NCBI GenBank assembly: GCA_963775795.1
Contig: CAVZKC010000004.1
Coordinates: 722,613 to 786,612 of the forward strand
From: an uncultured Actinomycetes bacterium
GTDB lineage: Bacteria; Actinomycetota; Acidimicrobiia; IMCC26256; DASPTH01
DNA length: 64,000 bases
Reading direction: 5' to 3'
Part shown: positions 1 to 64,000 of the stretch, one piece after another
Layout of the letters: every line of letters begins with the position of its first letter
How positions within the stretch are numbered: position 1 is the stretch's first letter
Translations under genes and position numbers: made by a program
The notes under the pieces: model-generated
Databases searched by the model: none
The model's input: the letters and a program-made list of their open reading frames with translations, nothing else
What the model was told of the DNA's origin: nothing

Positions 1-865
1 GCCCGAAGTTCGACATCACGGTCGCGACGACGGCGCCGCCGTCGAGGAGGCCGCGGTCGTGAAGGTCGAGGGCCGCAATCATGAGCATCTCGTCGCCGTC
101 GACGATGTCGCCGCGCTCGTCGACCGCGATCACGCGGTCGGCGTCGCCGTCGAACGCGAGCCCCGCGTCGGCCCCACTCGCCCGGACCGCGTCGCGGAGA
201 GAGGCCGGATCCATGGAACCGCAGCCGGCGTTGATGTTGGTGCCGTCGGGTGCCGCGTGGAGCACCGAGATGTCTGCGCCCGCGGCTCGGAACGCGGCCG
301 GCGCGACCCGGAACGCCGCGCCGTTCCCGCAGTCGAGGACGACGCGCAGCCCCGAGAGGCTGCGATCGTCGAGCGTGCCCACCAGCCAGCCCACGTAGTC
401 CTCGGCCGGGTTGCGGACCTCGCTCGCCACCCCGACCGCCGCGTCGACCGGGCTCCCCGCAGGAATGCCCACCGCGAGCTCGCGGAGCTCGCGCTCGAGC
501 TGGGCCTCGACATGCTCGGGGAGCTTCCGCCCTCCGAGCGCGAGCAGCTTCACCCCGTTGTCACCGAACGGGTTGTGGCTCGCCGAGATCACCGCCGCCG
601 GGGCGCCCCGCTCGCGTGCGACGTAGGCCACGCCCGGCGTCGGCAACACCCCCACGAGCGCGACGTCACCGCCCTCGGCGCAGAGCCCTGCGACGAGGGC
701 GGCCTCGAGCATCGGACCCGAACGCCGGGTGTCGCGCCCGACCACGAACGGCTGGTCGTCTCCGATCACGCGCACCATCGCACGACCCAGAGCGGTGACG
801 AGCTCGACCGTCAGCTCGCTGTTCGCGACGCCGCGGAGACCGTCGGTACCAAACCGGAGCGCCAT
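1..865 (-). CDS. glmM: phosphoglucosamine mutase, N-terminal part (gene runs off the left edge)
   Basis: Absent from the ORF track because it has no in-window stop. Hand translation of the reverse strand from ATG 865-863 gives MALRFGTDGLRGVANSELTVELVTALGRAMV...LPTPGVAYVARERGAPAAVISASHNPFGDNGVKL. This shows the FGTDGxRG start and the SASHNP phosphoserine loop of the phosphohexomutase family. It lies directly downstream of rplM-rpsI. Confidence 0.85.
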   Translation of the reverse strand, partial: MALRFGTDGLRGVANSELTVELVTALGRAMVRVIGDDQPFVVGRDTRRSGPMLEAALVAGLCAEGGDVALVGVLPTPGVAYVARERGAPAAVISASHNPFGDNGVKLLALGGRKLPEHVEAQLERELRELAVGIPAGSPVDAAVGVASEVRNPAEDYVGWLVGTLDDRSLSGLRVVLDCGNGAAFRVAPAAFRAAGADISVLHAAPDGTNINAGCGSMDPASLRDAVRASGADAGLAFDGDADRVIAVDERGDIVDGDEMLMIAALDLHDRGLLDGGAVVATVMSNFG

Positions 866-879
866 GGAAGCTGGCCGGT

Positions 880-1272
880 CTAACGCTTCGAGTACTGCGG
901 CGCTTTCCGGGCCTTCTTGAGGCCGTACTTGCGACGCTCCTTCTCACGCGCGTCACGAGTGAGGAGGCCGGCCTTCTTGAGCTGCGGCCGCGCCTCCTCG
1001 TCGAGGGAGATCAGTGCCCGGGCGATCCCGAGGCGGAGGGCGCCCGCCTGCCCGCTCACCCCACCGCCGTCGAGCGTGGCGTCGACGTCGTACACGTCCG
1101 CGGTCTGCGTGAGGCGCAGTGCCTCCAGCGCCACGACCCGGTGGGTGAGGATGGGGAAGTACTGCTCGAAGGGTCGGCCGTTGACGGTGACGACACCGCT
1201 GCCGGGACGCAGTCGCACGCGTGCGACGGCCTCCTTGCGCCGACCCGTGCGCTGAATGAGGGGATTGGGCAC
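880..1272 (-). CDS. rpsI: 30S ribosomal protein uS9
   Basis: Track ORF of 130 aa. [22 protein letters not shown] and the C-terminal [12 protein letters not shown] are uS9 hallmarks. It follows rplM. Confidence 0.97.
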
Positions 1273-1285
1273 GAAGAATCTCCTG

Positions 1286-1732
1286 TCAGCCGGCTCGGGA
1301 TCCGGCGAGCGGGTACGGCTGGGGCTGCTGGGCGGAGTGTGGGTGGGAGTCGCCCGCGTACACCCGCAGCTTCTTGATCGTGGCGCGCCCGAGGCGACCC
1401 TTCGGGAGCATGCCCTTGACCGCGAGACGAATCACACGCGCGGGGTCACGGGCGAGCAGGTGCTCGAGCGATTCCGTGCTCAGGCCGCCCGGGTAGCCCG
1501 AATGGCGGTGGTAGCGCTTGTCGGCGAGCTTGCGGGCGCTGAGATCGAGCTTGGCCGCGTTGACGACGATCACGTGGTCGCCCGTGTCGACGTGGGGCGC
1601 AAAGATCGGCTTGTGCTTGCCCCGCAGCAACCGGGCGACTTCGGTCGACAGCCGCCCGAGAACGGCCCCCTCGGCGTCGATCACGTGCCAGGCGCGTTGG
1701 ATGTCGGCAGGTTTGGGGCTGAAGGTCCGCAC
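1286..1732 (-). CDS. rplM: 50S ribosomal protein uL13
   Basis: Last 148 codons of track ORF 1286..2539. GTG at 1732-1730 has GAGGAA just upstream. [47 protein letters not shown] is the uL13 N-terminal signature. Confidence 0.93.
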
Positions 1733-1868
1733 GGGTTCCTCACGAACGGGGTGGCAGACGGGCTGTCGAACAACTGTTCGGGTGCGCGCGTCCGCAGAGC
1801 GAGAAGGCGCGGAGCGAGAGTTTAGGCGCAGCGGTACCGGCGCAAATGCCCAATGCGGCCGCGGCCGA

Positions 1869-3374
1869 GTGGGCCGAGCGGTCGTAGGCTTGGCGCCCGT
1901 GGACGGGTCGCCAGGGGAGCTCGAGCGGGCGCGGAGCCTGTTGCTCGGCGACGAGCTGGCGCCGATCGTCGACATGGTGCTGCAGTCGCCCGGCGCCGAC
2001 GAATACGAGGCCGCCACGGTGGAAGGAAGCATTCGGTTCCGCCGTGAGGGCGGCGCCTTCGACGTCGTCGAGATCACGGGGATCGACCCGCTCGCCGACC
2101 AGTCCCCCGCCGCGTTCGCCGGTCTCGCCGCCGAGCGCGCCGACCCGCATCCTGCGCGGGCGGACAATTCGTATCCGTACACGTTCGAGCAGGTCGCGCA
2201 GCTGTTCGACCACCCCGCCGCGCCCGACCTCTGCGTGGTCCACTCCGCCGACCACAACTGGGAGGACCAGGGCGGCCACCGGGGCGAACACGGCTCGCTC
2301 GGCATCGGGCAGGCCCGGGCGCCGTTCGTGGTCGCCGGCCGGGGGGTCCGCGCCGACGGGGTCGTGCCCCGCGCCGCGCGCCTCGTCGATGTCGCGCCGA
2401 CGATCGCCGCGCTGCTCGGCTGCGACGCGCCCGGCACCGACGGACGGGTGCCCGCCGACGGGCAGGCGCGCCGCGAGGCGCTCGACGGCGACCGGCCCCG
2501 ACAGGTGCTGGGATTCCTCTTCGACGGCGTGAACCCCAACGTCCTCTACGACATGGCCGCCGCGGGCGAAGCGCCCCACGTGCGCCGCCTGATGGATCTC
2601 GGCACGACCTACGAGTGGGGAGCGATCGCGTCGCTCCCCACGGTCACGCTCGCCAACCACACGACCATCCTCACGGGTCGGTGTCCCGGCCACCACGGGA
2701 TCCTCCACAACGCGTGGTACGACCGGGCCCGCGCCGAGCAAATCATCACGAACTCCCAGGCGACGTGGCCGTGGTCGATGCGCCACCTGTTCGACGGGGT
2801 CGAGACGCTGCACCACCGCGTGCACGAATCGGAGCCGGACTCGTTCACCGCCTCGGTGAACGAACCCTGCGACCCGGGCGCCGACTACTCGACCTTCGCC
2901 TTCCTCCGGGCCGGCGAGTCGCCCGCGCTCGCCGCGCATCCGGCGGCGCTGCCCCACACCACCGAGCGGTTCGTACGTCCCTCCAAGAGCTACGCGTGGT
3001 CGACGGCGGTCGACCACGCGTGCGTCGAGCAGGCGGTCGGCCTCTGGGAGGGTGAGCTGCGTGGGACGCGGTACCCGCGCCCGCGGTTCATGTGGTGCAA
3101 CTTCACGCTCACCGACGCCGCGTTCCACGAAGGCGGCCCGCATTCCGAGATCGCGGCGGCCTCGGTGCGCGACACCGACGCCCGGCTCGGCGAGATCCTG
3201 GCGGCGGTCGAGCGCACCGGCGCCTTCGACGAGACCGCGTTCGTGCTCGTCGCCGACCACGGGATGCAAGAGACGGACCCGACCGTGCGGGGAGATTGGG
3301 GGGTCGCGCTGCGCGCTGCCGGACTGACGTTTCGCGACGAGGGCTACGGCTTCCTGTACTTGAGTGACACCTGA
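1869..3374 (+). CDS. alkaline-phosphatase-superfamily protein (type I phosphodiesterase / nucleotide pyrophosphatase-like)
   Basis: Track ORF 1518..3374. Its 5' part is antisense to rplM, so the start is probably GTG 1869 or ATG 1974 (uncertain). AP/NPP motifs: [58 protein letters not shown]. Confidence 0.75.
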
Positions 3375-3381
3375 GGAACCG

Positions 3382-4496
3382 TCACACGCTCGTCCCCACC
3401 GCCTTCCCGACGAAGAACGTCACTGTCGCCACCGCCGCGCCGATCAGCGCCATGCGTAGTCCCGCGCGACCCGCGCGGCGACCGGTGAACACCGACGTGA
3501 CCGCGCCGGCGCCGAACAGCGCGAGGATCGAGAGCGTCGCCGCGACCACCGTCGGCGCCGTTCCGCTGCCGAAGAAGAACGGGACGACGGGGATCAGCGC
3601 GCCCAACCCGAACGCGACGAACGACGACACCGCCGCCACCCACGGCGAGCCCAGCTTCGTGGGATCCAGCCCGAGCTCCTCACCGCGAGGGTGTCGAGCG
3701 CGATGTCGTCGTTGGCCATGATCCGATCGACGAGCGCGCGTGCGGCCGTGGGCTCGATGCCCTTCGCCCGGTAGATCAGCTCGAGCTCGGCGCGCTCCTC
3801 CTCGGGGAACGCGCGGAACTCCTCGCGTTCGATGCGCAGCTCGTTCTCGTAGAGCTCGCGCTGCGAGCGCACCGAGATCCACTCCCCCGAGGCCATCGAG
3901 AAAGCGCCGGCGACGAGCCCCGCGATGCCGGCCAGGAGCACGATGCTGTTGTCGGTGGTACCCCCGGCGATGCCCATGACCAGCGAGAAGTTGGAGACGA
4001 GCCCGTCGTTGACCCCGAACACCGTGGCGCGCAGCGCGCCCCCCACGCCCGCCCGGTGCCGCCCCTCGGAGCGGGCGATGCGCCCGCCGGCGGGGATCCC
4101 CTGCATCGCCGCGATCGTGCGACCGGCAGCCTGCTCCTGTGCAGCCATCGCGTCGGTGGCCTCGTCGTCTTCCCGGTAGCGCCCCGCCTCGGCCGCTTCG
4201 GTCCGCAGCATGATCGGAAGCACGGCTTCGGTGCCGAAGCGGCGAGCGAGCGCGCAGAGCACCTTGACGCGAAACGGCGTGCGCGGCCGCACAGTCTCCT
4301 CCCCCGCGGCGCGCAGCAGACCGGCCCAGTGCTCGGCATGGCGCTCCTCGGCTGCCGCGAGCTGGAGGAAGACGCCGCGGCGCGAGTCGTCCGCGTAGCG
4401 CGCGAGACCGCGGTAGAGCTCACCACCGGCGATCTCGTCCGCCCACATCTCGTGGATGTGCGCGAGACGCTTGCGCTCGGTCGGATGCGTCGTCAT
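3382..4496 (-). pseudogene. ferritin/rubrerythrin-like domain fused to a VIT1/CCC1-family iron/manganese transporter, frame-disrupted as assembled
   Basis: Two track ORFs lie in different minus frames. ORF 3594..4496 carries AAEERHAEHWAGLL, then GALRATVFGVNDGLVSNFSLVMG, and ends at DIALDTLA. ORF 3382..3882 carries GEELGLDPTKLGSPWVAAVSSFVAFGLGALIPVVPFFF and the last TM helices. The frames meet at about 3683-3690. Confidence 0.8.
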
Positions 4497-4535
4497 CGGC
4501 GCAACGGTACGCCCTCCACCGCGCGACGGACGGGC

Positions 4536-5321
4536 TCAGTACCCGACGTCGGAGAGGCAGAGCCCGTGGGCCGGCGCGACCGACCCTGCGGCGGCCCGGT
4601 CGCATGATCGCAGGATTCCCAGCACGTCACCGGGGCGGAGCCGGCCGGTCCCCACGTCGACGAGCGTCCCCACGATCGAGCGCACCATCTGCCAGCAGAA
4701 CGCGCTCGCCCTGATCTCGTAGTGGAGCACCCCGTCGCCTTCGTCGTGCCAGCACGAGTCGAGGACCCTCCGGACCGTGGTGGAGCCCTCGGGACCCTTG
4801 CGGCAGAAGCTCGCGAAGTCGTGCTCGCCGAGGAACGGGTCGGCGCCGAGGCGCAGCAGACGCAGGTCGAGCGGCTCGCGGACCCACCACGCGTACCGCG
4901 CCCGGAACGGATCCGGGTCGCGGCGGTTGACGATCGTGTAGCGGTAGGCGCGCCAACGCGCGTCGTGACGGGCATCGAACCCTCGGTCGACGAGGACGGC
5001 CTCCCGCGCGACGACCTCGGGGCCGAGCTGGCCGTTCACCGCGCGGCGGACCGCATCCGCGTCCGTCGAGGCAGGCACCGGAGCGCTCACGACCTGACCC
5101 CACGCGTGGACCCCGGCGTCGGTGCGGCCCGCGCACGAGAGCTCGACGGGGGCGCCGACCACCCGCGAGATCACGTCGGTGAGCACGCCCGCGACCGTGC
5201 GGACGTCGGGCTGCGCGGCAAAGCCGTGGAATTCGGTTCCGTCGTATGCGATCGTCAGGCGGAGCGCCGCCGTGCCGCTCGACTCCGCCGCGGGGGCGTC
5301 GCCGAACGGCAGCTCGTTCAC
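4536..5321 (-). CDS. truA: tRNA pseudouridine(38-40) synthase
   Basis: Track ORF of 261 aa. [16 protein letters not shown] and the catalytic-Asp motif GRTDAGVHA are present. It overlaps the rplQ stop by 4 nt. Confidence 0.9.
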
Positions 5322-5668
5322 ACCAGCTCGACGCGCGCCATGGGCGCGTTGTCACCGGGGCGGGGACCGAGCTTCAAGATGCGTAGGTAGCCGCCGCTGC
5401 GATCCGCGTAGCGCGGGCCGATCTCCGCGAAGAGCTTGTGGGTGACGTCTTGATCGTGGATCTTCGCGATCACCTGGCGGCGCTGGTGCACGCCTCCGGC
5501 CTTCGCCTTGGTGATGAGCCGCTCGGCGTAGGGACGGAGCGCCTTCGCCTTCGGCACGGTGGTCACGAGGTACCCCGCTTCGAACAGGTGCGCGGCGAGG
5601 TTCGCCATCACCAGGCGCTGGTGGGCAGGGTCGCGCCCGAACCGTGGACCCTTCTTCGGCGTCGGCAT
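5318..5668 (-). CDS. rplQ: 50S ribosomal protein bL17
   Basis: Track ORF of 116 aa with [19 protein letters not shown] and [25 protein letters not shown]. It follows rpoA. Confidence 0.95.
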
Positions 5669-5670
5669 CG

Positions 5671-6603
5671 CTACTCCTTCACCCGCAGCGCCAGCCCGCG
5701 CTCGTCGAGCTTCTGGAGCACCTCTTCGAGCGACTTCGAGCCGAAGTTGGTGATCGCGAGCAGATCGTCCTCAGTCTTCTGGACGAGCTGGCCGATCGTG
5801 TCGACGCGCGCCCGCTTGAGGCAGTTGCGCGGACGCTCCGAGAGCTCGAGCTCCTCGATGGGCAGCTCGAGATCGGGGGACGCCGTGGACGGGGCGACCT
5901 CGCCGAGCTCGAGGCCGCGCGGCTCGTCGCTCAGATCGGCGACCAGCCCCACCAGGGTGCGCAGCGTGTCGCCGGCCGACGACAGGGCGTCGCGCGGGGA
6001 GATCGACCCGTCGGTCTCGATCTCGAGGATGAGCTTGTCGTAATTCGTGGCCTGCTCGACGCGGGTCGGCTCCACCGAGAACGCGACGCGGCGAACCGGG
6101 GAGAAGATCGCGTCCACCGGGATCACGCCGATCGACGACGTGCGCTTGTTGCGCTCCGCCGAGAGGTAGCCCCGGCCCTGCTCGACGGTCACATCGAAGG
6201 CCAGCCGTCCCTTGGCGTTCACTGTCGCGAGGTGCAGCTCGGGGTTGAGAACTTCGACGTCGGCGGTCACCTGGATGTCGCCGGCCGTCACGTCGGACGG
6301 GCCGCGCTTGTCGAGCCGCAGGGTAACGGGCTCCTCGGAGCTGCAGCGCAGCACGAGGTCCTTCAAGTTGAGGATGAGGTCGGTGACGTCTTCCTTGACA
6401 CCGTCGATCACCGAGAACTCGTGCAACGCGTCGTCGAAGTGCACCTGCGTCACGGCCGCGCCCGGAATCGACGACAGGAGCGTGCGCCGAAGGCTGTTGC
6501 CGAGCGTGTGCCCGAATCCGGGCTCCAGCGGACCGATGGTGAACTGGCCGTGGTTTCCCTCGGCGTCGAGGACTTCGACCTGGGGACGTTGGATGATGAG
6601 CAT
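5671..6603 (-). CDS. rpoA: DNA-directed RNA polymerase subunit alpha
   Basis: Track ORF of 310 aa with [28 protein letters not shown] and the C-terminal domain [21 protein letters not shown]. Confidence 0.97.
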
Positions 6604-6674
6604 GCGATCTCGCCTCTGATCAAGAGCGGTGGTTGCGGCCCCGCGCTCGGCGCGTTGCCCTTACAGGAGGTGCC

Positions 6675-7298
6675 CTACTTCGAGTAGAGCTCGACGATGA
6701 GCTGCTCGCGCACCGGCACGTCGATCTGCTCGCGCAGCGGCAGGTCGCGGACGGTCGCCTTGTGGTCGGAGCCCGCCACGTCGAGCCACTGCGGCACGAT
6801 GCGGTCGATCGTGTCGATGTTGTGACGGACGACGATCATCTTCTGGGCCTTCGCGCCGAGCTCGATGACGTCGCCCTTGCGCACCTGGTACGACGGGAAC
6901 GTGACCCGCTTGCCGTTCACGAGCACGTGCCCGTGGCGGACGAACTGGCGAGCCTGGCTGCGGCTGGCGGCGAAGCCCGTCCGGAACACGATGTTGTCGA
7001 GCCGCAGCTCGAGCATGCGCAGGAGATTCTCGCCGGTGATGCCCTTCTCGCGGGCAGCCTCGGCGTACATGTTGCGGAACTGCTTCTCCAGCACGCCGTA
7101 GATCCGGCGGGCCTTCTGCTTCTCACGCAGCTGGAGCAGGTACTCGCTCTCGCGGATGCGGCCGCGGCCGTGCTGACCGGGCGGGTAGGGCTTGCGCTCG
7201 ACGGGGCAACGCATCGTGTCGCACTTGGCGCCCTTGAGGAACAGCTTCATCCGCTCGCGCCGGCAGAGCCGGCACACCGGACCCGTGGTGCGCGCCAT
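6675..7298 (-). CDS. rpsD: 30S ribosomal protein uS4
   Basis: ATG 7298 lies inside track ORF 6675..7328 ([26 protein letters not shown]...). It forms a TGATG overlap with the rpsK stop. Confidence 0.95.
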   Translation of the reverse strand: MARTTGPVCRLCRRERMKLFLKGAKCDTMRCPVERKPYPPGQHGRGRIRESEYLLQLREKQKARRIYGVLEKQFRNMYAEAAREKGITGENLLRMLELRLDNIVFRTGFAASRSQARQFVRHGHVLVNGKRVTFPSYQVRKGDVIELGAKAQKMIVVRHNIDTIDRIVPQWLDVAGSDHKATVRDLPLREQIDVPVREQLIVELYSK

Positions 7299-7696
7299 CA
7301 GACCCTCCGCCGCTTCGGCGGGCGGCACCCGTTGTGCGGGATCGGCGTGACGTCCTTGATGCCCACGACCTCGATGCCCGTGTTCTGGATGGTTCGGATG
7401 GCCGTCTCGCGACCCGAGCCGGGACCCTTCACCACGCAGTCGACCTTGCGCACGCCGTGCTCCATGGCTCGGCGCGCCGCGGTCTCGGCGGCGAGCTGCG
7501 CCGCGAACGGCGTGCTCTTGCGCGAGCCCTTGAATCCGACGTTCCCCGCCGAGGCCCAGGCGATGACGTTGCCCTGCTGGTCGGAGATGCTGATGATCGT
7601 GTTGTTGAACGACGACTTGATGTGTGCGATCCCGTAGGCGACGTTTTTGCGTTCGCGTCGCTTGGGTCGTCGACCGCCGGCGGCGGGCTTGGCCAT
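7298..7696 (-). CDS. rpsK: 30S ribosomal protein uS11
   Basis: Track ORF of 132 aa with [30 protein letters not shown] and [18 protein letters not shown]. Confidence 0.97.
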
Positions 7697-7723
7697 TGCT
7701 CGGTGTCCCCTTCTGTCGCGGTG

Positions 7724-8101
7724 CTACTTGCGGGCGCGCTTCTTGCCGGCGACCGTCTTCTTCGGACCCTTGCGGGTGCGGGCGTTCGTCCGGGTGCGCT
7801 GGCCCCGCACGGGAAGACCCCGACGGTGGCGCAGACCCTCGTAGCTGCCGATCTCGACCTTGCGCTTGATGTTGGCGGCGACCTCGCGGCGGAGGTCACC
7901 TTCGACCTTCAGGTTCTGGTCGACGTAGGTGCGCAGGTGCGCCACCTCGTCTTCGGTGAGGTCACGGACCCGGGTGTCGGGAGAGATGTCGACCGCGCTG
8001 CAGATCTGGCGCGACGTGGTGCGACCCACCCCGAAGATGTAGGTGAGCGAGATCTCCAGCCGCTTCTCGCGGGGGATGTCGACTCCGCTGATACGAGCCA
8101 A
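7724..8101 (-). CDS. rpsM: 30S ribosomal protein uS13
   Basis: Inside track ORF 7724..8191. TTG at 8101-8099 is preceded by GGAAGAGG and gives (M)[25 protein letters not shown]. Confidence 0.93.
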
Positions 8102-8115
8102 GGGGTGACCTCTTC

Positions 8116-8229
8116 CTATCCCTGACGCTGCTTGTGGCGCGGGTTGGTGCAGATGACCCGCACCGCGCCGTGGCGGCGGATCACCTTGCACTTCTCACAC
8201 ATCTTCTTCACGGAAGGGCGGACCTTCAT
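8116..8229 (-). CDS. rpmJ: 50S ribosomal protein bL36 (zinc-ribbon type)
   Basis: Too short for the ORF track. Hand translation from ATG 8229 gives [37 protein letters not shown], with stop TAG at 8118-8116. It lies between infA and rpsM, as usual. Confidence 0.92.
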
Positions 8230-8241
8230 GGTGCTCCGGTG

Positions 8242-8475
8242 CTACTTGTACCGATAGGTGATGCGGCCTCGGCTGAGGTCGTACGGAGTGAGCTCGACCT
8301 GGACCCGGTCCCCCGGGAGGATCCGGATGTAGTGCATCCGCATCTTCCCCGAGATGTGCGCCAGCACCTTGTGCCCGTTCTCGAGCTCGACCCGGAACAT
8401 GGCGTTGGGCAACGGTTCGACGACCGTGCCCTCGACCAGGATCGTGTCGTCCTTGGGCTTTGCCAGGACCTCCAC
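8242..8475 (-). CDS. infA: translation initiation factor IF-1
   Basis: Track ORF of 77 aa with a GTG start. [45 protein letters not shown] is present. Confidence 0.96.
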
Positions 8476-8488
8476 CTACCTCACTCCG

Positions 8489-8507
8489 GCGCGCGGCGAC
8501 CGCGCGC
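8489..8507 (-). other. perfect GC hairpin between the GMC gene stop and the infA Shine-Dalgarno
   Basis: GCGCGCGG-CGA-CCGCGCGC, an 8-bp stem with a 3-nt loop. On the minus strand it has no U-tail and ends about 14 nt before the infA GGAG. Its role (terminator or processing/insulator element) is unknown. Confidence 0.25.
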
Positions 8508-8592
8508 AAAATCCACTGAGAGCCGACCGACAAGGCTACACGCTGCCTGCCGATCCCGGAAATCCGGCTTTTCGGACACGTGGGCCCGCGCG

Positions 8593-10155
8593 CTACGCGA
8601 GCACGCGGTCGCGCAGGTGGTCGGCAAGGCGCAGGGCCAGGGCAACGATCGTGATCGTGGGCGTCGAGGCGCCACTCGTGGGGAAGACCGCGCTCCCCCC
8701 GATGTAGAGGTTCGCGACGCCGTGGACCCGGCACTGCGGGTCGACGACGCCCTGGCGGGGGCTCTGATGCATGCGGGCCGTCCCCATGTGGTGCGAGCCG
8801 GTGTTGACCTCGTAATCGAGGTCGTCGCCGGGCCCGAAGTCAGCGTTTGTGAAGCCGTAGATGTCGACCTTCACCCGCCCGATCCCCCGGCGACCGAGCT
8901 CGCTGCCGAGGAACTGCATCGAGCGCAGAAGGCTCTCCCGGTCGTTCCTCGCGAGGCGCCAGTCGAGCTGCGGCTTGCGCATCCCGAGCTCGTCGCGCTC
9001 GCCGGTGAGGGTGAGTCGGCTACGGGGGTTGGGCTCCTGCTCGCAGAGCACCCGGAGCGGCACGGCGCTGGCCGCCGGCGTGCCGAACGCGGCCAGGAGC
9101 TCGGCCGCGTCGTCCGTGCCCGCATAGGTGGCGTTCACCCGTTCGCCGAACGGGTCCTCCGCGACCCGATCGGCGATCGTGAACTCGATGCTCTCGAGGC
9201 CGCGGGCCCGGCTCTCCGCCTCGGCGGGCAGGAGCACGGGCTGGAGCCAGATCGTCCGCTGCTCCCCGTCGATCTCGAGCTGGTGCTCGACCGGCTCGTA
9301 GTTGGCGATCACGGCCTCTGGCGTCGCATCGAGCAGTGCGACGCCCGTGATGATGTTGACGTGCTCCATGAAGAAGCGGCCGACGAGGTCGTGCTCGTTG
9401 CCGAGCCCCTCGCGATGCACGTCGGTCGACGCGAGGAGCAGCCGCGGAACTTCCAGGCCCCCGGTCGCCAGCACGTACACCTTCGCCCGGACCGTGAACG
9501 TGTTACCGCGGAACGTCTTGACGAACACATGGTCGAGCTGGCCGCCGTCGGGCGTCGCGGCGAGGTTCGTGACGTTCGACCACGTGTGCAGCTGCACGTA
9601 CGGCGAGCCCACGATCTCGTCGTGGTACACCGGGCCGAGCCTCGGCGAGTTCGTGAGCTGGACGACCTGGTGCGGGGTGGCCGGATCCTCGAGGAGCGGT
9701 GGCTCGAGCACACCCTGCTCCGCCCACGGTCGCCAGTCATTCCCGGGCGGACCGAGCTTCAGGACCTGGTGGGCGCGCGCGTAGTAGGGCAACAGCTCGT
9801 CGCGTCCGAACGGCCAGCCCGACCGGTCGACCCAGGGCCGGGACTCGAAGTCGAGATCGGTCAGCGGGCGGCAGTACCCGGCCCAGTGGTTGGTCGTGCC
9901 GCCGAAGTAGCGGAGGCGAGGAACGTCGAGGCCGATGTGGAGCGTCGGGTCGAGCGCCAGGCCGACGACCTTGCCGTCGTAGAGCGCCTGCGTGCGCGCG
10001 TCGGGCTCGAAGTCGCCGCTCTCGAGGAGCACGACCGATCGCTGTGCACCGGCGAGCTCGCGGGCGAGCGTGATGCCGGCGGCGCCGGCGCCGATGATGC
10101 ACACGTCCCCCTCGACCAGGGCGCCCTCGGGCACCGTGCGCGCATCGACCAGCAT
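8593..10155 (-). CDS. GMC-family FAD-dependent oxidoreductase
   Basis: Track ORF 8593..10227, with a likely ATG at 10155. N-terminal FAD fold DVCIIGAGAAGITLARELAG. C-terminal GMC signature GSHHMGTARMH...VVDPQCRVHGVANLYIGGSAVFPTSG. Confidence 0.85.
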   Translation of the reverse strand: MLVDARTVPEGALVEGDVCIIGAGAAGITLARELAGAQRSVVLLESGDFEPDARTQALYDGKVVGLALDPTLHIGLDVPRLRYFGGTTNHWAGYCRPLTDLDFESRPWVDRSGWPFGRDELLPYYARAHQVLKLGPPGNDWRPWAEQGVLEPPLLEDPATPHQVVQLTNSPRLGPVYHDEIVGSPYVQLHTWSNVTNLAATPDGGQLDHVFVKTFRGNTFTVRAKVYVLATGGLEVPRLLLASTDVHREGLGNEHDLVGRFFMEHVNIITGVALLDATPEAVIANYEPVEHQLEIDGEQRTIWLQPVLLPAEAESRARGLESIEFTIADRVAEDPFGERVNATYAGTDDAAELLAAFGTPAASAVPLRVLCEQEPNPRSRLTLTGERDELGMRKPQLDWRLARNDRESLLRSMQFLGSELGRRGIGRVKVDIYGFTNADFGPGDDLDYEVNTGSHHMGTARMHQSPRQGVVDPQCRVHGVANLYIGGSAVFPTSGASTPTITIVALALRLADHLRDRVLA

Positions 10156-10169
10156 GCGGGGTGGGATGC

Positions 10170-10529
10170 CTACGCGTTCAGGGCGACGAGTGCCGCCGCG
10201 CGCGCCTCGGTGCGGGAGAGCTGCCACCCCGACACGCTCACGATGCGATCGGCAGCGAAGTCCTGCTCGACCTGCCCGGCCAACGCGGGGAGCTGGCTCC
10301 GGACGTCGACACCGGGATCGAGCGCGGGGACACGAGCCACGAGCTCCGCACGGTGCGCTTCCTTCGGATGATCGGCGAGATACGCGCGTCCGAGCCGCAC
10401 GACGCCGTCGACAGCTTCCTGAGCGAGCGCCCGCAGCGGTCGGATGACGACCGCCGTCGCCGCGACCCCTGCGCCCAACATGCCGAGAAACCCGCGCCGG
10501 GTCAGACCGGCAGAGTCAGGCGCGCGCAC
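10170..10529 (-). CDS. small Tat-signal protein, probable partner subunit of the GMC oxidoreductase
   Basis: Track ORF of 119 aa with a GTG start. Twin-arginine signal LTRRGFLGMLGAGVAATAVV. Its stop lies 14 nt before the GMC ATG, like the small subunit-3-type partners of GMC/gluconate 2-dehydrogenases. Confidence 0.6.
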   Translation of the reverse strand: MRAPDSAGLTRRGFLGMLGAGVAATAVVIRPLRALAQEAVDGVVRLGRAYLADHPKEAHRAELVARVPALDPGVDVRSQLPALAGQVEQDFAADRIVSVSGWQLSRTEARAAALVALNA

Positions 10530-10586
10530 GAAGGGCGATGCTACCGAGCCGGCTCGAGCTTCCAGCGTCGGGGCACCGGCCCTGGA

Positions 10587-11790
10587 TCAGGAGCGGCGGA
10601 GGACGTGGGGGCCGAGCTCGGCGACGGAACGCGCGCCGAGGAGCGCCATGGTGCGCCGGACCTCGCCGTCGAGGATCTCGATCGCCCGGGCGACACCGCG
10701 CTCGCCCGCGGCGCCCAGACCGTAGAGGTACGCACGACCCACCATCGCCGCCTTGGCGCCGAGCGCGAGGGCGGTGACGACGTCGCTGCCGCGCCGAATG
10801 CCGCCGTCGAAGAGCACGTCCACGCGGTCGCCCACCGCTTCCACGATCTCGGGCAGCACGTCGAGCGTGGCGGGAGCCCGGTCGAGCTGGCGGCCGCCGT
10901 GGTTCGACACGACCACGCCGGCCACGCCCACGTCAGCTGCCTGCCGGGCGTCGGTGGCGGACATGATCCCCTTCAGCAGCATCGGACCGTCCCACTGCTC
11001 GAGCATCCACTCCACGTCGGACCACTCGACGCTCGGGTCGAACATCTGGTGGATCTGCTCCATCACGCTGACGGGCGCGGTCGGACCGATGGTCACGTTG
11101 GCGAACGAGACCGGCTCGGAGGTGAGGAAGCGCCACGACCACGTCGGGTGCAACACGCCGTTCAGCAGCGTGCGCGGCGACGGCGCAGGCGGAATTGTGA
11201 ATCCACTCCGCAGGTCACGCTCGCGCGCCCCGGACACCGGCACGTCGACGGTGAGCACCAGCACGTCGTAGCCCGCCGCGCGAGCGCGCTCAATGAGCTC
11301 CTTGGAGATCTCCCGATCGCGAGCGACGTAGAGCTGGAACCAACGCGTTCCGGTGGGCGCAACAGTCGCGACGTCCTCGATGGAGGTCGTAGCGACGGTG
11401 GAGAGCGTGTACGGAACACCGGCCGCGGCGGCCGCCCGTGCGACCGCCGACTCGCCCTCGAAGTGCACGAGACGCGAGAACCCCGTCGGCGCCAGCGCGA
11501 ACCCCGCCGGCGAGCCGCGCACCCAGCATCGCGGTCGACGGGTCGACCGCGTCGACGTCGACGAGGACCCTCGACACGAGCTCGACTCGGCGGAAGGCGT
11601 CGACGTTGCGGGCAAGCGTGATCTCGTCCTCCGAGCCGCCGTCCATGTAGCCGAACACGGCACGCGGCACCCGCCGCCGGGCCGCGCGGCGAAGGTCTTC
11701 GACGGTGTACGCGGAGGCGAGTGCCCGGTCGTCGGAGCGCACGGGCGGCACCTTCACCCGGAACAGCTCCCGCACTTCGCGCGCTCGCAT
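10587..11790 (-). pseudogene. FMN-dependent alpha-hydroxy-acid oxidase/dehydrogenase (LldD / lactate oxidase family), frame-disrupted as assembled
   Basis: The N-terminus starts at ATG 11790 (AGGAG upstream) in track ORF 11290..11850: RRRVPRAVFGYMDGGSEDEITLARN. The rest is in ORF 10587..11663: FALAPTGFSRLVHFEGESAVARAAAAAGVPYTLST, VVVSNHGGRQLD, DGGIRRGSDV. The frames meet at the C4/G4 run 11502-11505. Confidence 0.8.
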
Positions 11791-12044
11791 CGGCGTGCTC
11801 CTACTCGTCCCGCTCGCCCGGTTGCAACATCGGAATCGCGTCACCCACATCGACCACGCCCTTCATGACGAAACGGTAGTGGTGCGGACCGTCGTGTGAC
11901 GCCGCCGTCACTCCCGGACGATTGCGTCCGTCGGCGGAGACCCGGCCCGAAGGGCCACGCCGGAGCCGAAGGCGGAGGCGTGCAGGGGCTCCGCGGAGCA
12001 AGGACGCAGTCCGGGAGTGCAACAGCGGCGCACACGGCGGAACG

Positions 12045-12794
12045 TCAGGGCAGCGTGAGGATCTCGGGACCGTGCTCGGTCACCGCGACCGTGTGCTCGA
12101 AGTGCGCCGAGCGGGAGCCGTCGCGGGTGACGACCGTCCACCCGTCGTCGAGCACGTCGGTCTCGGGCCCGCCCGCGTTCACCATCGGCTCGATGGCGAG
12201 CACGTGCCCGGTCTTGAGGCGCATGCCGCGCCCCGCGGGCCCGTAGTTCGGCACCTCGGGCGGTTCGTGCATGGCGGTCCCGATCCCGTGGCCGACGTAC
12301 TCACGCACGACGCTGAACCCGGCGGACTCGGCGAACCCCTCCACCGCGGCGCCCACGTCGCCCAGGCGGCCGCCTTCTTCGACCGCGGCGATGGCCGCCT
12401 CCAGCGACTGCCGCGTGACCTCGAGCAATCGCGTCGACTCCGTGTCGATCTCGCCGATCGGGATCGTGACGGCGGCGTCCGCGTGCCACCCCTCGACGAT
12501 CGCGCCACAATCGAGGGAGAGCACGTCGCCGTCGGCCAGCACGACGTCGTCACGCGGGATCCCGTGCACGACCACGCGGTTGGGAGACGTGCACACGACC
12601 GCCGGGAAGCCGTGGTACCCGAGAAAGTTCGAACGAGCACCCCGCCGCTCCAGCACCCCGCGGGCGACCCGGTCGATCTCGGCCGTCGTCGTTCCTGGTC
12701 GGGCCGCGCCCGTGCACACCTCGTGCATCTCGGCGACGATCCGCCCCGCGCGGCGCATCAGCGCGAGCTGCGCGGCGCTCTTGCGCGTGACCAC
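12045..12794 (-). CDS. map: type I methionine aminopeptidase
   Basis: Last 249 codons of track ORF 12045..13079. GTG 12794 lies 8 nt after the adk stop. Motifs: FLGYHGFPAVVCTSPNRVVVHGIP, LSLDCGAIVEGWHADAA, VREYVGHGIG, VLAIEPMV. Confidence 0.92.
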   Translation of the reverse strand: MVTRKSAAQLALMRRAGRIVAEMHEVCTGAARPGTTTAEIDRVARGVLERRGARSNFLGYHGFPAVVCTSPNRVVVHGIPRDDVVLADGDVLSLDCGAIVEGWHADAAVTIPIGEIDTESTRLLEVTRQSLEAAIAAVEEGGRLGDVGAAVEGFAESAGFSVVREYVGHGIGTAMHEPPEVPNYGPAGRGMRLKTGHVLAIEPMVNAGGPETDVLDDGWTVVTRDGSRSAHFEHTVAVTEHGPEILTLP

Positions 12795-12802
12795 CGCGTC
12801 CG

Positions 12803-13477
12803 TCAGGCGGGGTCGAGACGCACGTGACTGTCGATCGCGTCGACGAGGCGCTTGAACACGTCGTCGCCGCCGCCCACGCCGTTGACGCACACGAGCATGC
12901 CCTGGTCGCGGTAGAAGTCGATGATCGGCACCGTGACCTCTTCGTACAGCTCGAGGCGCCGCGTCACCGCCTCCTCGGTGTCGTCGTCGCGCTGGACGAC
13001 CTCGCCGCCGCAGTTGTCGCACGTCCAGTTCTGCTGGGGGCGCATGTTGACGTGGTAGTTGGTGCCGCACTGGACACACACGCGACGCCCGGCGATGCGG
13101 TCGAGGACGATCTCTGTGGGCACGTCGAGGTCGAGGACGAGGTCGAGGGGATGGGTGGTGAGGACCTGCTGCAGCTCGATCGCTTGCGGGAGCGTGCGGG
13201 GGAACCCGTCGAGCACGAAGCCGTCGACGAGCGGACCACCCTCGCCGAAGCGTTCGTCGACCAGGCGGATCACGGTGTCGTCTGGGACCAGCTCGCCGGC
13301 GTCCATGAAGGCCTTGGCCTCGAGCCCTGCAGGCGTGCCTTCGAGGGCCGAGGCGCGGAACATCTCACCGGTCGACATGTGCACGACGCCGTAGTACTCC
13401 GCGAGCCGCGCGGCTTGCGTGCCCTTCCCAGCGCCCTGTTTGCCGAGCAGCACGATACGTGGACCGGAAGCACCCAT
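12803..13477 (-). CDS. adk: adenylate kinase (Cys4 zinc lid)
   Basis: Track ORF of 224 aa. P-loop IVLLGKQGAGKGTQ. Lid sequence RRVCVQCGTNYH...CDNCGGEVVQRDDD. Confidence 0.95.
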   Translation of the reverse strand: MGASGPRIVLLGKQGAGKGTQAARLAEYYGVVHMSTGEMFRASALEGTPAGLEAKAFMDAGELVPDDTVIRLVDERFGEGGPLVDGFVLDGFPRTLPQAIELQQVLTTHPLDLVLDLDVPTEIVLDRIAGRRVCVQCGTNYHVNMRPQQNWTCDNCGGEVVQRDDDTEEAVTRRLELYEEVTVPIIDFYRDQGMLVCVNGVGGGDDVFKRLVDAIDSHVRLDPA

Positions 13478-13480
13478 GCG

Positions 13481-14788
13481 TCAGGCCAGGAACCCTTCGT
13501 AGTTGCGCATCATCAGTTGGCTGTCGATCTGCTTCATGGTTTCCAGCGCGACGCCGACGGTGATGAGCAGTGCGGTGCCGCCGAACGGGAACTGGCGGAT
13601 GCCCCAGAGCGCCACCACGAGCTGCGGCGTGATCGCGATCGCGGCCAGGAACAGCGACCCCGGCAACGTGATGCGGTTGAGCACCTTGGCCAGATACCGC
13701 TCGGTCGGCGGCCCAGGTCGGATACCGGGGATGAACCCGCCCTGTTTGCGGATGACGTCGGCCTGTTGCTGCGGGTTGAACGCGATCGCGGTGTAGAAGT
13801 ACGCGAAGAAGATGATCAGCAGGGTGAACAGCCCGATGTACCACCAGCCCTGGTTGTTCACCAGGTTGTCGTTGATCCATCGCTGGACGCCGGTGGCGCT
13901 GGTGCCGAGCGCGGAGGCGATGAGCGCCGGAAACGCGAGAATCGAGCTCGCGAAGATCACGGGGATCACGCCCGACTGGTTGACCTTCAGCGGGATGTAG
14001 GTGCTCTGGCCGCCGTACATGCGGCGGCCCACGACGCGTTTCGCGAATTGCACGGGTATTCGCCGCTGACCCGACTCGATGAACACGATGCCCACGATCA
14101 TCCCGATCCCGATCGCGATCATCACGAAGAACTGGATCTTGCTGCCCTCGGTGTAGAGCGTGGAGCCTTGGGCGGGCAGCCGCGAGACCACCGACGCGAA
14201 GATGATGATCGACATCCCGTTGCCGATCCCGCGTTGGGTGATGAGCTCGCCCAGCCACATCACCACGGCGGTGCCGGCAGTCCAGGTGAGCACGATCAGG
14301 GCCGCGCGGCCGGCGCTGAAGTCGGGGATCAGGTTCCGTCCCTGGAACCCCGCGAAGCCCAGGATGCTGTTTCGGCCCGCCTTCAGGGCGAAGACGAACC
14401 CCGTCGACTGGATGAGCGCCAGCCCGATGGTGACGTAGCGGGTCCACTGGGTGATCTTCTTCTGCCCGACCTGGCCTTCCTGCTGCCACTGCTCGAGCTT
14501 CGGGATCACGACCCCGAGAAGCTGCATGATGATCGACGCCGTGATGTACGGCATGATCCCGAGGAAGAAGACCGACACGTTGGTGATCGCGCCGCCGGAG
14601 AAGAGGTCGAGGAGACCCACCACGCCGCTGTTGTTGGCCTGGTCCTGAAGATCCTTGATCGCCGAGAAGTCGACGTAGGGCACCGGGATGTGTGCGCCCA
14701 ACCGGTACACCGCGATGATCGCGAGCGTGAAGAAGATCTTGTTGCGGAGATCCGGTACCCGGAACATGTTCCGCAAGCGGGACAACAT
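13481..14788 (-). CDS. secY: preprotein translocase subunit SecY
   Basis: Track ORF of 435 aa with LGIMPYITASIIMQLL and ten predicted TM segments. It lies between rplO and adk. Confidence 0.97.
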   Translation of the reverse strand: MLSRLRNMFRVPDLRNKIFFTLAIIAVYRLGAHIPVPYVDFSAIKDLQDQANNSGVVGLLDLFSGGAITNVSVFFLGIMPYITASIIMQLLGVVIPKLEQWQQEGQVGQKKITQWTRYVTIGLALIQSTGFVFALKAGRNSILGFAGFQGRNLIPDFSAGRAALIVLTWTAGTAVVMWLGELITQRGIGNGMSIIIFASVVSRLPAQGSTLYTEGSKIQFFVMIAIGIGMIVGIVFIESGQRRIPVQFAKRVVGRRMYGGQSTYIPLKVNQSGVIPVIFASSILAFPALIASALGTSATGVQRWINDNLVNNQGWWYIGLFTLLIIFFAYFYTAIAFNPQQQADVIRKQGGFIPGIRPGPPTERYLAKVLNRITLPGSLFLAAIAITPQLVVALWGIRQFPFGGTALLITVGVALETMKQIDSQLMMRNYEGFLA

Positions 14789-14845
14789 GGTGCCGGTCTC
14801 CTCTCCGATCCTCGGGTCCGGCCTCCCAAGGGGAGGGCGCGCAGC

Positions 14846-15337
14846 TTACCGGTTCGTCAGCGCATTTCCCCGAGCCGGTGGGCGCCCGTCACCCCATGGC
14901 GCAGGGATCGTCTCGACGTGCCCGCCGGCGGCCTCGATGGCATCTGTTGCACTCTTCGAGAATGCGTGCGCGCGGACCGTGAGTGCTTTCGTGAGCTCAC
15001 CCCGACCGAGAACTTTGACCAGTCCGCGCTTGGCGACGAGCCCGTGCGTGCGCAGGACACCGGGGTCGACGACCGTGCCGGCGTCGAGGCTTTCGAGGGT
15101 GTCGAGGTTCACCACCAGGTATTCCACGCGGAAGGGGTTCTTGAACCCCTTGGCCTTCGGGGTGCGACGGTGCAGTGGCGTCTGCCCACCTTCGAAGCGG
15201 GGCGAGATGTTGCCCCGGGCGCCCTGACCCTTGCTGCCCCGACCGGCGGTCTTGCCGCCCTTGCCCGCGATGCCGCGGCCCACGCGGCGGCGGGGGGTCT
15301 TCGACCCGGGGGGTGGAGCGAGATCGTGGATCTTCAT
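14846..15337 (-). CDS. rplO: 50S ribosomal protein uL15
   Basis: Track ORF of 163 aa with RRRVGRGIAGKGGKTAGRGSKGQGARG and FEGGQTPLHRRTPK. Confidence 0.95.
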   Translation of the reverse strand: MKIHDLAPPPGSKTPRRRVGRGIAGKGGKTAGRGSKGQGARGNISPRFEGGQTPLHRRTPKAKGFKNPFRVEYLVVNLDTLESLDAGTVVDPGVLRTHGLVAKRGLVKVLGRGELTKALTVRAHAFSKSATDAIEAAGGHVETIPAPWGDGRPPARGNALTNR

Positions 15338-15338
15338 G

Positions 15339-15521
15339 TCAGACCTCTTCGACGCGCACGAGGTGCGGTACTCGCGCGATCATGCCGCGGATCTCGGGAC
15401 GGTCCGCGTGCTCGACGGTGTGGTTGATGCGACGGAGCCCGAGCGCGCGCAGCGTGCCGCGTTGCTTCGGCTTGCTGCCGATCGTGGAGCGGATCTGTGT
15501 CACCCGCAAGGTCGCGGTCAT
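15339..15521 (-). CDS. rpmD: 50S ribosomal protein uL30
   Basis: Track ORF of 60 aa with [32 protein letters not shown]. Confidence 0.93.
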
Positions 15522-16069
15522 CGGACCACCTCGGGCGTGTCGTTCTTGCGACCCTGGCGCTCCCGATAGGCGCGGAGCATCCCCACGGTCGACACCTCTT
15601 CGGGCGACTTCCCGCGCAGCCGAGCGACCTCGTCCGGTCGCCGCAGCTCGCGGAGTCCCTTGATGGTCGCCCGGGACACGTTGATGGCGTTGGCGGAGCC
15701 GAGCGACTTGGCGAGCACGTCGTGGACGCCGGCCGCCTCGAGGATCGCCCGTGCCGCCCCACCCGCGATCACGCCGGTACCGGGCGCCGCGGGCTTCAGC
15801 AGCACGCGGGCCGCGTCGTGCTCGCCGATGATGGTGTGGGTGATGGTGTCGCCCGCAAGCGGCACGCTGAAGAGGTTCTTGCGCGCCTCTTCCATGCCCT
15901 TCTGGATCGCGGCCGGCACCTCCTTGGCCTTGCCGTAGCCCAGCCCGACGTTGCCGGCGCCGTCACCGACGACGACGAGCGCGGTGAAGGAGAACCGCCG
16001 GCCGCCCTTCACGACCTTGGCGACCCGGTTGATGGTGATGACTCGCTCTTCGAGCTGGCCCTCGGCCAT
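15518..16069 (-). CDS. rpsE: 30S ribosomal protein uS5
   Basis: Track ORF of 183 aa with [46 protein letters not shown]. Confidence 0.96.
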
Positions 16070-16086
16070 GGTTCTCCTCGTTCCTG

Positions 16087-16434
16087 CTAGAGCGTGAGAC
16101 CGGCTTCGCGGGCCCCGTCGGCGACGGCAGCGACCCGGCCGTGGTAGCGGAAGCCGCCACGGTCGAACACGACGGTCTCGATGCCGGCGCCCTTCGCGCG
16201 CTCGCCGACCAGCTTTCCGATCTGCTTCGCCGCGTCGACCGTCGCGGTCGGACCGGAGAACGACTGCTCGGCGGTGGACGCCGACGCGACGGTTCGACCG
16301 TTGACGTCGTCGATCACCTGCGCGTAGATCTGGCGGTTCGAACGGAACACCGACAGGCGCGGCCGTGCCGCCGTACCCCGAACCTTCTTCCGGACCCGGC
16401 GGTGTCGCCGGTTGCGTGCCACTTGCTTCTGCAT
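16087..16434 (-). CDS. rplR: 50S ribosomal protein uL18
   Basis: Track ORF of 115 aa with [20 protein letters not shown] and [26 protein letters not shown]. Confidence 0.95.
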
Positions 16435-16441
16435 CAGACCC

Positions 16442-16981
16442 TCACTTCGCCGACTTGCCGGCCTTGCGCAGCACGCGCTCGTCGGCGTAGCGGATTCCCT
16501 TGCCCTTGTAGGGCTCTGGTTTGCGGAGCTTGCGGATGTCGGCCGCGACCTGCCCGACGGCCTGCTTGTCGAACCCCCGCACCGCGATGCGCGTCGGCGC
16601 CGGTACCTCGAACTCGATCCCCTCCGGAGCCTCGAAGGTGATGGGATGGGAGTAGCCGAGCTGGAGCTCCAAGCGGGACGGTCCCGCCGCGGCGGCCCGG
16701 TATCCCACGCCCACGATCTCCAGCTCGCGCACGAAGCCCTCCGACACGCCGGTGACCATGTTGGCCACGAGCGAGCGCGTGAGGCCGTGCAACGCCCGGT
16801 TGTCGCGTTCGTCGTCGGGACGCGTCACGACGATCTCGTCGCCTTCACGCGCGACGGTGATCGCCTCGGGTGTGTCGTGCTCGAGCGTTCCCTTCGGTCC
16901 CTTGACCGTGATGTGGGTGCCGTCGATCGTGACCTCGACGCCGCTCGGTACGGGGATGGGCTGTTTGCCGATACGGGACAT
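16442..16981 (-). CDS. rplF: 50S ribosomal protein uL6
   Basis: Track ORF of 179 aa with [21 protein letters not shown] and [13 protein letters not shown]. Confidence 0.96.
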
Positions 16982-16993
16982 CGAAATGCTCCC

Positions 16994-17395
16994 TTACCAG
17001 ACCTGGCAGAGGACCTCGCCGCCCATGCGACGCTGGCGCGCCTCACGGTCGGTCATGAGACCCTGGTTCGTCGAGAGGATGGAGATGCCCATGCCGCCGA
17101 GGACACGCGGCACCGTTTCGGCCTTCGAGTACACGCGCAGACCCGGCTTGGACACACGCCGGAGGCCGGAGATCGTGCGCTTCCGGTCGGGCGTGTACTT
17201 GAGCACGATCTTGAGCTGACGGCCCGGACGGGCGGAGTCGTTCTGCACGTCGAAGCCGGTGATGTAGCCCTCACGCTGGAGGATTCCGGCGAGCGCCTCC
17301 TTCAGCTTCGACGACGGCATGAGCACCTCGTCGTGGAACGCAGTGTTTGCGTTCCGCAAGCGCGTGAGCATGTCGGCGATCGGGTCGGTCATCAT
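16994..17395 (-). CDS. rpsH: 30S ribosomal protein uS8
   Basis: ATG 17395 lies inside track ORF 16994..17539, with AAGGGGAG upstream. [24 protein letters not shown] is present. Confidence 0.95.
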
Positions 17396-17408
17396 GGCCG
17401 CTCCCCTT

Positions 17409-17594
17409 TCACCAGGACGCCTTCGTGACGCCGGGGACTTCCCCGGCGTGCACCATCTCGCGCAGGCAGATGCGGCACAACGTGAAGTCGCGGTACACCG
17501 AGCGCGCCCGACCGCAGCGCTTGCACCGCGTGTACTCACGCACCTTGTACTTCGCCTTGCGCTGCTGCTTCTGGACCAGAGCGGTCTTCGCCAT
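17409..17594 (-). CDS. rpsN: 30S ribosomal protein uS14, short zinc-binding (type Z) form
   Basis: Track ORF of 61 aa. It has CxxC...CxxC ([20 protein letters not shown]) and ends in TKASW. Confidence 0.93.
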
Positions 17595-17596
17595 CT

Positions 17597-18169
17597 CTAT
17601 TGCTCCTCACGGCGGAACGGGAAGCCGAGGGCACGCAGGAGTGCGCGCCCGTCGTCGTCGGTCGCGGCACTCGTCACGATGGTGATGTCCATGCCGCGGA
17701 CCGTGTCGATCTTGTCGTAGTCGATCTCCGGGAAGATCAGCTGCTCGGTGACGCCGAACGTGTAGTTGCCGCGACCGTCGAACGACCGGGGGTTGAGGCC
17801 GCGGAAGTCTCGGATGCGCGGGATCGCGATGCTCACCAACCGGTCGTAGAACTCCCACATGCGAGCGCCGCGCAGCGTGACCTTCGCACCGATGGCGTTG
17901 CCCTCGCGCAGCTTGAAGCCCGCGATCGACTTCTTCGCGCGCGTGATCAACGGCTTCTGGCCGGTGATGAGTGCGAGGTCGGCGACCGCACCGTCGAGCA
18001 GCGATTGTTGCTGCGTCGCCTGGCCGACGCCGCAGTTGAGCACGATCTTCTCGAGCCGGGGCACCTCGAGGACGTTCCCCAGCCCGAGCTCCTGTTGCAG
18101 CGTGGGACGGATCTGCTCCACGTACCGCTCTTGCAGGCGCGGCCGCTCGGTGGTCGCTCGCGGGCTCAC
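17597..18169 (-). CDS. rplE: 50S ribosomal protein uL5
   Basis: Track ORF 17597..18184. The preferred start is GTG 18169-18167, overlapping the rplX stop (GTGA). ATG 18184 is an alternative. [20 protein letters not shown] and [12 protein letters not shown]-type motifs are present. Confidence 0.92.
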
Positions 18170-18480
18170 AGCACTGCTCCGCACTTGCGGCAGACCCGCG
18201 TCTTCGTCCCGTCGGCGTCGACTCGATAGCCCGCCTTCACGGGGCCGTCCTTGCTGCAGACGAGCATCAGGTTGGAGACGTGGATCGGCATCGCCTTGTC
18301 CTGGATGCCGCCCTGCATCGTGGCGCGCGTGGGCTTCTGGTGCTTCTTGGACACGTTGATGCCCTCGGCGCTCTCCACCACGACCATGTTCCGTTCGGGG
18401 ATGACACGAGAGACCTCGCCGGTCTTGCCGATGTCCTTCCCCTGGATCACTTGGACCCGGTCACCCTTCTTCAACCTCAT
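18166..18480 (-). CDS. rplX: 50S ribosomal protein uL24
   Basis: C-terminal part of track ORF 18166..18798. It starts at ATG 18480 (or GTG 18486). [23 protein letters not shown] is present. Confidence 0.92.
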
Positions 18481-18488
18481 CTTCACGC

Positions 18489-18857
18489 TCACAGCACCTC
18501 CGGCGCGAGTGAGACGATGCGCATGAAGCGCCGATCGCGCAGCTCCCGGCCCACGGGACCGAAGATGCGAGTGCCGCGCGGCTGCAGCTGCTCGTTGATG
18601 AGCACCGCGGCGTTCTCGTCGAAACGGATGTAGCTCCCGTCGGGCCGCCGGCGTTCCTTCTTCGTGCGCACCACGACGCAGCGCACGACGTCGCCCTTTT
18701 TCACCGCCGCGCCCGGTACCGCGTCCTTCACCGTCGCGACGAAGATGTCGCCGATGCCCGCGTAGCGACGGCGCGTGCCACCGAGCACCTTGATGCACAG
18801 CACCTCGCGTGCACCCGAGTTGTCCGCCACCTTGAGGCGCGACTCTTGTTGAATCAT
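18489..18857 (-). CDS. rplN: 50S ribosomal protein uL14
   Basis: Track ORF of 122 aa with [27 protein letters not shown]. Confidence 0.97.
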
Positions 18858-19132
18858 CGTGCTCTCTCGAGTACCTCGATGACGCGCCAGTGCTTCAGCT
18901 TGGACAGCCGGCGAGTCTCGGCAACCCGCACGCGGTCGCCTTCCTTCACGTCGTTGGCTTCGTCGTGCGCGTAGAAGTGGTGCGTCCGCTGCATGGTCTT
19001 GCCGTAGCGGCGGTGCCGGACGCGGTCCACCACTGCAACAACCACGGTCTTGTCCATCTTGGTGGAGACCACGATCCCCTCCCGAACCTTGCGGCGGGTG
19101 GTGCGTTGCTCCTGCTTGTCGTCGTCGGCCAC
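18854..19132 (-). CDS. rpsQ: 30S ribosomal protein uS17
   Basis: Track ORF of 92 aa with [35 protein letters not shown] and SKLKHWRV. Confidence 0.95.
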
Positions 19133-19135
19133 CAG

Positions 19136-19348
19136 TTACTCCTGTTCCTCAGCCGCGACGATCTCGCGCTCGCGCAGCAGCGTCTCGATCCGGGCGACTT
19201 CGCGGCGCATCTGGGGAAGCCGCGTGATGTTGTCGAGCTGTCCGGTCGCGTTCTGGAAGCGGAGGTTGAACAGCTCTTCCTTCGCCTCACCCAAACGGTG
19301 CTCGAGCTCGGTGTCGTTGAGCTCACGGAGCTCGGTTGCCCTCGTCAT
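19136..19348 (-). CDS. rpmC: 50S ribosomal protein uL29
   Basis: Track ORF of 70 aa with [33 protein letters not shown]. Confidence 0.93.
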
Positions 19349-19352
19349 CGTC

Positions 19353-19769
19353 CTATCCCTCGTCGTGGCGCACGATGAAGCGCGTCTTGATGGGGAGCTT
19401 GTGCATCGCGAGCCGCATCGCCTCTCGCGCGGTCGGCTCGGGCACGCCGGAGAGCTCGAACATGACGCGACCCGGCTTCACGACCGCGACCCAGTGCTCC
19501 GGGTTGCCCTTGCCCGAGCCCATGCGCGTCTCCGCCGGCTTCTGGGTCACGGGCTTGTCGGGGAAGATGTTGATCCACACCTTCCCGCCGCGCTTGATGT
19601 AGCGGGTCATCGCGATACGGGCGGCTTCGATCTGGCGGTTCGTGATCCACCCCGGCTCCAGGGCCTGGATGCCGAAGTCGCCGAACGTCACCCGCGTGCC
19701 ACCCTTCGACAGCCCGGTCATGCGACCCCGGTGCGTCTTGCGGTGGCGGACCTTGCGAGGCATCAACAT
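19353..19769 (-). CDS. rplP: 50S ribosomal protein uL16
   Basis: Track ORF of 138 aa with [17 protein letters not shown] and [21 protein letters not shown]. Confidence 0.97.
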
Positions 19770-19775
19770 GGTTCG

Positions 19776-20696
19776 TCAGTCCTCGTCCCCGTGGAACTTT
19801 GGAGCCTCGTGGTGCTGCCGCGTGCGGCGCTCGATCTCCTCTTCCTCGGCCAGGAGACGCTCCAGCTCGGGGTCGGCCTCCTTGACGAGCGGGCTCGACT
19901 CCTCGCCCACCTCGTCGGGCGCGGTCTCCACCGGCGCGGCCTCGGCTGCCGGGCGCCGCCGGCCCCCGCCGGCGCTGACGACCCGGCGCGTCGGGCCCTG
20001 GCCCGACGTCTCGCCGACCGCCATGGCGGCCTCCTTCGAGATCTTGTCCTCGGCCGCCGACTTGTAGGGCAGGATCTCGCCCTTGTAGATCCAGACCTTC
20101 ACGCCGATGCGTCCGAACGTCGTGCGCGCCTCTGCCTGGCCGTAGTCGATGTCGGCCCGCAGCGTGTGGAGTGGCACGCGGCCTTCGCGGTACCACTCCT
20201 TGCGTGACATCTCTGCGCCGCCGAGCCGTCCGCTGCACTGGACCCGGATGCCTTGCGCGCCGGCCTTCATCGCCGTCTGCACGGCACGCTTCATCGCCCG
20301 GCGGAACGAGACGCGCCCGGTCAGCTGGTCGGCGACCCCCTGCGCGATCAGGGTGGCGTCGAGCTCGGGCTGCTTGATCTCCTGGATGTTGAAGTGGATC
20401 TTCGGGTTCCCGGTGATCTTGAGCAACCCGGCCCGGAGGCGATCCGCCTCCGCGCCCCGCCGCCCAATCACGATCCCGGGCCGCGCGGTGTAAACGTCGA
20501 CCCGCAACCGGTCACGCGTGCGCTCGATCTCGACGCGGCTCACCGCGGCCCGCTCCAGCTGGCGCTTCAGGTAGTCGCGGATCTTCCAGTCCTCGATCAG
20601 GCTCGTGCGGTACTCGTCGTCCTCGGCGAACCAGCGCGACTTCCAGTCGGTGGTGATCCCGAGCCGGAAACCGTAGGGATTGACCTTCTGGCCCAT
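19776..20696 (-). CDS. rpsC: 30S ribosomal protein uS3 with a long acidic C-terminal extension
   Basis: ATG 20696 lies inside the 651-aa track ORF 19776..21731. [23 protein letters not shown] and [31 protein letters not shown] are present. About 90 extra residues end in [24 protein letters not shown]. Confidence 0.95.
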
Positions 20697-21356
20697 TAGT
20701 GCTCCGATCCTTCGGTCTCGGCGCGCTCGTCGTCCTCGTCCGAATCGGCGGAGGCCTCGGCTTCGTCGATCTCGACCTCGGCCGGCTGCTCCGCTTCGTC
20801 CTCGTCGTGCGCCTCGACGAGGACGTCGGCCTCGTCGAGCACCTGACTCGTGATCGTGATCGTGATCGTGATCGTGATCGTGATCGTGATCGGCCGCCGC
20901 GGCACGACGCGATGCGGCGACTCGACGCCGACGGCTCACGCGTGACGGGCCGCCGGCTGCTGCCTCCCGCCGGCGCCGCCGCTCGAGCTCGTCGTCGCCG
21001 AACCGAGCGACCATGATCGTCACGTGACTGGTGCGCTTGCGGATGCGAGTGCCGCGGCCACGCGCCCGGGGCCGCCACCGCTTCATGGTGGGACCCTCGT
21101 CAGCGAACGCGCGCGACACGTAGAGCTCGTCCTCCGGGATGGAGTCGTTGTGCTCCGCGTTCGCGATCGCCGAGTCGAGCAGCTTCATCACCGCGTCGGC
21201 GGGGCCACGCTCGCAGAACCGGAGGATCTCGCGCGCCTCCACGACGTCCTTGCCGACGATGAGGCCCAGGACCTGGCGCACCTTGGTGGGTGACGTCCGG
21301 AAGTGCCGGAGCCGCGCGGCAGTCTCGCGTTCGGGAGCGACGGTGCGAGTTGCCAT
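20696..21356 (-). CDS. rplV: 50S ribosomal protein uL22, with core and acidic tail in different frames as assembled
   Basis: ATG 21356 forms a TGATG overlap with the rpsS stop. Core sequence: [29 protein letters not shown]...[14 protein letters not shown]. The tail [15 protein letters not shown](IT)7SQVLDEADV...ETEGSEH lies in the +1 frame. It ends at TAA 20698-20696, overlapping the rpsC ATG (TAATG). Confidence 0.8.
20851..20892 (-). repeat. perfect hexanucleotide microsatellite (TGATCG)7, equal to (GATCAC)7 on the coding strand
   Basis: Counted directly: seven tandem TGATCG units with no mismatch, each holding a GATC site. It lies inside the rplV 3' extension. Confidence 0.97.
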
Positions 21357-21634
21357 CAGCGACGACTCGATCGTTCCTGGCCCGCGTGGAACCGGAAGGT
21401 GCGGGTGGGCGCGAACTCGCCGAGCTTGTGGCCGACCATCGCCTCGGAGATGTAGACGGGCACGTGCTTGCGGCCGTCGTGCACCGCCAGGGTGTGCCCG
21501 ACCATGTCGGGGGTGACCGTCGATCGTCGTGACCACGTCTTGATCACCTTGCGCTCGTTGGCCGCGTTCATCGCGTCCACCTTCTTCTGGAGGTGGTCGT
21601 CGACGAACGGGCCCTTCTTCAGGCTGCGCGGCAT
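21356..21634 (-). CDS. rpsS: 30S ribosomal protein uS19
   Basis: Track ORF of 92 aa with [15 protein letters not shown] and [29 protein letters not shown]. Confidence 0.97.
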
Positions 21635-21637
21635 CCG

Positions 21638-22474
21638 TTACCTCCGAGCACCGCGGCCACGGCGGCGGCGAATGATGAGCTCGTCCGACTTCTTGCCCTT
21701 CTTGCGGGTGCGACCTTCGGGCTTGCCCCACGGCGACACCGGGTGGCGCCCGCCCGAGCTCTTGCCCTCGCCCCCGCCGAGCGGGTGATCGACCGGGTTC
21801 ATGGCCACGCCGCGCACATGGGGGCGCTTGCCCTGCCAGCGGGCCCGGCCCGCCTTCCCGACCTTCACGAGGCCCGCCTCGGCGTTCCCGACGGAGCCCA
21901 CCGTGCCCCGGCAGTCGATCGGGACGCGCCGCATCTCGGTCGAGGGGAGCCGCAGGGTTGCGAACTGGCCCTCTTTCGCGACCAGCTGGATCGCGGCGCC
22001 CGCGCCCCGCCCGAGCTTGCCGCCCGCACCCGGCTTCAGCTCGACGTTGTGGAGCACGGTCCCCACGGGGATGTAGCGCAACGGGAGGGCGTTCCCCGGA
22101 CGGATCTCCGAGCCCTGGCCGCTCTGCAACAGGTCGCCCACGTCGACGCCGGTCGGCGCCAGGATGTAGCGCTTCTCGCCGTCGAGGTAATGGAGCAACG
22201 CGATGCGGGCGTTCCGGTTGGGGTCGTACTCGATCGCGGCGACCTTGGCGGGCACGCCGTCCTTGTCGCGGCGGAAGTCGACGAGGCGGTACTTCTGCTT
22301 GTGGCCGCCACCACGGTGGCGCGAGGTCATGCGACCGTAGGAGTTACGACCGCCCGTGCGCGGCTTGGGCTTGGTGAGCGACCGCTCCGGCTTGTCGCGG
22401 GTGATCTCCGAGAAGTCGGAGACGGTCTGGAACCGCCGACCGGGGCTGGTGGGCTTGCGCTTGCGGACCGGCAT
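21638..22474 (-). CDS. rplB: 50S ribosomal protein uL2
   Basis: ATG 22474 lies inside track ORF 21638..22819. [18 protein letters not shown] and [31 protein letters not shown] are present. Confidence 0.97.
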
Positions 22475-22476
22475 CG

Positions 22477-22773
22477 TCAGCTCCCGAAGATCTCGATGCT
22501 GTCGCCCTCGGCGAGGGAGACGACCGCACGCTTGGTCGAGGGGCGCGTGCCGAAGCCACCGGTACGGCGGTTGCGCTTGCGCTTGCCTCGTCGGTTGAGA
22601 GTGTTCACGTTGGTCACGCGCACGCCGAAGATCGACTCGACGGCCTGGCGGATCTCGATCTTGTTGGCGTTCTCCGCGACGACGAACGTGTACACGTTCC
22701 CGTCGAGCGCCGCATACGACTTCTCCGACACCACGGGGCGGAGGATCACGTCGCGGGGGTTCTTGACGCTCAC
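22477..22773 (-). CDS. rplW: 50S ribosomal protein uL23
   Basis: Track ORF of 98 aa with [23 protein letters not shown] and [18 protein letters not shown]. Confidence 0.95.
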
Positions 22774-23483
22774 GCCACCTCACCTTCTCCCTGGTCGGTG
22801 GGCTCTTCCACCGCGACACTTTCCGAGGCGCCGTGCGCCGAGCCGCTGAAGTGGGCCACCGTTGCCTCGAGCGTCTCCTTGGTGAAGACGAGCCAGTCGT
22901 TCACGAGGACGTCGTAGGTGTTGAGCTCTTCGGGGATGACGAGTTGGACCCGCGCCCCGAGGTTGCGCAGCGACTTCCACACGGCTTCGTCGGTACGGGC
23001 GAGCACGACGAGCAGCCGCTCGTCCCGCTCCCCGGCCGTCCGCAGGCCGAGACCGCCCAACACACCGAGGCCGGCCTTGGTGCTCGGCGAGTCGAGACCC
23101 CATGAGTCGAGCACGAGCACCTTGTCGTCGGCGGCGCGGTCCGAGAGCGCGGAGCGCAACGCCAGACGGATCATCTTCTTGGGAGTGCGCTGGCGGTAGT
23201 CACGCGGCTTCGGGCCGTGAGCCACGCCGCCACCGCGCCAGTGCGGCGCGCGGATCGAGCCCTGCCGGGCCCGACCGGTGCCCTTCTGGCGCCACGGCTT
23301 CGCGCCGCCACCGGCGACCTCGGCGCGCGTCTTCGTGCTGTGTGTCCCGGCCCGGGCGGCGGCAAGCTGCGCAGTGACCACCTGGTGCATCACGGCCACG
23401 TTCGGCGTGATGCCGAACAGCTGGTCGGGCGCGTCGACGGTGCCCTTGCCCGCGCCCGTCGCAGACTTCACCGCGAGCTTCAT
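22770..23483 (-). CDS. rplD: 50S ribosomal protein uL4
   Basis: Track ORF of 237 aa with [37 protein letters not shown]. Confidence 0.95.
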
Positions 23484-24133
23484 GCGGGGCTCCCGGCGGG
23501 CTTCTTGACCGCGTTGCGCACGAAGACCAGGCCGCCGTTCGGCCCCGGCACCGCTCCCTTGATGAGTAGGAGGCCGCGCTCGGCGTCACCCTCGACGACC
23601 TCGAGGTTGAGTGTGGTGGTGCGGGCGTTCCCGTGCTGGCCGGCCATGCGCATGCCCTTGAACACCCGGGCGGGCGTGGCGCACGCGCCTATCGAGCCCG
23701 GCGACCGATGCTTCTTGTGGTTGCCGTGGCTGGCGCCCTGGCCCTTGAAGTTGTGGCGTTGCATCGCGCCCGTGAATCCCTTGCCCTTGCTGATCCCGGT
23801 CACGTCGACGCGCTCGCCGGCGGCGAACACGTCGGGGCCGATCACCTGTCCGACTTCAAAGCCGGCAAGGTCGTCGACCCGCAGCTCGGCGAGGTGGCGT
23901 GACGGCGGGGAATCCGCCTTCTTCAGGTGACCGAGCTCGGGCTTGCTGAGACGCTGCTGCTTCGTCTCGCCGAACGCGAGCTGCACGGCGGCGTATCCGT
24001 CGCGTTCGGGCGTCTTCAGCTGCACCACATGACACGGCCCGGCCTCGATCACCGTCACCGGGACGACGCGGTTCTCGCTGTCCCAGATCTGGGTCATACC
24101 GAGCTTGCGCCCGAGGATCCCCTTGGAAGGCAT
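23480..24133 (-). CDS. rplC: 50S ribosomal protein uL3
   Basis: ATG 24133 (AGGAA upstream) lies inside track ORF 23480..24313. [29 protein letters not shown] and [22 protein letters not shown] are present. Confidence 0.96.
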
Positions 24134-24439
24134 GGTCGTTCCTGGTCTTGTCGTGCGGCGTCTTCGCGCGCTCTGCTCACGCGAACGCTCCGCCCGGTAT
24201 GGACCCGGCGGAGCGGTGATCGGTTGTGCCGTGCGGTTCTGCGGACGGGGCCGCAGCCTGCGCGGACGTCGGTTGACGAAAGGTTCCGGACGGGTGCCGG
24301 ACAGCTGGGGCACACCGGCGAGCCCCGAAAGACTAGCGGCTGCCCTTCCGGGCCGCCAAGCCGGTGGTGGCTCAGTTTGGGGGGATCAGCAGTCGCCCTC
24401 GTACTCGCTGACGCGGACCTGGTTCGGTTCCGGGCCGGT

Positions 24440-24470
<31 letters not shown>

Positions 24471-24475
24471 GGATC

Positions 24476-25407
24476 ATGCTGCGATACGCGCGACCGCGCT
24501 TGGTCGTCCCGTACCCTCTCGCCGTGTCCACGTCCTACGTCACGCCCCCCGAAGGTTGGACCCGCGAGGACGCGGGTGGCGTGGGGGCGTTCGTCACGCG
24601 AGAGACGTTCCGAGCCCCCGACGGCGCGGTCGTCACGTGGACGTCACGCGAGCATCGCAAGCAGGCGGGCCAGCTCGACGTCGGTCGCGGATCCACGTGG
24701 TGGGCACCGTCAGCGCTGGGCTGGTGGATCGGAGTCCTCTTCGCCGTCGGCGCGGCGTGCTTCACCGTGGGCGCGACGCCGGGATTCGCCGATGCGGTCG
24801 GCGCGGACACCGACGCGGTCACGTTCTTCGTGGGGTCACTCTTCTTCACCACTGCGGCGTTGCTCCAATACCTCCAGACGGTCAACGCGCCCGCGCGCTC
24901 GACGCCGCCGGGGTCGACGAACGGTTCCGGTTCTGGGCGTGGGAACCCGGGCGCATCGACTGGACGTCGAGCTCGGTGCAGCTCCTGGGAACGGTCTTCT
25001 TCAACGTCACCACGTTCGCCGCGCTCGACGCGACGCTCTCGACGCAGCAGGCAGAGCGCCTGGTGTGGGTGCCCGACGCCGCCGGCTCAGTGTGCTTTCT
25101 CGTCGCCAGCTGGCTGGCGTGGACAGAGGTCGCGCACAGCTCGTGGGCTTTTCGGCCCCGCAGCTTCTCGTGGTGGGTCGCGGGGCTGAACCTGCTGGGG
25201 TCCGTCGCCTTCGGCCTTGCGGCCGGCGCGTCGTTCATCGTGCCGACGACGGGCGAGCCGCGCAACGTCGATCTCGTGAACCTGGGCACCGCGATCGGTG
25301 GCCTGTGCTTCTTCGTCGGCGCGCTGTTGCTGCTCCCGGAACGCACCCGCGTCGCGCCGGTAAGAATGCACCCGACCAAGGAGGCCACCCGTGGCGCTGC
25401 ACCGTAA
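24476..25407 (+). pseudogene. integral membrane protein built from three 2-TM repeat units (YrhK-like?), frame-disrupted as assembled
   Basis: Frame a (track ORF 23927..25189, ATG 24476): STWWAPSALGWWIGVLFAVGAACFTVGA...FFVGSLFFTTAALLQYLQTVNAP. Frame b (ORF 24556..25407): FRFWAWEPGRIDWTSSSVQLLGTVFFNVTTFAAL...FSWWVAGLNLLGSVAFGLAAG...GLCFFVGALLLLPER. The frames meet near the G4 run 24910-24913. The family name is a guess from the motif pattern. Confidence 0.6.
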
Positions 25408-26776
25408 GACCGACGACGACACGCCGATCGAGCTCAACCCGATGTACTCCCAGCAGGGCGAGACGGTGCACGCTCCCCGCCACGCCCTGCCCAAGCACGA
25501 GCTCGATCCCGACGTCGCCTACCAGCTCCTCCACGACGAGCTGATGCTCGACGGCAACTCACGTCTCAACCTGGCCACATTCGTGACCACGTGGATGGAG
25601 CCGCAGGCGCAACGGCTCATGGCCGAGACGTTCGACAAGAACATGATCGACAAGGACGAGTACCCGCGCACCGCCGAGATCGAGCTGCGCTGTGTCAACA
25701 TGCTCAGCCGCCTGTGGAACTCACCCAGCTCCGAGGAGGCCACCGGCACGTCGACCACCGGGTCGAGCGAAGCCGCCATGCTCGGTGGGATGGCCCTGAA
25801 GTGGCGCTGGCGGGACCGTCAGCGAGCGGCCGGCAAGCCCACGGACCGTCCCAACATGGTGATGGGCGCCAACGTCCAGGTGTGCTGGGAGAAGTTCTGC
25901 CGCTACTGGGACGTCGAGGCGCGGCTGGTGCCGATGGAAGGGGACCGCTACCACCTCACCGCCGAGGCCGCGATCCCGCACTGCGACGAGAACACCATCG
26001 GCGTCGTGCCTGTCCTCGGGTCCACGTTCGACGGGAGCTACGAGCCGGTGGCGGAGATCTGCGCGGCGCTCGACACGCTCCAGGCCGACACCGGCCTCGA
26101 CGTCCCCGTGCACGTCGACGCGGCGTCGGGCGGATTCATCGCCCCGTTCCTCGATCCCGACATCGTGTGGGACTTCCGTCTTCCCCGGGTACAGTCGATC
26201 AACACCTCGGGGCACAAGTACGGGCTCGTCTACCCGGGCGTCGGCTGGGTGATCTGGCGCAATCCCGACGCTCTGCCGCAGGACCTCGTGTTCGACGTGA
26301 ACTACCTCGGCGGCGACATGCCCACCTTCGCGCTGAACTTCTCACGGCCGGGGAACCAGATCGCCGCGCAGTACTACAACTTCCTCCGCCTCGGGTTCGA
26401 GGGATACCAGCGCGTACAGCAGGCGTCGCGAGACGTCGCGCGCTACCTGGCCGACTCGATCGCGGGCATCGAGCCGTTCGAGCTGATCACCGATGGGAGC
26501 GAGCTCCCGGTGTTCGCGTTCACGATCAACCGGGACATCACGAACTGGTCGGTGTTCGACCTCTCCGAGCGCTTGCGCGACCGCGGCTGGTTGGTGCCGG
26601 CGTACAGCTTCCCCGAGAACCGCCAGGACCTCACGGCGTTGCGAATCGTCATCCGCAACGGCTTCTCGCGCGACCTCGCCGAGCTGTTGCTCGCCGACCT
26701 CAAGCGACACGTCGCCTACTTCGACCGCCTCACCTCCCCGCTTCCCGGCGACGGCAAGGCCAGCTTCAGCCACTGA
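25391..26776 (+). CDS. gadB: glutamate decarboxylase (PLP-dependent)
   Basis: Track ORF of 461 aa with a GTG start. [30 protein letters not shown] and the PLP-lysine motif [22 protein letters not shown] are present. Confidence 0.93.
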
Positions 26777-26823
26777 CCGCGGCTGCGGCGGCCCCAACCC
26801 CCCAGAGCCGACGGTCCGCGCGC

Positions 26824-26848
26824 GCGGCAGCATCGCCGCGGCTGCCGC
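26824..26848. terminator. GC hairpin between convergent gadB and rpsJ (candidate bidirectional terminator)
   Basis: GCGGCAGC-N9-GCTGCCGC, an 8-bp stem. It lies 48 nt after the gadB stop and 29 nt after the rpsJ stop. There is no clear U-tract on either strand. Confidence 0.3.
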
Positions 26849-26876
26849 TCGGTCACGCCGCGAACGTTATCCCGGC

Positions 26877-27203
26877 TCAGACCTGCTGGATCTTGATCTC
26901 GATGTCGACGCCCGCAGGCAGGTCGAGGCGCTGGAGCGACTCGACCGTCTTGCTCGTCGGCTCGACGATGTCGAGGAGGCGCTTGTGGATCCTCATCTCG
27001 AAGTGCTCGCGCGAGTCCTTGTCGACGTGGGGTGAGCGCACGACGCAGTAGCGACGGATCTCGGTCGGGAGCGGCACGGGACCACGGACCTTCGCCTGGG
27101 TCCGCACGACGGTCTCGACGATCTTCTTCGTCGACTGGTCGATGATCTCGTGGTCGTAGGCCTTGAGCCGGATCCGGATCTTCTGACCCTTGGAATCTGC
27201 CAT
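26877..27203 (-). CDS. rpsJ: 30S ribosomal protein uS10
   Basis: Track ORF of 108 aa with [60 protein letters not shown]. Confidence 0.97.
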
Positions 27204-27241
27204 GGTCGTTCCTGCGTCTCCGGTTCCCGCGGTCGGCTCGA

Positions 27242-28432
27242 CTAGCTGATGACGTTCGTGACGACGCCGGAACCGACGGTGCGACCACCCTCGCGGATCG
27301 CGAAGCGGAGACCGTCGTCCATGGCGATCGGCTTCTGGAGCTCGACCGTCATCTCGGTGTTGTCTCCCGGCATCACCATCTCGACGCCTTCGGGCAGGTT
27401 GATGCTGCCGGTGACATCGGTGGTGCGGAAGTAGAACTGGGGGTGGTAGTTGCCGAAGAACGGCGTGTGCCGCCCGCCCTCTTCCTTCTTGAGCACGTAG
27501 ACCTGCGCGTTGAAGGTGGTGTGCGGAGTGATCGAGCCCGGCTTCGAGAGGACCTGGCCGCGCTCCACCTCCTCCTTCTTCGTTCCCCGGAGCAGCGCGC
27601 CGATGTTGTCGCCGGCGCGGCCTTCATCGAGCAGCTTGCGGAACATCTCGACGCCCGTGCAGGTGGTCTTCGTGGTGGGACGGAGCCCGACGATCTCGAT
27701 CTCCTCGCCGACCTTCACCATCCCGCGCTCGACGCGGCCGGTGACGACGGTGCCGCGGCCGGTGATCGAGAACACGTCCTCGATGGGCATGAGGAACGGC
27801 CTGTCGACGTCGCGCGCCGGCTCGGGGATGAAGGAGTCGACCGCCTCCATCAGCTCGAGGATCTTCGGCGTCCACTCGGGGTCACCTTCGAGCGCCTTGA
27901 GCGCTGACACGCGGACGATCGGCGTGTCGTCGCCAGGGAACTCGTACTCGTTCAGCAGCTCGCGCACCTCGAGCTCGACGAGCTCGAGGATCTCCTCGTC
28001 GTCGACCATGTCGGCCTTGTTCAGCGCCACGACGATCGAGGGCACGCCGACCTGGCGTGCGAGCAGCACGTGCTCACGCGTCTGGGGCATCGGGCCGTCC
28101 GTCGCGGCGACCACGAGGATCGCGCCGTCCATCTGGGCGGCACCCGTGATCATGTTCTTGATGTAGTCCGCGTGCCCGGGACAGTCGACGTGGGCGTAGT
28201 GACGGTTCGCCGTCTGGTACTCGACGTGGGCGATCGAGATCGTGATACCGCGAGCCTTCTCCTCGGGCGCCTTGTCGATCTGGTCGAAGGCCGCAAAGGA
28301 GTTGTTGGTCGGGTCGGCATCTGCCAGCACCTTGGTGATCGCGGCAGTCAGCGTGGTCTTGCCGTGGTCGATGTGGCCGACCGTGCCGATGTTGAGGTGC
28401 GGCTTGGTACGCTCGAACTTCGCCTTCGCCAT
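27242..28432 (-). CDS. tuf: elongation factor Tu
   Basis: Track ORF of 396 aa with [40 protein letters not shown] and NKADMVDD. Confidence 0.98.
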
Positions 28433-28494
28433 TGGTCTTCCCTTTGCTCCTTACAGCCTCGTGGGCCTGACAGTTTCTCTGGATCGGGGCGTGG

Positions 28495-30582
28495 CTACTC
28501 GCCGCGAACGCGAGCGACGATCTCGTCTGCGATCGACTGCGGTACCTGCTGGTACGAGTCGAATTGCATGGTGTAGGTCGCGCGACCCTGGGTGCGCGAA
28601 CGAAGGTCCGTAGCGTAGCCGAACATCTCTCCGAGGGGCACTTGCGCCTGGACGAGGTGGGACGTGCCCCGCTGCTCCATCCCCTCGACCCGACCGCGCC
28701 GGGACGAGAGGTCGCCGATCACGTCACCCATGTAGTCCTCGGGGGTGACCACTTCGACCGCCATGATCGGCTCGAGGAGCACGGGCTTGGCCGCCCGGGC
28801 AGCCTTCTTGAAGGCCATCGAACCGGCGATCTTGAAGGCCATCTCGCTCGAGTCGACGTCGTGGTAGGACCCGTAGGTGAGGATCGCCCGCATGTCGACG
28901 AGCGGGTAGCCCGCCACCACGCCGCCTTCCATGGCTTCCTGGATCCCGGCGTCGACGGCGGGGATGTACTCGCGGGGGATGACCCCACCGGTGATCTTGT
29001 CGACGAACTCGTAGCCGCCCCCGGGTCCGGTCGGCTCGAGCGAGATGACGACGTGGCCGTACTGGCCCCGACCGCCCGTCTGGCGCACGTAGCGCTCCTC
29101 GATCTTCTCGACCGCCTCGGTGATGGTCTCGCGGTAGGCGACCTGGGGCTTGCCGACGTTGGCGGCGACGGAGAACTCCCGGACCATGCGGTCGACCAGG
29201 ACGTCGAGATGGAGCTCGCCCATTCCGGCGATGATCGTCTGGCCCGTCTCCTCGTCGGTGCGGACCTGGAAGGTCGGGTCCTCCTCCGACAGCGCGCCGA
29301 GCGCCTTGCCGAGCTTGTCCTGGTCGGTCTTCGTCTTCGGCTCGATGGCGACCGAGATCACCGGCTCGGGGAACTCCATGCGCTCGAGCACGATCGGGTG
29401 GGCCGGATCGCAGAGCGTGTCGCCGGTGGTGGTGTTCTTGAGACCCACCGCCGCGACGATGTCACCGGCGAACACAGCTTCCTTGTCTTCCCGGTGGTTG
29501 GCGTGCATCTGCAGCAGTCGACCGATGCGCTCCTTCTTGTCCTTCGTGGCGTTGAGCACCGGGCTTCCGGCCCCGAGCGTGCCCGAGTAGACGCGGAAGT
29601 AGGTGAGCTTCCCGACGTAGGGGTCGCTCATGATCTTGAACGCCAGCGCGGCGAACGGCTCGTCGTCGTCGGCCTTGCGCTCGCGCTCCTCCCCGGTCTT
29701 CACGTCGGAGCCGGCGATGCCCGCGACGTCGACCGGGCTCGGCAGGTAGTCGACGACCGCGTCGAGCAGCGGCTGCACGCCCTTGTTCTTGAACGCGGTG
29801 CCGCAGAGCACGGGCACCACGTCGCCGGAGATCGTCGCCGCGCGCACCGCCGCTCGCAGGTCGTCGGCGGTGATGTCCTCCTCGGCCACGTACTTCTCGA
29901 GCACGTTCTCGTCGAATTGGCTCACCACGTCGATCAGCTCGTGGCGGTACGTCTCGGCGTCGTCGGCGAGCTCGGCGGGGATGTCCACGGTCTCGTAGCT
30001 CTCGCCCATGCCGTCGTCCCACACCAGTGCCTTCATCGCGAGTAGATCGATGACCCCACGGAACTCGCTCTCCACCCCGATCGGCAGTTGGGTGATGGCG
30101 ACCGTCGCGTCGAGGCGGTCCTTGATCATCTCGACACAGCGGAAGAAGTCGGCTCCGACGCGGTCCATCTTGTTGACGAAGCACATGCGCGGCACGTCGT
30201 ACTTGTTTGCCTGCCGCCACACCGTCTCGGTCTGCGGCTCCACGCCCGCGACTGCGTCGAAGACCGCCACGGCGCCGTCGAGGACGCGCAGCGACCGCTC
30301 CACCTCGACGGTGAAGTCGACGTGGCCGGGTGTGTCGATGATGTTGATCCAGGTGTCACGCCACTTGCAGGTGGTCGCGGCAGACGTGATCGTGATGCCG
30401 CGTTCCTGCTCCTGGACCATCCAGTCCATGACCGCCGCGCCCTCGTGCACCTCGCCGATCTTGTAAGTGCGGCCGGTGTAGTAGAGGATGCGCTCGGTCG
30501 TCGTGGTCTTGCCCGCGTCGATGTGCGCCATGATCCCGATGTTGCGCACCCGCGCAAGAGGAACATCCCGAATCATCGCCAT
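28495..30582 (-). CDS. fusA: elongation factor G
   Basis: ATG 30582 lies inside track ORF 28495..30684, with AGGAGAG 8 nt upstream. [34 protein letters not shown] and NKMDR are present. Confidence 0.97.
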
Positions 30583-30616
30583 CAGCTCAACTCTCCTGAC
30601 ACTGCGTTCATCTCTG

Positions 30617-30636
30617 TTCTCTTCTCTTCTCTTCTC
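30617..30636 (-). repeat. pentanucleotide repeat (TTCTC)4, equal to (GAGAA)4 on the mRNA strand, in the fusA 5' leader
   Basis: Four perfect units inside a 26-nt all-pyrimidine run (30617-30642). It lies 35-60 nt upstream of the fusA ATG. Confidence 0.9.
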
Positions 30637-30884
30637 TCCCCCGACAAGTGGTTGCGCACGGGCGCTCCGTACGCGCCCCATCAAGCCCGACGCCGAGCGC
30701 AGCGAGGCGGAGGACCGCCGGTCACGCTGCGGGCCCTTGGCGCCCGCCGGTGAGACCCGGCCCGGTGAGCCGGTTCCCGCCGGAGGCGGGAATTGCAGGG
30801 CTCATCCGGAACAAGGGCGCCAGCCGGCAAGCCGGAGCCGGACCCCGCGCGACTAGCGCGACAGCGTGAGACGAGACATACGCA

Positions 30885-31355
30885 TCACCACCGGTAGTGC
30901 GCGAACGCCTTGTTGGACTCCGCCATCTTCTGGAGGTCATCCTTGCGCTTGATCGACGCACCGATGCCGTTGCTGGCGTCGAGCAACTCGTTGGCAAGCC
31001 GCTCGGCCATGGTCTTCTCCCGGCGTTGCCGGGAGTACCCGACGAGCCAACGCACCGCGAGCGTCGTCGCGCGCCGGGGGCGCACCTCGACCGGAACCTG
31101 GTAGGTGGCTCCACCCACACGTCGGCTTCGCACTTCGAGCGCGGGCCGCACGTTCTCGACCGCGCGCTTCAGCGTGGCGACGGGATCGCCGCCGGTCTTC
31201 TGCTCAATATCGGTCAGCGCGGTGTAGACGATCTGCTCCGCAGTGGAACGCTTCCCGCGTTGGAGGATCTTGTTGATGAGCTGCGTGACCACGACCGACC
31301 GGTAGACCGGGTCGGGCATGAGGTCTCGCCGCGCGGCCGGACCCTTGCGAGGCAT
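30885..31355 (-). CDS. rpsG: 30S ribosomal protein uS7
   Basis: ATG 31355 lies inside track ORF 30885..31460. [31 protein letters not shown] and NKAFAHYRW are present. Confidence 0.96.
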
Positions 31356-31362
31356 CCCTCTC

Positions 31363-31734
31363 CTACCCTTCCCGCTTCGCGCCGTAGCGGGAGCGCGCCT
31401 GGCGGCGGTTCTGCACGCCACTGGCGTCGAGGGCACCGCGCACGATCTTGTAGCGGACACCCGGAAGGTCCTTCACCCGGCCGCCGCGCACGAGCACGAT
31501 CGAGTGCTCCTGGAGGTTGTGACCGATGCCCGGGATGTAGGCGGTGACCTCGATGCCCGACGTCAGGCGGACCCGGGCGACCTTGCGCAGCGCCGAGTTC
31601 GGCTTCTTCGGCGTGTGCGTGAAGACGCGGGTGCACACCCCACGACGCTGAGGGGAGCCCTTCAGCGCGGGCGTCTTCGACTTCTCCGGCTTGGTCTCCC
31701 GTCCTTTGCGGACGAGCTGCTGGATGGTGGGCAC
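31363..31734 (-). CDS. rpsL: 30S ribosomal protein uS12
   Basis: Track ORF of 123 aa. GTG 31734 has AGGAG upstream. [12 protein letters not shown] and [19 protein letters not shown] are present. Confidence 0.97.
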
Positions 31735-31943
31735 GGGTCTCCTACGCGCGTCGAGATCGACAGGAATTTGCTCGGTGGACGGACTGACGATCGCCTGCGC
31801 CGAACGCCTCCGAGGGCGTGCGCAGGCCGACCATCAAGGATAGCGGCTGGTCCGGGACCGGGGGCAAGCCGGTCGAGGCGCCTTCACCGGTTCTCTGGGA
31901 TTCAGACGTCGAATACCGTCGCAAAAATCCCATTGAACCCGCA

Positions 31944-35981
<4,038 letters not shown>

Positions 35982-36059
35982 TGGGTCCCTCGCCTCCTGC
36001 ATTCCTCTGTGTTCTTCGTCGTCGTTCTCGGGCGCGCGGTGCGCGGGCCGGGGCGCAGC

Positions 36060-39539
<3,480 letters not shown>

Positions 39540-39662
39540 TCCTTGCTGAAGGCGCGCGCGGACAGGATCAGGAAGATCAGCGAGGGCACGGCCGGGCAGA
39601 CACGACTCGTCGGATCATATCGCGCCCGACGCCGTACCTGCAAGGAGGCGCCACGGAACAGA

Positions 39663-39714
39663 ACCCCGAGGGGCCCGTCGACCCGCGGAGGATACGACGA
39701 CTCACCCTCGGGGT
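39663..39714 (-). terminator. candidate attenuator/terminator hairpin between rplL and rpoB
   Basis: A 10-bp stem, ACCCCGAGGG (39663-39672) pairing with CCCTCGGGGT (39705-39714). On the minus strand it begins 20 nt after the rplL stop and is followed by UUCUGUUCC. The loop is long (32 nt) and may be sub-structured. Confidence 0.3.
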
Positions 39715-39733
39715 CAAGGCATTCGCGGCCCGT

Positions 39734-40126
39734 TTACTTGAGCTCGACGGTGGCGCCGGCTTCCTCGAGCTGGGCTTTCGCCTTGTCCGCATCCTCCTTG
39801 GCGACCTTCTCGAGGACCGGCTTCGGCGCGTTGTCGACGAGGTCCTTCGCCTCCTTCAGGCCGAGGCCGGGCACGAGCGCGCGCACCTCTTTGATGACCT
39901 GGATCTTCTTGTCGCCCGCCGCGGTGAGCACGACGTCGAACTCGTCCTTCTCTTCCGCGCCGGCGGCCGCGGCCTCGCCGCCGCCCGCCGCGGGAGCTGC
40001 CGCGACTGCGACCGGCGCGGCGGCCGTCACGCCGAACTCCTCTTCGAACGCCTTGAGGAAGTCGTTGAGCTCGAGCACGGTCATGTTCTTGAAGTGGTCG
40101 AGCAGCTCTTCGGTGGTGATCGCCAT
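39734..40126 (-). CDS. rplL: 50S ribosomal protein bL12 (L7/L12)
   Basis: ATG 40126 lies inside track ORF 39734..40828, with AGGAGAG 9 nt upstream. [33 protein letters not shown] and [25 protein letters not shown] are present. Confidence 0.96.
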
Positions 40127-40142
40127 GTTCTTCTCTCTCCTG

Positions 40143-40828
40143 TTACTCGGACTCGGACTCGGACTCGGATTCGGACTCGGATTCGGGGGTGGCTTCCGCC
40201 TCGGGGGCGGGCTCGGCCTCGGCGGCAGGTCGGGCTCGGCCTCGGCGGTGGGCTCGGCTCCAGCCGCGGGCTCGGCAGGTGCGGCAGCCTCGCCGCTCGC
40301 GACTCGCTGGTCGATCAGCGCCTGCACGCCGTAGGCGAGGTTGCGCGTGAACGCTTGGAACAGTCCCGCCGCCTTCGTGAGCGGCGCCTGGAAGGTGCCC
40401 GCGATCTGCGCGAGCAGCACGTCGCGCGGCGCCACGTCCGCCAGCGTGTCCAGCTCAGCTGCGGTGAGGACCCGCGACCCGAGGAGGCCCGCCTTGAGGA
40501 CGAGCGCAGGATTGCTCTTGCCAAAGTCCCGCAGCGCCTTCGCGGCCGGCACGGCGTCACCCCGCACGAAGGCGAGCGCCACCGGGCCCTCGAACATGCC
40601 GTCGAGACCCTCGACCCCGGCCTCGTCGATCGCCCGGCGCGCCAGCGTGTTCTTGAACACCTTGTACTCGGTACCGGTCGGGCGCAGGCTGGCGCGCAGC
40701 GCGGCCAACTCGGAAACCGTGAGGCCCCGATACTCGGTGAGCACGGTCGCGTCGGACTCCGCCAACTTGGCCCGGATCTCCTCGACGACCGCGACCTTGC
40801 CCGGTCTCGCGGCAGTTTCTCTTGCCAT
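40143..40828 (-). CDS. rplJ: 50S ribosomal protein uL10, with core and acidic (Ser-Glu)n tail in different frames as assembled
   Basis: ATG 40828. Core: [39 protein letters not shown]...[10 protein letters not shown]. The tail [28 protein letters not shown] lies in the -1 frame. It ends at TAA 40145-40143, followed by CAGGAGAGAGAAGAAC and the rplL ATG. Confidence 0.85.
40146..40187 (-). repeat. imperfect hexanucleotide microsatellite (CTCGGA)7, equal to (TCCGAG)n on the coding strand
   Basis: Units are ctcgga x4, ttcgga, ctcgga, ttcggg. It starts directly after the rplJ tail-frame stop codon and encodes (Ser-Glu)n in that frame. Confidence 0.92.
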
Positions 40829-40854
40829 CGGTCAAACGCTCCAGGAACGAGAAC

Positions 40855-40884
40855 GGGACGTCGCCGCAGACCGCGGGACGTCCC
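40855..40884 (-). promoter_or_regulatory. stable hairpin in the 182-nt rplJ 5' leader (possible L10-leader element)
   Basis: GGGACGUC-CCGC-GGUCU-GCGG-C-GACGUCCC: 8 + 4 bp with one bulge, 27-56 nt upstream of the rplJ ATG. The long leader (40829-41010) is where L10(L12)4 autoregulatory leaders lie in other bacteria. I cannot confirm the covariance model by eye. Confidence 0.3.
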
Positions 40885-41010
40885 TCAGAGCGGGCGCCTC
40901 ACCCGGCGGGCCCCGTCGGAACGACGGCTTCCATTACCTCGAAGAGACCGGGGGTCTTCGGCAGATTCAGTTGTGAAGGTGGAGGCTAGTACAGCGACCT
41001 CTGGCTGACC

Positions 41011-41718
41011 TCAGTGACCTTCCGCGTCGGCATGGGTCACGGTCGGGTCGATGCGCACGCCGGGGCCCATCGTCGACGACGCCGACGCGGACTTCAGGTA
41101 GCGGCCCTTGGCCGAGGCGGGCTTCGCCCGCATCAGCTCGTCGAGCACGGCCTGATAATTGGCAAGCAACTCCGGAGCGTCGAAGCTGGCCTTCCCGATG
41201 GGCACGTGGATGTTGCCGTAGCGATCCGTGCGGTACTCCACCTTCCCGGCCTTGAACTCCGCGACCGTCTTGCCCACGTCGTTGGTCACCGTGCCGGTCT
41301 TGGGGTTGGGCATGAGTCCCCGGGGCCCGAGCGTTCGACCGAGCTTGCCCACCTGGCCCATGAGGTCGGGCGTCGCGATCGCCACGTCGAAGTCGAGAAA
41401 CCCTCCTTCGACGCGCGCAACCAGGTCGTCCGCGCCGACCACGTCGGCGCCGGCGTCTTGGGCCTCGCGAGCCGCATCCCCCGTGGCGAACACCGCCACG
41501 CGCACGCTCTTGCCGGTTCCGTGCGGGAGCGACACCGTGCCGCGGATCATCTGGTCGGCCTTGCGGGGGTCGACCCCGAGCCGGAACGCAGCCTCGACGG
41601 TCTCGTCGAACTTGCGTGTCGCGAGCGACTTCACCAGCTCGAGCGCTTCCGTCGGGGTGTGGAGCTGCTCTCGGTCGAAGCGCTTCAGCGCGTCGTCGTA
41701 CTTCTTGCCGTGCACCAT
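41011..41718 (-). CDS. rplA: 50S ribosomal protein uL1
   Basis: ATG 41718 lies inside track ORF 41011..41973. [35 protein letters not shown] and [15 protein letters not shown] are present. Confidence 0.96.
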
Positions 41719-41809
41719 GACGTCCTCCCAGCCCAAAGCGGCGGTGACTCCCTCGGGAACACCTGATCCGGCGGCGAGGTCCTCCGCCGGGGTGTCGAAC
41801 TGCACGTAC

Positions 41810-42238
41810 TCAGTCGGTGACCTGGATCCCCATCGACCGGGCGGTGCCGACCACCTGCGCGACGGCACCGTCGAGGTCGATCGCGTTGAGGTCGGGCATC
41901 TTGGTCTGTGCGATCTCCCGCACCTGCGAGAGGGTGACGCTCCCGGCCACGTCGGTCCGGACGTTCTGAGCACCCTTCTCGATCCCCGCGGCCTGCCGGA
42001 GCAGGAACGGCGTGGGCGGTGTCTTCGTCACGAACGTGAACGAGCGGTCCTCGAAGATCGAGATCTCGGCCGGGATCACCAGCCCGCGCTGGTTCTCGGT
42101 GGCCGAGTTATAGGCCTTGCAGAAGTCCATGATGTTGATCCCGTGCGGACCGAGGGCGGTGCCCACCGGCGGTGCCGGGGTCGCCTGCCCGGCCGGGATC
42201 TGGATCTTCACGATCGCGGCGAGCTTCTTCTTCGCCAT
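41810..42238 (-). CDS. rplK: 50S ribosomal protein uL11
   Basis: ATG 42238 lies inside track ORF 41810..42304. [36 protein letters not shown] is present. Confidence 0.96.
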
Positions 42239-42377
42239 CTCTTTGCACTCGCTCTCTGCGAGCCGGGATACCCGGCTCGCGGTCGTTCGCTCGTTGGCGA
42301 GCAACTCGCCCGGCTTCGCCGGGCTCGTCGCCGCTCGCGTACGCCTCGTGGTTACTTCACCGTTGCTTGCGGACCTT

Positions 42378-43127
42378 CTACAGCTTTGCTACTTGGCCGA
42401 GCTCGAGCTCGACGGGGGTCTCACGGCCGAAGATGTTGACGAGCACCGTGAGTTTCGATCGGGCAACGTCGATGTCGGAGATCACCCCGTTGAAGTCGGC
42501 GAACGGCCCCGTCGTCACGCGCACCTGCTCGGCCACGTCGAACTCGAGGCGAGGGCGCGCCTTCTTCTCGGGGCGCTCCTCCTCTTTCCCACCGCTGCCG
42601 AGGACATCTTCGACCTCGCGCCGAGACAACGGGGTCGGACGAGCGCCGTTGCCGACGAAGCCGGTCACGCCCGGGGTGTTGCGCACGACGTACCAGGAGT
42701 CGTCGTCGAGGTCCATGCGCACGTACAGGTAGCCGGGGAACAGCTTCTTCTGCACCACGACCTTGCGGCCGCCCTTGAACTCGATGACGTCTTCCATCGG
42801 GATGATCACGTCGAAGATGCGCTCCTCGACGTTCATCGACCGGACGCGGCTGGCGAGGTTCTGCTTCACCTTGTTCTCGTAGCCCGCGTACGTGTGCACG
42901 ACGTACCACGCACCCGACTGGTCGAACGGGCTGGGCTCGCGCGGGGTGTCGTCGGCCTCCTCGACGATGTCGAGCAGCTCGGCGTCCGCCAGGCTGGGCT
43001 CGACGACGACCTCCTCCAACACGGCCTCGACCTCACCGTCGGCCTCGAACACGGCGTCCTCCTCGACGACCTCGGTCGACTCGATCTCGAGTTCGGGCTC
43101 ACTGTCAGAAGGGTTCAAGTCGTCCAT
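42378..43127 (-). CDS. nusG: transcription termination/antitermination factor NusG (acidic N-terminal extension)
   Basis: Track ORF of 249 aa. The NGN domain starts at [20 protein letters not shown]. The KOW region is [18 protein letters not shown]. Confidence 0.95.
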
Positions 43128-43134
43128 GGTCGGT

Positions 43135-43419
43135 TCAGTCGAAGAGGAAGAGCACGAAGTTGGAGAACGCGTAGTCGAGGAGGAAGATCAGGGTCGTCAT
43201 CACGACCACCGCGAGGAGCACGACGATCGTCGAGTTGACGACTTCCTTATTGGTCGGCCAGGCGACTTTGCGCAGCTCCCCCCGTACCTCGGACAAGTAC
43301 CCGCGCGGACCGACCTTCTCCCGCGTGGGCGCCGCGGGCGCGGGCCGGCGCTCGGGCGCGCGGGGCTTGTCGGTGCCCTGCCGCGCCATCATGCGCTTCG
43401 TCTGTCGGTTCATGCTCAC
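43135..43419 (-). CDS. secE: preprotein translocase subunit SecE
   Basis: Track ORF of 94 aa with EVRGELRKVAWPTNKEV followed by a single TM helix. It lies between tRNA-Trp and nusG. Confidence 0.9.
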   Translation of the reverse strand: MSMNRQTKRMMARQGTDKPRAPERRPAPAAPTREKVGPRGYLSEVRGELRKVAWPTNKEVVNSTIVVLLAVVVMTTLIFLLDYAFSNFVLFLFD

Positions 43420-43468
43420 GGCGACTGCCTCGTCGAGCTGGGCGTCAGGTCACACGAGTCCTGGGCTG

Positions 43469-43541
43469 CAGGGCAGGAGGGACTCGAACCCCCAACCGCC
43501 GGTTTTGGAGACCGGTGCTCTACCAATTGAGCTACTGCCCT
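43469..43541 (-). tRNA. tRNA-Trp (anticodon CCA)
   Basis: The reverse complement is AGGGCAGTAGCTCAATTGGTAGAGCACCGGTCTCCAAAACCGGCGGTTGGGGGTTCGAGTCCCTCCTGCCCTG. It folds as a cloverleaf with a 7-bp acceptor and a GTTCGAGTC T-loop. CCA is not encoded. Confidence 0.95.
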
Positions 43542-43687
43542 CCGGCGCGGTGGGTCCGGACTCGTGAGGATAGCAGTGGGCCCCGATTCGTTCCGAAGGC
43601 CGGTTTCCCGCACGGAGGGCGCCGCGGGTCCCGGCTCACTACTTGGTACCGTGCCCGCGCCCGTCCGTCCGCGCTCGAGGGACACCC

Positions 43688-45055
43688 GTGGCCGATCTTG
43701 ACGCCGAATCGGCGATCCCCGAGTTCAACCGCCCCGTCCTGTTCCGCGGGCTGAGCCTGTCGGCGGTCGCGTACCCGCTCAACACCGGCCTGTTGTTCCT
43801 CGGCCAGGTGCTCGCGGCCCGTCTCCTCACCCAGGGCGACTTCGGGGCGTACTCGCTCGCGTTCAGCATCATCACGATCGCGGCGCTCGTCGCCCAGCTC
43901 GGCCTCCCGCAGTCGCTGCTCCGCCGGGCCTCTGCCGCCCTCACCCGGGGCGACCGCACCGAGGCCCGCCACGAGATCGTCACGGCATTGCTCGTCGGGA
44001 CGGGCGCCGCGATCGTGTGCGGGCTGCTGATCGCCTCGCCCCTCGGGGAGATGGTCCTGCGCGAGACCTTCCCGCGCACCGCCGTGGCCACCGTCGCCGG
44101 ACTCGTCGGTGTGCGCTCCGCGTTGAAGGTGCTCGAGAGCATCTTGCCCGAGACGCTGCGAGCCTTCCGCGACTTCGTCCGCGTCGTGCTCTTCGACGGC
44201 CTGCTCATGAACTTCCTCCTGGTGCTCGCCCTCGCGGTCGCCGCGGTCATGGCCGACCGCATCTCGCTCGAGGAGATCATGGTGATCGCGGCCGCGGTCT
44301 CGGCGGTCGTCCTCGTGCCCGGGCTGGGGGCGATCGCGGCCAAGCTCCGGGGCACGCACGGAGAGGGACCCATCCGCTCCCTGCGTCGGAATCCGGTGGA
44401 GCTCGCCATGTGGCTCTCCACGATCGGCCGCGTGCTGGTGGCACAGCTCGACCTGTTGGTGGTCGGCGCGCTCGCCACCGGCCGCGAGGTCGCGCTCTAC
44501 GCCGTCCCGTTCCGGCTCGCGTTGCTCGTCGGGCTGCCACTCCTCATCGTCAACCAGGTGTTGATGCCCCTCATCGCGGGTTGGTTCGCTATGGGTGACA
44601 AGCAGCGCCTCGAGCGCACGGCTCGCTCGACGGCAGGTCTCGCGCTCCTCGGTGCGATCGTCATCGGGGTCGGCTGCATGGTGCTGGGCCGACCGCTGAT
44701 CTCGATCGCGTTCGGCAGCGAGTACGCGTCGGCATGGCCCGTGCTCGCCATCCTCGCGGGGGGACAGATCCTCCAGACCTGGGCGGGGTCGTGCGGGGTG
44801 GCGTTGATGATGACCGGCCACCAGCGCGTCTACGCACAGATCCTCTTCGTCAGCGTCGCTATCACCCTCGGGCTCCAGGTCGCGGGCTACGAGCTGTGGG
44901 GCCTCAACGGAGTCGCGCTCGCGACCGCCGGTTCACTCGCCGCGCAGAACTTCATCCAGCTGTTCGTGCTGGAACGCGTCGCGGGGTTCTCGACCCTCGC
45001 CGACGTGCGAGCGGCGCTCCAACGGAGCGCGCTCCGCCTCCGCCGCGTCCACTGA
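43688..45055 (+). CDS. polysaccharide/oligosaccharide flippase (MOP/Wzx-like) membrane protein
   Basis: Track ORF 43643..45055. The start is TTG 43643 or GTG 43688. It is multi-pass hydrophobic throughout (about 12-14 TM), with the pattern of polysaccharide-biosynthesis (Wzx/MurJ-like) exporters. The call rests on topology and general sequence resemblance only. Confidence 0.65.
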   Translation: MADLDAESAIPEFNRPVLFRGLSLSAVAYPLNTGLLFLGQVLAARLLTQGDFGAYSLAFSIITIAALVAQLGLPQSLLRRASAALTRGDRTEARHEIVTALLVGTGAAIVCGLLIASPLGEMVLRETFPRTAVATVAGLVGVRSALKVLESILPETLRAFRDFVRVVLFDGLLMNFLLVLALAVAAVMADRISLEEIMVIAAAVSAVVLVPGLGAIAAKLRGTHGEGPIRSLRRNPVELAMWLSTIGRVLVAQLDLLVVGALATGREVALYAVPFRLALLVGLPLLIVNQVLMPLIAGWFAMGDKQRLERTARSTAGLALLGAIVIGVGCMVLGRPLISIAFGSEYASAWPVLAILAGGQILQTWAGSCGVALMMTGHQRVYAQILFVSVAITLGLQVAGYELWGLNGVALATAGSLAAQNFIQLFVLERVAGFSTLADVRAALQRSALRLRRVH

Positions 45056-45058
45056 GGC

Positions 45059-45886
45059 TCACGTCCACCGCCACGAGCGGCCGACCAGCTCGAACAGCCG
45101 CTCGTTGTGCGGGCGGAAGTACGCCGCCAGCCGATCCACCACCACGGCCGGGGGCGCGCCGTACCGGCCGACGTTGCGATCGGCGACCCCCGCCGGCACG
45201 GGACCGTCCAGCCCCAGGAATCCGAGCGCCCGCTCCGCGCCCCCGCCGGACGCGAGGTCCGTGGACTCGAGCACGAGGAGCTGCTCGGGGGGGAACCTCC
45301 GGTACCAGCGCTCGAGCTGCTCCGCATACCTGCCACGCGCGAGGTATCCCCGGAGACGGGCCGGGCAGTCCTCCCGGTCGAACCACGCCGCGGCGTCGAC
45401 GAGCGGGTCCTCCGCGTCGGGGTGGAGGGCGTCCTCGATCGGGCGGTGCTCGTCACCGAACCGCACCGCGTGGTGATACCCCGAGACGGCCCGTTGCACG
45501 GGGTCTCGCACCACCACGATCAGCCGCGCGTCCGGGATCACCGCCGCCAGGCGCTCGGGTGCAGCGGGATGCAGCAGGTAGAAGGGCGTCGCCTCCCCCG
45601 TGATGGTCGGCGCCCCCACCCGCCGCTGGACCGCCCGGTGGTGCGCTTCGGTCGGAAAGCACGCCCGGTACCACGACACGCTCCGCGCGCGTCGGTCGAA
45701 GTAGTGGATCTCCTTGCGAACGCCCCCGAGCACGCGGGGGTGCTCGACCAGCTGCGCGAACAATGACGACGTCCCCGCCTTCTGCGCTCCGAGCACGACG
45801 AACGACGGGAGGCGGCGTGTCACGGGCGCGGCACGGCGCAGCGCGATCGCCGCGTCCTTCCCGAGCGCCCGGAGCCGACCCGTCAC
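45059..45886 (-). CDS. PAPS-dependent sulfotransferase-family protein
   Basis: Last 275 codons of track ORF 45059..46282. GTG 45886 overlaps the upstream stop (GTGA). 5'-PSB-like loop SFVVLGAQKAGTSSL and 3'-PB-like VVVRDPVQRAVSGY are present. Confidence 0.8.
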   Translation of the reverse strand: MTGRLRALGKDAAIALRRAAPVTRRLPSFVVLGAQKAGTSSLFAQLVEHPRVLGGVRKEIHYFDRRARSVSWYRACFPTEAHHRAVQRRVGAPTITGEATPFYLLHPAAPERLAAVIPDARLIVVVRDPVQRAVSGYHHAVRFGDEHRPIEDALHPDAEDPLVDAAAWFDREDCPARLRGYLARGRYAEQLERWYRRFPPEQLLVLESTDLASGGGAERALGFLGLDGPVPAGVADRNVGRYGAPPAVVVDRLAAYFRPHNERLFELVGRSWRWT

Positions 45887-46356
45887 GATGCGTTCGGCTC
45901 GCCCGCTGCCCCGTCGAGATACGCGCGGCCGCGCGGCGACAGCCGGTAGCCGACTCCCAGGCTGAGCGCGAGCCCGAGGTTCTTCAGCTTGCGCACGTCG
46001 AGCTTGAACGGCGGTGTATCGCGCCCGAAGGACGCGGCGAGATCGGCGGCTCGCACGCCGGGCCGGTCCCGGATCGTCCCGAGCGCGGCCCGGGTCCACG
46101 GACCCGACGACGACGCCCGGTCGAGCCCATCGAGCCGCTTGCTGATCTCGGACCGATCGTCCGCGTAGCCGGCGGCGTGTGCATCGGCGTCCGCGATCGC
46201 GCCGGGATCGTTGCGATCCACCCGGTCGACCTCGAGGTAGCCGGCGCTGGTCCGGTAGCGGCCACCGGCTCGAACCTGGCACCGCTTCCAGCGGCGGAAC
46301 GTCTGCGTGACGTCGCCCCGCGCGATGGGCTCGCGGAACCGGGCGGCGAAGAGCAC
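45883..46356 (-). CDS. ASCH/PUA-like domain protein with a C-terminal winged-helix-like segment (putative)
   Basis: C-terminal part of track ORF 45883..46743. GTG 46356 lies 25 nt after the anti-sigma stop. (M)LFAARFREPIARGDVTQTFRRWKRCQVRAGGRY resembles the ASCH N-terminus. The call is tentative. Confidence 0.5.
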   Translation of the reverse strand: MLFAARFREPIARGDVTQTFRRWKRCQVRAGGRYRTSAGYLEVDRVDRNDPGAIADADAHAAGYADDRSEISKRLDGLDRASSSGPWTRAALGTIRDRPGVRAADLAASFGRDTPPFKLDVRKLKNLGLALSLGVGYRLSPRGRAYLDGAAGEPNAS

Positions 46357-46381
46357 GGGCCGCGGCGTCGCGTGGCTGGGC

Positions 46382-46750
46382 TCAGCCGACGAGGGGAACC
46401 GCGCGGCGCCGGGCGCGGTGGACCAACACCGCCACCGTGGCCGTGCCCGCCGCCACCGCGGCGCCACCGATCGCACTTGCGTACGCGAGCCGACGACCGG
46501 AGACCGCGGAGCGGACCGCCTGGCGCTCGCCCGCTTCTCCGATCGCGGCGAGGGTGGCTGCGAGCAGTCCGGGCGCGGGCTCGAGATAGCGGGTGCGCAT
46601 GAGCTGGAGCCCACGCAGCATGCGCCGGTAGCGGGCGAGCTCGGCCTGGCAGCGCAGGCACGACTCGATGTGGCGCTGCATCGACAGCTCGAGGGCGATC
46701 GACCCGTCGACCGTCTCCGGGAGCACCTTCGCGACATCGTCACACAGCAT
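46382..46750 (-). CDS. anti-sigma factor (zf-HC2 type, one TM helix)
   Basis: Track ORF 46382..46786, with a probable ATG at 46750 overlapping the sigma-gene end by 11 nt. The HxxxCxxC motif is in MQRHIESCLRCQAEL. The C-terminal hydrophobic helix is AIGGAAVAAGTATVAVLV. Confidence 0.7.
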   Translation of the reverse strand: MLCDDVAKVLPETVDGSIALELSMQRHIESCLRCQAELARYRRMLRGLQLMRTRYLEPAPGLLAATLAAIGEAGERQAVRSAVSGRRLAYASAIGGAAVAAGTATVAVLVHRARRRAVPLVG

Positions 46751-47333
46751 GCGCGGACCTCCGCTCGTCCTCGTAGAGCAGGTCACGAAGCTTCTTCCGG
46801 CCTCGATGGAGCCGCACCTTCGCGGCCGCCACCGAGATGCCGAGCTCCTCGGCGATCTCCTCGTGACTGAGCCCGTACACGTCCTTCAGCACAACCAGGA
46901 CCCGCAGCTTCGGTGGCAGCTCGTCGAGCGCGCCTTCGAGCCGTGCGAGCAGCGCAGCCGACTCGGCCGCCTCCTCGGGGCGGGCGTCGATCCGCAGCTC
47001 GGTCGGGTCGGGGATGGTGTCGAGCGACTCGGTCCGCTGCCGCCGCAAGCGCTTCGTCGCGCTGTACGCGGCGTTCGCGGTGATGCGGTACATCCACGTG
47101 GAGAACTGCGCATCGCCGCGAAAGCGGGGCAGCGCGCTCCACGCCCGGAGGTAGGCCTCCTGTACCACGTCTCGTGCGTCCTCCTCGTTGGCCGTGAGTC
47201 GCAACGCGAGCGTGTACGTGTCGACGTACGTTCGGCGCACCAGCTCGTCGAACGCCGACCGGTCGCCGTCGCGAGCAGCGGCGACGAACCGGTCGAGCTC
47301 CGTTGGTTCCCGCGACAATTCGTGGGTCGACAT
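46740..47333 (-). CDS. ECF (group IV) RNA polymerase sigma-70 factor
   Basis: Track ORF of 197 aa. Region 2: FDELVRRTYVDTYTLALRLTANEEDARDVVQEAYLRAW...FSTWMYRITANAA. Region 4: LPPKLRVLVVLKDVYGLSHEEIAEELGISVAAAKVRLHRGRKKL. Confidence 0.92.
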   Translation of the reverse strand: MSTHELSREPTELDRFVAAARDGDRSAFDELVRRTYVDTYTLALRLTANEEDARDVVQEAYLRAWSALPRFRGDAQFSTWMYRITANAAYSATKRLRRQRTESLDTIPDPTELRIDARPEEAAESAALLARLEGALDELPPKLRVLVVLKDVYGLSHEEIAEELGISVAAAKVRLHRGRKKLRDLLYEDERRSAHAV

Positions 47334-47377
47334 CTACGACTCACCCCGTGGTCCGGAGGTTACCGACGGGTAGCTGA

Positions 47378-47539
47378 TCAGCGCGTCTCCTTGTGGAGCG
47401 TGTGCTTGCGGTCGAAGCGGCAGTACTTCTGCATCTCGATCCGCTCACGGTCGTTGGTCTTGTTCTTCATCGTGATGTAGTTGCGGCGCTTGCAGACCTC
47501 GCACGCAAGTGTGACCTTCACTCGCTTGTCGCTTGCCAC
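47378..47539 (-). CDS. rpmG: 50S ribosomal protein bL33
   Basis: Too short for the ORF track. Hand translation from GTG 47539 gives (M)[52 protein letters not shown], with stop at 47380-47378. It is downstream of tRNA-Thr and tRNA-Met, as in other actinobacteria. Confidence 0.9.
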
Positions 47540-47573
47540 CTAGAGCTCCCGTATTGTCCTGGATTCGCCGGAT

Positions 47574-47649
47574 TGGTAGCGGTGGCGGGACTCGAACCCG
47601 CGACGCCGCGATTATGAGCCGCGTGCTCTGCCATCTGAGCTACACCGCC
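47574..47649 (-). tRNA. tRNA-Met (anticodon CAT, elongator type)
   Basis: The reverse complement is GGCGGTGTAGCTCAGATGGCAGAGCACGCGGCTCATAATCGCGGCGTCGCGGGTTCGAGTCCCGCCACCGCTACCA. It is the only one of the four tRNAs with an encoded 3' CCA. The anticodon stem lacks the three G-C pairs of initiator tRNAs. Confidence 0.92.
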
Positions 47650-47711
47650 TTGATGATTCCTCGCTCACTGCGGGTCCGGGATACCCGGCCCCGCAGCCGT
47701 TCGCTCGCGCG

Positions 47712-47784
47712 AGCCCCCTTACGGACTTGAACCGTAGACCCCTTCCTTACCATGGAAGTGCTCTGCCAACTGAGCTAAGGGGGC
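47712..47784 (-). tRNA. tRNA-Thr (anticodon GGT)
   Basis: The reverse complement is GCCCCCTTAGCTCAGTTGGCAGAGCACTTCCATGGTAAGGAAGGGGTCTACGGTTCAAGTCCGTAAGGGGGCT. It folds as a clean cloverleaf. Confidence 0.95.
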
Positions 47785-47840
47785 AGTGGCTGGAGAACGG
47801 CAAAGGATAGCAACGCGCGGCCCCGCGCTACGTTGCCGAG

Positions 47841-48362
47841 GTGGCCGAGCCCGTCGACATCCGTCTCGCCGAACGCCGGGATGCGGCGGGGATCCGCGCC
47901 ATCTACAACCACTACGTCACCACGTCGACGGTGATCTTCGACCTCGTTCCCCGAACGCTCGACGAGCAGATCCAATGGATCGACGACCACGCCGGCGGCC
48001 ATCCCGCCCTGGTGGCGGTGGAGCCGGCGGATGCCGGACGGGAGGAGCGTGTGGTCGGGTTCGGCTCGCTCTCACCCTTTCGGGAGCGTCCCGCCTACGC
48101 GACGACGGTCGAAGACTCCGTTTACCTCGCCGACGGGAGCACCGGCACCGGGATCGGACGGCGCGTCCTCGTGGAGCTGACCCGCCGCGCCGAGGCGCAC
48201 GGATTCCACTCGATGATTTCCCGCATCGTCGGCGACAACGACGCGTCGATCCGCCTGCACGCGTCCTGCGGCTTCGTGATCGTCGGCACCGAGCGGGAGG
48301 TGGGCCGCAAGTTCGGTCGTTGGCTCGACGTCGTGGAGATGCAGCGCATGCTCTCCACGTGA
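47841..48362 (+). CDS. GNAT-family N-acetyltransferase (phosphinothricin / methionine-sulfoximine acetyltransferase-like)
   Basis: Track ORF of 173 aa with a GTG start. IYNHYVTTSTVIFDLVPRTLDEQIQWI and the acetyl-CoA loop GTGIGRRVLVEL...ASIRLHASCGF are present. Confidence 0.85.
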   Translation: MAEPVDIRLAERRDAAGIRAIYNHYVTTSTVIFDLVPRTLDEQIQWIDDHAGGHPALVAVEPADAGREERVVGFGSLSPFRERPAYATTVEDSVYLADGSTGTGIGRRVLVELTRRAEAHGFHSMISRIVGDNDASIRLHASCGFVIVGTEREVGRKFGRWLDVVEMQRMLST

Positions 48363-48370
48363 CGCTCGAG

Positions 48371-48451
48371 TGGGCCGGGTTGGATTCGAACCAACGTAGC
48401 TTGCGCAGCAGTTTTACAGACTGCCCCCTTTGGCCACTCGGGTACCGACCC
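48371..48451 (-). tRNA. tRNA-Tyr (anticodon GTA, long variable arm)
   Basis: The reverse complement is GGGTCGGTACCCGAGTGGCCAAAGGGGGCAGTCTGTAAAACTGCTGCGCAAGCTACGTTGGTTCGAATCCAACCCGGCCCA. It is 81 nt long with a class II variable arm. Confidence 0.93.
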
Positions 48452-48513
48452 TCGGGGGCGCGTACAGTACCAGCCCGTCCCGGGAGCTCCGGGGGTCGCA
48501 GGGAGCGCACGCC

Positions 48514-49002
48514 ATGCCCACGTTCGACGTCGTCTCCGAGCTCGACCTGCAAGAGGTTCGCAACGCGGTCGACCAGGCCCAGCGCGAGGTCACGACCCGC
48601 TACGACTTCAAGAACACCGGCACCAGCGTGGAGCTCGGCGAGAAGAGCATCGAGCTCAACACCGAGTCAGAGTCGAGGCTCCAGGCCCTGACCCAGGTAC
48701 TCGAGGAGAAGCTCGTCCGCCGCAAGGTGTCGCTCAAGGCCCTCGCCTACGGGAAGGTCGAAGAGGCTTCGAAGGGGGCGGTGCGCCAGCAGATCGCGCT
48801 CAACGAGGGCATCAGCGCCGACAAGGCGAAGGAGATCGGCAGGTTCCTCAAGGATCTCGACCTGAAGGGCGTGTCACACCAGGTGCAGGGCGATCAGCTC
48901 CGGGTCAACGGCAAGAAGAAGGACGACCTCCAGGCGGCGATCACCGCGATGCGCGAGCACGACTTCGGGATCCCGCTGCAGTTCACGAACTTCCGTGACT
49001 AG
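48514..49002 (+). CDS. yajQ: YajQ-family (UPF0234) nucleotide-binding protein
   Basis: ATG 48514 (GGGAG upstream) lies inside track ORF 48430..49002. MPTFDVVSELDLQEVRNAVDQAQREVTTRYDFKNT is present. Confidence 0.9.
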   Translation: MPTFDVVSELDLQEVRNAVDQAQREVTTRYDFKNTGTSVELGEKSIELNTESESRLQALTQVLEEKLVRRKVSLKALAYGKVEEASKGAVRQQIALNEGISADKAKEIGRFLKDLDLKGVSHQVQGDQLRVNGKKKDDLQAAITAMREHDFGIPLQFTNFRD

Positions 49003-50380
49003 CGAGTGACGCCGAGGTCGCAGTCGGGCGCCAGCTCCGCGAGCCGGGCGTCCGCGGCGTCGGTCGCGTCCTGATCGTCGACGTCTGCCTGGTACCACGC
49101 GTCGATCACGGGTTCCGCCGCCGCCCGCGAGGCGAGGCACCGGGCACCGAGCGCGGGGGCGCCCTGGGCCATGAGGTACAACTCGAGGTCGTCGCGCCGG
49201 AACAGGAGCGTCACCGCATCGTCGAGCATGTCGTAGGACGGGACCGTCGCGCTCGGCGGCTCGCAGGCGGTGAACGTCACGAGCCGGCCCGTGGCGGACG
49301 CTTCGGACGCATCGCCGGGGAGCGCGTCTGTCCACGCGCCGAGCGCGTCGGCCAGACGGCCAGCGTCGTGGCGGGAGTCGTTGCGCACCGCTACCCGCAC
49401 GCAGTCCGTGTCGTCGCGGGTGAAGCCCACGTAGCGGTCGCCGCTCCACCCGTCGACCGCCTCGAGCGCATCGGTCGCGTCGATGCGCGAGGCCAAGACC
49501 AGGTAGAGGCTGAAGGCCCCGAAGTCGCCGGGGCGCCCGCGCCGCTGCTCGCCGTCGTCGAGCCGGGGGACGCGACGTGGCGGGGCCGCTCCCGGCGCTG
49601 GAACGCGACCGGGTCGACCGCCTGCTCCTCGGTGACGGGCGGATCGCGGTAGACGTCGTCGAGCGCGTCCTTCCCGTCCTGCTGTTCGGCCGCCGCGACG
49701 AGGAGTGGCCCGAACACGTAGGGCGCGGAGCTCACGACCTCCAGGATGGCGGGGCTCGCGGGATCGTCGCCCGCCTCGGCGGCCGCGGCCGGCGTCACGC
49801 CTTCGTCGAACGACGCGTAGTAGTCGTCCTGCTCCTTCCGGGAGAGCGTCGCCACGTACGCGTCCTCCACCGCGACCGCGTCGCCCTCGACGAGGGCGTC
49901 GAGCGCGAACACCTCCCCGCTGGTGTGCGCCCGAACGTCGAGCGCGTCGAGGTCGAAGTGCTGGTCCTGGAGCGCGTGCGTGAGCTCGTGCGCGACGGTG
50001 ACGCGGGTCTCGACGTCGTCGAGGTCGGTACCCCTGACGACCATGCGTTCACGTTCGGTGTCGTAGAAACCCACCACCGAGGCGTCGTCGACCGAGTTCT
50101 GCGCGGCGAGCAGGTCGACGTCGCCCGCGACGAGCCCGAGCGACCGGAGATCTGCCGCGAAGGCGTCCGCCTGGCGGCGGTCCCGGGCCGTGATCTTCTC
50201 GTCCGCACGGAGGGCTTTCAGGAACTGGTCGTCGGGAAGGAACTTCACCGGCACCGGGTGCTCGAAGTCGAGACCGCGCTCGCGTTCGACGAAGCGCGCG
50301 AGCTTGCTGACCCGCGGGTCCCAAGAATCGGGAGGAGAGGCTGCCACGGCCGGAACGGCAGTGACCGCCAGCACGACCAC
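48999..50380 (-). pseudogene. secreted zinc metalloprotease-like protein (HExxH), frame-disrupted as assembled
   Basis: Frame 1 (track ORF 49391..50380) has the signal-like VVVLAVTAVPAVAASPPD and the HExxH motif VAHELTHALQD. Frame 2 (ORF 48999..49496 and upstream) reads VPRLDDGEQRRGRPGDFGAFSLYLVLASRIDATDALEAVDGWSGDRYVGF. The junction is at about 49560-49600, which holds C4 and C5 runs. The true start may be the CTG at 50416. Confidence 0.65.
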
Positions 50381-50412
50381 GACGGTCGCGGCGGCCAGCC
50401 GTACGGCGTTGG

Positions 50413-51270
50413 TCAGTACTGGCCCGAACGCAGGCGCCGCACGCGGTCGGCGGTCGGTGGGTGGGTGCTGAACAGGTTCGCGAAGTTGACCTTGCGCCCG
50501 GTCAACGGGTTCACGATGTACGCCGTCGCCTGCGCCGGGTTCACGTCCATCGGGACCTGCTTGGCGTAGGCCTCGATCTTCTCGAGCGCGCGGGCGAGGG
50601 ACTCACCGTCCTGCAGGAGGTGCGCGCCGCTCGCGTCGGCCTGGTACTCGCGCGAGCGCGAGAGGGCCATCTGGAGGAGGCCCGCGGCGATCGGCGCCAG
50701 GATCGCCATCGCCAGCACGCTGAACACGTTGCCGCCGTCGTTGTCCCGTCCACCGCCACCGAACATGGCACCCCACATCGCCATGCGGGCGACGAACGTG
50801 ATGCCCATCGCGACCGCCGCCGCGACCGAGCCGATGAGGATGTCGCGGTTGCGGACGTGGGACAGCTCGTGGGCGAGCACGCCGCGGAGCTCGTCGTCGT
50901 CGAGGACCTGCAGGATGCCCTTCGTCACGCACACCGCGGCATGGTCGGGGCTACGGCCGGTCGCGAAGGCGTTGGGCTGCATCTCGGGCGACACGAAGAT
51001 CTTCGGCATGGGCATGTCGGCCCGGCGCGTCAGGTCTTCGACGATCGCGTAGACCTGGGGCAGCTCGTCACGGGTTGCGGGCACGGCTCGGGCCGCCTTG
51101 ATGGCGAGCTTGTCGCTGAACCAGTACGAGCCCCCGACGAAGAGGAGGCCCAGGATCAGCCCGATCAGGAGGCCGGTCTGGCCACCGACGATGACGCCCA
51201 CACCCATGAACAAGGCGCCCAGGAAGGCCAGGAGGATCGCGGTCTTGAATGCGTTGCGCATCGTTCTCAC
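50413..51270 (-). CDS. htpX: M48-family zinc protease HtpX
   Basis: Track ORF of 285 aa with PNAFATGRSPDHAAVCVT, the HExxH motif VLAHELSHVRNRD, and REYQADASGA. Confidence 0.93.
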   Translation of the reverse strand: MRTMRNAFKTAILLAFLGALFMGVGVIVGGQTGLLIGLILGLLFVGGSYWFSDKLAIKAARAVPATRDELPQVYAIVEDLTRRADMPMPKIFVSPEMQPNAFATGRSPDHAAVCVTKGILQVLDDDELRGVLAHELSHVRNRDILIGSVAAAVAMGITFVARMAMWGAMFGGGGRDNDGGNVFSVLAMAILAPIAAGLLQMALSRSREYQADASGAHLLQDGESLARALEKIEAYAKQVPMDVNPAQATAYIVNPLTGRKVNFANLFSTHPPTADRVRRLRSGQY

Positions 51271-51370
51271 CTCGTGGGCCCGGTCGGGCCCGCTGCCCCT
51301 GTAACGCTAGATCGTGGCCACGCGTTCCCTGCAGCGGAGCCGCGTCAGCCGACACGCTGGTCGGCCGGGA

Positions 51371-51724
51371 TCACCGGCACAATCCGAGTTCATCCTCGCC
51401 TGGATCGTCGCCTTGCTCCCCACGTACCTCGTGGCGAGGCCGGTTGCGCCGCGGGTAGCCGACAAGTAGCAGTCCGCACGCCAGCACGACGTCCATGACG
51501 CCGACTGCTGTACGCAGGGTCGACGGCTCCGTGAAGATGTTCCCCACACCGCTCACGAACAGGAACGAGGCCAGCAGCCACAGTGAGAGGAGGCTCCGAC
51601 GGATGACGAGCTCTCCGAGGCCGACGGCCGTTGCGATCGGGAACACGAGGAGTGGAACGACTCGGGGTGTGCTGTCTTGTTCCAGATAGGCCGCGACACT
51701 CCCGACGCAGAAGGCGGCAACCAT
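51371..51724 (-). CDS. small hypothetical membrane protein (about 4 TM)
   Basis: Track ORF 51371..51760. The start is ATG 51724 or the upstream start at 51760. The sequence is hydrophobic and I recognise no family. It sits between the HAD gene and htpX on the same strand. Confidence 0.4.
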   Translation of the reverse strand: MVAAFCVGSVAAYLEQDSTPRVVPLLVFPIATAVGLGELVIRRSLLSLWLLASFLFVSGVGNIFTEPSTLRTAVGVMDVVLACGLLLVGYPRRNRPRHEVRGEQGDDPGEDELGLCR

Positions 51725-51769
51725 TAGGCGTACAGCGACAGGAGGCGGCGCAGACCGCAAACGCGGGCG

Positions 51770-52257
51770 TCACTCGTAGTAGCCAGAGTGGATGTAGAGG
51801 CTGGGGACGCCGGCGGTTCGGAACATGTCGACGTTGCGCTGGTCGTCCTCGATCGCGAGGCGGAGCTCGAAGCCTTCGGCGAGGAGCTCATCCATCGACG
51901 CCCGCTTGAACTCCCGGGACATCCCGTACTCACCGAACGGCCGCATGACGAGCAGGTCCCAGCGGATCTCGTAGCGCCGGAGCCAGGCCTCGGTGAGCTC
52001 GTGGACGGAGAACGGGCGGGCGGTCAGCAGGACGACGCGCAGTCCCTGATCGAGGAGGTCGAGCAGCACCTTCATCTCGTCGATGACCGGATCATCGCCG
52101 CACGCCGCGAAGAATCCCCGCCAGTCGCGCCGCGGCTCCTCGAGATAGTGCTGACGCCCGGCGGCGTCGGACAGCACGCCGTCGATGTCCACGATGACGG
52201 TCGGGCCCGGCTCGACGGGGCCGTTCCGCCACGTCCAGTGGTCGGGGCCGGCCGCCG

Positions 52258-52261
<4 letters not shown>
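51770..52261 (-). CDS. HAD-superfamily phosphatase (small, capless type)
   Basis: Last 163 codons of track ORF 51770..53587. ATG 52261 overlaps the acs stop (ATGA). HAD motif I is [11 protein letters not shown]. Motif II is VVLLTARP. An acidic motif [10 protein letters not shown] is also present. Confidence 0.7.
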
Positions 52262-54216
<1,955 letters not shown>

Positions 54217-54378
54217 AGCGATTGCACCCCCACGCGTACGGACCGGGTGAGACGAGACGCTATACCCGGCCCCTGAGGCCTTGATCCGCTGGGGGCTCAG
54301 CCCGCCGAAACCGACTGAACTCGTGAGTTGCGGCCAGAAGCGCGGATAACTGTCATACCGGCATGAGATGCTCGATCG

Positions 54379-55533
54379 GTGAGCACGTGTCTTGCCACCG
54401 AGTTCGACTACCGGGACCGGGTCGACGAGCTGCGCTGCTGCGAGACCTCGTGGTTGGCGGCCCGGCGCGCCGAGTTGATCCGGGAGCAGCGGCGGCTGCG
54501 GGTGGAGGAGCTCGCGGTCACCCGGGTGCTCGACGAGCGCGGCGCGCTCAACGACTCGACCGCCGGCGCGGACGGCGTCTCGCAGCGGACGGTCCGGGAG
54601 ACGGTGGAGACCGCCCGCGCGCTGGAGTCGCTCCCCCGCGTGGCGGCCGCCGCGCACGAGGGCGCGTTGAGCGGCGAGCAGCTCGGCGCGGTCGCCCAGC
54701 TCGCCGATGACACGACCGACGCCGAATGGGCGCGCCGGGCGCCGCAGGTCGCGCCGGCAGACCTTGCCCGGCTGGCCAGGACCCGACGCGAGCCCACGCT
54801 GGAGGAGTCACGGGCTCGGTATGCCGCGCGGAGCCTGCGGATGTGGTGGTCGCCCGAGCGCGGGATGCTGAACCTGCGGGGCGAGCTCCCCGACCTCGCG
54901 GGCGCGAAGTTCGAGGCCACGATCACCCGGATGATCGAGCGGATGCGCCCGCCCAAGGGCGAAGCGTGGGACACCCGGGAACGCCGTGGCGCGGACGTGC
55001 TCGTCGCGCTCTGCGACCTCGAAGGCGTGGTCGAGCCGGCGATCGCGGCGACGAAGCCGCTGCTCGTGGTCGAGGTGCCCCTCCGCGGCCCGGCCGAGAT
55101 CGCCGGCATTCCCCTCCCGGAGGCCATGGTCGAGCAGCTGCGCGCCAGCGCGAGCATCGAGACCACGGTCGTCGACGATCACGGCGTCCCGCGCGTGATC
55201 GGCTCGCGTACCTCCGCACTCTCGCCCAAGCTGGCCCGCGCGATCCTGCTGCGCGACGGCCACTGCCGGGTTCCCGGCTGCGAGGTCCGCCACGGCCTCG
55301 AGATCCACCACCTCGTTCCTCGTTCGTGGGGTGGGAGCGACGACCAGTCGGGGCTCGCCGCGGTGTGCACCACCGCCGGGCACCACCAGATGCTCGTGCC
55401 GCACGGGCCGTGGGCACTGGTCGGCAATCCGAACCGGCCCGACGGCATACGACTGGTCCGCTATCAAGAGCTCACCGCCGAACAAGCCCGCGGCTACGGC
55501 CTGCCGCCGCCACCGGGGCGACGACGACGATGA
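54379..55533 (+). CDS. HNH endonuclease with an N-terminal DUF222-type domain (13E12-repeat-like selfish gene family of actinobacteria)
   Basis: Track ORF of 384 aa with a GTG start. The HNH core is [48 protein letters not shown]. The N-terminal helical region is [28 protein letters not shown]. Confidence 0.85.
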
Positions 55534-55540
55534 CCGACCG

Positions 55541-56737
55541 TCACGTACTCGCGCGGGTGCCGACCGAGAACACGAGCACCCGGTGCGCGCCGAGGCCGGC
55601 CGGGTCGAGGAGAGCCGCGGCCTCGCTGACACGGCTGCGATGCCGGAGCGCCTCCAGGTCGCCGACGTGCGCACGCTCGTCCCAGGCCGCGCGGGCCTCG
55701 TCGACGAGGTCGTCGATGCCGAGGCCGCGCAGCCAGTCCGCTTGCGATGCATTCGACTGGAGGGTCATGCCGGCGGTCGAAGCCGCGTGCACGAGGAACT
55801 CGACCGGCAGGTCGATCGTGATGTCCTGGCCACCAGGGTCGTCGAGCGGCGAGCCGCCCCGGTGGTGGCCCCGGTAGGTGCGGAGCCACCCGCTCACGCC
55901 CCGCTGCAGCAGTTCGGCGGCCGGAGCCGCGTAGTCGAGCACGATCAGCGCGCCGTCGCGCAGGATCTCGCCGCACTCCTGGAACCAGTCGCGCGCGGCC
56001 AGGGGAACTGGGAGGCGCGCGCCGACCGGCACCGCTTCCGCCCCCGCCGCCCCCGCCGCCAGGGCCGCCGCCACCTCGAGCTCGGGGGCGGCGGGCACCG
56101 TGACCTCCGAGAAGCCGCCGTCCTCCGACGCGACCCGCACCTCGGCCCAACCGTCCACCGTGCGCTCGACCACGCGGAACGGCAAGTTGTCGAGCAGCTC
56201 GTTGGCGAGCACGACTCCTGTGCACGCCACCGCCGGCAAGTCCGCGAGCGAGGTCGCGATCGGCCCGACACCGGTGGCGGGCGCCCGTCGCAGCTCGTCC
56301 CCCGGATCGTCGTCGGGATCGTGTGTCACCGGCCCCAGCGCGTCCTCGCCCGGCTCGAGCACGAGGAGCTCCCGCTGGGCTTCGCGGAGCTCGGCCGACC
56401 GTTCGACCAGTACGTAGCGCAGCGCGGGCGCGCACTCGGGACCCGCGGCGAGGAAATCGGCGGCCAGGCGGCCCCGGCCCGCGCCGGCCTCGACCACGAC
56501 GAACGGATCAGGTCGTTCGAGATCGCTCCAGACCCGATCGACCGCGCGGGCAACCAGTGCCCCGAACAGCGGACCGACCTCGGGGCTCGTGACGAAGTCG
56601 CGGCCCGCGCGTCCGGCGCCGTGCCCGCGCTCGAAGAAGCCGCCCGGTCCGTAGAGCGCGGTGTCGACGAAGGCGTCGAACGGGATCGCGCCCTCCCGCC
56701 GGATGCGCTCCACCAACAAGTCGGCGAGCGCGGTCAT
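55541..56737 (-). CDS. SAM-dependent methyltransferase, MidA / NDUFAF7 (DUF185, COG1565) family
   Basis: Track ORF of 398 aa with YGPGGFFERG, RDFVTSPEVGPLFGALVA and the SAM motif I VVVEAGAGRGRLAADFL. It is on the same strand as nuoN, 27 nt after its stop. Confidence 0.8.
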   Translation of the reverse strand: MTALADLLVERIRREGAIPFDAFVDTALYGPGGFFERGHGAGRAGRDFVTSPEVGPLFGALVARAVDRVWSDLERPDPFVVVEAGAGRGRLAADFLAAGPECAPALRYVLVERSAELREAQRELLVLEPGEDALGPVTHDPDDDPGDELRRAPATGVGPIATSLADLPAVACTGVVLANELLDNLPFRVVERTVDGWAEVRVASEDGGFSEVTVPAAPELEVAAALAAGAAGAEAVPVGARLPVPLAARDWFQECGEILRDGALIVLDYAAPAAELLQRGVSGWLRTYRGHHRGGSPLDDPGGQDITIDLPVEFLVHAASTAGMTLQSNASQADWLRGLGIDDLVDEARAAWDERAHVGDLEALRHRSRVSEAAALLDPAGLGAHRVLVFSVGTRAST

Positions 56738-56764
56738 CGTCCCGATCCAAACCGGACGGGTCGG

Positions 56765-58226
56765 CTACGCGGGGAACGCGAGCTCGCCGATGCGGGCGAA
56801 CACCTGCGGATAGACGCCGACCACGACCACCACCGCGGCGGTCAGGCCGAGCGCCACCGTGAGGGCTGCCGGCACGCGCACCGGGCCGGACTCGGCCGCC
56901 GGCTCGTGGAACCACATCTTGCGCGCCACCGCCGCGTAGTAGAAGAACGCGATGACCGAATTCACGGCCGCGACGACCCCGAGCACGACCGCCGGCGCGG
57001 TGTGCGCGTCGAACACCGCGCGGAACATCACGAACTTTGCGAACCAGCCGGCGAAGGGCGGTACTCCCGCGAGCGAGAACATGAAGATCGACATGAGCAC
57101 GGCCAACCCGGGCGCGGTCTGTGCCCAGGCCGGAGTACGAGTCGATCTCCGCCGAGTGGGTCCGGCGCGCCACCGCCATCACCACCGCGAACGCTCCCAG
57201 GTTCATCGCGCCGTAGATGAGGAGGTAGATGAGCACCGCTTCGAAGGCGGACTGCGCTGCCGACCCGTCACCCGCGACCGCGAGGGGAACGAGGATGAAC
57301 CCGCCCTGGGCGATCGAGGAGTAAGCGAGCATGCGCACGATGTTGGTCTGGCGCAACGCGACGAGGTTCCCGTACGTCATCGACGCGGCCGCCAGCACCC
57401 ACAGCATCGGCTCCCACGAGTCCTGCGACGGGAAGAAGCCCACCTTCACGATGGTGAGCAGCGCGACGAAGCCACCCGCCTTGGAGGCCACCGAGAGGAA
57501 GGCCGCCACCGGGGTCGGCGCACCCTCGTAGGTGTCCGGTGTCCAGAAGTGGAAGGGCACCGCGCTGATCTTGAAGGCGAAGCCGCCGATCGTGAGGAAG
57601 ATGGCCACGGCCAGTAGCGGGCTGGTGCCGACGTCGCGGATGTGCACGTTGATGGCGGTGAGGAGCGTCGAGCCCGCCTCTCCGTACACGAACGACATGC
57701 CGTAGAGCATCACCGCGGTGGACAGCACGCCGATCAGGAAGTACTTGATCGCGGCCTCGTTGGATTTCTCGTCGTGTTTGCGCCAACCGGCGAGCACGAA
57801 CGTCGGCAACGTGATCGTCTCCAGCGCCACGAAGATCGAGATCAGGTCGCGGGCCGACGCCATGACCACCAGCCCGAGCACCGAGGTCAGGAGCAGGAAG
57901 TAGAACTCGCCCTGGTAGTAGTCGCCTTCGCCGATGTAGTCGCTCGACATCAGGAGCGCGACGTAGGCGACCACGAGGAAGAAGCCCTGGAAGGCGAGGG
58001 CGTATTCGTCGACGACGAACCCGCCGTGGAACATCACGCGCGTCGACCCGTCGGCCGCGAGCGTGATCACCGGGATCAGGGCCGCGAGGACGCCGACGGA
58101 CGCGAGGCGCGACGACGCGAAACGCGACCGCTCCGGCCAGACGAGGTCGGCCACGAGCACGACCAGCGCCGCGACGGAGAGGATGATCTCCGGCGCGAAC
58201 GCGTGGAAGTCGATCGATGGAGTCAC
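56765..58226 (-). pseudogene. nuoN: NADH-quinone oxidoreductase subunit N, frame-disrupted as assembled
   Basis: GTG 58226 abuts the nuoM stop. Track ORF 56508..58226 is NuoN-like up to AEIDSYSGLG and then turns into Arg-rich nonsense. The missing C-terminal helices, (QTAPGL)AVLMSIFMFSLAGVPPFAGWFAKFVMF...VYPQVF, are in ORF 56765..57106. The junction is at about 57125-57135. Confidence 0.9.
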
Positions 58227-59777
58227 CTACAACGCCCTCGACATCTGCGACACGAGGTGCGTCACCGTCGGGTCGGTGATCTTGAACAACAGGTTGGGGT
58301 AGATGCCGAGCACGAGGATGAGCACGAGGAGCGGCGTCCACGCGATCCACTCGGGCCCGTGGACGTCGTGGATGTGCTCGTGCTCGTATTCCGGCTTCCC
58401 CTTCCCCATCGCCACCCGCTGGAGCATCCAGAGCAGGTATCCCGCCGCGAGGACCGTTCCGACCGCGGCGATGACCATGTACGTGCGGAACGTCCACAGC
58501 GTGCCGTCGAGGCCCCCGGTCAGGCCGAACGGCAGCTTGGGTTCGTAGGCGGACAGGATCGCCGGGAATTCACCCCAGAACCCGGCGAGCCCGGGAAGGC
58601 CGAGGGAGGCCATGGCGCAGAAGCCGAGGATCCAGCCGAGGTGGGGCGCCTGGGTCAGCATGCCTCCGAGGCGGCTCAGCTCGCGGGTGCCGTAGCGCTC
58701 CTGCACGGACCCGGCCACGAAGAAGAGCATGCCGGTGATGAGGCCGTGCGCCACCATGCCGAAGACGGCGGCATTGATCCCGAAGTCCGTGAGCGTCGCG
58801 ATGCCGAGCATCACGAAGCCCATGTGCGCGATCGAGGAGAACGCGATCAAGCGTTTCATGTCGGTCTGCGCGAGACAGCACAGGGCGCCGTAGATGATCC
58901 CGATCACCGCCAACAACCCGATCCACGGAGCCCACGACTGCGCGGCTTCGGGCAGGAGCGGGAGGGCGATGCGGATGAAGCCGTAGGTCCCGAGCTTCAG
59001 GAGGATGGCGGCCAGTAGCACCGAACCCACCGTGGGAGCCTCGGTGTGCGCATCGGGCAACCACGTGTGGAACGGAAACATCGGCACCTTGATCGCGAAC
59101 CCGAGGAAGAGCCCGGCGAAGAGCAGGATCTGCGTGCCGCGGACGATGCCGTCCCCGTGGAGCTCGGACAATCGCACGATGTCGAACGTCTGCTCCTTGC
59201 TGAGGAAGAAGATCGCCAGGAAGCTCAACAGCATCAACGCCGACCCGAACAGCGTGAAGAGGAAGAACTTGATCGACGCGTACTCGCGGTTGGGGCCTCC
59301 CCACACGCCGATCATGAAGAACATCGGGAGCAGCACGATCTCGAAGAAGATGAAGAAGAGGATCAGGTCCTCGGCCACAAACGTGCCGTTCATCCCGACT
59401 TCGAGCAGCAGGATGAGCGCGAGGAACGCCTTCGGGTTGTGCGGCTCGGGGAAGTGGTTCCACGAGTAAACGACCGCCATCACGGTGATGAGCATCGAGA
59501 GGATCAGGAGCGGCAGCGAGATCCCGTCGATGCCGACGTGGTAGCGGCTGTTGATCACGTCGATCCACGACTCGTTGGCGCTCAGCTGCAAGCCGTGCTT
59601 GTCGTAGTCGAACCGGGCCAGGATCCCGAGGCCTACCAGAAGCGTCAGGAGGGTGGTCGACAGCGCCACCACCTTGATGAGTCGCTCCTCGACCCTCGGG
59701 ATGCAGAGCACGACGGCCATCCCGATCAACGGGATGAAGATCGCCAGGGTCAGTGCCCAGTCGTCGAACCAGTCCAT
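58227..59777 (-). CDS. nuoM: NADH-quinone oxidoreductase subunit M
   Basis: Track ORF of 516 aa with LPMFFMIGVWGG, FAIKVPMFPFHTWLPDAHTEAPT and IAFSSIAHMGFV. Confidence 0.95.
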   Translation of the reverse strand: MDWFDDWALTLAIFIPLIGMAVVLCIPRVEERLIKVVALSTTLLTLLVGLGILARFDYDKHGLQLSANESWIDVINSRYHVGIDGISLPLLILSMLITVMAVVYSWNHFPEPHNPKAFLALILLLEVGMNGTFVAEDLILFFIFFEIVLLPMFFMIGVWGGPNREYASIKFFLFTLFGSALMLLSFLAIFFLSKEQTFDIVRLSELHGDGIVRGTQILLFAGLFLGFAIKVPMFPFHTWLPDAHTEAPTVGSVLLAAILLKLGTYGFIRIALPLLPEAAQSWAPWIGLLAVIGIIYGALCCLAQTDMKRLIAFSSIAHMGFVMLGIATLTDFGINAAVFGMVAHGLITGMLFFVAGSVQERYGTRELSRLGGMLTQAPHLGWILGFCAMASLGLPGLAGFWGEFPAILSAYEPKLPFGLTGGLDGTLWTFRTYMVIAAVGTVLAAGYLLWMLQRVAMGKGKPEYEHEHIHDVHGPEWIAWTPLLVLILVLGIYPNLLFKITDPTVTHLVSQMSRAL

Positions 59778-59796
59778 CGAACGCTTCCCTCTCGGA

Positions 59797-61881
59797 TCAG
59801 GTGTTGGCCAGGACGAGGATCAGGCTGAGCAGACCGATCGCCCCGAACAGGAACAGCGCGTACCGCTGCACTCGACCGGATTGCAGATAGCGGAGGAGCC
59901 CGCCGGTGTCGCCCGTGACGTTGGCGAGCTCGTTCACCGCGCCGTCGACCCCCCGCTGGTCGACGACGCCGTAGGTGAACCGGCCGGCGCGCTCCGCCGA
60001 CGTGCCCACCGCGTTGACGAACCGGTCGATCACGTTCTGGTTGAGCCAGTACGCGGCCTGCGCGATCGGGCCCTTGATCGACGCGACGACGACGCCCGTG
60101 TAGAGGTCGTCCAGGTAGTACTTGTTCTCGAGGAACCGGTAACCGGCGCGTGCCCCGGCGTTGCGCTGCGTGAGCCCGCGGAACGGACCGAGCTCCTCTC
60201 GACGGAACAGGAGATAGCTGACGAAGCCGATCGCCGCCACAGCCAGCGAGACGGACACCACCGCGAGCGTGGTGTCGAAGTCGGCGTGGACGAGCGTCGG
60301 GAACTGCGTGGTGGGCTCGACCCACTCCTTGAACTTCTCGATCCCGAACGGCGCCGCGTTGAACAGGCCGGCGAACACCGAGAAGAACGCGAGGATCACG
60401 AGCGGGACCGTGATCACCCGCTCGGACTCGTGCGGCTGGCCGTGGCCGCGGTACTCGCCGAAGAACGTGAGGTAGACGCAGCGCGTCATGTACGCCGCGG
60501 TGAGCAGCGCGCCGATGAGCCCGATGATGAGGAACGTGTCGTAGCCACCCTGGCTGGCCGTGGCGAGGATCTCGTCCTTCGACCAGAAGCCGGCGAGCGG
60601 GAAGATCCCGGCGAGCGCCAGGGTGCCGATGATGAAGGTCCAGAACGTGATCGGCATGTGCTTGCGCAGGCCGCCCATGTCGCTCTTCATGTCGAACGAG
60701 TGGTGCGCGCCCGAGTGGCTCACCGATCCGGCCCCGAGGAAGAGCAGGGCCTTGAAGAAGGCGTGCGTGAAGAGGTGGAACACCGCCGCCGTCCACGCGC
60801 CGACACCGAGCGCCATCACCATGTAGCCGAGCTGGCTGATCGTCGAGTAGGCGAGCACCTTCTTGATGTCGCGCTGGACGAACGCGAGCAGCGCCCCGAT
60901 GAGGATGGTGATCCCGCCGATGAGCGCCATCGCGTTGACGCCGCCGTTGGCGATCGAGAAGCCCTCGTAGAACACGGGATAGAGGCGCACGCCGAGGTAG
61001 ACGCCCGCGACCACCATCGTCGCCGCGTGGATGAGCGCCGAGACGGGCGTCGGGCCGGCCATGGCGTCGGGCAGCCACGTGTGGAGCGGGAATTGGCCGC
61101 TCTTGCCGATGATGCCGATGAACAGGCAGGCCGCGCCCGCGAGGAGGAGGCCGTGGTTGGCCCCCGGGCTCAGGGCGTACTCGTTGATGCCCCCGATGCT
61201 GAACGTCCCCGCGGCGAAGAACGTGATGATGATGCCGATCATCAGGCCGATGTCGCCGGTGCGGGTCGTGAGGAACGCTTTGAGCGCCGCGTCGGAGTTC
61301 GGCTTCTCCTCCCACCAGTGACCGATCAACACGAAGGAACAGAGGCCCACGCCCTCCCAGCCGACCAGGAGCTGCAGCGTGTTCTCGGACACGACGAGGA
61401 GCAGCATCGACGCGGTGAAGAGACTGAGCATCGCGTAGTAGTGCGTGAAGCGGACGTCGCCGCGCAGATATGCCGTCGAGTAGACGTGCACCAGCAGCGA
61501 GACCAACGAGACGACGAACATCATCATCACGACGAGACCGTCGACCCGCGTGCCGACTGTGATCTCGACGCCGCCGTTCTGCCACCACGTGATCGTGTTG
61601 ACGACCGGTTTCACCACCACTTCCGTGCCGTGTCCGCCGACTTCGGACGCGCCGATCAGCGCGCGGGCGATCCCGTGGACGCCACCCTCGGCATGGCCAC
61701 CTTCCGCCGAGTTGACCCGGTCGATCCACTGCACGACCGCGACGCACGACAAGAGGAACGACGTGCCGACGGCCGCGATCCCGAGGCCCGATCCCTTGTC
61801 GGGGAAGCGCTTGCCGAACAGCAGGATCGCGAAGAACGACAGCGCGGGGATGGCCGGAATGATCCAGGCGTGCTCGAGCAC
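59797..61881 (-). CDS. nuoL: NADH-quinone oxidoreductase subunit L
   Basis: Track ORF of 694 aa with a GTG start. GWEGVGLCSFVLIGHWW, GKSGQFPLHTWLPDAMAGPTPVSALIHAATMV and AYSTISQLGYM are present. Confidence 0.95.
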   Translation of the reverse strand: MLEHAWIIPAIPALSFFAILLFGKRFPDKGSGLGIAAVGTSFLLSCVAVVQWIDRVNSAEGGHAEGGVHGIARALIGASEVGGHGTEVVVKPVVNTITWWQNGGVEITVGTRVDGLVVMMMFVVSLVSLLVHVYSTAYLRGDVRFTHYYAMLSLFTASMLLLVVSENTLQLLVGWEGVGLCSFVLIGHWWEEKPNSDAALKAFLTTRTGDIGLMIGIIITFFAAGTFSIGGINEYALSPGANHGLLLAGAACLFIGIIGKSGQFPLHTWLPDAMAGPTPVSALIHAATMVVAGVYLGVRLYPVFYEGFSIANGGVNAMALIGGITILIGALLAFVQRDIKKVLAYSTISQLGYMVMALGVGAWTAAVFHLFTHAFFKALLFLGAGSVSHSGAHHSFDMKSDMGGLRKHMPITFWTFIIGTLALAGIFPLAGFWSKDEILATASQGGYDTFLIIGLIGALLTAAYMTRCVYLTFFGEYRGHGQPHESERVITVPLVILAFFSVFAGLFNAAPFGIEKFKEWVEPTTQFPTLVHADFDTTLAVVSVSLAVAAIGFVSYLLFRREELGPFRGLTQRNAGARAGYRFLENKYYLDDLYTGVVVASIKGPIAQAAYWLNQNVIDRFVNAVGTSAERAGRFTYGVVDQRGVDGAVNELANVTGDTGGLLRYLQSGRVQRYALFLFGAIGLLSLILVLANT

Positions 61882-61883
61882 CG

Positions 61884-62183
61884 TCAGCCCCTCATCTCGT
61901 CGACGTTGTCGAGATCGACGCTGTGCGAGTTGCGGTAGATGAGCAGGACGATCGCGAGACCGACACCTACCTCGGCCGCCGCGATCGTGATCACGAAGAG
62001 GGCGAACACCGCGCCCTCGACCGAGCTCCGGAACGCGGAGAAGGCGATGAGGTTGATGTTCACCGCGTTGAGCATCAGCTCGATGCTCATGAGCACGAGC
62101 ACCGCGTTCTTCCGGGCAAGCACGCCGTACACACCGGTGCAGAACAGGAAAGCGCCGAGGATCAGGAACTGGTTGAGATGCAT
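61884..62183 (-). CDS. nuoK: NADH-quinone oxidoreductase subunit K
   Basis: ATG 62183 forms a TGATG overlap with the nuoJ stop, inside track ORF 61884..62765. LMSIELMLNAVNINLIAFS and AAAEVGVGLAIVL are present. Confidence 0.95.
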   Translation of the reverse strand: MHLNQFLILGAFLFCTGVYGVLARKNAVLVLMSIELMLNAVNINLIAFSAFRSSVEGAVFALFVITIAAAEVGVGLAIVLLIYRNSHSVDLDNVDEMRG

Positions 62184-62686
62184 CAGTCCCTCCGCGCGAT
62201 CACGACGGCGCCCACGAGCGCGGCGAGGAGCAACATCGAGACGACCTCGAAGGGCACGAGGTAGTTGGTGAAGATGCTGTTGGCCACGTGGTCGGCGCTG
62301 CCGATGCGGACGAGCCGGTCCTTCATCTCGATCTTGTCGCCGCCGTAGGCGTCGACGACGAGCGCGGTGACGACACCGAACAGGAAGAGCGAGACGACGG
62401 CGGACGCGACCCGCTGCGAATTGTCGAGCGGCCCGGTACTTCGCATGGGCGCGTTCGTGAGCATGATGCCGAAGAGAAACAGGATCACGACCGCGCCGAT
62501 GTAGATCAGCACCTGTACCCAGGCGACGAACTCCGAGGCGAGCAAGATGTACTGCGCGGCGATGCCCGCGAGCGTGACCACGAGGAAGAGCGCGGCGTGC
62601 ACCACGTTCTGCGACCGGACCACGCCGATCGCTGCCCCCGCGATCGCGACCGCGAGAATCCAGAACGCGATGTTTTGTGCGACCAC
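62183..62686 (-). CDS. nuoJ: NADH-quinone oxidoreductase subunit J
   Basis: Track ORF of 167 aa with VVHAALFLVVTLAGIAAQYILLASEFVAWVQVLIYIGAVVILFLFGIML. Confidence 0.9.
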   Translation of the reverse strand: MVAQNIAFWILAVAIAGAAIGVVRSQNVVHAALFLVVTLAGIAAQYILLASEFVAWVQVLIYIGAVVILFLFGIMLTNAPMRSTGPLDNSQRVASAVVSLFLFGVVTALVVDAYGGDKIEMKDRLVRIGSADHVANSIFTNYLVPFEVVSMLLLAALVGAVVIARRD

Positions 62687-62701
62687 GTGAAAGCCCTGCC
62701 C

Positions 62702-63184
62702 CTACTTCTTTTTCGCCTCGGCGCCGATTTCGAGCGGCTCGGGCTCGGGCACCGTCTCCATCCACTCACCCAGCTTCCGCTTGTCGTGCAGCAGCCGGGC
62801 GATGTTCGACTCGCTGTACTCGTACTCCGGGCTCCAGAACAACGCGTCGAACGGGCACACCTCCACGCAGATCCCGCAGTACATGCACAGGGCGTAGTCG
62901 ATGTCGAAACGGTCGAGCACGCTGACCGTCCGCTCGCGGCCGCCCTCCCGGCGCGGCGGCCGCTTCTCCTTGTGCCCCTCGATGTAGATGCACCAGTCCG
63001 GGCATGACCGCGCGCACAGCATGCAGACCGTGCAGTTCTCCTCCTTCAGCGCGATGACGCCGCGGGCGCGCGGCGCCGGGTCTTCGCGCTCGTGGGGATA
63101 CTGCACGGTGACCGCAGGCTTCAGCATCGTCTTGAACGTGACGCCGAGGCCCGAGATCACGCCGGGAAGCTTCGGTCGAGCCAT
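62702..63184 (-). CDS. nuoI: NADH-quinone oxidoreductase subunit I (2x[4Fe-4S])
   Basis: ATG 63184 forms a TGATG overlap with the nuoH stop, inside track ORF 62702..63808. The two ferredoxin motifs are [12 protein letters not shown] and [12 protein letters not shown]. Confidence 0.95.
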
Positions 63185-64000
63185 CACGCTGCAACTTTCA
63201 GGATGCCGGTGAGGAGGATGTTGGCGAGCCCGATCGGGATCAGCACCTTCCAGGCCAGCGCCTGGAGCTGGTCTTCCCGCAGGCGCGGATACGTGAAGCG
63301 CACCCAGAACATCAGGAAGGCGACGAGCATCACTTTGGCGAACAGCACGAAGGGGCCGAGCAGGCGCATCACGCCGATGTCGCTGACGAACGGCAGCGTC
63401 CAACCTCCGAGGAACAGCGTCGCGGCGAGCGCGGCGAACGCGAACGCGGTGCCGAACTCGCCGATGAAGAAGAAGAGGAACCGGAACCCGGTGTACTCGA
63501 CCATGTAGCCGGCGACCAGCTCGCTCTCGGCCACGGGCATGTCGAACGGCGTCTGGGTCAGCTCCGCCTGCGACGCGACGAGGAACAGCGCGAAGCCGAC
63601 GAACTGCGTGAGGATGAACGGGTTGCCCAACCCACTCCACCCGAAGATCGCGCCGTCGGCCTGGGCCGCCACGATGCCCTGCAGGCTCATCGTGCCCGCC
63701 TGCACCACGACACCCACCACCGCCAACAGCAGCGGCAGCTCGTAGGCGATGAGCTGCGCGGCCGCACGCAGCGCCCCGAGCAGCGAGAACTTGTTCGCGC
63801 TCGCCCAACCGGCCATCAACACGCCGACGACCGACAGGCTCGACACCGCGAGCGCGTAGAACACGCCGACGTTGAGGTCGCGCACGATCAGGTCGGGCCC
63901 CGCGGGGATCACGAGGAACACGAGGAACGTGGAGATCACGACGACCGCCGGCGCGAACGCGAACACGCGCCGGTCGGCCTGGGCCGGCATCACGTCTTCC
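63184..64000 (-). CDS. nuoH: NADH-quinone oxidoreductase subunit H, C-terminal part (gene runs off the right edge)
   Basis: Track ORF 63184..63993 starts at an internal Met, and the frame stays open to position 64000. [38 protein letters not shown] and [12 protein letters not shown] are present. Confidence 0.93.

Follow-up and report, generated by a model that had tools for sequence, protein, structure and literature searches.

Frame breaks in seven conserved genes of a 64,000-nt window are best explained as consensus indel errors in its assembly

Can a bacterial lineage tolerate or decode frequent changes of reading frame, or do such changes arise in the assembly of its genome? The question is raised by a stretch of DNA of 64,000 nt (the whole stretch analysed, hereafter the window), in which a preliminary description, made from the letters alone, reported seven conserved genes that each change frame once. 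By comparison with near-identical contigs, we put at about 93% the probability that the seven breaks stem from indel errors in the consensus of the source assembly and not from biology. In the organism itself, we infer, all seven genes would be intact and normally translated.

Results

Seven genes change frame once

We searched the window for frame changes with a codon-usage Viterbi HMM trained on its long ORFs. The model gave seven same-strand frame switches without a stop codon, at 3679/3680, 11505/11506, 20934/20935, 24887/24888, 40134-40223, 49569/49570 and 57101/57102; these are exactly the seven split genes reported earlier, with no others. The two frames overlap open at each junction, which bears out the earlier statement that none carries a premature stop. 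No further broken gene was found among the ~75 coding segments of the window, each checked against its own in-frame stop, and rpoB, rpoC, fusA, acs and nuoL are uninterrupted, as had been described. The density of frame breaks is thus ~1 per 9 kb.

A full-length protein was regained in each of the seven genes after a single small edit. The indels measure 1 nt at six sites and 10 nt at rplV, and comprise four deletions and three insertions, the 10-nt rplV insertion likewise shifting the frame by +1; both the +1 and the -1 directions occur, as reported. The G/C runs that had been noted near several junctions proved a weak clue, as a run of at least 4 nt is present in 27% of all 40-nt windows of the stretch, and two of the seven indels lie inside a homopolymer (3 nt in the YrhK-like gene, 5 nt in the HExxH protease gene; none at the other five sites).

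Every site is intact in a near-identical contig

The preliminary description had proposed placing the indels to the base by comparison, and we did so for all seven sites. The references were five short JGI contigs from sample 3300081966 (98.8-99.8% identity) and two long contigs from ENA whose names follow the Flye style (99.2-99.6% and ~97% identity); apart from JGI L003, they differ from the window by 0.2-3% substitutions, and are thus close strains but strictly not the same molecule, which leaves a real strain-specific mutation at any single site a small formal probability. All seven sites are intact in at least one of these independent contigs: four in JGI 3300081966 (VIT1, L005; rplV, L003; rplJ, L001; HExxH, L170), six in contig_51745 of ENA ERZ25039533 (VIT1, lldD, rplV, YrhK-like, rplJ and nuoN) and two in contig_106812 of ENA ERZ25039520 (nuoN and rplJ). 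Six of the seven lesions are unique to the window, whereas the HExxH lesion occurs in three long-read contigs and is absent from the JGI contig. The ~22 kb over which the JGI contigs overlap the window hold 49 substitutions and four coding indels of a length not divisible by 3, and these four are exactly sites among the seven reported earlier. The original suggestion of single-base assembly errors thus stands, except that the rplV event spans 10 nt.

The long contig_51745 has breaks of its own in genes that are intact in the window: rplM, the VIT1 N-terminus (4399), rplO (14971), rplX (18328), rpoB (39047) and rplL (39882). Further breaks of its own lie in wzx (44832), a methyltransferase gene (56434), nuoN (56921) and nuoM (58573), and it carries a false acs-HAD fusion (52375) where acs and HAD are separate in the window. 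The window versions of the genes broken in contig_51745 are full-length by Pfam, and wherever the JGI contigs allow a test they support the intact form. Long-read contigs thus have their breaks at places of their own, at which the window reads through; this is the pattern that consensus errors would produce, and not a frame-decoding lineage. Comparing the window (~93% coding) with the ENA contig, we counted by hand ~17 coding and 4 intergenic indels of lengths not divisible by 3; genes hit include rpoB and members of the ribosomal protein and nuo sets. Frame-breaking indels are, therefore, not depleted in coding sequence, unlike real mutations under selection, which would be.

We considered rplO (14971) and acs/HAD (52375) as extra breaks in the window and rejected both, because the window's uL15 has its canonical C-terminus and a full PF00828 match, and L007 and JGI L170 show acs and HAD as separate genes. 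The errors at these two places, thus, sit in the ENA contig. Look-ups of nuoM, adk and the methyltransferase gene gave no matches. Nor was there a match to the window's broken forms when the GTDB species representatives were scanned for the exact pattern at the nuoN site, or when the 300-aa VIT1 ORF peculiar to the frameshift was sought as an exact entry in the assembly collection.

Single edits restore the VIT1, lldD, YrhK-like and nuoN genes

The ferritin-like/VIT1 gene (3382..4496, minus strand) lacks a C between 3683 and 3684 (CTCGCG[C]GTGAGG) that is present in both JGI L005 and ENA contig_51745 (L004). The repaired product is identical to that of the 371-aa JGI gene at 369/371 residues, and PF01988 runs continuously over the junction (positions 1-214/214). 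The gene for an FMN-dependent 2-hydroxyacid (L-lactate-type) dehydrogenase, lldD (10587..11790, minus strand), contains a surplus G at 11511 (GGCTC[G]CCGG); the ENA contig does not have this G and encodes 400 aa. After repair, 397/400 residues match the ENA protein, and FMN_dh is continuous over the junction (positions 1-349/350). The YrhK-like membrane protein gene (24377..25407, plus strand) reads C3 in the C-run 24890-24892, which should be C4; the ENA contig has CCCC there and a gene of 351 aa. The repaired protein matches at 343/351 residues, the remainder being a repeat-length difference, and gives a PF14145 match at residues 82-135. In nuoN (56765..58226, minus strand) a surplus base at 57122 (coding strand CTGGGC[A]CAGACC) is absent from both ENA L006 and L007, and repair makes the TIGR01770 NuoN match continuous over the junction (positions 2-471/472).

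The junctions first proposed for VIT1, rplJ, HExxH and nuoN agree with these placements, but the other three moved. Alignment with the near-identical contigs places the lldD indel at 11511 instead of in the G-run 11502-11505, and the YrhK-like indel lies at 24890-24892 rather than at about 24910. The rplV event, given as a single base at 20893-20935, is a 10-nt insertion at 20844-20853, on the 3' side of the (GATCAC)7 repeat.

Ribosomal protein domains are spared

This insertion in rplV (uL22; 20696..21356, minus strand) consists of the surplus 10 nt TCACGAGTCA and adjoins the 3' edge of (GATCAC)7, an (Asp-His)n repeat (tandem repeat at 20848-20892). The L22 domain is intact and the low-complexity acidic tail alone is out of frame, so that the ORF continues into rpsC. 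The 10 nt are absent from JGI L003 and ENA contig_51745 (L002), and the repaired protein matches both at 216/216 residues. L003 has 0 mismatches to the window over 3850 nt, yet differs by this indel. Among ~20 Acidimicrobiia relatives, chiefly short-read MAGs, most have the (HD)n repeat and the acidic tail in a single frame, which ends 2-5 nt before rpsC.

The rplJ gene (uL10; 40143..40828, minus strand) lacks a G between 40229 and 40230 (GAGCCCGA[G]CCTGCC), within an imperfect repeat of 18-nt period (repeats at 40145-40276). Here too the conserved domain, L10, is intact and a low-complexity acidic Pro/Glu/Ser tail alone changes frame, which fuses the ORF in frame to rplL. The G is present in JGI L001, where the gene is 222 aa long and matches the repaired protein at 219/222 residues. 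The gene is also intact in ENA L006 (235 aa) and L007 (214 aa); the net length difference between L006 and the window is 22 nt (3n+1). Of the three genes described earlier as indispensable (for uL22, uL10 and NuoN), the two that encode ribosomal proteins are affected in their acidic tails only.

Real strain-specific mutations are improbable

A rival reading is that the indels are real, and that the organism carries pseudogenes or truncated versions of the seven genes, as in reductive decay or in a mutator strain. We consider this improbable, even though the reference contigs are near-identical and not identical to the window, four of the genes (VIT1, lldD, YrhK-like and the HExxH protease) are probably dispensable, and one lesion, HExxH C5, is common to three long-read assemblies of ~97-99% identity, as an inherited mutation would be. 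Real mutations would leave uL22 running into uS3, uL10 fused to uL7/L12 and NuoN broken, with seven frame-breaking indels set against ~0.2% substitutions; L003 differs by the rplV indel despite having no substitutions over 3.85 kb, and the HExxH run is C6 in the JGI contig. Among long-read contigs, others have breaks in different essential genes (such as rpoB, rplL and rplX), so this class of assembly is error-prone. Pseudogene-rich reductive genomes spare ribosomal and core genes, and their pseudogenes gain further lesions and lose coding signal. The parts downstream of the indels, however, retain full coding signal and conserved residues. The window thus resembles reductive genomes of the Mycobacterium leprae type in its dense frame-disrupted genes, but differs in that core genes are hit, coding signal is kept on both sides and each site has an intact counterpart in sister assemblies.

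The HExxH lesion is shared by long-read contigs

The gene for an HExxH metallopeptidase-like surface protein of the Hvo_1808/DUF8575 type (48999..50380, minus strand) reads C5 in the C-run 49565-49569, which should be C6. JGI L170 (99.68% identical), retrieved via a look-up of the neighbouring M48 peptidase, has C6 and reads ...VASPRLDDGEQRRGRPGDFGAFSLYLVLASR... in a single frame, and the repaired protein aligns end to end with single-frame homologues of ~470 aa. A DNA-pattern scan of metagenome_contigs for a short-read version of the site gave no match, and a protein-guided scan gave only relatives of at most 43% identity. The part downstream of the indel keeps its coding signal and conserved residues; the ratio of synonymous to non-synonymous codon differences there is 7:8 for the true frame, against 4:12 for each of the control frames. 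This leans towards selection acting in the shifted frame, but the differences are too few for significance and the power is low.

C5 was likewise found in both ENA long-read contigs. Nearly all of the 13 other G/C runs of at least 6 nt called in the window agree, where covered, with other assemblies, so the shared C5 needs either a context-specific miscall or a real variant. Since the change recurs in three long-read assemblies, we read it as a context-dependent, reproducible undercall of C6 to C5 rather than a random error. It is doubtful, and in our view very unlikely, that C5 is genuine in the long-read populations and C6 in the JGI population, as a natural length polymorphism. Such a polymorphism would decide whether this secreted, metalloprotease-like surface protein is made at full length or truncated, and a -1 slip of tRNA-Pro on the C-run might offer some low-level rescue.

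The sites lack features of decoded frame changes

The remaining possibility, with which the preliminary description had contrasted assembly error, is that the lineage tolerates or decodes the shifts, by programmed ribosomal frameshifting, transcriptional slippage or general tolerance, and so makes full-length proteins. The stop-free junctions with overlapping open frames would allow this, and the C-run of the HExxH gene could in principle permit a -1 slip of P-site tRNA-Pro. A decoding signal, however, would be conserved, and every one of the shifts is missing from at least one near-identical contig; intact contigs at each site therefore count against decoding, and on this sequence comparison we regard it as effectively refuted. 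Programmed frameshift sites are conserved across orthologues, with a defined slippery sequence and a stimulator. Here, +1, -1 and 10-nt events are mixed, with no slippery heptamer (X XXY YYZ) at any of the seven sites and no shared motif. At the single site tested for a stimulatory structure, HExxH, the 106 nt downstream fold no better than shuffles (z = 0.15). Transcriptional slippage or a phase-variable homopolymer typically involves a tract of 7-9 nt or more, and the runs here (3-6 nt) are too short. The uL22 tail and the HExxH protein are, as noted, single-frame in most relatives and in the ~470-aa homologues, respectively. The junctions resemble known cases of programmed frameshifting (prfB +1, dnaX -1 and IS3-family transposases) in having two protein halves in overlapping open frames without a junction stop, but differ in that the shifts are not conserved, share no motif and, at HExxH, precede an ordinary downstream structure.

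Discussion

The source was most probably an unpolished long-read (Nanopore-type) metagenome assembly, of moderate or low coverage, from an uncultured member of the Acidimicrobiia. Among species-representative genomes, the nearest are Microflora Danica MAGs built from Nanopore reads only; Flye was used for their assembly, followed by a single Medaka round and no polishing with short reads (PMC12313526). It is documented that Nanopore assemblies carry residual indels which lead to frameshifted gene calls, a problem that the IDEEL score quantifies and proovframe-type tools correct, and bins below ~40-fold coverage need short-read polishing (PMC9262707).

Consensus indel errors would account for the seven sites as follows. 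Six would be 1-nt miscalls (3683/3684, 11511, 24890-24892, 40229/40230, 49565-49569 and 57122), the HExxH undercall among them, and the rplV event would be a miscall of 10 nt where a perfect hexanucleotide tandem repeat ends. Such a pattern is like that of Nanopore consensus errors: isolated 1-nt indels at this density break conserved genes without introducing a stop where they lie, short-contig assemblies of the same population do not have them, each long-read assembly has different ones, and one reproducible homopolymer undercall and one messy tandem-repeat call are among them. It is unlike them in that most events lie outside homopolymers. With five of seven indels so placed, the window does not show the classic homopolymer signature, but fits generic low-coverage consensus error. 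Methylation motifs were also considered as a cause, since the rplV repeat contains GATC and several indels have CCGG nearby, but this was set aside as speculation: at 69% GC, CCGG is too frequent for such an association to be meaningful.

As a known artefact, the frame breaks would have no biological significance, but they are a practical warning to annotators of this genome. About 9% of the window's genes are miscalled, including those for uL22, uL10 and NuoN, and gene calls made on the assembly as it is would include truncated products and spurious fusions (uL22 into uS3; uL10 with uL7/L12). Any inference of pseudogene content, fused genes or recoding from such genomes first needs frameshift-aware annotation or short-read polishing. 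Artefacts from the sister ENA contigs are already present in the searched protein collection, for example an 815-aa acs-HAD "fusion" and a truncated 329-aa HExxH product (P0001).

Results

Seven genes are broken by a change of frame

We decoded the whole window with a seven-state Viterbi decoder (six frames plus non-coding) based on a codon log-odds model from long ORFs. Same-strand frame switches with no stop between them were found at 3679/3680, 11505/11506, 20934/20935, 24887/24888, 40134-40223, 49569/49570 and 57101/57102. These are the seven places where a preliminary description, made from the sequence alone, had claimed one frame change each, in the genes for a ferritin-like VIT1, lldD, rplV (uL22), a YrhK-like membrane protein, rplJ (uL10), an HExxH protease and nuoN. 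Three-frame views revealed both frames open across every junction, as had also been claimed, and the observation of seven frame changes is confirmed. A second check, of every coding segment against its in-frame stop, gave seven broken genes among ~75 coding segments; it otherwise flagged only ordinary C-terminal tails, those of truA, rplO and DUF222, and a small ORF that is ambiguous.

The window has a G+C content of 65-73% and carries on its minus strand the alpha, spc and S10 ribosomal operons, tuf-fusA-rpsG-rpsL, rpoC-rpoB, rplL-rplJ-rplA-rplK-nusG-secE and distal nuo genes. Its uS3 is 93-95% identical to those of uncultured Actinomycetes/Acidimicrobiia MAGs, and among species representatives the window comes closest to "MFD" (Microflora Danica) MAGs. 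The S10 operon is split (23480-27203): rpsJ (26877-27203) adjoins tuf, and between it and rplC (from about 24120 downward) stand two opposite-strand genes, encoding the YrhK-like protein and a 461-aa PLP-dependent decarboxylase, a layout also seen in ENA contig_51745. ARAGORN placed a tRNA-Thr(GGT) at 47711-47784, which is absent from the output of an Rfam gathering-threshold scan.

Each frame is intact in a near-identical assembly

By looking up the exact proteins of intact genes nearby, we retrieved near-identical contigs of other assemblies: ENA ERZ25039533 contig_51745 (594 kb; loci L002, L004, L006 and L169; 99.2-99.6% identity), ENA ERZ25039520 contig_106812 (435 kb; locus L007; about 97%) and five short contigs of JGI metagenome 3300081966 (L001, L003, L005, L168 and L170; 98.8-99.8%). 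Base-level alignment placed each event to the base, which corrected the positions first proposed for rplV, the YrhK-like gene and lldD. VIT1 lacks a C between 3683 and 3684 (frame intact in JGI and ENA), lldD has an extra G at 11511 (intact in ENA as a 400-aa gene), and the YrhK-like gene has CCC at 24890-24892 where CCCC is expected (intact in ENA). In rplJ a G is missing between 40229 and 40230; the frame is intact directly in JGI, and rplJ is also intact in both ENA contigs, with a net difference of 22 nt (3n+1) between contig_51745 and the window. NuoN has an extra base at 57122 (intact in both ENA contigs). In rplV an additional TCACGAGTCA occupies 20844-20853, where a perfect (GATCAC)7 repeat has its 3' edge; the gene is intact in JGI and ENA, and over 3850 nt this is the only difference between JGI L003 and the window. 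Single-base indels, as originally proposed, thus account for six sites, the rplV event being 10 nt. The HExxH gene has C5 at 49565-49569 instead of C6. The C5 is common to the window and both ENA contigs; only JGI L170 has C6, reading ...RHVASPRLDDGEQRRGRPGDFGAFSLYLVLASRIDATDALE in a single frame, and this is exactly the repair predicted beforehand from homologues of about 470 aa.

One edit per gene restored products that we compared with the reference genes: VIT1 matched at 369/371 residues, lldD at 397/400, uL10 at 219/222, uL22 at 216/216 (against two references) and the YrhK-like protein at 343/351, the rest being a Gly-Asp repeat-length difference. PF01988 became continuous in VIT1 (1-214/214), FMN_dh in lldD (1-349/350) and TIGR01770 in NuoN (2-471/472). 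The junction falls downstream of the conserved domain in both uL22 and uL10, and only acidic low-complexity tails are displaced.

Assembly error rather than recoding

These results support the reading that the seven frame changes are artefacts of assembly, as the preliminary description preferred, because at each site the intact frame is present in one or more independent near-identical assemblies. In addition, the errors are reciprocal: rplM, the VIT1 N-terminus, rplO, rplX, rpoB, rplL, wzx, a methyltransferase gene, nuoN (at a different site) and nuoM are broken in contig_51745 and intact in the window, where they are full-length by Pfam. Contig_51745 also carries a false acs-HAD fusion, and contig_106812 is even more fragmented. 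The JGI contigs agree with the intact version wherever they overlap. The window and the JGI contigs overlap over ~22 kb and differ there by 49 substitutions and by four coding indels whose length is not a multiple of 3; these four are exactly the reported sites covered, which further argues for artefact. Coding sequence shows no depletion of frame-breaking indels between the long-read contigs, and such indels strike rpoB and ribosomal protein genes, which would be impossible under selection.

The alternative, a lineage that decodes frame changes, is rejected. Besides the intact near-identical assemblies, no slippery motif is common to the seven contexts, both shift directions occur among them and one event is of 10 nt. 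At the HExxH C-run, the only run-type site, the RNA 3' of the run shows no better folding than shuffled sequences (z = 0.15).

The window assembly probably derives from Nanopore-type long reads, and the ENA contigs bear Flye-style names. Microflora Danica long-read MAGs were produced with R10.4.1-type flow cells, Guppy SUP and Flye --nano-hq, with one round of Medaka and without short-read polishing (PMC12313526). Indels left in Nanopore consensus sequences are documented to give rise to frameshifted gene calls, and polishing is needed for bins with less than about 40-fold coverage (PMC9262707). Of the seven indels here, only two lie inside homopolymers, and the G/C runs first offered as a clue are not above background, 27% of 40-nt windows containing such a run; this pattern is more in keeping with consensus error at low coverage than with classic homopolymer error. 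The HExxH C6-to-C5 call is common to three long-read assemblies, which independent random errors cannot explain, and its best reading is a miscall that depends on context. The sole residual biological possibility, a very improbable one, is a true C5 allele in the long-read populations.

The frame breaks are thus a known artefact, and their value is as a caution in annotating this genome and in using protein databases that already contain products of such broken genes. The public contig_51745 and contig_106812 have many breaks of their own (rpoB, rplL, rplX, rplO, rplM, nuoM, nuoN and acs among others), and artefactual gene calls on public long-read contigs include an 815-aa acs-HAD_PNKP fusion and a truncated 329-aa HExxH product (P0001, from a homologue search).

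Variation between near-identical strains

A strain-variable spot (51347-51766) lies between genes for an HAD phosphatase and an M48 (HtpX-like) peptidase. In the window it is about 419 nt, non-coding by the codon HMM, and holds a small hydrophobic ORF (51371-51760, minus); the segment is missing from both ENA contigs, and in JGI L170 its place is taken by about 786 nt of different sequence that cannot be aligned. A 27-nt hairpin-like insert (42305-42331; GCCCGGCTTCGCCGGGC core) just upstream of rplK is not in contig_51745, and nusG has a 90-nt in-frame length difference (43001-43092; 249 aa in the window versus 219 aa in JGI L168). Within 47574-47784, next to tRNA-Thr, the stretch 47654-47708 gives two alignments to the ENA and JGI contigs, which suggests that a short piece has been duplicated locally; intergenic indels of 1 nt at 47684 and 47689 also lie there.

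The uL22 C-terminal extension (20696-20935) comprises an Arg-rich segment, (Asp-His)n from (GATCAC)7 and a strongly acidic tail up to the rpsC start. This (HD)n and acidic-tail architecture recurs in most of ~20 Acidimicrobiia relatives (loci L008-L030, mainly short-read MAGs), where an Arg-rich segment, (His-Asp)n and an acidic stretch are read in a single frame with the stop 2-5 nt before rpsC. The tail is scrambled in a Nanopore MAG (L013) relative to a close short-read MAG (L014). Copy number of short tandem repeats varies between near-identical strains (24436-24470, 30613-30637 and 40145-40276): the YrhK-like gene has a 24-nt difference in the (GGCGAC)n Gly-Asp repeat at its 5' end, (GAGAA)5 upstream of fusA varies by 5 nt, and uL10 is 214, 222, 228 or 235 aa long in four assemblies, depending on the Ser/Glu/Pro repeats in its tail.

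Follow-up and report, generated by a model that had tools for sequence, protein, structure and literature searches.

An apparent uL22-uS3 fusion in an Acidimicrobiia-like S10 operon, most probably an assembly or consensus error beside a length-variable repeat

The uL22 protein of Cutibacterium acnes has a C-terminal extension of 43 aa that is solvent exposed, and the extension of M. smegmatis uL22 is of similar length and disordered (PMC10085706). The uL22 protein examined here resembles these actinobacterial proteins in having a lineage-specific C-terminal tail on a conserved fold (PF00237 covers residues 14 to 116 only), but differs in the makeup of that tail, which spans ∼100 aa and comprises a basic segment, a (His-Asp)n repeat, and an acidic tail. 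At its 3′ end, the rplV stop codon TAA overlaps the rpsC ATG, as in the canonical, translationally coupled TAATG junctions of ribosomal protein operons.

A second relevant comparison is to the residual indels of Nanopore-only metagenomes. The Microflora Danica metagenome-assembled genomes (MAGs), which were assembled with Flye from Nanopore reads only and given a single Medaka polish (PMC12313526), are the nearest species-level relatives of the present DNA among the matches listed. The frame breaks described below resemble such residual indels (PMC12313526) in that they are sporadic, private to an assembly, and found in essential genes; the contig names are Flye style, the affected rplV site adjoins a tandem repeat, and a C5-versus-C6 under-call at another site is common to two long-read-style assemblies and corrected in a JGI contig. 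They differ in that the lesion in rplV is 4 nt (10 nt with an extra repeat unit) and not a single base. Programmed frameshifting of the prfB type, the third described system, is similar only in that the apparent shift is +1; slippery codon, frame-0 stop, Shine-Dalgarno (SD) stimulator, and conservation are all lacking here, and in near-identical strains the shift is absent altogether.

Reading frames between rplV and rpsC

The window (the whole 64,000-nt stretch analyzed here) contains the gene order rplB-rpsS-rplV-rpsC-rplP-rpmC-rpsQ, with rplV in its S10 operon position between rpsS and rpsC. The locus is an ordinary S10 operon stretch (rpsS-rplV-rpsC-rplP) of an Acidimicrobiia-like actinobacterium. 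Its features are as follows.

21356 to 21634, minus strand: rpsS (uS19), 92 aa, from the open reading frame (ORF) list, with PF00203 annotated on the genes called at identical loci
20847 to 21356, minus strand: rplV (uL22) in its true frame (frame 0), encoding the core, the basic linker, (DH)7, and Glu170
20850 to 20891, minus strand: (GATCAC)7, an in-frame tandem repeat encoding (Asp-His)7, from TRF and pairwise alignments
20843 to 20846, minus strand: frame-breaking bases TCAG between GAG and GTG, missing from sister assemblies L081, L082, and L083
20696 to 20842, minus strand: acidic C-terminal tail of uL22, shifted to the +1 frame in the window, from GC3 and sister DNA
20702 to 20705, minus strand: GGAG, an SD-like motif 5 nt upstream of the rpsC ATG, read from the sequence, with a putative function
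19776 to 20696, minus strand: rpsC (uS3), 306 aa, a gene of its own with no fusion partner (PF07650 and PF00189)

The rpsS stop codon overlaps the rplV ATG at 21356 as TGATG. An earlier note on this DNA had described two frames downstream of this ATG, and both descriptions were confirmed. Frame 0 encodes the uL22 core, a basic stretch, (DH)7 at 20891-20850, and an Arg-rich string, and it continues without a stop through the in-phase rpsC ATG (20696) up to the rpsC stop at 19776; this run-on belongs to a 651-aa ORF (19776..21731). In the +1 frame, a TGA at 20938-20936 is followed by ...(IT)7SQVLDEADV...GSEH through the acidic tail, and the frame ends at the TAA at 20698-20696, which overlaps the rpsC ATG (TAATG). 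A single uninterrupted rplV frame ending at or before the rpsC start is thus absent from the window as assembled; it is present in L081, L082, and L083, which represent the same or a sister strain.

Codon usage was then compared between the two frames, with the intact neighboring genes giving a GC3 baseline of 0.94. After the repeat (20844-20699), frame 0 had a GC3 of 0.31 and a codon log-odds score of −1.17 per codon, versus 0.90 and +0.61 per codon for the +1 frame. The post-repeat coding signal in the +1 frame is a pattern far beyond chance, and the GC3 values agree with the earlier observation that the frame-0 string is built largely from A/T-ending codons and the +1 frame mostly from G/C-ending ones. 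A natural uL22-uS3 fusion was considered as a candidate and rejected, given a linker GC3 of 0.31 against the baseline of 0.94 and a 526-aa product that is not on record (an exact-product look-up for the 526-aa fusion returned no entry).

Inside the repeat (20850-20891), the frame that reads Ile-Thr (ATC ACG) had a GC3 of 1.00 and a log-odds score of +1.96, compared to 0.46 and −1.24 for the true Asp-His frame (GAT CAC). The earlier note had placed the frame change in 20893-20935 and had taken the real protein to carry (IT)7 followed by the acidic tail. The better codon statistics of the IT frame within the repeat favor that version, but the DNA of 20893-20935 is identical in sister assemblies, where it forms part of an unbroken frame 0, and both the basic-segment motif and the His-Asp repeat are conserved at the protein level in other species. 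These data refute an IT-repeat protein; (DH)n in frame 0 is the genuine and conserved reading, and the +1 stretch that includes (IT)7 is not translated. The break was misplaced because ATC and ACG codons outscore GAT and CAC within the repeat. Codon-usage reasoning within a short tandem repeat may choose the wrong frame, and homology is needed to place a frameshift there.

Such homology was provided by a protein search with a composite of the uL22 core and tail as the query, which returned thousands of uL22 homologues. The closest were Acidimicrobiia-like and typically 220 to 240 aa long, with tails encoded in one frame as a basic segment followed by (H-D/E)n and a long charged tail. Among the 120 best homologue matches, 103 had a run of three or more alternating H-[DE] pairs. 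Alignment with 13 relatives identified invariant tail positions (R139, S141, R142, R144, R145, V146, S149, H159, and H163), all of which fall in frame 0 of the window. Frame 0 is therefore genuine through the DH repeat, and the break lies after the repeat and not in 20893-20935. For domain assignment, a sister uL22 product with a core identical to that of the window was used: PF00237 matched residues 14 to 116 (E = 2e-35; 121.5 bits versus a cutoff of 28), and the Pfam search matched no family in the tail of this product.

Sister assemblies and the hexamer repeat

Exact-protein look-ups with the uS3, uS19, and uL16 proteins of the window located sister loci in three other assemblies.

L082 (JGI 3300081966, 3.85-kb contig): 0 mismatches over 3,850 nt and one 10-nt gap; (DH)6, uL22 of 216 aa
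L081 (ENA ERZ25039533, contig_51745, 594 kb): 9 single nucleotide polymorphisms in 6.9 kb, without the same 10 nt; (DH)6, uL22 of 216 aa
L083 (ENA ERZ25039520, contig_106812, 435 kb): 98% identical; (DH)14, uL22 of 231 aa

The L082 contig differs from the window solely by the 10-nt gap. In all three assemblies, rplV occupies one frame, reading (DH)n-EVLDEADV...[A/D]EVEIDEAEA[S/T]...GSEH and then a TAA stop that overlaps the rpsC ATG. The comparison with rplV 3′ ends of relatives that had been suggested earlier thus yielded a single-frame junction, CAC GAG GTG CTC, in each of the three. The identical 306-aa uS3 is called as a separate gene in L081 and L082. Core and acidic tail accordingly form one protein with a tail of ∼100 aa, as the earlier note had proposed (216 and 231 aa in the sister assemblies), and their placement in one frame in L081, L082, and L083 is what the note had described as its fallback, a plain sequencing artifact.

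TRF analysis placed 7.5 perfect copies of a 6-nt unit at 20848-20892. The (GATCAC)n copy number is 7 in the window, 6 in L081 and L082, and 14 in L083, among strains that are at least 98% identical. Compared to its sisters, the window has 10 extra nt at the 3′ edge of the repeat, equal to one hexamer plus 4 nt, and pairwise alignment shows them as one insertion at 20845-20854. The extra hexamer preserves the frame, and the 4 nt (GAG-TCAG-GTG) alone produce the apparent frameshift. Placement of the TCAG is ambiguous within 20843-20848, where GTCA or AGTC fits equally well. The sister alignments thus put the frame break at the 3′ boundary of the repeat, in 20843-20854, in place of the 20893-20935 interval proposed earlier.

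The source of the inserted bases was also examined. A local template was not found, as GAGTCAGGTG and TCACGAGTCA each occur at this site only, and the window junction could not be derived in a simple way by mixing 6-, 7-, or 8-copy repeat alleles. Metagenome contigs scanned for both junction alleles (GATCACGATCACGA N{0,8} GGTGCTCGACGAGGC) gave 0 matches, a result that is uninformative on allele frequency, and a scan of genome contigs returned, among the matches listed, only relatives at 85% identity or less. The extra-base allele is private to the window assembly and was seen in no other assembly found.

These data bear on whether the insertion could be a genuine strain-specific mutation, with one repeat unit and 4 nt gained by slippage or repair events at the hexamer repeat. 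Under that explanation, uL22 would lack its acidic tail and would be read via the Arg-rich linker into uS3, with uS3 also made from its GGAG-ATG start. The repeat is truly length polymorphic (6, 7, and 14 copies) and hence a mutable site, rpsC has its own SD-like GGAG, and the lesion is unlike a typical single-base homopolymer error. Against it, the displaced acidic-tail DNA matches the in-frame alleles of L081 and L082 at 100% identity, with no sign of decay; the allele is confined to one assembly; other indels of artifact type lie on the same contig (see below); and a product that covalently joins a 50S protein to a 30S protein, made at ribosomal protein expression levels, would be expected to be strongly deleterious. 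We therefore regard a genuine mutation as unlikely. If the insertion is nevertheless real, it may be a natural population variant at a hypermutable hexamer repeat in an essential ribosomal protein gene, in which the acidic tail of uL22 is lost and the fusion to uS3 is tolerated, as translation of uS3 also starts independently; this, too, we consider improbable.

Frame breaks elsewhere in the window and in related contigs

A window-wide GC3 frame-switch scan for internal coding-frame changes was followed by inspection, and two further candidates survived. Most of the other hits were spurious, being either antisense frames or frames left open ahead of true starts.

56508 to 58226, minus strand, break at 57122: nuoN, frameshifted by an extra A (GGGC-A-CAGACC) that L092 lacks
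50380 to ∼49002, minus strand, break at ∼49570: a putative secreted metallopeptidase with a HELTH motif, split by C5 where L095 has C6

The nuoN product of the window is normal up to ...EIDSYSGLG and is then followed by Arg-rich nonsense that enters the next gene, while its true C terminus (QTAPGLAVLMSIFMFSLAGVPPFAGWF...ELAFPA, then a stop) lies in the +1 frame. Repaired nuoN encodes 486 aa, and PF00361 matches this product without interruption across the break. At the metallopeptidase site (∼49570), the JGI contig L095 has C6 and reads through, whereas the window and the ENA contig L094 have C5 and are both broken. This difference looks like a systematic long-read homopolymer under-call. The split metallopeptidase gave only a subthreshold Pfam match, to DUF6782. 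Exact-product look-ups for nuoM and htpX (GTG start) of the window returned no record.

Related contigs carry comparable lesions. The ENA ERZ250395xx contigs have Flye-style names, and each has private single-base indels, including those in rplX of L081 (∼5368), in rplE and rplN of L089, and in nuoM, nuoN, and a methyltransferase gene of L092 (sites 10607, 12262, and 12750). L094 has an artificial ACS-HAD fusion (2310; HAD_PNKP gene), and L096 (ERZ25039550) has several broken genes around a frame-scrambled homologue, P0042. Among the effects of the indels in L081, L092, L089, L094, and L096 are an rplW-rplB fusion and loss of the rpsC call. A database protein of 274 aa (P0103) contains both Ribosomal_S19 and Ribosomal_L22 Pfam domains and is probably a further run-on artifact of the same operon.

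The same rplV-to-rpsC run-on, as a 678-aa ORF, occurs in a MAG of a different species (L002; MFD04944.bin.2.69, 3300-3760). About four frame breaks lie within roughly 250 nt of its acidic-tail region, the first of which is a single extra A at the end of the His-Asp repeat. L002 was rejected as a recurrence of the fusion, as it is the only other run-on and belongs to a multiply frame-broken Nanopore MAG. The GA-rich uL22 tail region seems especially prone to long-read indels.

L002 is also relevant to programmed +1 ribosomal frameshifting, which, in the manner of prfB, would act just after the DH repeat to join the core to the acidic tail. The shift needed is +1; GAG is followed in frame 0 by TCA, a rare codon in this GC-rich genome; and a second MAG (L002) likewise switches frame right after the His-Asp repeat. 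The L002 break, however, is a different lesion with three more breaks after it. The window site (CAC GAG TCA GGT) has no slippery P-site codon, and tRNA-Glu on GAG cannot re-pair on AGU; by sequence reading, it has neither a frame-0 stop nor an SD-like stimulator upstream, and TCA is merely rare. In addition, the junction lies within one continuous frame in near-identical strains and in ∼100 homologues. Programmed frameshifting at this site is therefore rejected, being effectively refuted by the in-frame sister alleles.

Origin of the extra bases and the uL22 tail

The sequence comparisons point to an assembly or consensus error, with extra bases beside a length-variable repeat, as the probable basis of the uL22 frameshift and fusion (probability of roughly 0.88). 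The normal gene would encode a uL22 extension of ∼100 aa (basic segment, Asp-His repeat, and strongly acidic tail) and would end in a TAA that overlaps the rpsC ATG. A spurious net 4 nt (GAG-TCAG-GTG) at the 3′ edge of the repeat, at a copy number of 7, would then have displaced the acidic tail to the +1 frame, and the extra bases may be a product of the long-read consensus or polishing step, at a repeat that varies in length within the population. The predicted products are a normal uL22 of ∼218 aa and a separate uS3. The fusion is apparent because frame 0 of the GA-rich tail, which is Arg rich, happens to be free of stops and in phase with rpsC.

We favor an artifact for the following reasons: (i) the extra bases are missing from independent assemblies (L082, L081, and L083); (ii) the same contig has other frame-breaking indels (nuoN and ∼49570) that are repaired in sister assemblies; (iii) the displaced tail is identical to in-frame alleles and keeps its full codon bias; (iv) each of the sister long-read-style contigs carries private indels that hit essential genes; and (v) homologues across the clade encode the basic segment, (HD)n, and charged tail in one frame. 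On the other side, a 4-nt (or 10-nt) insertion outside a homopolymer is not the commonest type of nanopore error, and the two agreeing JGI contigs could in principle represent a subpopulation other than that of the window. Most probably, the uL22 frameshift is not a real feature.

The main value of this result is in quality control. Annotation pipelines run on this contig would report a bogus uL22-uS3 fusion of 526 to 651 aa or would miss rplV, and the nuoN and metallopeptidase genes are broken on the same contig too. Low-complexity tails of ribosomal proteins are recurrent hot spots for frame breaks in long-read MAGs.

Several observations concern the tails themselves. One clade has an acidic tail after the His-Asp/Glu run (D+E of 20 to 40), and its sister clade has a Lys/Ala-rich, histone H1-like tail after the run (K+R of 20 to 28; PF07382). 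In L001 (∼3570-3645) and in P0078, the uL22 tail continues ∼23 aa beyond the usual ...KPEGSE(K) end and stop (QPSDPEGATTGTPASSERDQEVE); this prolongation might reflect either a genuine insertion or loss of the stop codon. The uS3 protein has a C-terminal extension of ∼90 aa (19776-20060, minus strand) that is conserved in L001 and L002 and is, beside that of uL22, a second ribosomal protein tail of the lineage.

The uL22 tail architecture, in which a basic segment is followed by a variable-number (His-Asp)n repeat and then by an acidic or Lys/Ala-rich tail, is real and apparently uncharacterized, and our guess is that the His-Asp repeat might bind metal. Separate from the frameshift, the conserved, variable-number (His-Asp)n repeat in the uL22 tail of Acidimicrobiia is a mildly interesting piece of the biology of this group.

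Follow-up and report, generated by a model that had tools for sequence, protein, structure and literature searches.

A single missing base in a repeat-encoded acidic tail probably accounts for an apparent uL10–bL12 fusion in an uncultured member of the Acidimicrobiia

The locus described here has its nearest counterpart in the canonical bacterial rplJ–rplL (L10–L7/L12) operon. The two share the gene order rplK-rplA-rplJ-rplL-rpoB-rpoC, a Ribosomal_L10 core, a short spacer with a GGAG element, and a 130-residue bL12 with L12_N and L12_C domains, but differ at the C-terminus of uL10, which here bears an acidic extension of low complexity, about 50 residues long, with ESE at its end. Archaeal and eukaryotic P0 (uL10) is a stalk-base protein with a disordered acidic C-terminal extension that ends in a conserved motif. 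The Acidimicrobiia uL10 tail may be loosely likened to it; unlike the P0 tail, it ends in (S/T)ESE rather than in a hydrophobic motif of the GFGLFD type, and bL12 does not share it. Searching the literature for acidic extensions at the C-terminus of bacterial uL10 turned up nothing specific.

The apparent change of frame within rplJ resembles two other systems. Programmed frameshift genes (prfB, +1; dnaX, −1) likewise have two overlapping open frames, both seemingly required for a complete protein, whereas rplJ here lacks both a slippery sequence and a stimulatory structure, and its shift is not conserved in relatives. Indel consensus errors in long-read (Nanopore-only) metagenome assemblies, where they break ORFs apart or join them, are matched by a one-base indel in a single assembly with intact frames in conspecifics, by frameshifts in nearby essential genes, and by a strong enrichment of frameshifted rplJ among Nanopore-only relatives. 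The locus departs from such errors in that the site is an imperfect, GC-rich, strain-variable tandem repeat and not a homopolymer, and the sequencing platform of the window (the whole 64,000-nucleotide stretch of DNA analysed here) may differ.

In the window, rplJ is a minus-strand gene with its ATG at 40828; no stop interrupts its frame for 364 codons, until that of rplL at 39734. The original prediction had described ORF 39734..40828 (minus strand, 364 aa) as a uL10 core running without a stop into bL12, and this was borne out; the single ORF holds the Pfam domains Ribosomal_L10, Ribosomal_L12_N, and Ribosomal_L12. The uL10 core (codons 1–199 and the first base of codon 200; 40231..40828, minus strand) encodes protein 100% identical to conspecific uL10, with Ribosomal_L10 (PF00466) at residues 8–102 (E = 1e-26, 93 bits against a Pfam cut-off of 22.8). 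After the core, the 0-frame continues for 35 residues to the bL12 Met (M-AITTEELL) with no intervening stop. This spurious read-through (40127..40231, minus strand), basic and Pro-rich, lies in a noncoding frame.

The acidic C-terminal tail lies in the −1 frame (40143..40229, minus strand), where 28 codons are followed by a TAA at 40145–40143. Its (Ser-Glu)n part is encoded by a hexamer tandem repeat (40145..40186; seven copies, GAGTCC on the coding strand), the copy number of which differs in-frame among conspecific contigs, and its Ala/Glu/Pro-rich part by a degenerate 18-nt repeat (40183..40276; about 4.9 copies, 74% match). Between the TAA and the rplL ATG at 40126–40124 the sequence is CAGGAGAGAGAAGAAC, with a Shine-Dalgarno core GGAG (40137..40140, minus strand) 10 nt upstream of the ATG. 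rplL itself (39734..40126, minus strand) is a separate gene for a 130-aa bL12 (PF16320, 69.5 bits; PF00542, 103.5 bits). Its exact sequence is annotated as a separate 130-aa gene in a JGI contig (L081), and both L081 and a further contig (L094) have two separate gene calls for rplJ and rplL across the equivalent spacer, supporting the proposed stop, Shine-Dalgarno, and start layout. No Rfam match, to the L10 leader or any other RNA, was obtained in 39400–42400 at E ≤ 0.1.

Codon usage and homology placed the frame of the low-complexity tail, which a GC3 frame plot alone did not resolve. Codon counts confirmed that the 0-frame uses rare AGT and AAT codons and the tail frame preferred GAG, TCC, and GCC codons: in nine long genes of the window, AGT makes up 2% of Ser codons and AAT 4% of Asn codons, and the synonymous fraction has a geometric mean of 0.37 for the tail frame vs. 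0.18 for the 0-frame. Alignment to related rplJ tails had been proposed as a check, and 103 of the 120 closest uL10 homologues (P0001–P0120) end in ESE like the −1-frame tail (TESE in 57, SESE in 26). The tails of these homologues have a mean length of 50 aa, with 34% Asp+Glu and 0.25% Lys+Arg. The −1-frame tail fits this composition and the 0-frame does not, indicating that the −1-frame tail is the true conserved end of uL10. In more distant Acidimicrobiia (L059–L066 and L075), uL10 has no tail.

The comparison set for rplJ consisted of three conspecific contigs, 98–100% identical to the window: L081, together with L094 and L095, which were found because their neighbouring uL1 protein matched exactly. 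Each encodes an intact in-frame uL10 with an acidic tail, of 222 aa in L081, 214 aa in L094, and 235 aa in L095; L094 and L095 share one 14-residue C-terminal ending. The (Ser-Glu)n tail predicted in the −1 frame, with its TAA, matches these three tails nearly residue for residue. L081 carries the closest database protein (P0001, the 222-aa uL10), which is 99% identical to the frame-corrected window uL10 used as query. Over about 1.2 kb aligned, L081 and the window are identical across the uL10 core and rplL, and the differences are confined to the tail region: one G absent from the window, three substitutions, and 18 extra window bases corresponding to three in-frame hexamers of the Ser-Glu repeat.

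The absent G falls within the degenerate 18-nt repeat. L081 reads GAGCCCGA[G]CCTGCC, with the extra G between 40230 and 40229, and the window reads GAGCCCGA-CCTGCC, so that the frame changes at 40229..40230 (minus strand), where one G is absent between A40230 and C40229. The G-containing form in the conspecific contigs is GAGCCCGAGCCTGCC, and the window form without the G is GAGCCCGACCTGCC. Codon 200 in the window is GAC (40231–40229) where GAG followed by CCT is expected. With the G put back, uL10 has 228 aa, ends in ESE, and is collinear with its orthologues over the full length, which the uncorrected 0-frame is not. The four near-identical genomes thus have uL10 tails of four lengths (in uL10 proteins of 214, 222, 228, and 235 aa), all multiples of three, and among them the window is the only one with rplJ out of frame. 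An exact look-up of the 364-aa fused ORF returned no record in any other assembly, and scans of metagenome contigs for the site with the G, the site without it, and the rplJ–rplL junction gave 0 matches each.

On these comparisons of sequence, the locus is most likely an ordinary pair of rplJ, stop, and rplL, in which the window lacks one G through an assembly or consensus indel. In this lineage, uL10 carries an Ala/Glu/Pro-rich extension, roughly 50 residues long and ending in (S/T)ESE, that imperfect tandem repeats of 18 and 6 nt encode. With one G absent from the repeat region (40230/40229), the core in the window is displaced by one base from the frame of the tail that belongs to it. In the intact genes, the rplJ TAA and a spacer of 16 nt put the rplL ATG 19 nt beyond the first base of the stop, so that rplL is in frame +1 with respect to rplJ. 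The shifted GC-rich GAG/GCC/CCC/TCC repeats contain no stop, so a one-base deletion would be enough to give the stop-less 364-aa ORF. The apparent fusion would then arise because a one-base indel puts the core in the frame of rplL, a matter of arithmetic and not of design. The base was most likely lost by an error of assembly or consensus in a repeat that is of low complexity and varies between strains, and the real products would be a 228-aa uL10 and a separate 130-aa bL12. The separate-genes reading is right, and the locus is no novel feature.

From several observations we infer a technical origin of the deletion. Only one assembly has the indel, and in near-identical sequences the frame is intact; a single-base correction joining the core to the Ser-Glu tail had been named as the result that would speak against a real frame-change architecture, and the between-assembly comparison appears to supply it. 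At least two further frameshifts occur in conserved genes of the same contig, rplV and nuoN. In rplV (uL22; gene about 20696–21350, minus strand), comparison with contig L084 places the site at 20840–20860, where the window has 10 extra nucleotides, TCACGAGTCA, at 20853, corresponding to one 6-nt Asp-His unit plus 4 nt; L084 and the window are otherwise 100% identical over 3.85 kb. The rplV 0-frame runs into rpsC, with the true acidic tail, ending in ETEGSEH and a stop, in the other frame, and conspecific contigs encode intact uL22 proteins of 216 and 231 aa.

In nuoN (ORFs 56508–58226 and 56765–57178, minus strand), the window has an extra A at 57122 relative to contig L091, in the context GGCCTGGGC[A]CAGACC, which is neither a repeat nor a homopolymer. 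The Pfam domain Proton_antipo_M is split between the two frames, with domain positions 1–239 in one and 238–292 in the other. Exact look-ups of the window NuoM and of the ORF downstream of nuoN returned no record.

The original prediction had treated rplJ and rplV as sharing one architecture with a built-in frame change. This was not supported, as conspecific contigs carry each gene in a single frame. Nor are the two shifts alike: they run in opposite directions (−1 in rplJ, +1 in rplV), with one G absent from the window in rplJ and 10 nt added in rplV, and the third frameshift, in nuoN, is unrelated to either. The location of the rplJ and rplV frameshifts in tandem repeats that vary in copy number among co-occurring strains fits a hybrid consensus over mixed alleles, and would also fit a mutable site.

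A survey of related Acidimicrobiia, comprising 74 usable species-representative loci, compared 29 Microflora Danica genomes, which are Nanopore-only and were produced with Flye and one round of Medaka (PMC12313526), with the remaining 45. Frameshifted rplJ occurs in 11 of the former and 2 of the latter (Fisher p = 3.5e-4). Two Nanopore-only loci in the survey (L028 and L031) show the same uL10–bL12 read-through, with the acidic tail and stop in another frame.

Some features of the window count against an artefact. The window is much cleaner than the conspecific ENA contigs and is not generally error-ridden; the deletion lies outside any homopolymer, the classic context of long-read errors; and the tail is hypervariable between strains, so that a real mutation there is conceivable. 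The ENA contigs (L082/L088, L083/L089, L091, L094, and L095; contig_106812 and contig_51745) contain many one-base indels, which split rpoB, rplL, rplE, rplX, rplN, and nuoM. The window is intact at the same sites, indicating that it is the more accurate assembly overall. Comparison of the window with about 16 kb of same-strain JGI contigs showed no other out-of-frame indels.

Among the alternatives, the one that survives best, though we consider it unlikely, is that the one-base deletion is a real and recent mutation. A Pro/Ser/Arg-rich linker would then replace the acidic tail and join the core to one bL12, and free bL12 would be made from the internal Shine-Dalgarno sequence and ATG. Several findings are compatible with this: contigs that share 98% identity or more differ in the length of the tail repeats (giving the four uL10 lengths above), marking the region as mutable; the uL10 tail may be dispensable, being absent from the distant Acidimicrobiia; the window is otherwise free of indels relative to the JGI contigs; and the rplL ribosome-binding site is intact. 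However, a real mutation at rplJ would require three independent frameshifts (rplJ, rplV, and nuoN) within 64 kb, and contigs 99.9–100% identical to the window carry intact genes, a combination that we do not judge to be credible biology. Every natural length variant of the tail is a multiple of three, frameshifted rplJ tails associate with Nanopore-only assemblies, and the exact fused protein is on record from no other assembly. If the mutation were real, it would be a natural experiment showing that the tail can be dispensed with and that uL10 and bL12 need not be separate.

The other two explanations, recoding and a selected fusion, seem to us very improbable even when taken jointly. A genuine, selected fusion of the uL10 and bL12 genes, giving a covalently tethered stalk, could be read into the many database ORFs with both L10 and L12 domains and into the read-through shared by L028 and L031. 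Used as a query, the fused ORF retrieved dozens of such L10+L12 ORFs (P0121–P0204; 325–544 aa), mostly from long ENA contigs. However, those among the top 120 matches are all one-member clusters except P0183, and the linkers are Arg/Pro/Ser-rich in all 16 ORFs that were read, several of which have frameshifted cores too. These 16 linkers look like frameshifted acidic tails followed by translated intergenic spacer. In L028 and L031 the acidic tail and stop persist in another frame, and the conspecific genomes have two genes. Among the conspecific contigs and the database fused ORFs, we saw no in-frame fusion with a conserved linker that recurs across related, independently sequenced genomes. 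A selected fusion on its own is accordingly a highly doubtful explanation.

Least probable of all is recoding, by programmed −1 ribosomal frameshifting or transcriptional slippage, which would join the core to the tail and make both the tailed uL10 and the fusion purposeful: the layout alone speaks for it, with two overlapping open frames and a second core-plus-tail frame change in rplV, but the tail has no X XXY YYZ heptamer (the gene's single such heptamer, at 40589, belongs to the core), no homopolymer of at least six bases lies near 40230, the downstream RNA is no more stable than shuffled sequence (MFE −20.5 kcal/mol vs. a shuffle mean of −21.2, z = 0.26), the frame change is not conserved, being absent from 3 of 3 conspecific genes and essentially all short-read relatives, and rplV would require the opposite shift, +1. 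Phase variation through the hexamer repeat was also considered and rejected, as 6-nt units cannot alter the frame.

With an assembly or consensus indel as the preferred reading, the main value of the locus is as a caution: one indel is enough to make a ribosomal gene look convincingly fused, with no stop, to the ribosomal gene that follows. The caution applies to GC-rich Actinomycetota in which ribosomal proteins have acidic C-terminal tails encoded by repeats. Such ORFs are already numerous in public databases, and annotators and surveys of domain architecture should not take them for uL10–bL12 fusions. As judged from the 16 that were read, the database L10+L12 "fusions" are a recurrent annotation artefact in Actinomycetota.

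The underlying biology is modest but genuine. The uL10 tail is lineage-wide, with an almost invariant ESE end and a length that varies even among near-identical strains. A repeat-encoded acidic extension of uL10 with a near-invariant ESE end is less usual, and is a trait of the lineage, not of this window. The conserved ESE end on a hypervariable linker suggests a short motif that may be functional on the base of the ribosomal stalk.

Other low-complexity regions of the window were also recorded. The extension of the ribosomal protein uL22 contains a His-rich repeat, (Asp-His)n (about 20850–20900), whose copy number differs among contigs that are at least 98% identical: 6 in the window, 5 in both L083 and L084, and 13 in L082. 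The window uS3 and uL4 end in acidic tails too. Upstream of rplC (24365–24440), the window lacks 24 nt of (GCCGTC)n relative to L083 and has an additional ACC nearby; these differences are repeat-length variation between close strains, in-frame or intergenic. At the nusG N-terminus (43002–43091), NusG is acidic and of low complexity in the window, L094, and L095, where it has 249 aa, and the NusG of JGI contig L093 is 219 aa, its gene being 90 nt shorter there, an in-frame length polymorphism.

Follow-up and report, generated by a model that had tools for sequence, protein, structure and literature searches.

What does a methyltransferase gene of the MidA/NDUFAF7 family do when it stands at the end of a bacterial nuo operon? 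The gene in question, midA, lies in a 64,000-nt stretch of DNA from an uncultured member of the class Acidimicrobiia (the whole stretch is referred to here as the window), and studies of the eukaryotic enzymes supply a candidate substrate. Arg85 of the bovine 49-kDa subunit, the arginine of the HRGxE motif, lies 3.7 Å from cluster N2 of complex I and is symmetrically dimethylated (PMC3750175, PMC8042128). In human cells this dimethylation is carried out by NDUFAF7, with NDUFS2-Arg85 as the target (PMC3829151), and this arginine is the only known substrate of the MidA/NDUFAF7 family (PMC3829151, PMC9006661); for symmetric arginine dimethylation of NDUFS2/NuoD, demonstration is limited to the enzymes of humans and Dictyostelium (PMC3829151, PMC9006661). 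Among bacteria, symmetric dimethyl-Arg65 was shown in Nqo4 of Paracoccus denitrificans in 2013 (PMC3750175) and seen by cryo-EM in 2024, in a 2.3-Å complex I structure whose authors state that no other bacterium had been reported to carry dimethyl-arginine (PMC11522691). In its passage on the α-proteobacterial homologues, a recent review cites Shahul Hameed 2018 for bioinformatic and structural evidence that these proteins methylate NDUFS2 (PMC9006661). Given Nqo4 dimethyl-Arg65 (PMC3750175, PMC11522691) and that passage of the review (PMC9006661), the statement in a preliminary description of this DNA that no function has been assigned to bacterial members of the family is outdated.

The midA open reading frame (ORF) begins with ATG and encodes 398 amino acids. 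The preliminary description had recognized DUF185/COG1565 hallmarks in the product by two strings, GRAGRDFVTSPEVGPLFGALV and DPFVVVEAGAGRGRLAADFL (RDFVTSPEVGPLFG and VVVEAGAGRGRL); both are present in the translation, and the profile match and the fold agree with the assignment. Pfam PF02636 (Methyltransf_28, formerly DUF185, COG1565) matches residues 61 to 326 with an E value of 3e-41 and 142 bits against a cutoff of 23.3, and the match spans positions 1 to 245 of the 249 in the profile. Such a score is far beyond chance, and on its strength family membership is judged secure. No NCBIfam model matched the 398-aa protein. Sequence matches in the Protein Data Bank (PDB) include 4f3n (2.6e-26), 1zkd (2.9e-16), and 5ztz, which is Dictyostelium MidA (2e-10), and the JGI pipeline already labels many of these acidimicrobial proteins NDUFAF7. 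The window protein is 30% identical to the Burkholderia COG1565 protein, 22 to 26% identical to the Rhodopseudomonas palustris protein and other α-proteobacterial homologues, and 20 to 22% identical to Dictyostelium MidA, which places acidimicrobial MidA nearer the Burkholderia protein than Dictyostelium MidA. Because Dictyostelium MidA and R. palustris 1ZKD are only 20 to 22% identical to the window protein, orthology to NDUFAF7 is not established.

An AlphaFold2 model built from 25 sequences reached a mean pLDDT of 92.5 and a pTM of 0.91, with disorder limited to residues 137 to 150 (pLDDT <50) and the last four residues. An insertion of ∼30 residues, modeled with low confidence at residues 137 to 150, is present in the window protein and its nearest relatives and missing from other members. 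In Foldseek comparisons, the model gave full-length matches to 4g67, 5ztz, 5zu0, and 1zkd with TM scores of 0.72 to 0.79: 0.74 to 0.78 for 4g67 from Burkholderia (E = 2.4e-27), 0.75 to 0.77 for Dictyostelium MidA (5ztz/5zu0), and 0.72 to 0.79 for 1zkd from R. palustris. The next-best folds were generic methyltransferases with TM scores of ≤0.35. Both the seven-β-strand SAM methyltransferase core and the family-specific C-terminal domain are present in the model. The family motif set, comprising DFxT(S/A)PE, E/DxGxGxG, an acidic residue after strand 2, ANE..D, DY(G/A), and (Q/A)D(I/L)T, is intact throughout, as RDFVTSPEVG (residues 46 to 55), VEAGAGRG (82 to 89), LVERS (110 to 114), ANELLDN (178 to 184), DYA (268 to 270), and QDIT (304 to 307), and these segments line up with the equivalent motifs in 4f3n, 1zkd, and 5ztz. 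In alignments, the motifs vary little or not at all across 25 diverse relatives and are kept in α-proteobacterial homologues of 24 to 26% identity; the residues that are invariant with the latter included are D47, T50, S51, G85, G87, G89, E112, N179, E180, D183, D268, Y269, D305, and T307. Invariance of the SAM-binding and family motifs across ∼25 acidimicrobial and α-proteobacterial sequences argues for retained catalysis, and nothing in the motifs suggests an inactive enzyme.

Within the window, the order of genes on the minus strand is nuoH (3′ part), nuoI, nuoJ, nuoK, nuoL, nuoM, nuoN, and midA (Table 1). The window stops inside nuoH, and nuoA to nuoD, including the gene for the proposed target NuoD, fall outside. 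The stop codon of nuoN (TAG, 56765 to 56767) and the start codon of midA (ATG, 56735 to 56737) lie on the same strand, separated by 27 nt, in exact agreement with the placement of midA in the preliminary description. A scan of positions 54200 to 58400 for σ70 promoters and intrinsic terminators found none in the spacer, such consensus sequences being of little value at 69 to 74% G+C. Downstream of midA, the nuo-midA unit of this genome is bounded by a convergent DUF222/HNH gene. The same gene is present in a 98%-identical Logan contig (L083, which reaches only 120 nt upstream of midA) and missing at the equivalent place in two other relatives (L001 and L002). Further downstream in the window is an htpX-type Peptidase_M48 gene (50413 to 51270).

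Table 1. Coordinates of midA, the adjoining nuo genes, and the downstream neighbor in the window
Feature	Position (nt)	Strand	Basis or remarks
DUF222/HNH endonuclease gene, convergent, between midA and acs	54379..55533	+	Pfam DUF222 4.5e-10, weak HNH
midA, MidA/NDUFAF7-family (PF02636, COG1565) class I SAM-dependent methyltransferase gene	55541..56737	-	ORF, Pfam, PDB matches, model
nuoN-midA spacer, 5'-CCGACCCGTCCGGTTTGGATCGGGACG-3' on the minus strand	56738..56764	-	27 nt; weak purine-rich GGA/GGGA before ATG
nuoN, split into two ORFs	56765..58226	-	Two Proton_antipo_M pieces; tblastn q4-371, q358-487
nuoM	58227..59777	-	516-aa ORF; tblastn with L001 NuoM q1-516
nuoL	59797..61881	-	694-aa ORF; tblastn q1-691
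nuoK	61884..62183	-	tblastn
nuoJ	62183..62686	-	tblastn
nuoI	62702..63184	-	tblastn
nuoH, 3' part only, runs past the window end	63184..64000	-	tblastn q81-350 of 351

The operon to which midA is attached had been taken for a complete nuoA-N operon, which is very probably wrong. In all 57 relatives that have both genes, nuoD adjoins nuoH (median gap, 18 nt; maximum, 329 nt), which leaves no room for nuoEFG and identifies the 11-gene form, nuoABCDHIJKLMN; the window itself ends in nuoH. The gene tables of L001 and L002 read nuoA-B-C-D-H-I-J-K-L-M-N-midA, with Complex1_49kDa followed directly by NADHdh. An 11-subunit complex I-like enzyme without the NADH-oxidizing module occurs in many phyla, including Actinobacteria (PMC3144371), and the acidimicrobial relatives match these "ancestral" enzymes (Moparthi and Hagerhall 2011, PMC3144371; Desulfitobacterium hafniense, PMC11238625) in gene set. 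In contrast to the acidimicrobial nuo-midA arrangement, the Moparthi and Hagerhall survey makes no mention of a methyltransferase (PMC3144371).

To place the junction in a wider context, one genome per GTDB species was scanned, yielding at least 588 relatives, and the best 80 (46 to 66% identity) were kept. Most record titles that give a class say Acidimicrobiia, and most others say only Actinomycetota or Actinomycetes. The nuo, acs, and HAD genes were placed on the 80 loci by tblastn, and loci with >300 nt of sequence upstream of midA were considered informative (n = 79). Among these loci, drawn from the best 80 of at least 588 relatives, nuoN lies directly upstream of midA on the same strand in 79 of 79. 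With a median of 28.5 nt, the estimated gap between the nuoN stop and the midA start does not exceed 30 nt in 35 of 70 loci or 100 nt in 61 of 70. The survey of nuo and COG1565 neighborhoods that the preliminary description had proposed, with a lack of conserved linkage named as grounds for refutation, thus returned conserved linkage. Given the short same-strand spacer and the adjacency across diverged genomes, midA is predicted to belong to the nuo transcription unit.

Several loci stand apart from this pattern. A gap of >300 nt separates nuoN from midA in 5 of 70 loci, and the four wide gaps that were examined (1.1 to 3.5 kb) hold unrelated ORFs, some on the opposite strand, which were judged by eye to be histidine kinase-, ECF sigma factor-, and GNAT acetyltransferase-like. 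One divergent orphan (L085) has no nuo neighbor. A protein search from the one unlinked divergent member (P0247) returned only relatives of ∼40% identity, and those named by organism are acidimicrobial; this protein is an orphan rather than the tip of an unlinked clade. On two short contigs (P0233 and P0260), the 36-aa fragments encoded upstream are unlike NuoN C termini. Loci labeled Burkholderiales, Sphingomonadales, Acidobacteria, Bifidobacteriaceae, or Rubrobacter were rejected as independent occurrences, as they display the same synteny at 51 to 58% identity; we take them as mis-binned or mislabeled contigs of metagenome-assembled genomes (MAGs).

The proposed substrate was considered next to the linkage. 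Each of the 57 NuoD sequences from linked operons contains GYMHRGYEKL, with arginine at the methylated position; these sequences all come from relatives, as the NuoD gene of the window genome lies outside the window. The corresponding arginine of Escherichia coli NuoCD, Arg249, is unmodified, and Thermus thermophilus has threonine at this position (PMC3750175, PMC8042128). Since the E. coli arginine is present yet unmodified, a target arginine is necessary for methylation and not diagnostic of it.

From the family, the position of the gene, its linkage, and the target arginine, we infer that the midA product is probably an operon-encoded NuoD arginine methylase and a maturation factor of the 11-subunit complex. 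In this proposal, midA would be the last gene of a nuoEFG-less operon, nuoABCDHIJKLMN-midA, in Acidimicrobiia and would encode an active SAM-dependent methyltransferase made along with the complex I-like subunits. During assembly of the Q-module, MidA would bind NuoD and dimethylate the arginine of the conserved HRGYEK sequence. This residue, which would pack against cluster N2 of NuoB, corresponds to Arg85 of the bovine 49-kDa subunit and to Arg65 of P. denitrificans Nqo4. The dimethyl-arginine may then stabilize the NuoD-NuoB interface and tune N2; for the modified residue beside N2, roles in assembly and in redox tuning are both possible (PMC8042128). The window protein has PF02636, the two-domain fold, and the DFxT(S/A)PE, GxGxG, and ANE..D motifs in common with human NDUFAF7 and Dictyostelium MidA (5ZTZ, 5ZU0), all three proteins are associated with one and the same family of enzymes, complex I, and the arginine that is the target of those enzymes is also found in the linked acidimicrobial NuoD. 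The eukaryotic enzymes differ in being encoded by a separate nuclear gene, whereas the window gene lies inside a bacterial nuo operon and its activity is predicted; the partner differs as well, the acidimicrobial complex being devoid of the NADH-oxidizing NuoEFG module. With the α-proteobacterial homologues (R. palustris 1ZKD and the presumed enzyme for P. denitrificans Nqo4 Arg65), family and fold are again held in common, in contrast to the low identity given above and to their complex I of 14 core subunits.

The preferred reading could fail at the substrate. An active methyltransferase coexpressed with nuo might act on a target other than the NuoD arginine; the target might be a different subunit of the 11-subunit complex, a putative electron-input partner in place of NuoEFG, or a non-protein substrate. 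We regard this alternative, and any of these targets, as unlikely. It gains from the distance between the window protein and characterized MidA (20 to 22% identity), from the ∼30-residue low-confidence insertion, and from the nature of the closest solved relative, the Burkholderia thailandensis COG1565 protein (4F3N/4G67; E = 2.6e-26, 30% identity), which, unlike MidA with its demonstrated substrate, is an uncharacterized structural-genomics target. To our knowledge, neither a substrate nor linkage to nuo is known for the Burkholderia protein. A 2025 study of E. coli expressing Wolbachia MidA, moreover, reported DNA methylation (PMC12455994). Set against these points are the sole demonstrated substrate of the family, NDUFS2-Arg85 (PMC3829151), a target arginine that does not vary among the 57 linked NuoD proteins, and a neighborhood that offers no alternative substrate.

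A second alternative concerns the linkage itself. Adjacency of nuo and midA might reflect gene order inherited within Acidimicrobiia, without functional coupling, as part of a block that contains nuo, midA, acs, HAD-PNKP, and htpX. Since the whole nuo-midA-acs-HAD block is syntenic and the linkage was seen in one class, part of the conservation may indeed be inherited order: acs lies downstream of midA in 71 of 80 loci, HAD_PNKP and acs retain same-strand synteny at most loci, and all 80 loci resemble a single lineage in both synteny and sequence similarity. The few loci with genes inserted between nuoN and midA also fit this view, as does the α-proteobacterial homologue that was examined, a Rhodopseudomonas protein of the 1ZKD type, whose gene lies in an lgt-midA-Cu-oxidase_4 (pgeF-like) cluster and is more than 10 kb from any nuo gene. 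However, acs is within 400 nt of midA in just 47 of the 80 loci and is pushed away from it at the window locus by the HNH gene, and the nuoN-midA junction (79 of 79; median gap, 28.5 nt) is clearly tighter and more persistent than that of midA and acs. The junction also survives in two loci without acs, one of 40% identity (L084) with the order nuoD-H-I-[DUF4178, PspA, PspAA]-J-K-L-M-N-midA and a 24-nt gap, the other of 41% identity (L089) with nuoL-M-N-midA.

The same junction occurs with different downstream genes in "Candidatus Actinomarina," for which a unit of heliorhodopsin (HeR), 11-subunit nuo, NDUFAF7 (K18164/PF02636), htpX, and pspE was described and NDUFAF7 was called an accessory component of the 11-subunit complex (Bulzu et al. 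2021, bioRxiv 10.1101/2021.02.01.429150). That unit resembles the window locus and its relatives in class (Acidimicrobiia), in the 11-gene nuo set followed by a PF02636 gene, and in the nearby htpX; it differs in that acs, HAD_PNKP, and HNH genes separate midA from htpX at the window locus. Inherited order would, in addition, make it a remarkable coincidence that the neighbor is the one complex known to be modified by the MidA family. We consider shared ancestry of the gene order to be quite improbable as the full explanation, and, as far as gene order can speak, the linkage supports a functional tie within Acidimicrobiia.

Least probable, and in our view very unlikely, is that MidA serves mainly as a NuoD-binding assembly chaperone, with methyl transfer either missing or of no importance. 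In favor of such a role, NDUFAF7/MidA is a direct binding partner of NDUFS2 and an early-acting assembly factor (PMC3829151, PMC9006661), and complex I still forms in Yarrowia lipolytica R121 mutants, so that assembly does not strictly require the arginine side chain (PMC8042128). The motif invariance described above speaks against it, and a methyltransferase-deficient mutant gives no rescue in Dictyostelium (PMC9006661).

For the reading of MidA as a NuoD arginine methylase, the constant position of a methylase gene as the last of the nuo operon throughout an actinobacterial class is good comparative evidence of a MidA-NuoD partnership outside the mitochondrial lineage, and the complex in which the two would be partners has no NADH module. 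A broader claim can be advanced only tentatively: dimethylation of the N2-proximal NuoD arginine may extend beyond mitochondria and α-proteobacteria and, throughout Acidimicrobiia, serve to mature the NuoEFG-less 11-subunit complex, with the enzyme encoded in the operon itself. If true, the modification would belong to the ancient Q-module, independent of the NADH-oxidizing module. In "Candidatus Actinomarina," a 14-subunit complex I is encoded as well (bioRxiv 10.1101/2021.02.01.429150), and where the two coexist, the methylase may serve the 11-subunit enzyme alone, tuning N2 for a donor other than NADH.

The proposal of the preliminary description that the enzyme modifies NuoD thus retains its footing in family, position, linkage, and the target arginine (57 of 57), and the present findings part with that description on the type of operon, the lack of an assigned function, and two further points. 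An ancestral role does not follow from the data, since the linkage is seen in one class and the Rhodopseudomonas homologue is unlinked. The description of the locus as a tractable system is doubtful, the lineages being mostly uncultured and represented by MAGs, and P. denitrificans is already a genetic model for complex I (PMC8115037). What the locus does provide is nuo-midA, a defined 12-gene cassette that could be expressed heterologously or studied by proteomics in cultured Acidimicrobiia. The 11-subunit nuo-NDUFAF7 arrangement is already in print for "Candidatus Actinomarina" (bioRxiv 10.1101/2021.02.01.429150), and the family and substrate class are also known; the advance here, which is sound, is the extension of an arrangement published for a single order to the class Acidimicrobiia. 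Overall, the finding is solid but modest, introduces no new kind of biology, and is unsurprising to a specialist.

A final observation concerns nuoN, where what looks like a 1-nt insertion at 57116 to 57125 of the window, GGC[A]CAGACC, breaks the gene in two. Every relative aligned by tblastn is without one base there, and nine single-gap alignments put it at GGC[A]CAGACC. A second single-base shift occurs in the same DNA, in the tail of the essential gene rplV (around 20850 to 20890); decay of the operon is for this reason the less likely reading of the nuoN frameshift. Deleting the extra base in nuoN gives back ...SYSGLGQTAPGLAVLMSIF....

Upstream of the methyltransferase gene midA, nuoN, the last of the complex I subunit genes in the window, is broken into two open reading frames by a single surplus base (GGC[A]CAGACC, 57116-57125, minus strand). 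Every aligned relative has one base fewer than the window across these positions, and removal of the surplus base from nuoN regains the sequence ...SYSGLGQTAPGLAVLMSIF... in its product. The surplus base is probably an assembly error. Were the frameshift real, NuoN would be truncated and ribosomes would pass over the midA start in a different frame. A second apparent single-base indel lies in the ribosomal protein genes, where rplV (L22) and rpsC (S3) appear to be fused, and its presence in addition to that in nuoN argues for assembly errors in this sequence. Here the shift falls near 20850-20890 (minus strand): past a (GATCAC)7 repeat, which encodes (Asp-His)7, the L22 frame becomes arginine rich, and the +1 frame after the repeat gives a plausible acidic L22 tail that ends at a TAATG overlapping the rpsC start. 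Such a (DH)7 repeat is in itself unusual for an L22 tail.

The 398-residue MidA itself carries an acidic, partly disordered insertion of ∼30 residues (HDPDDDPGDELRRAPATG...) at residues 137-165 (about 56243-56329), where the methyltransferase core passes from strand 2 to strand 3. This insertion is common to the MidA of the window and its nearest relatives; more distant members of the clade and alpha-proteobacterial homologues are without it.

In most related loci, midA is followed by acs and the HAD_PNKP-type phosphatase gene, and a Peptidase_M48 gene is present further downstream in two relatives with gene tables (L001 and L002) and in L084, a distant relative at the edge of the clade. In the window, the stop codons of midA and a DUF222/HNH endonuclease gene are only 7 nt apart (55534-55540). 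The endonuclease gene is shared with a 98%-identical environmental contig (L083) and is missing from the midA-acs site in the gene tables of both L001 and L002; it appears to be a mobile insertion of recent origin.

Features of the window downstream of midA and at the rplV-rpsC site
Feature	Position	Strand	Remark
DUF222/HNH endonuclease gene	54379-55533	+	convergent; between midA and acs
acs	52258-54216	-	downstream of midA
HAD_PNKP-type phosphatase gene	51770-52261	-	4-nt overlap with acs
htpX-like Peptidase_M48 gene	50413-51270	-	downstream of midA
Apparent rplV (L22)-rpsC (S3) fusion	19776-21731	-	one 651-aa ORF

Five of the related contigs (L016, L021, L023, L047, and L054) show typical acidimicrobial nuo-midA-acs synteny at 51 to 58% identity and are recorded as Burkholderiales, Sphingomonadales, Bifidobacteriaceae, Rubrobacter, and Acidobacteria metagenome-assembled genomes. 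These nonacidimicrobial names are probably binning or labeling errors in the public records. In L084 (midA 40% identical), genes for DUF4178, PspA_IM30, and PspAA lie within the nuo operon, in the interval between nuoI and nuoJ (L084 positions 2557-4205), a curious phage-shock/membrane-stress module inside a complex I-like operon.
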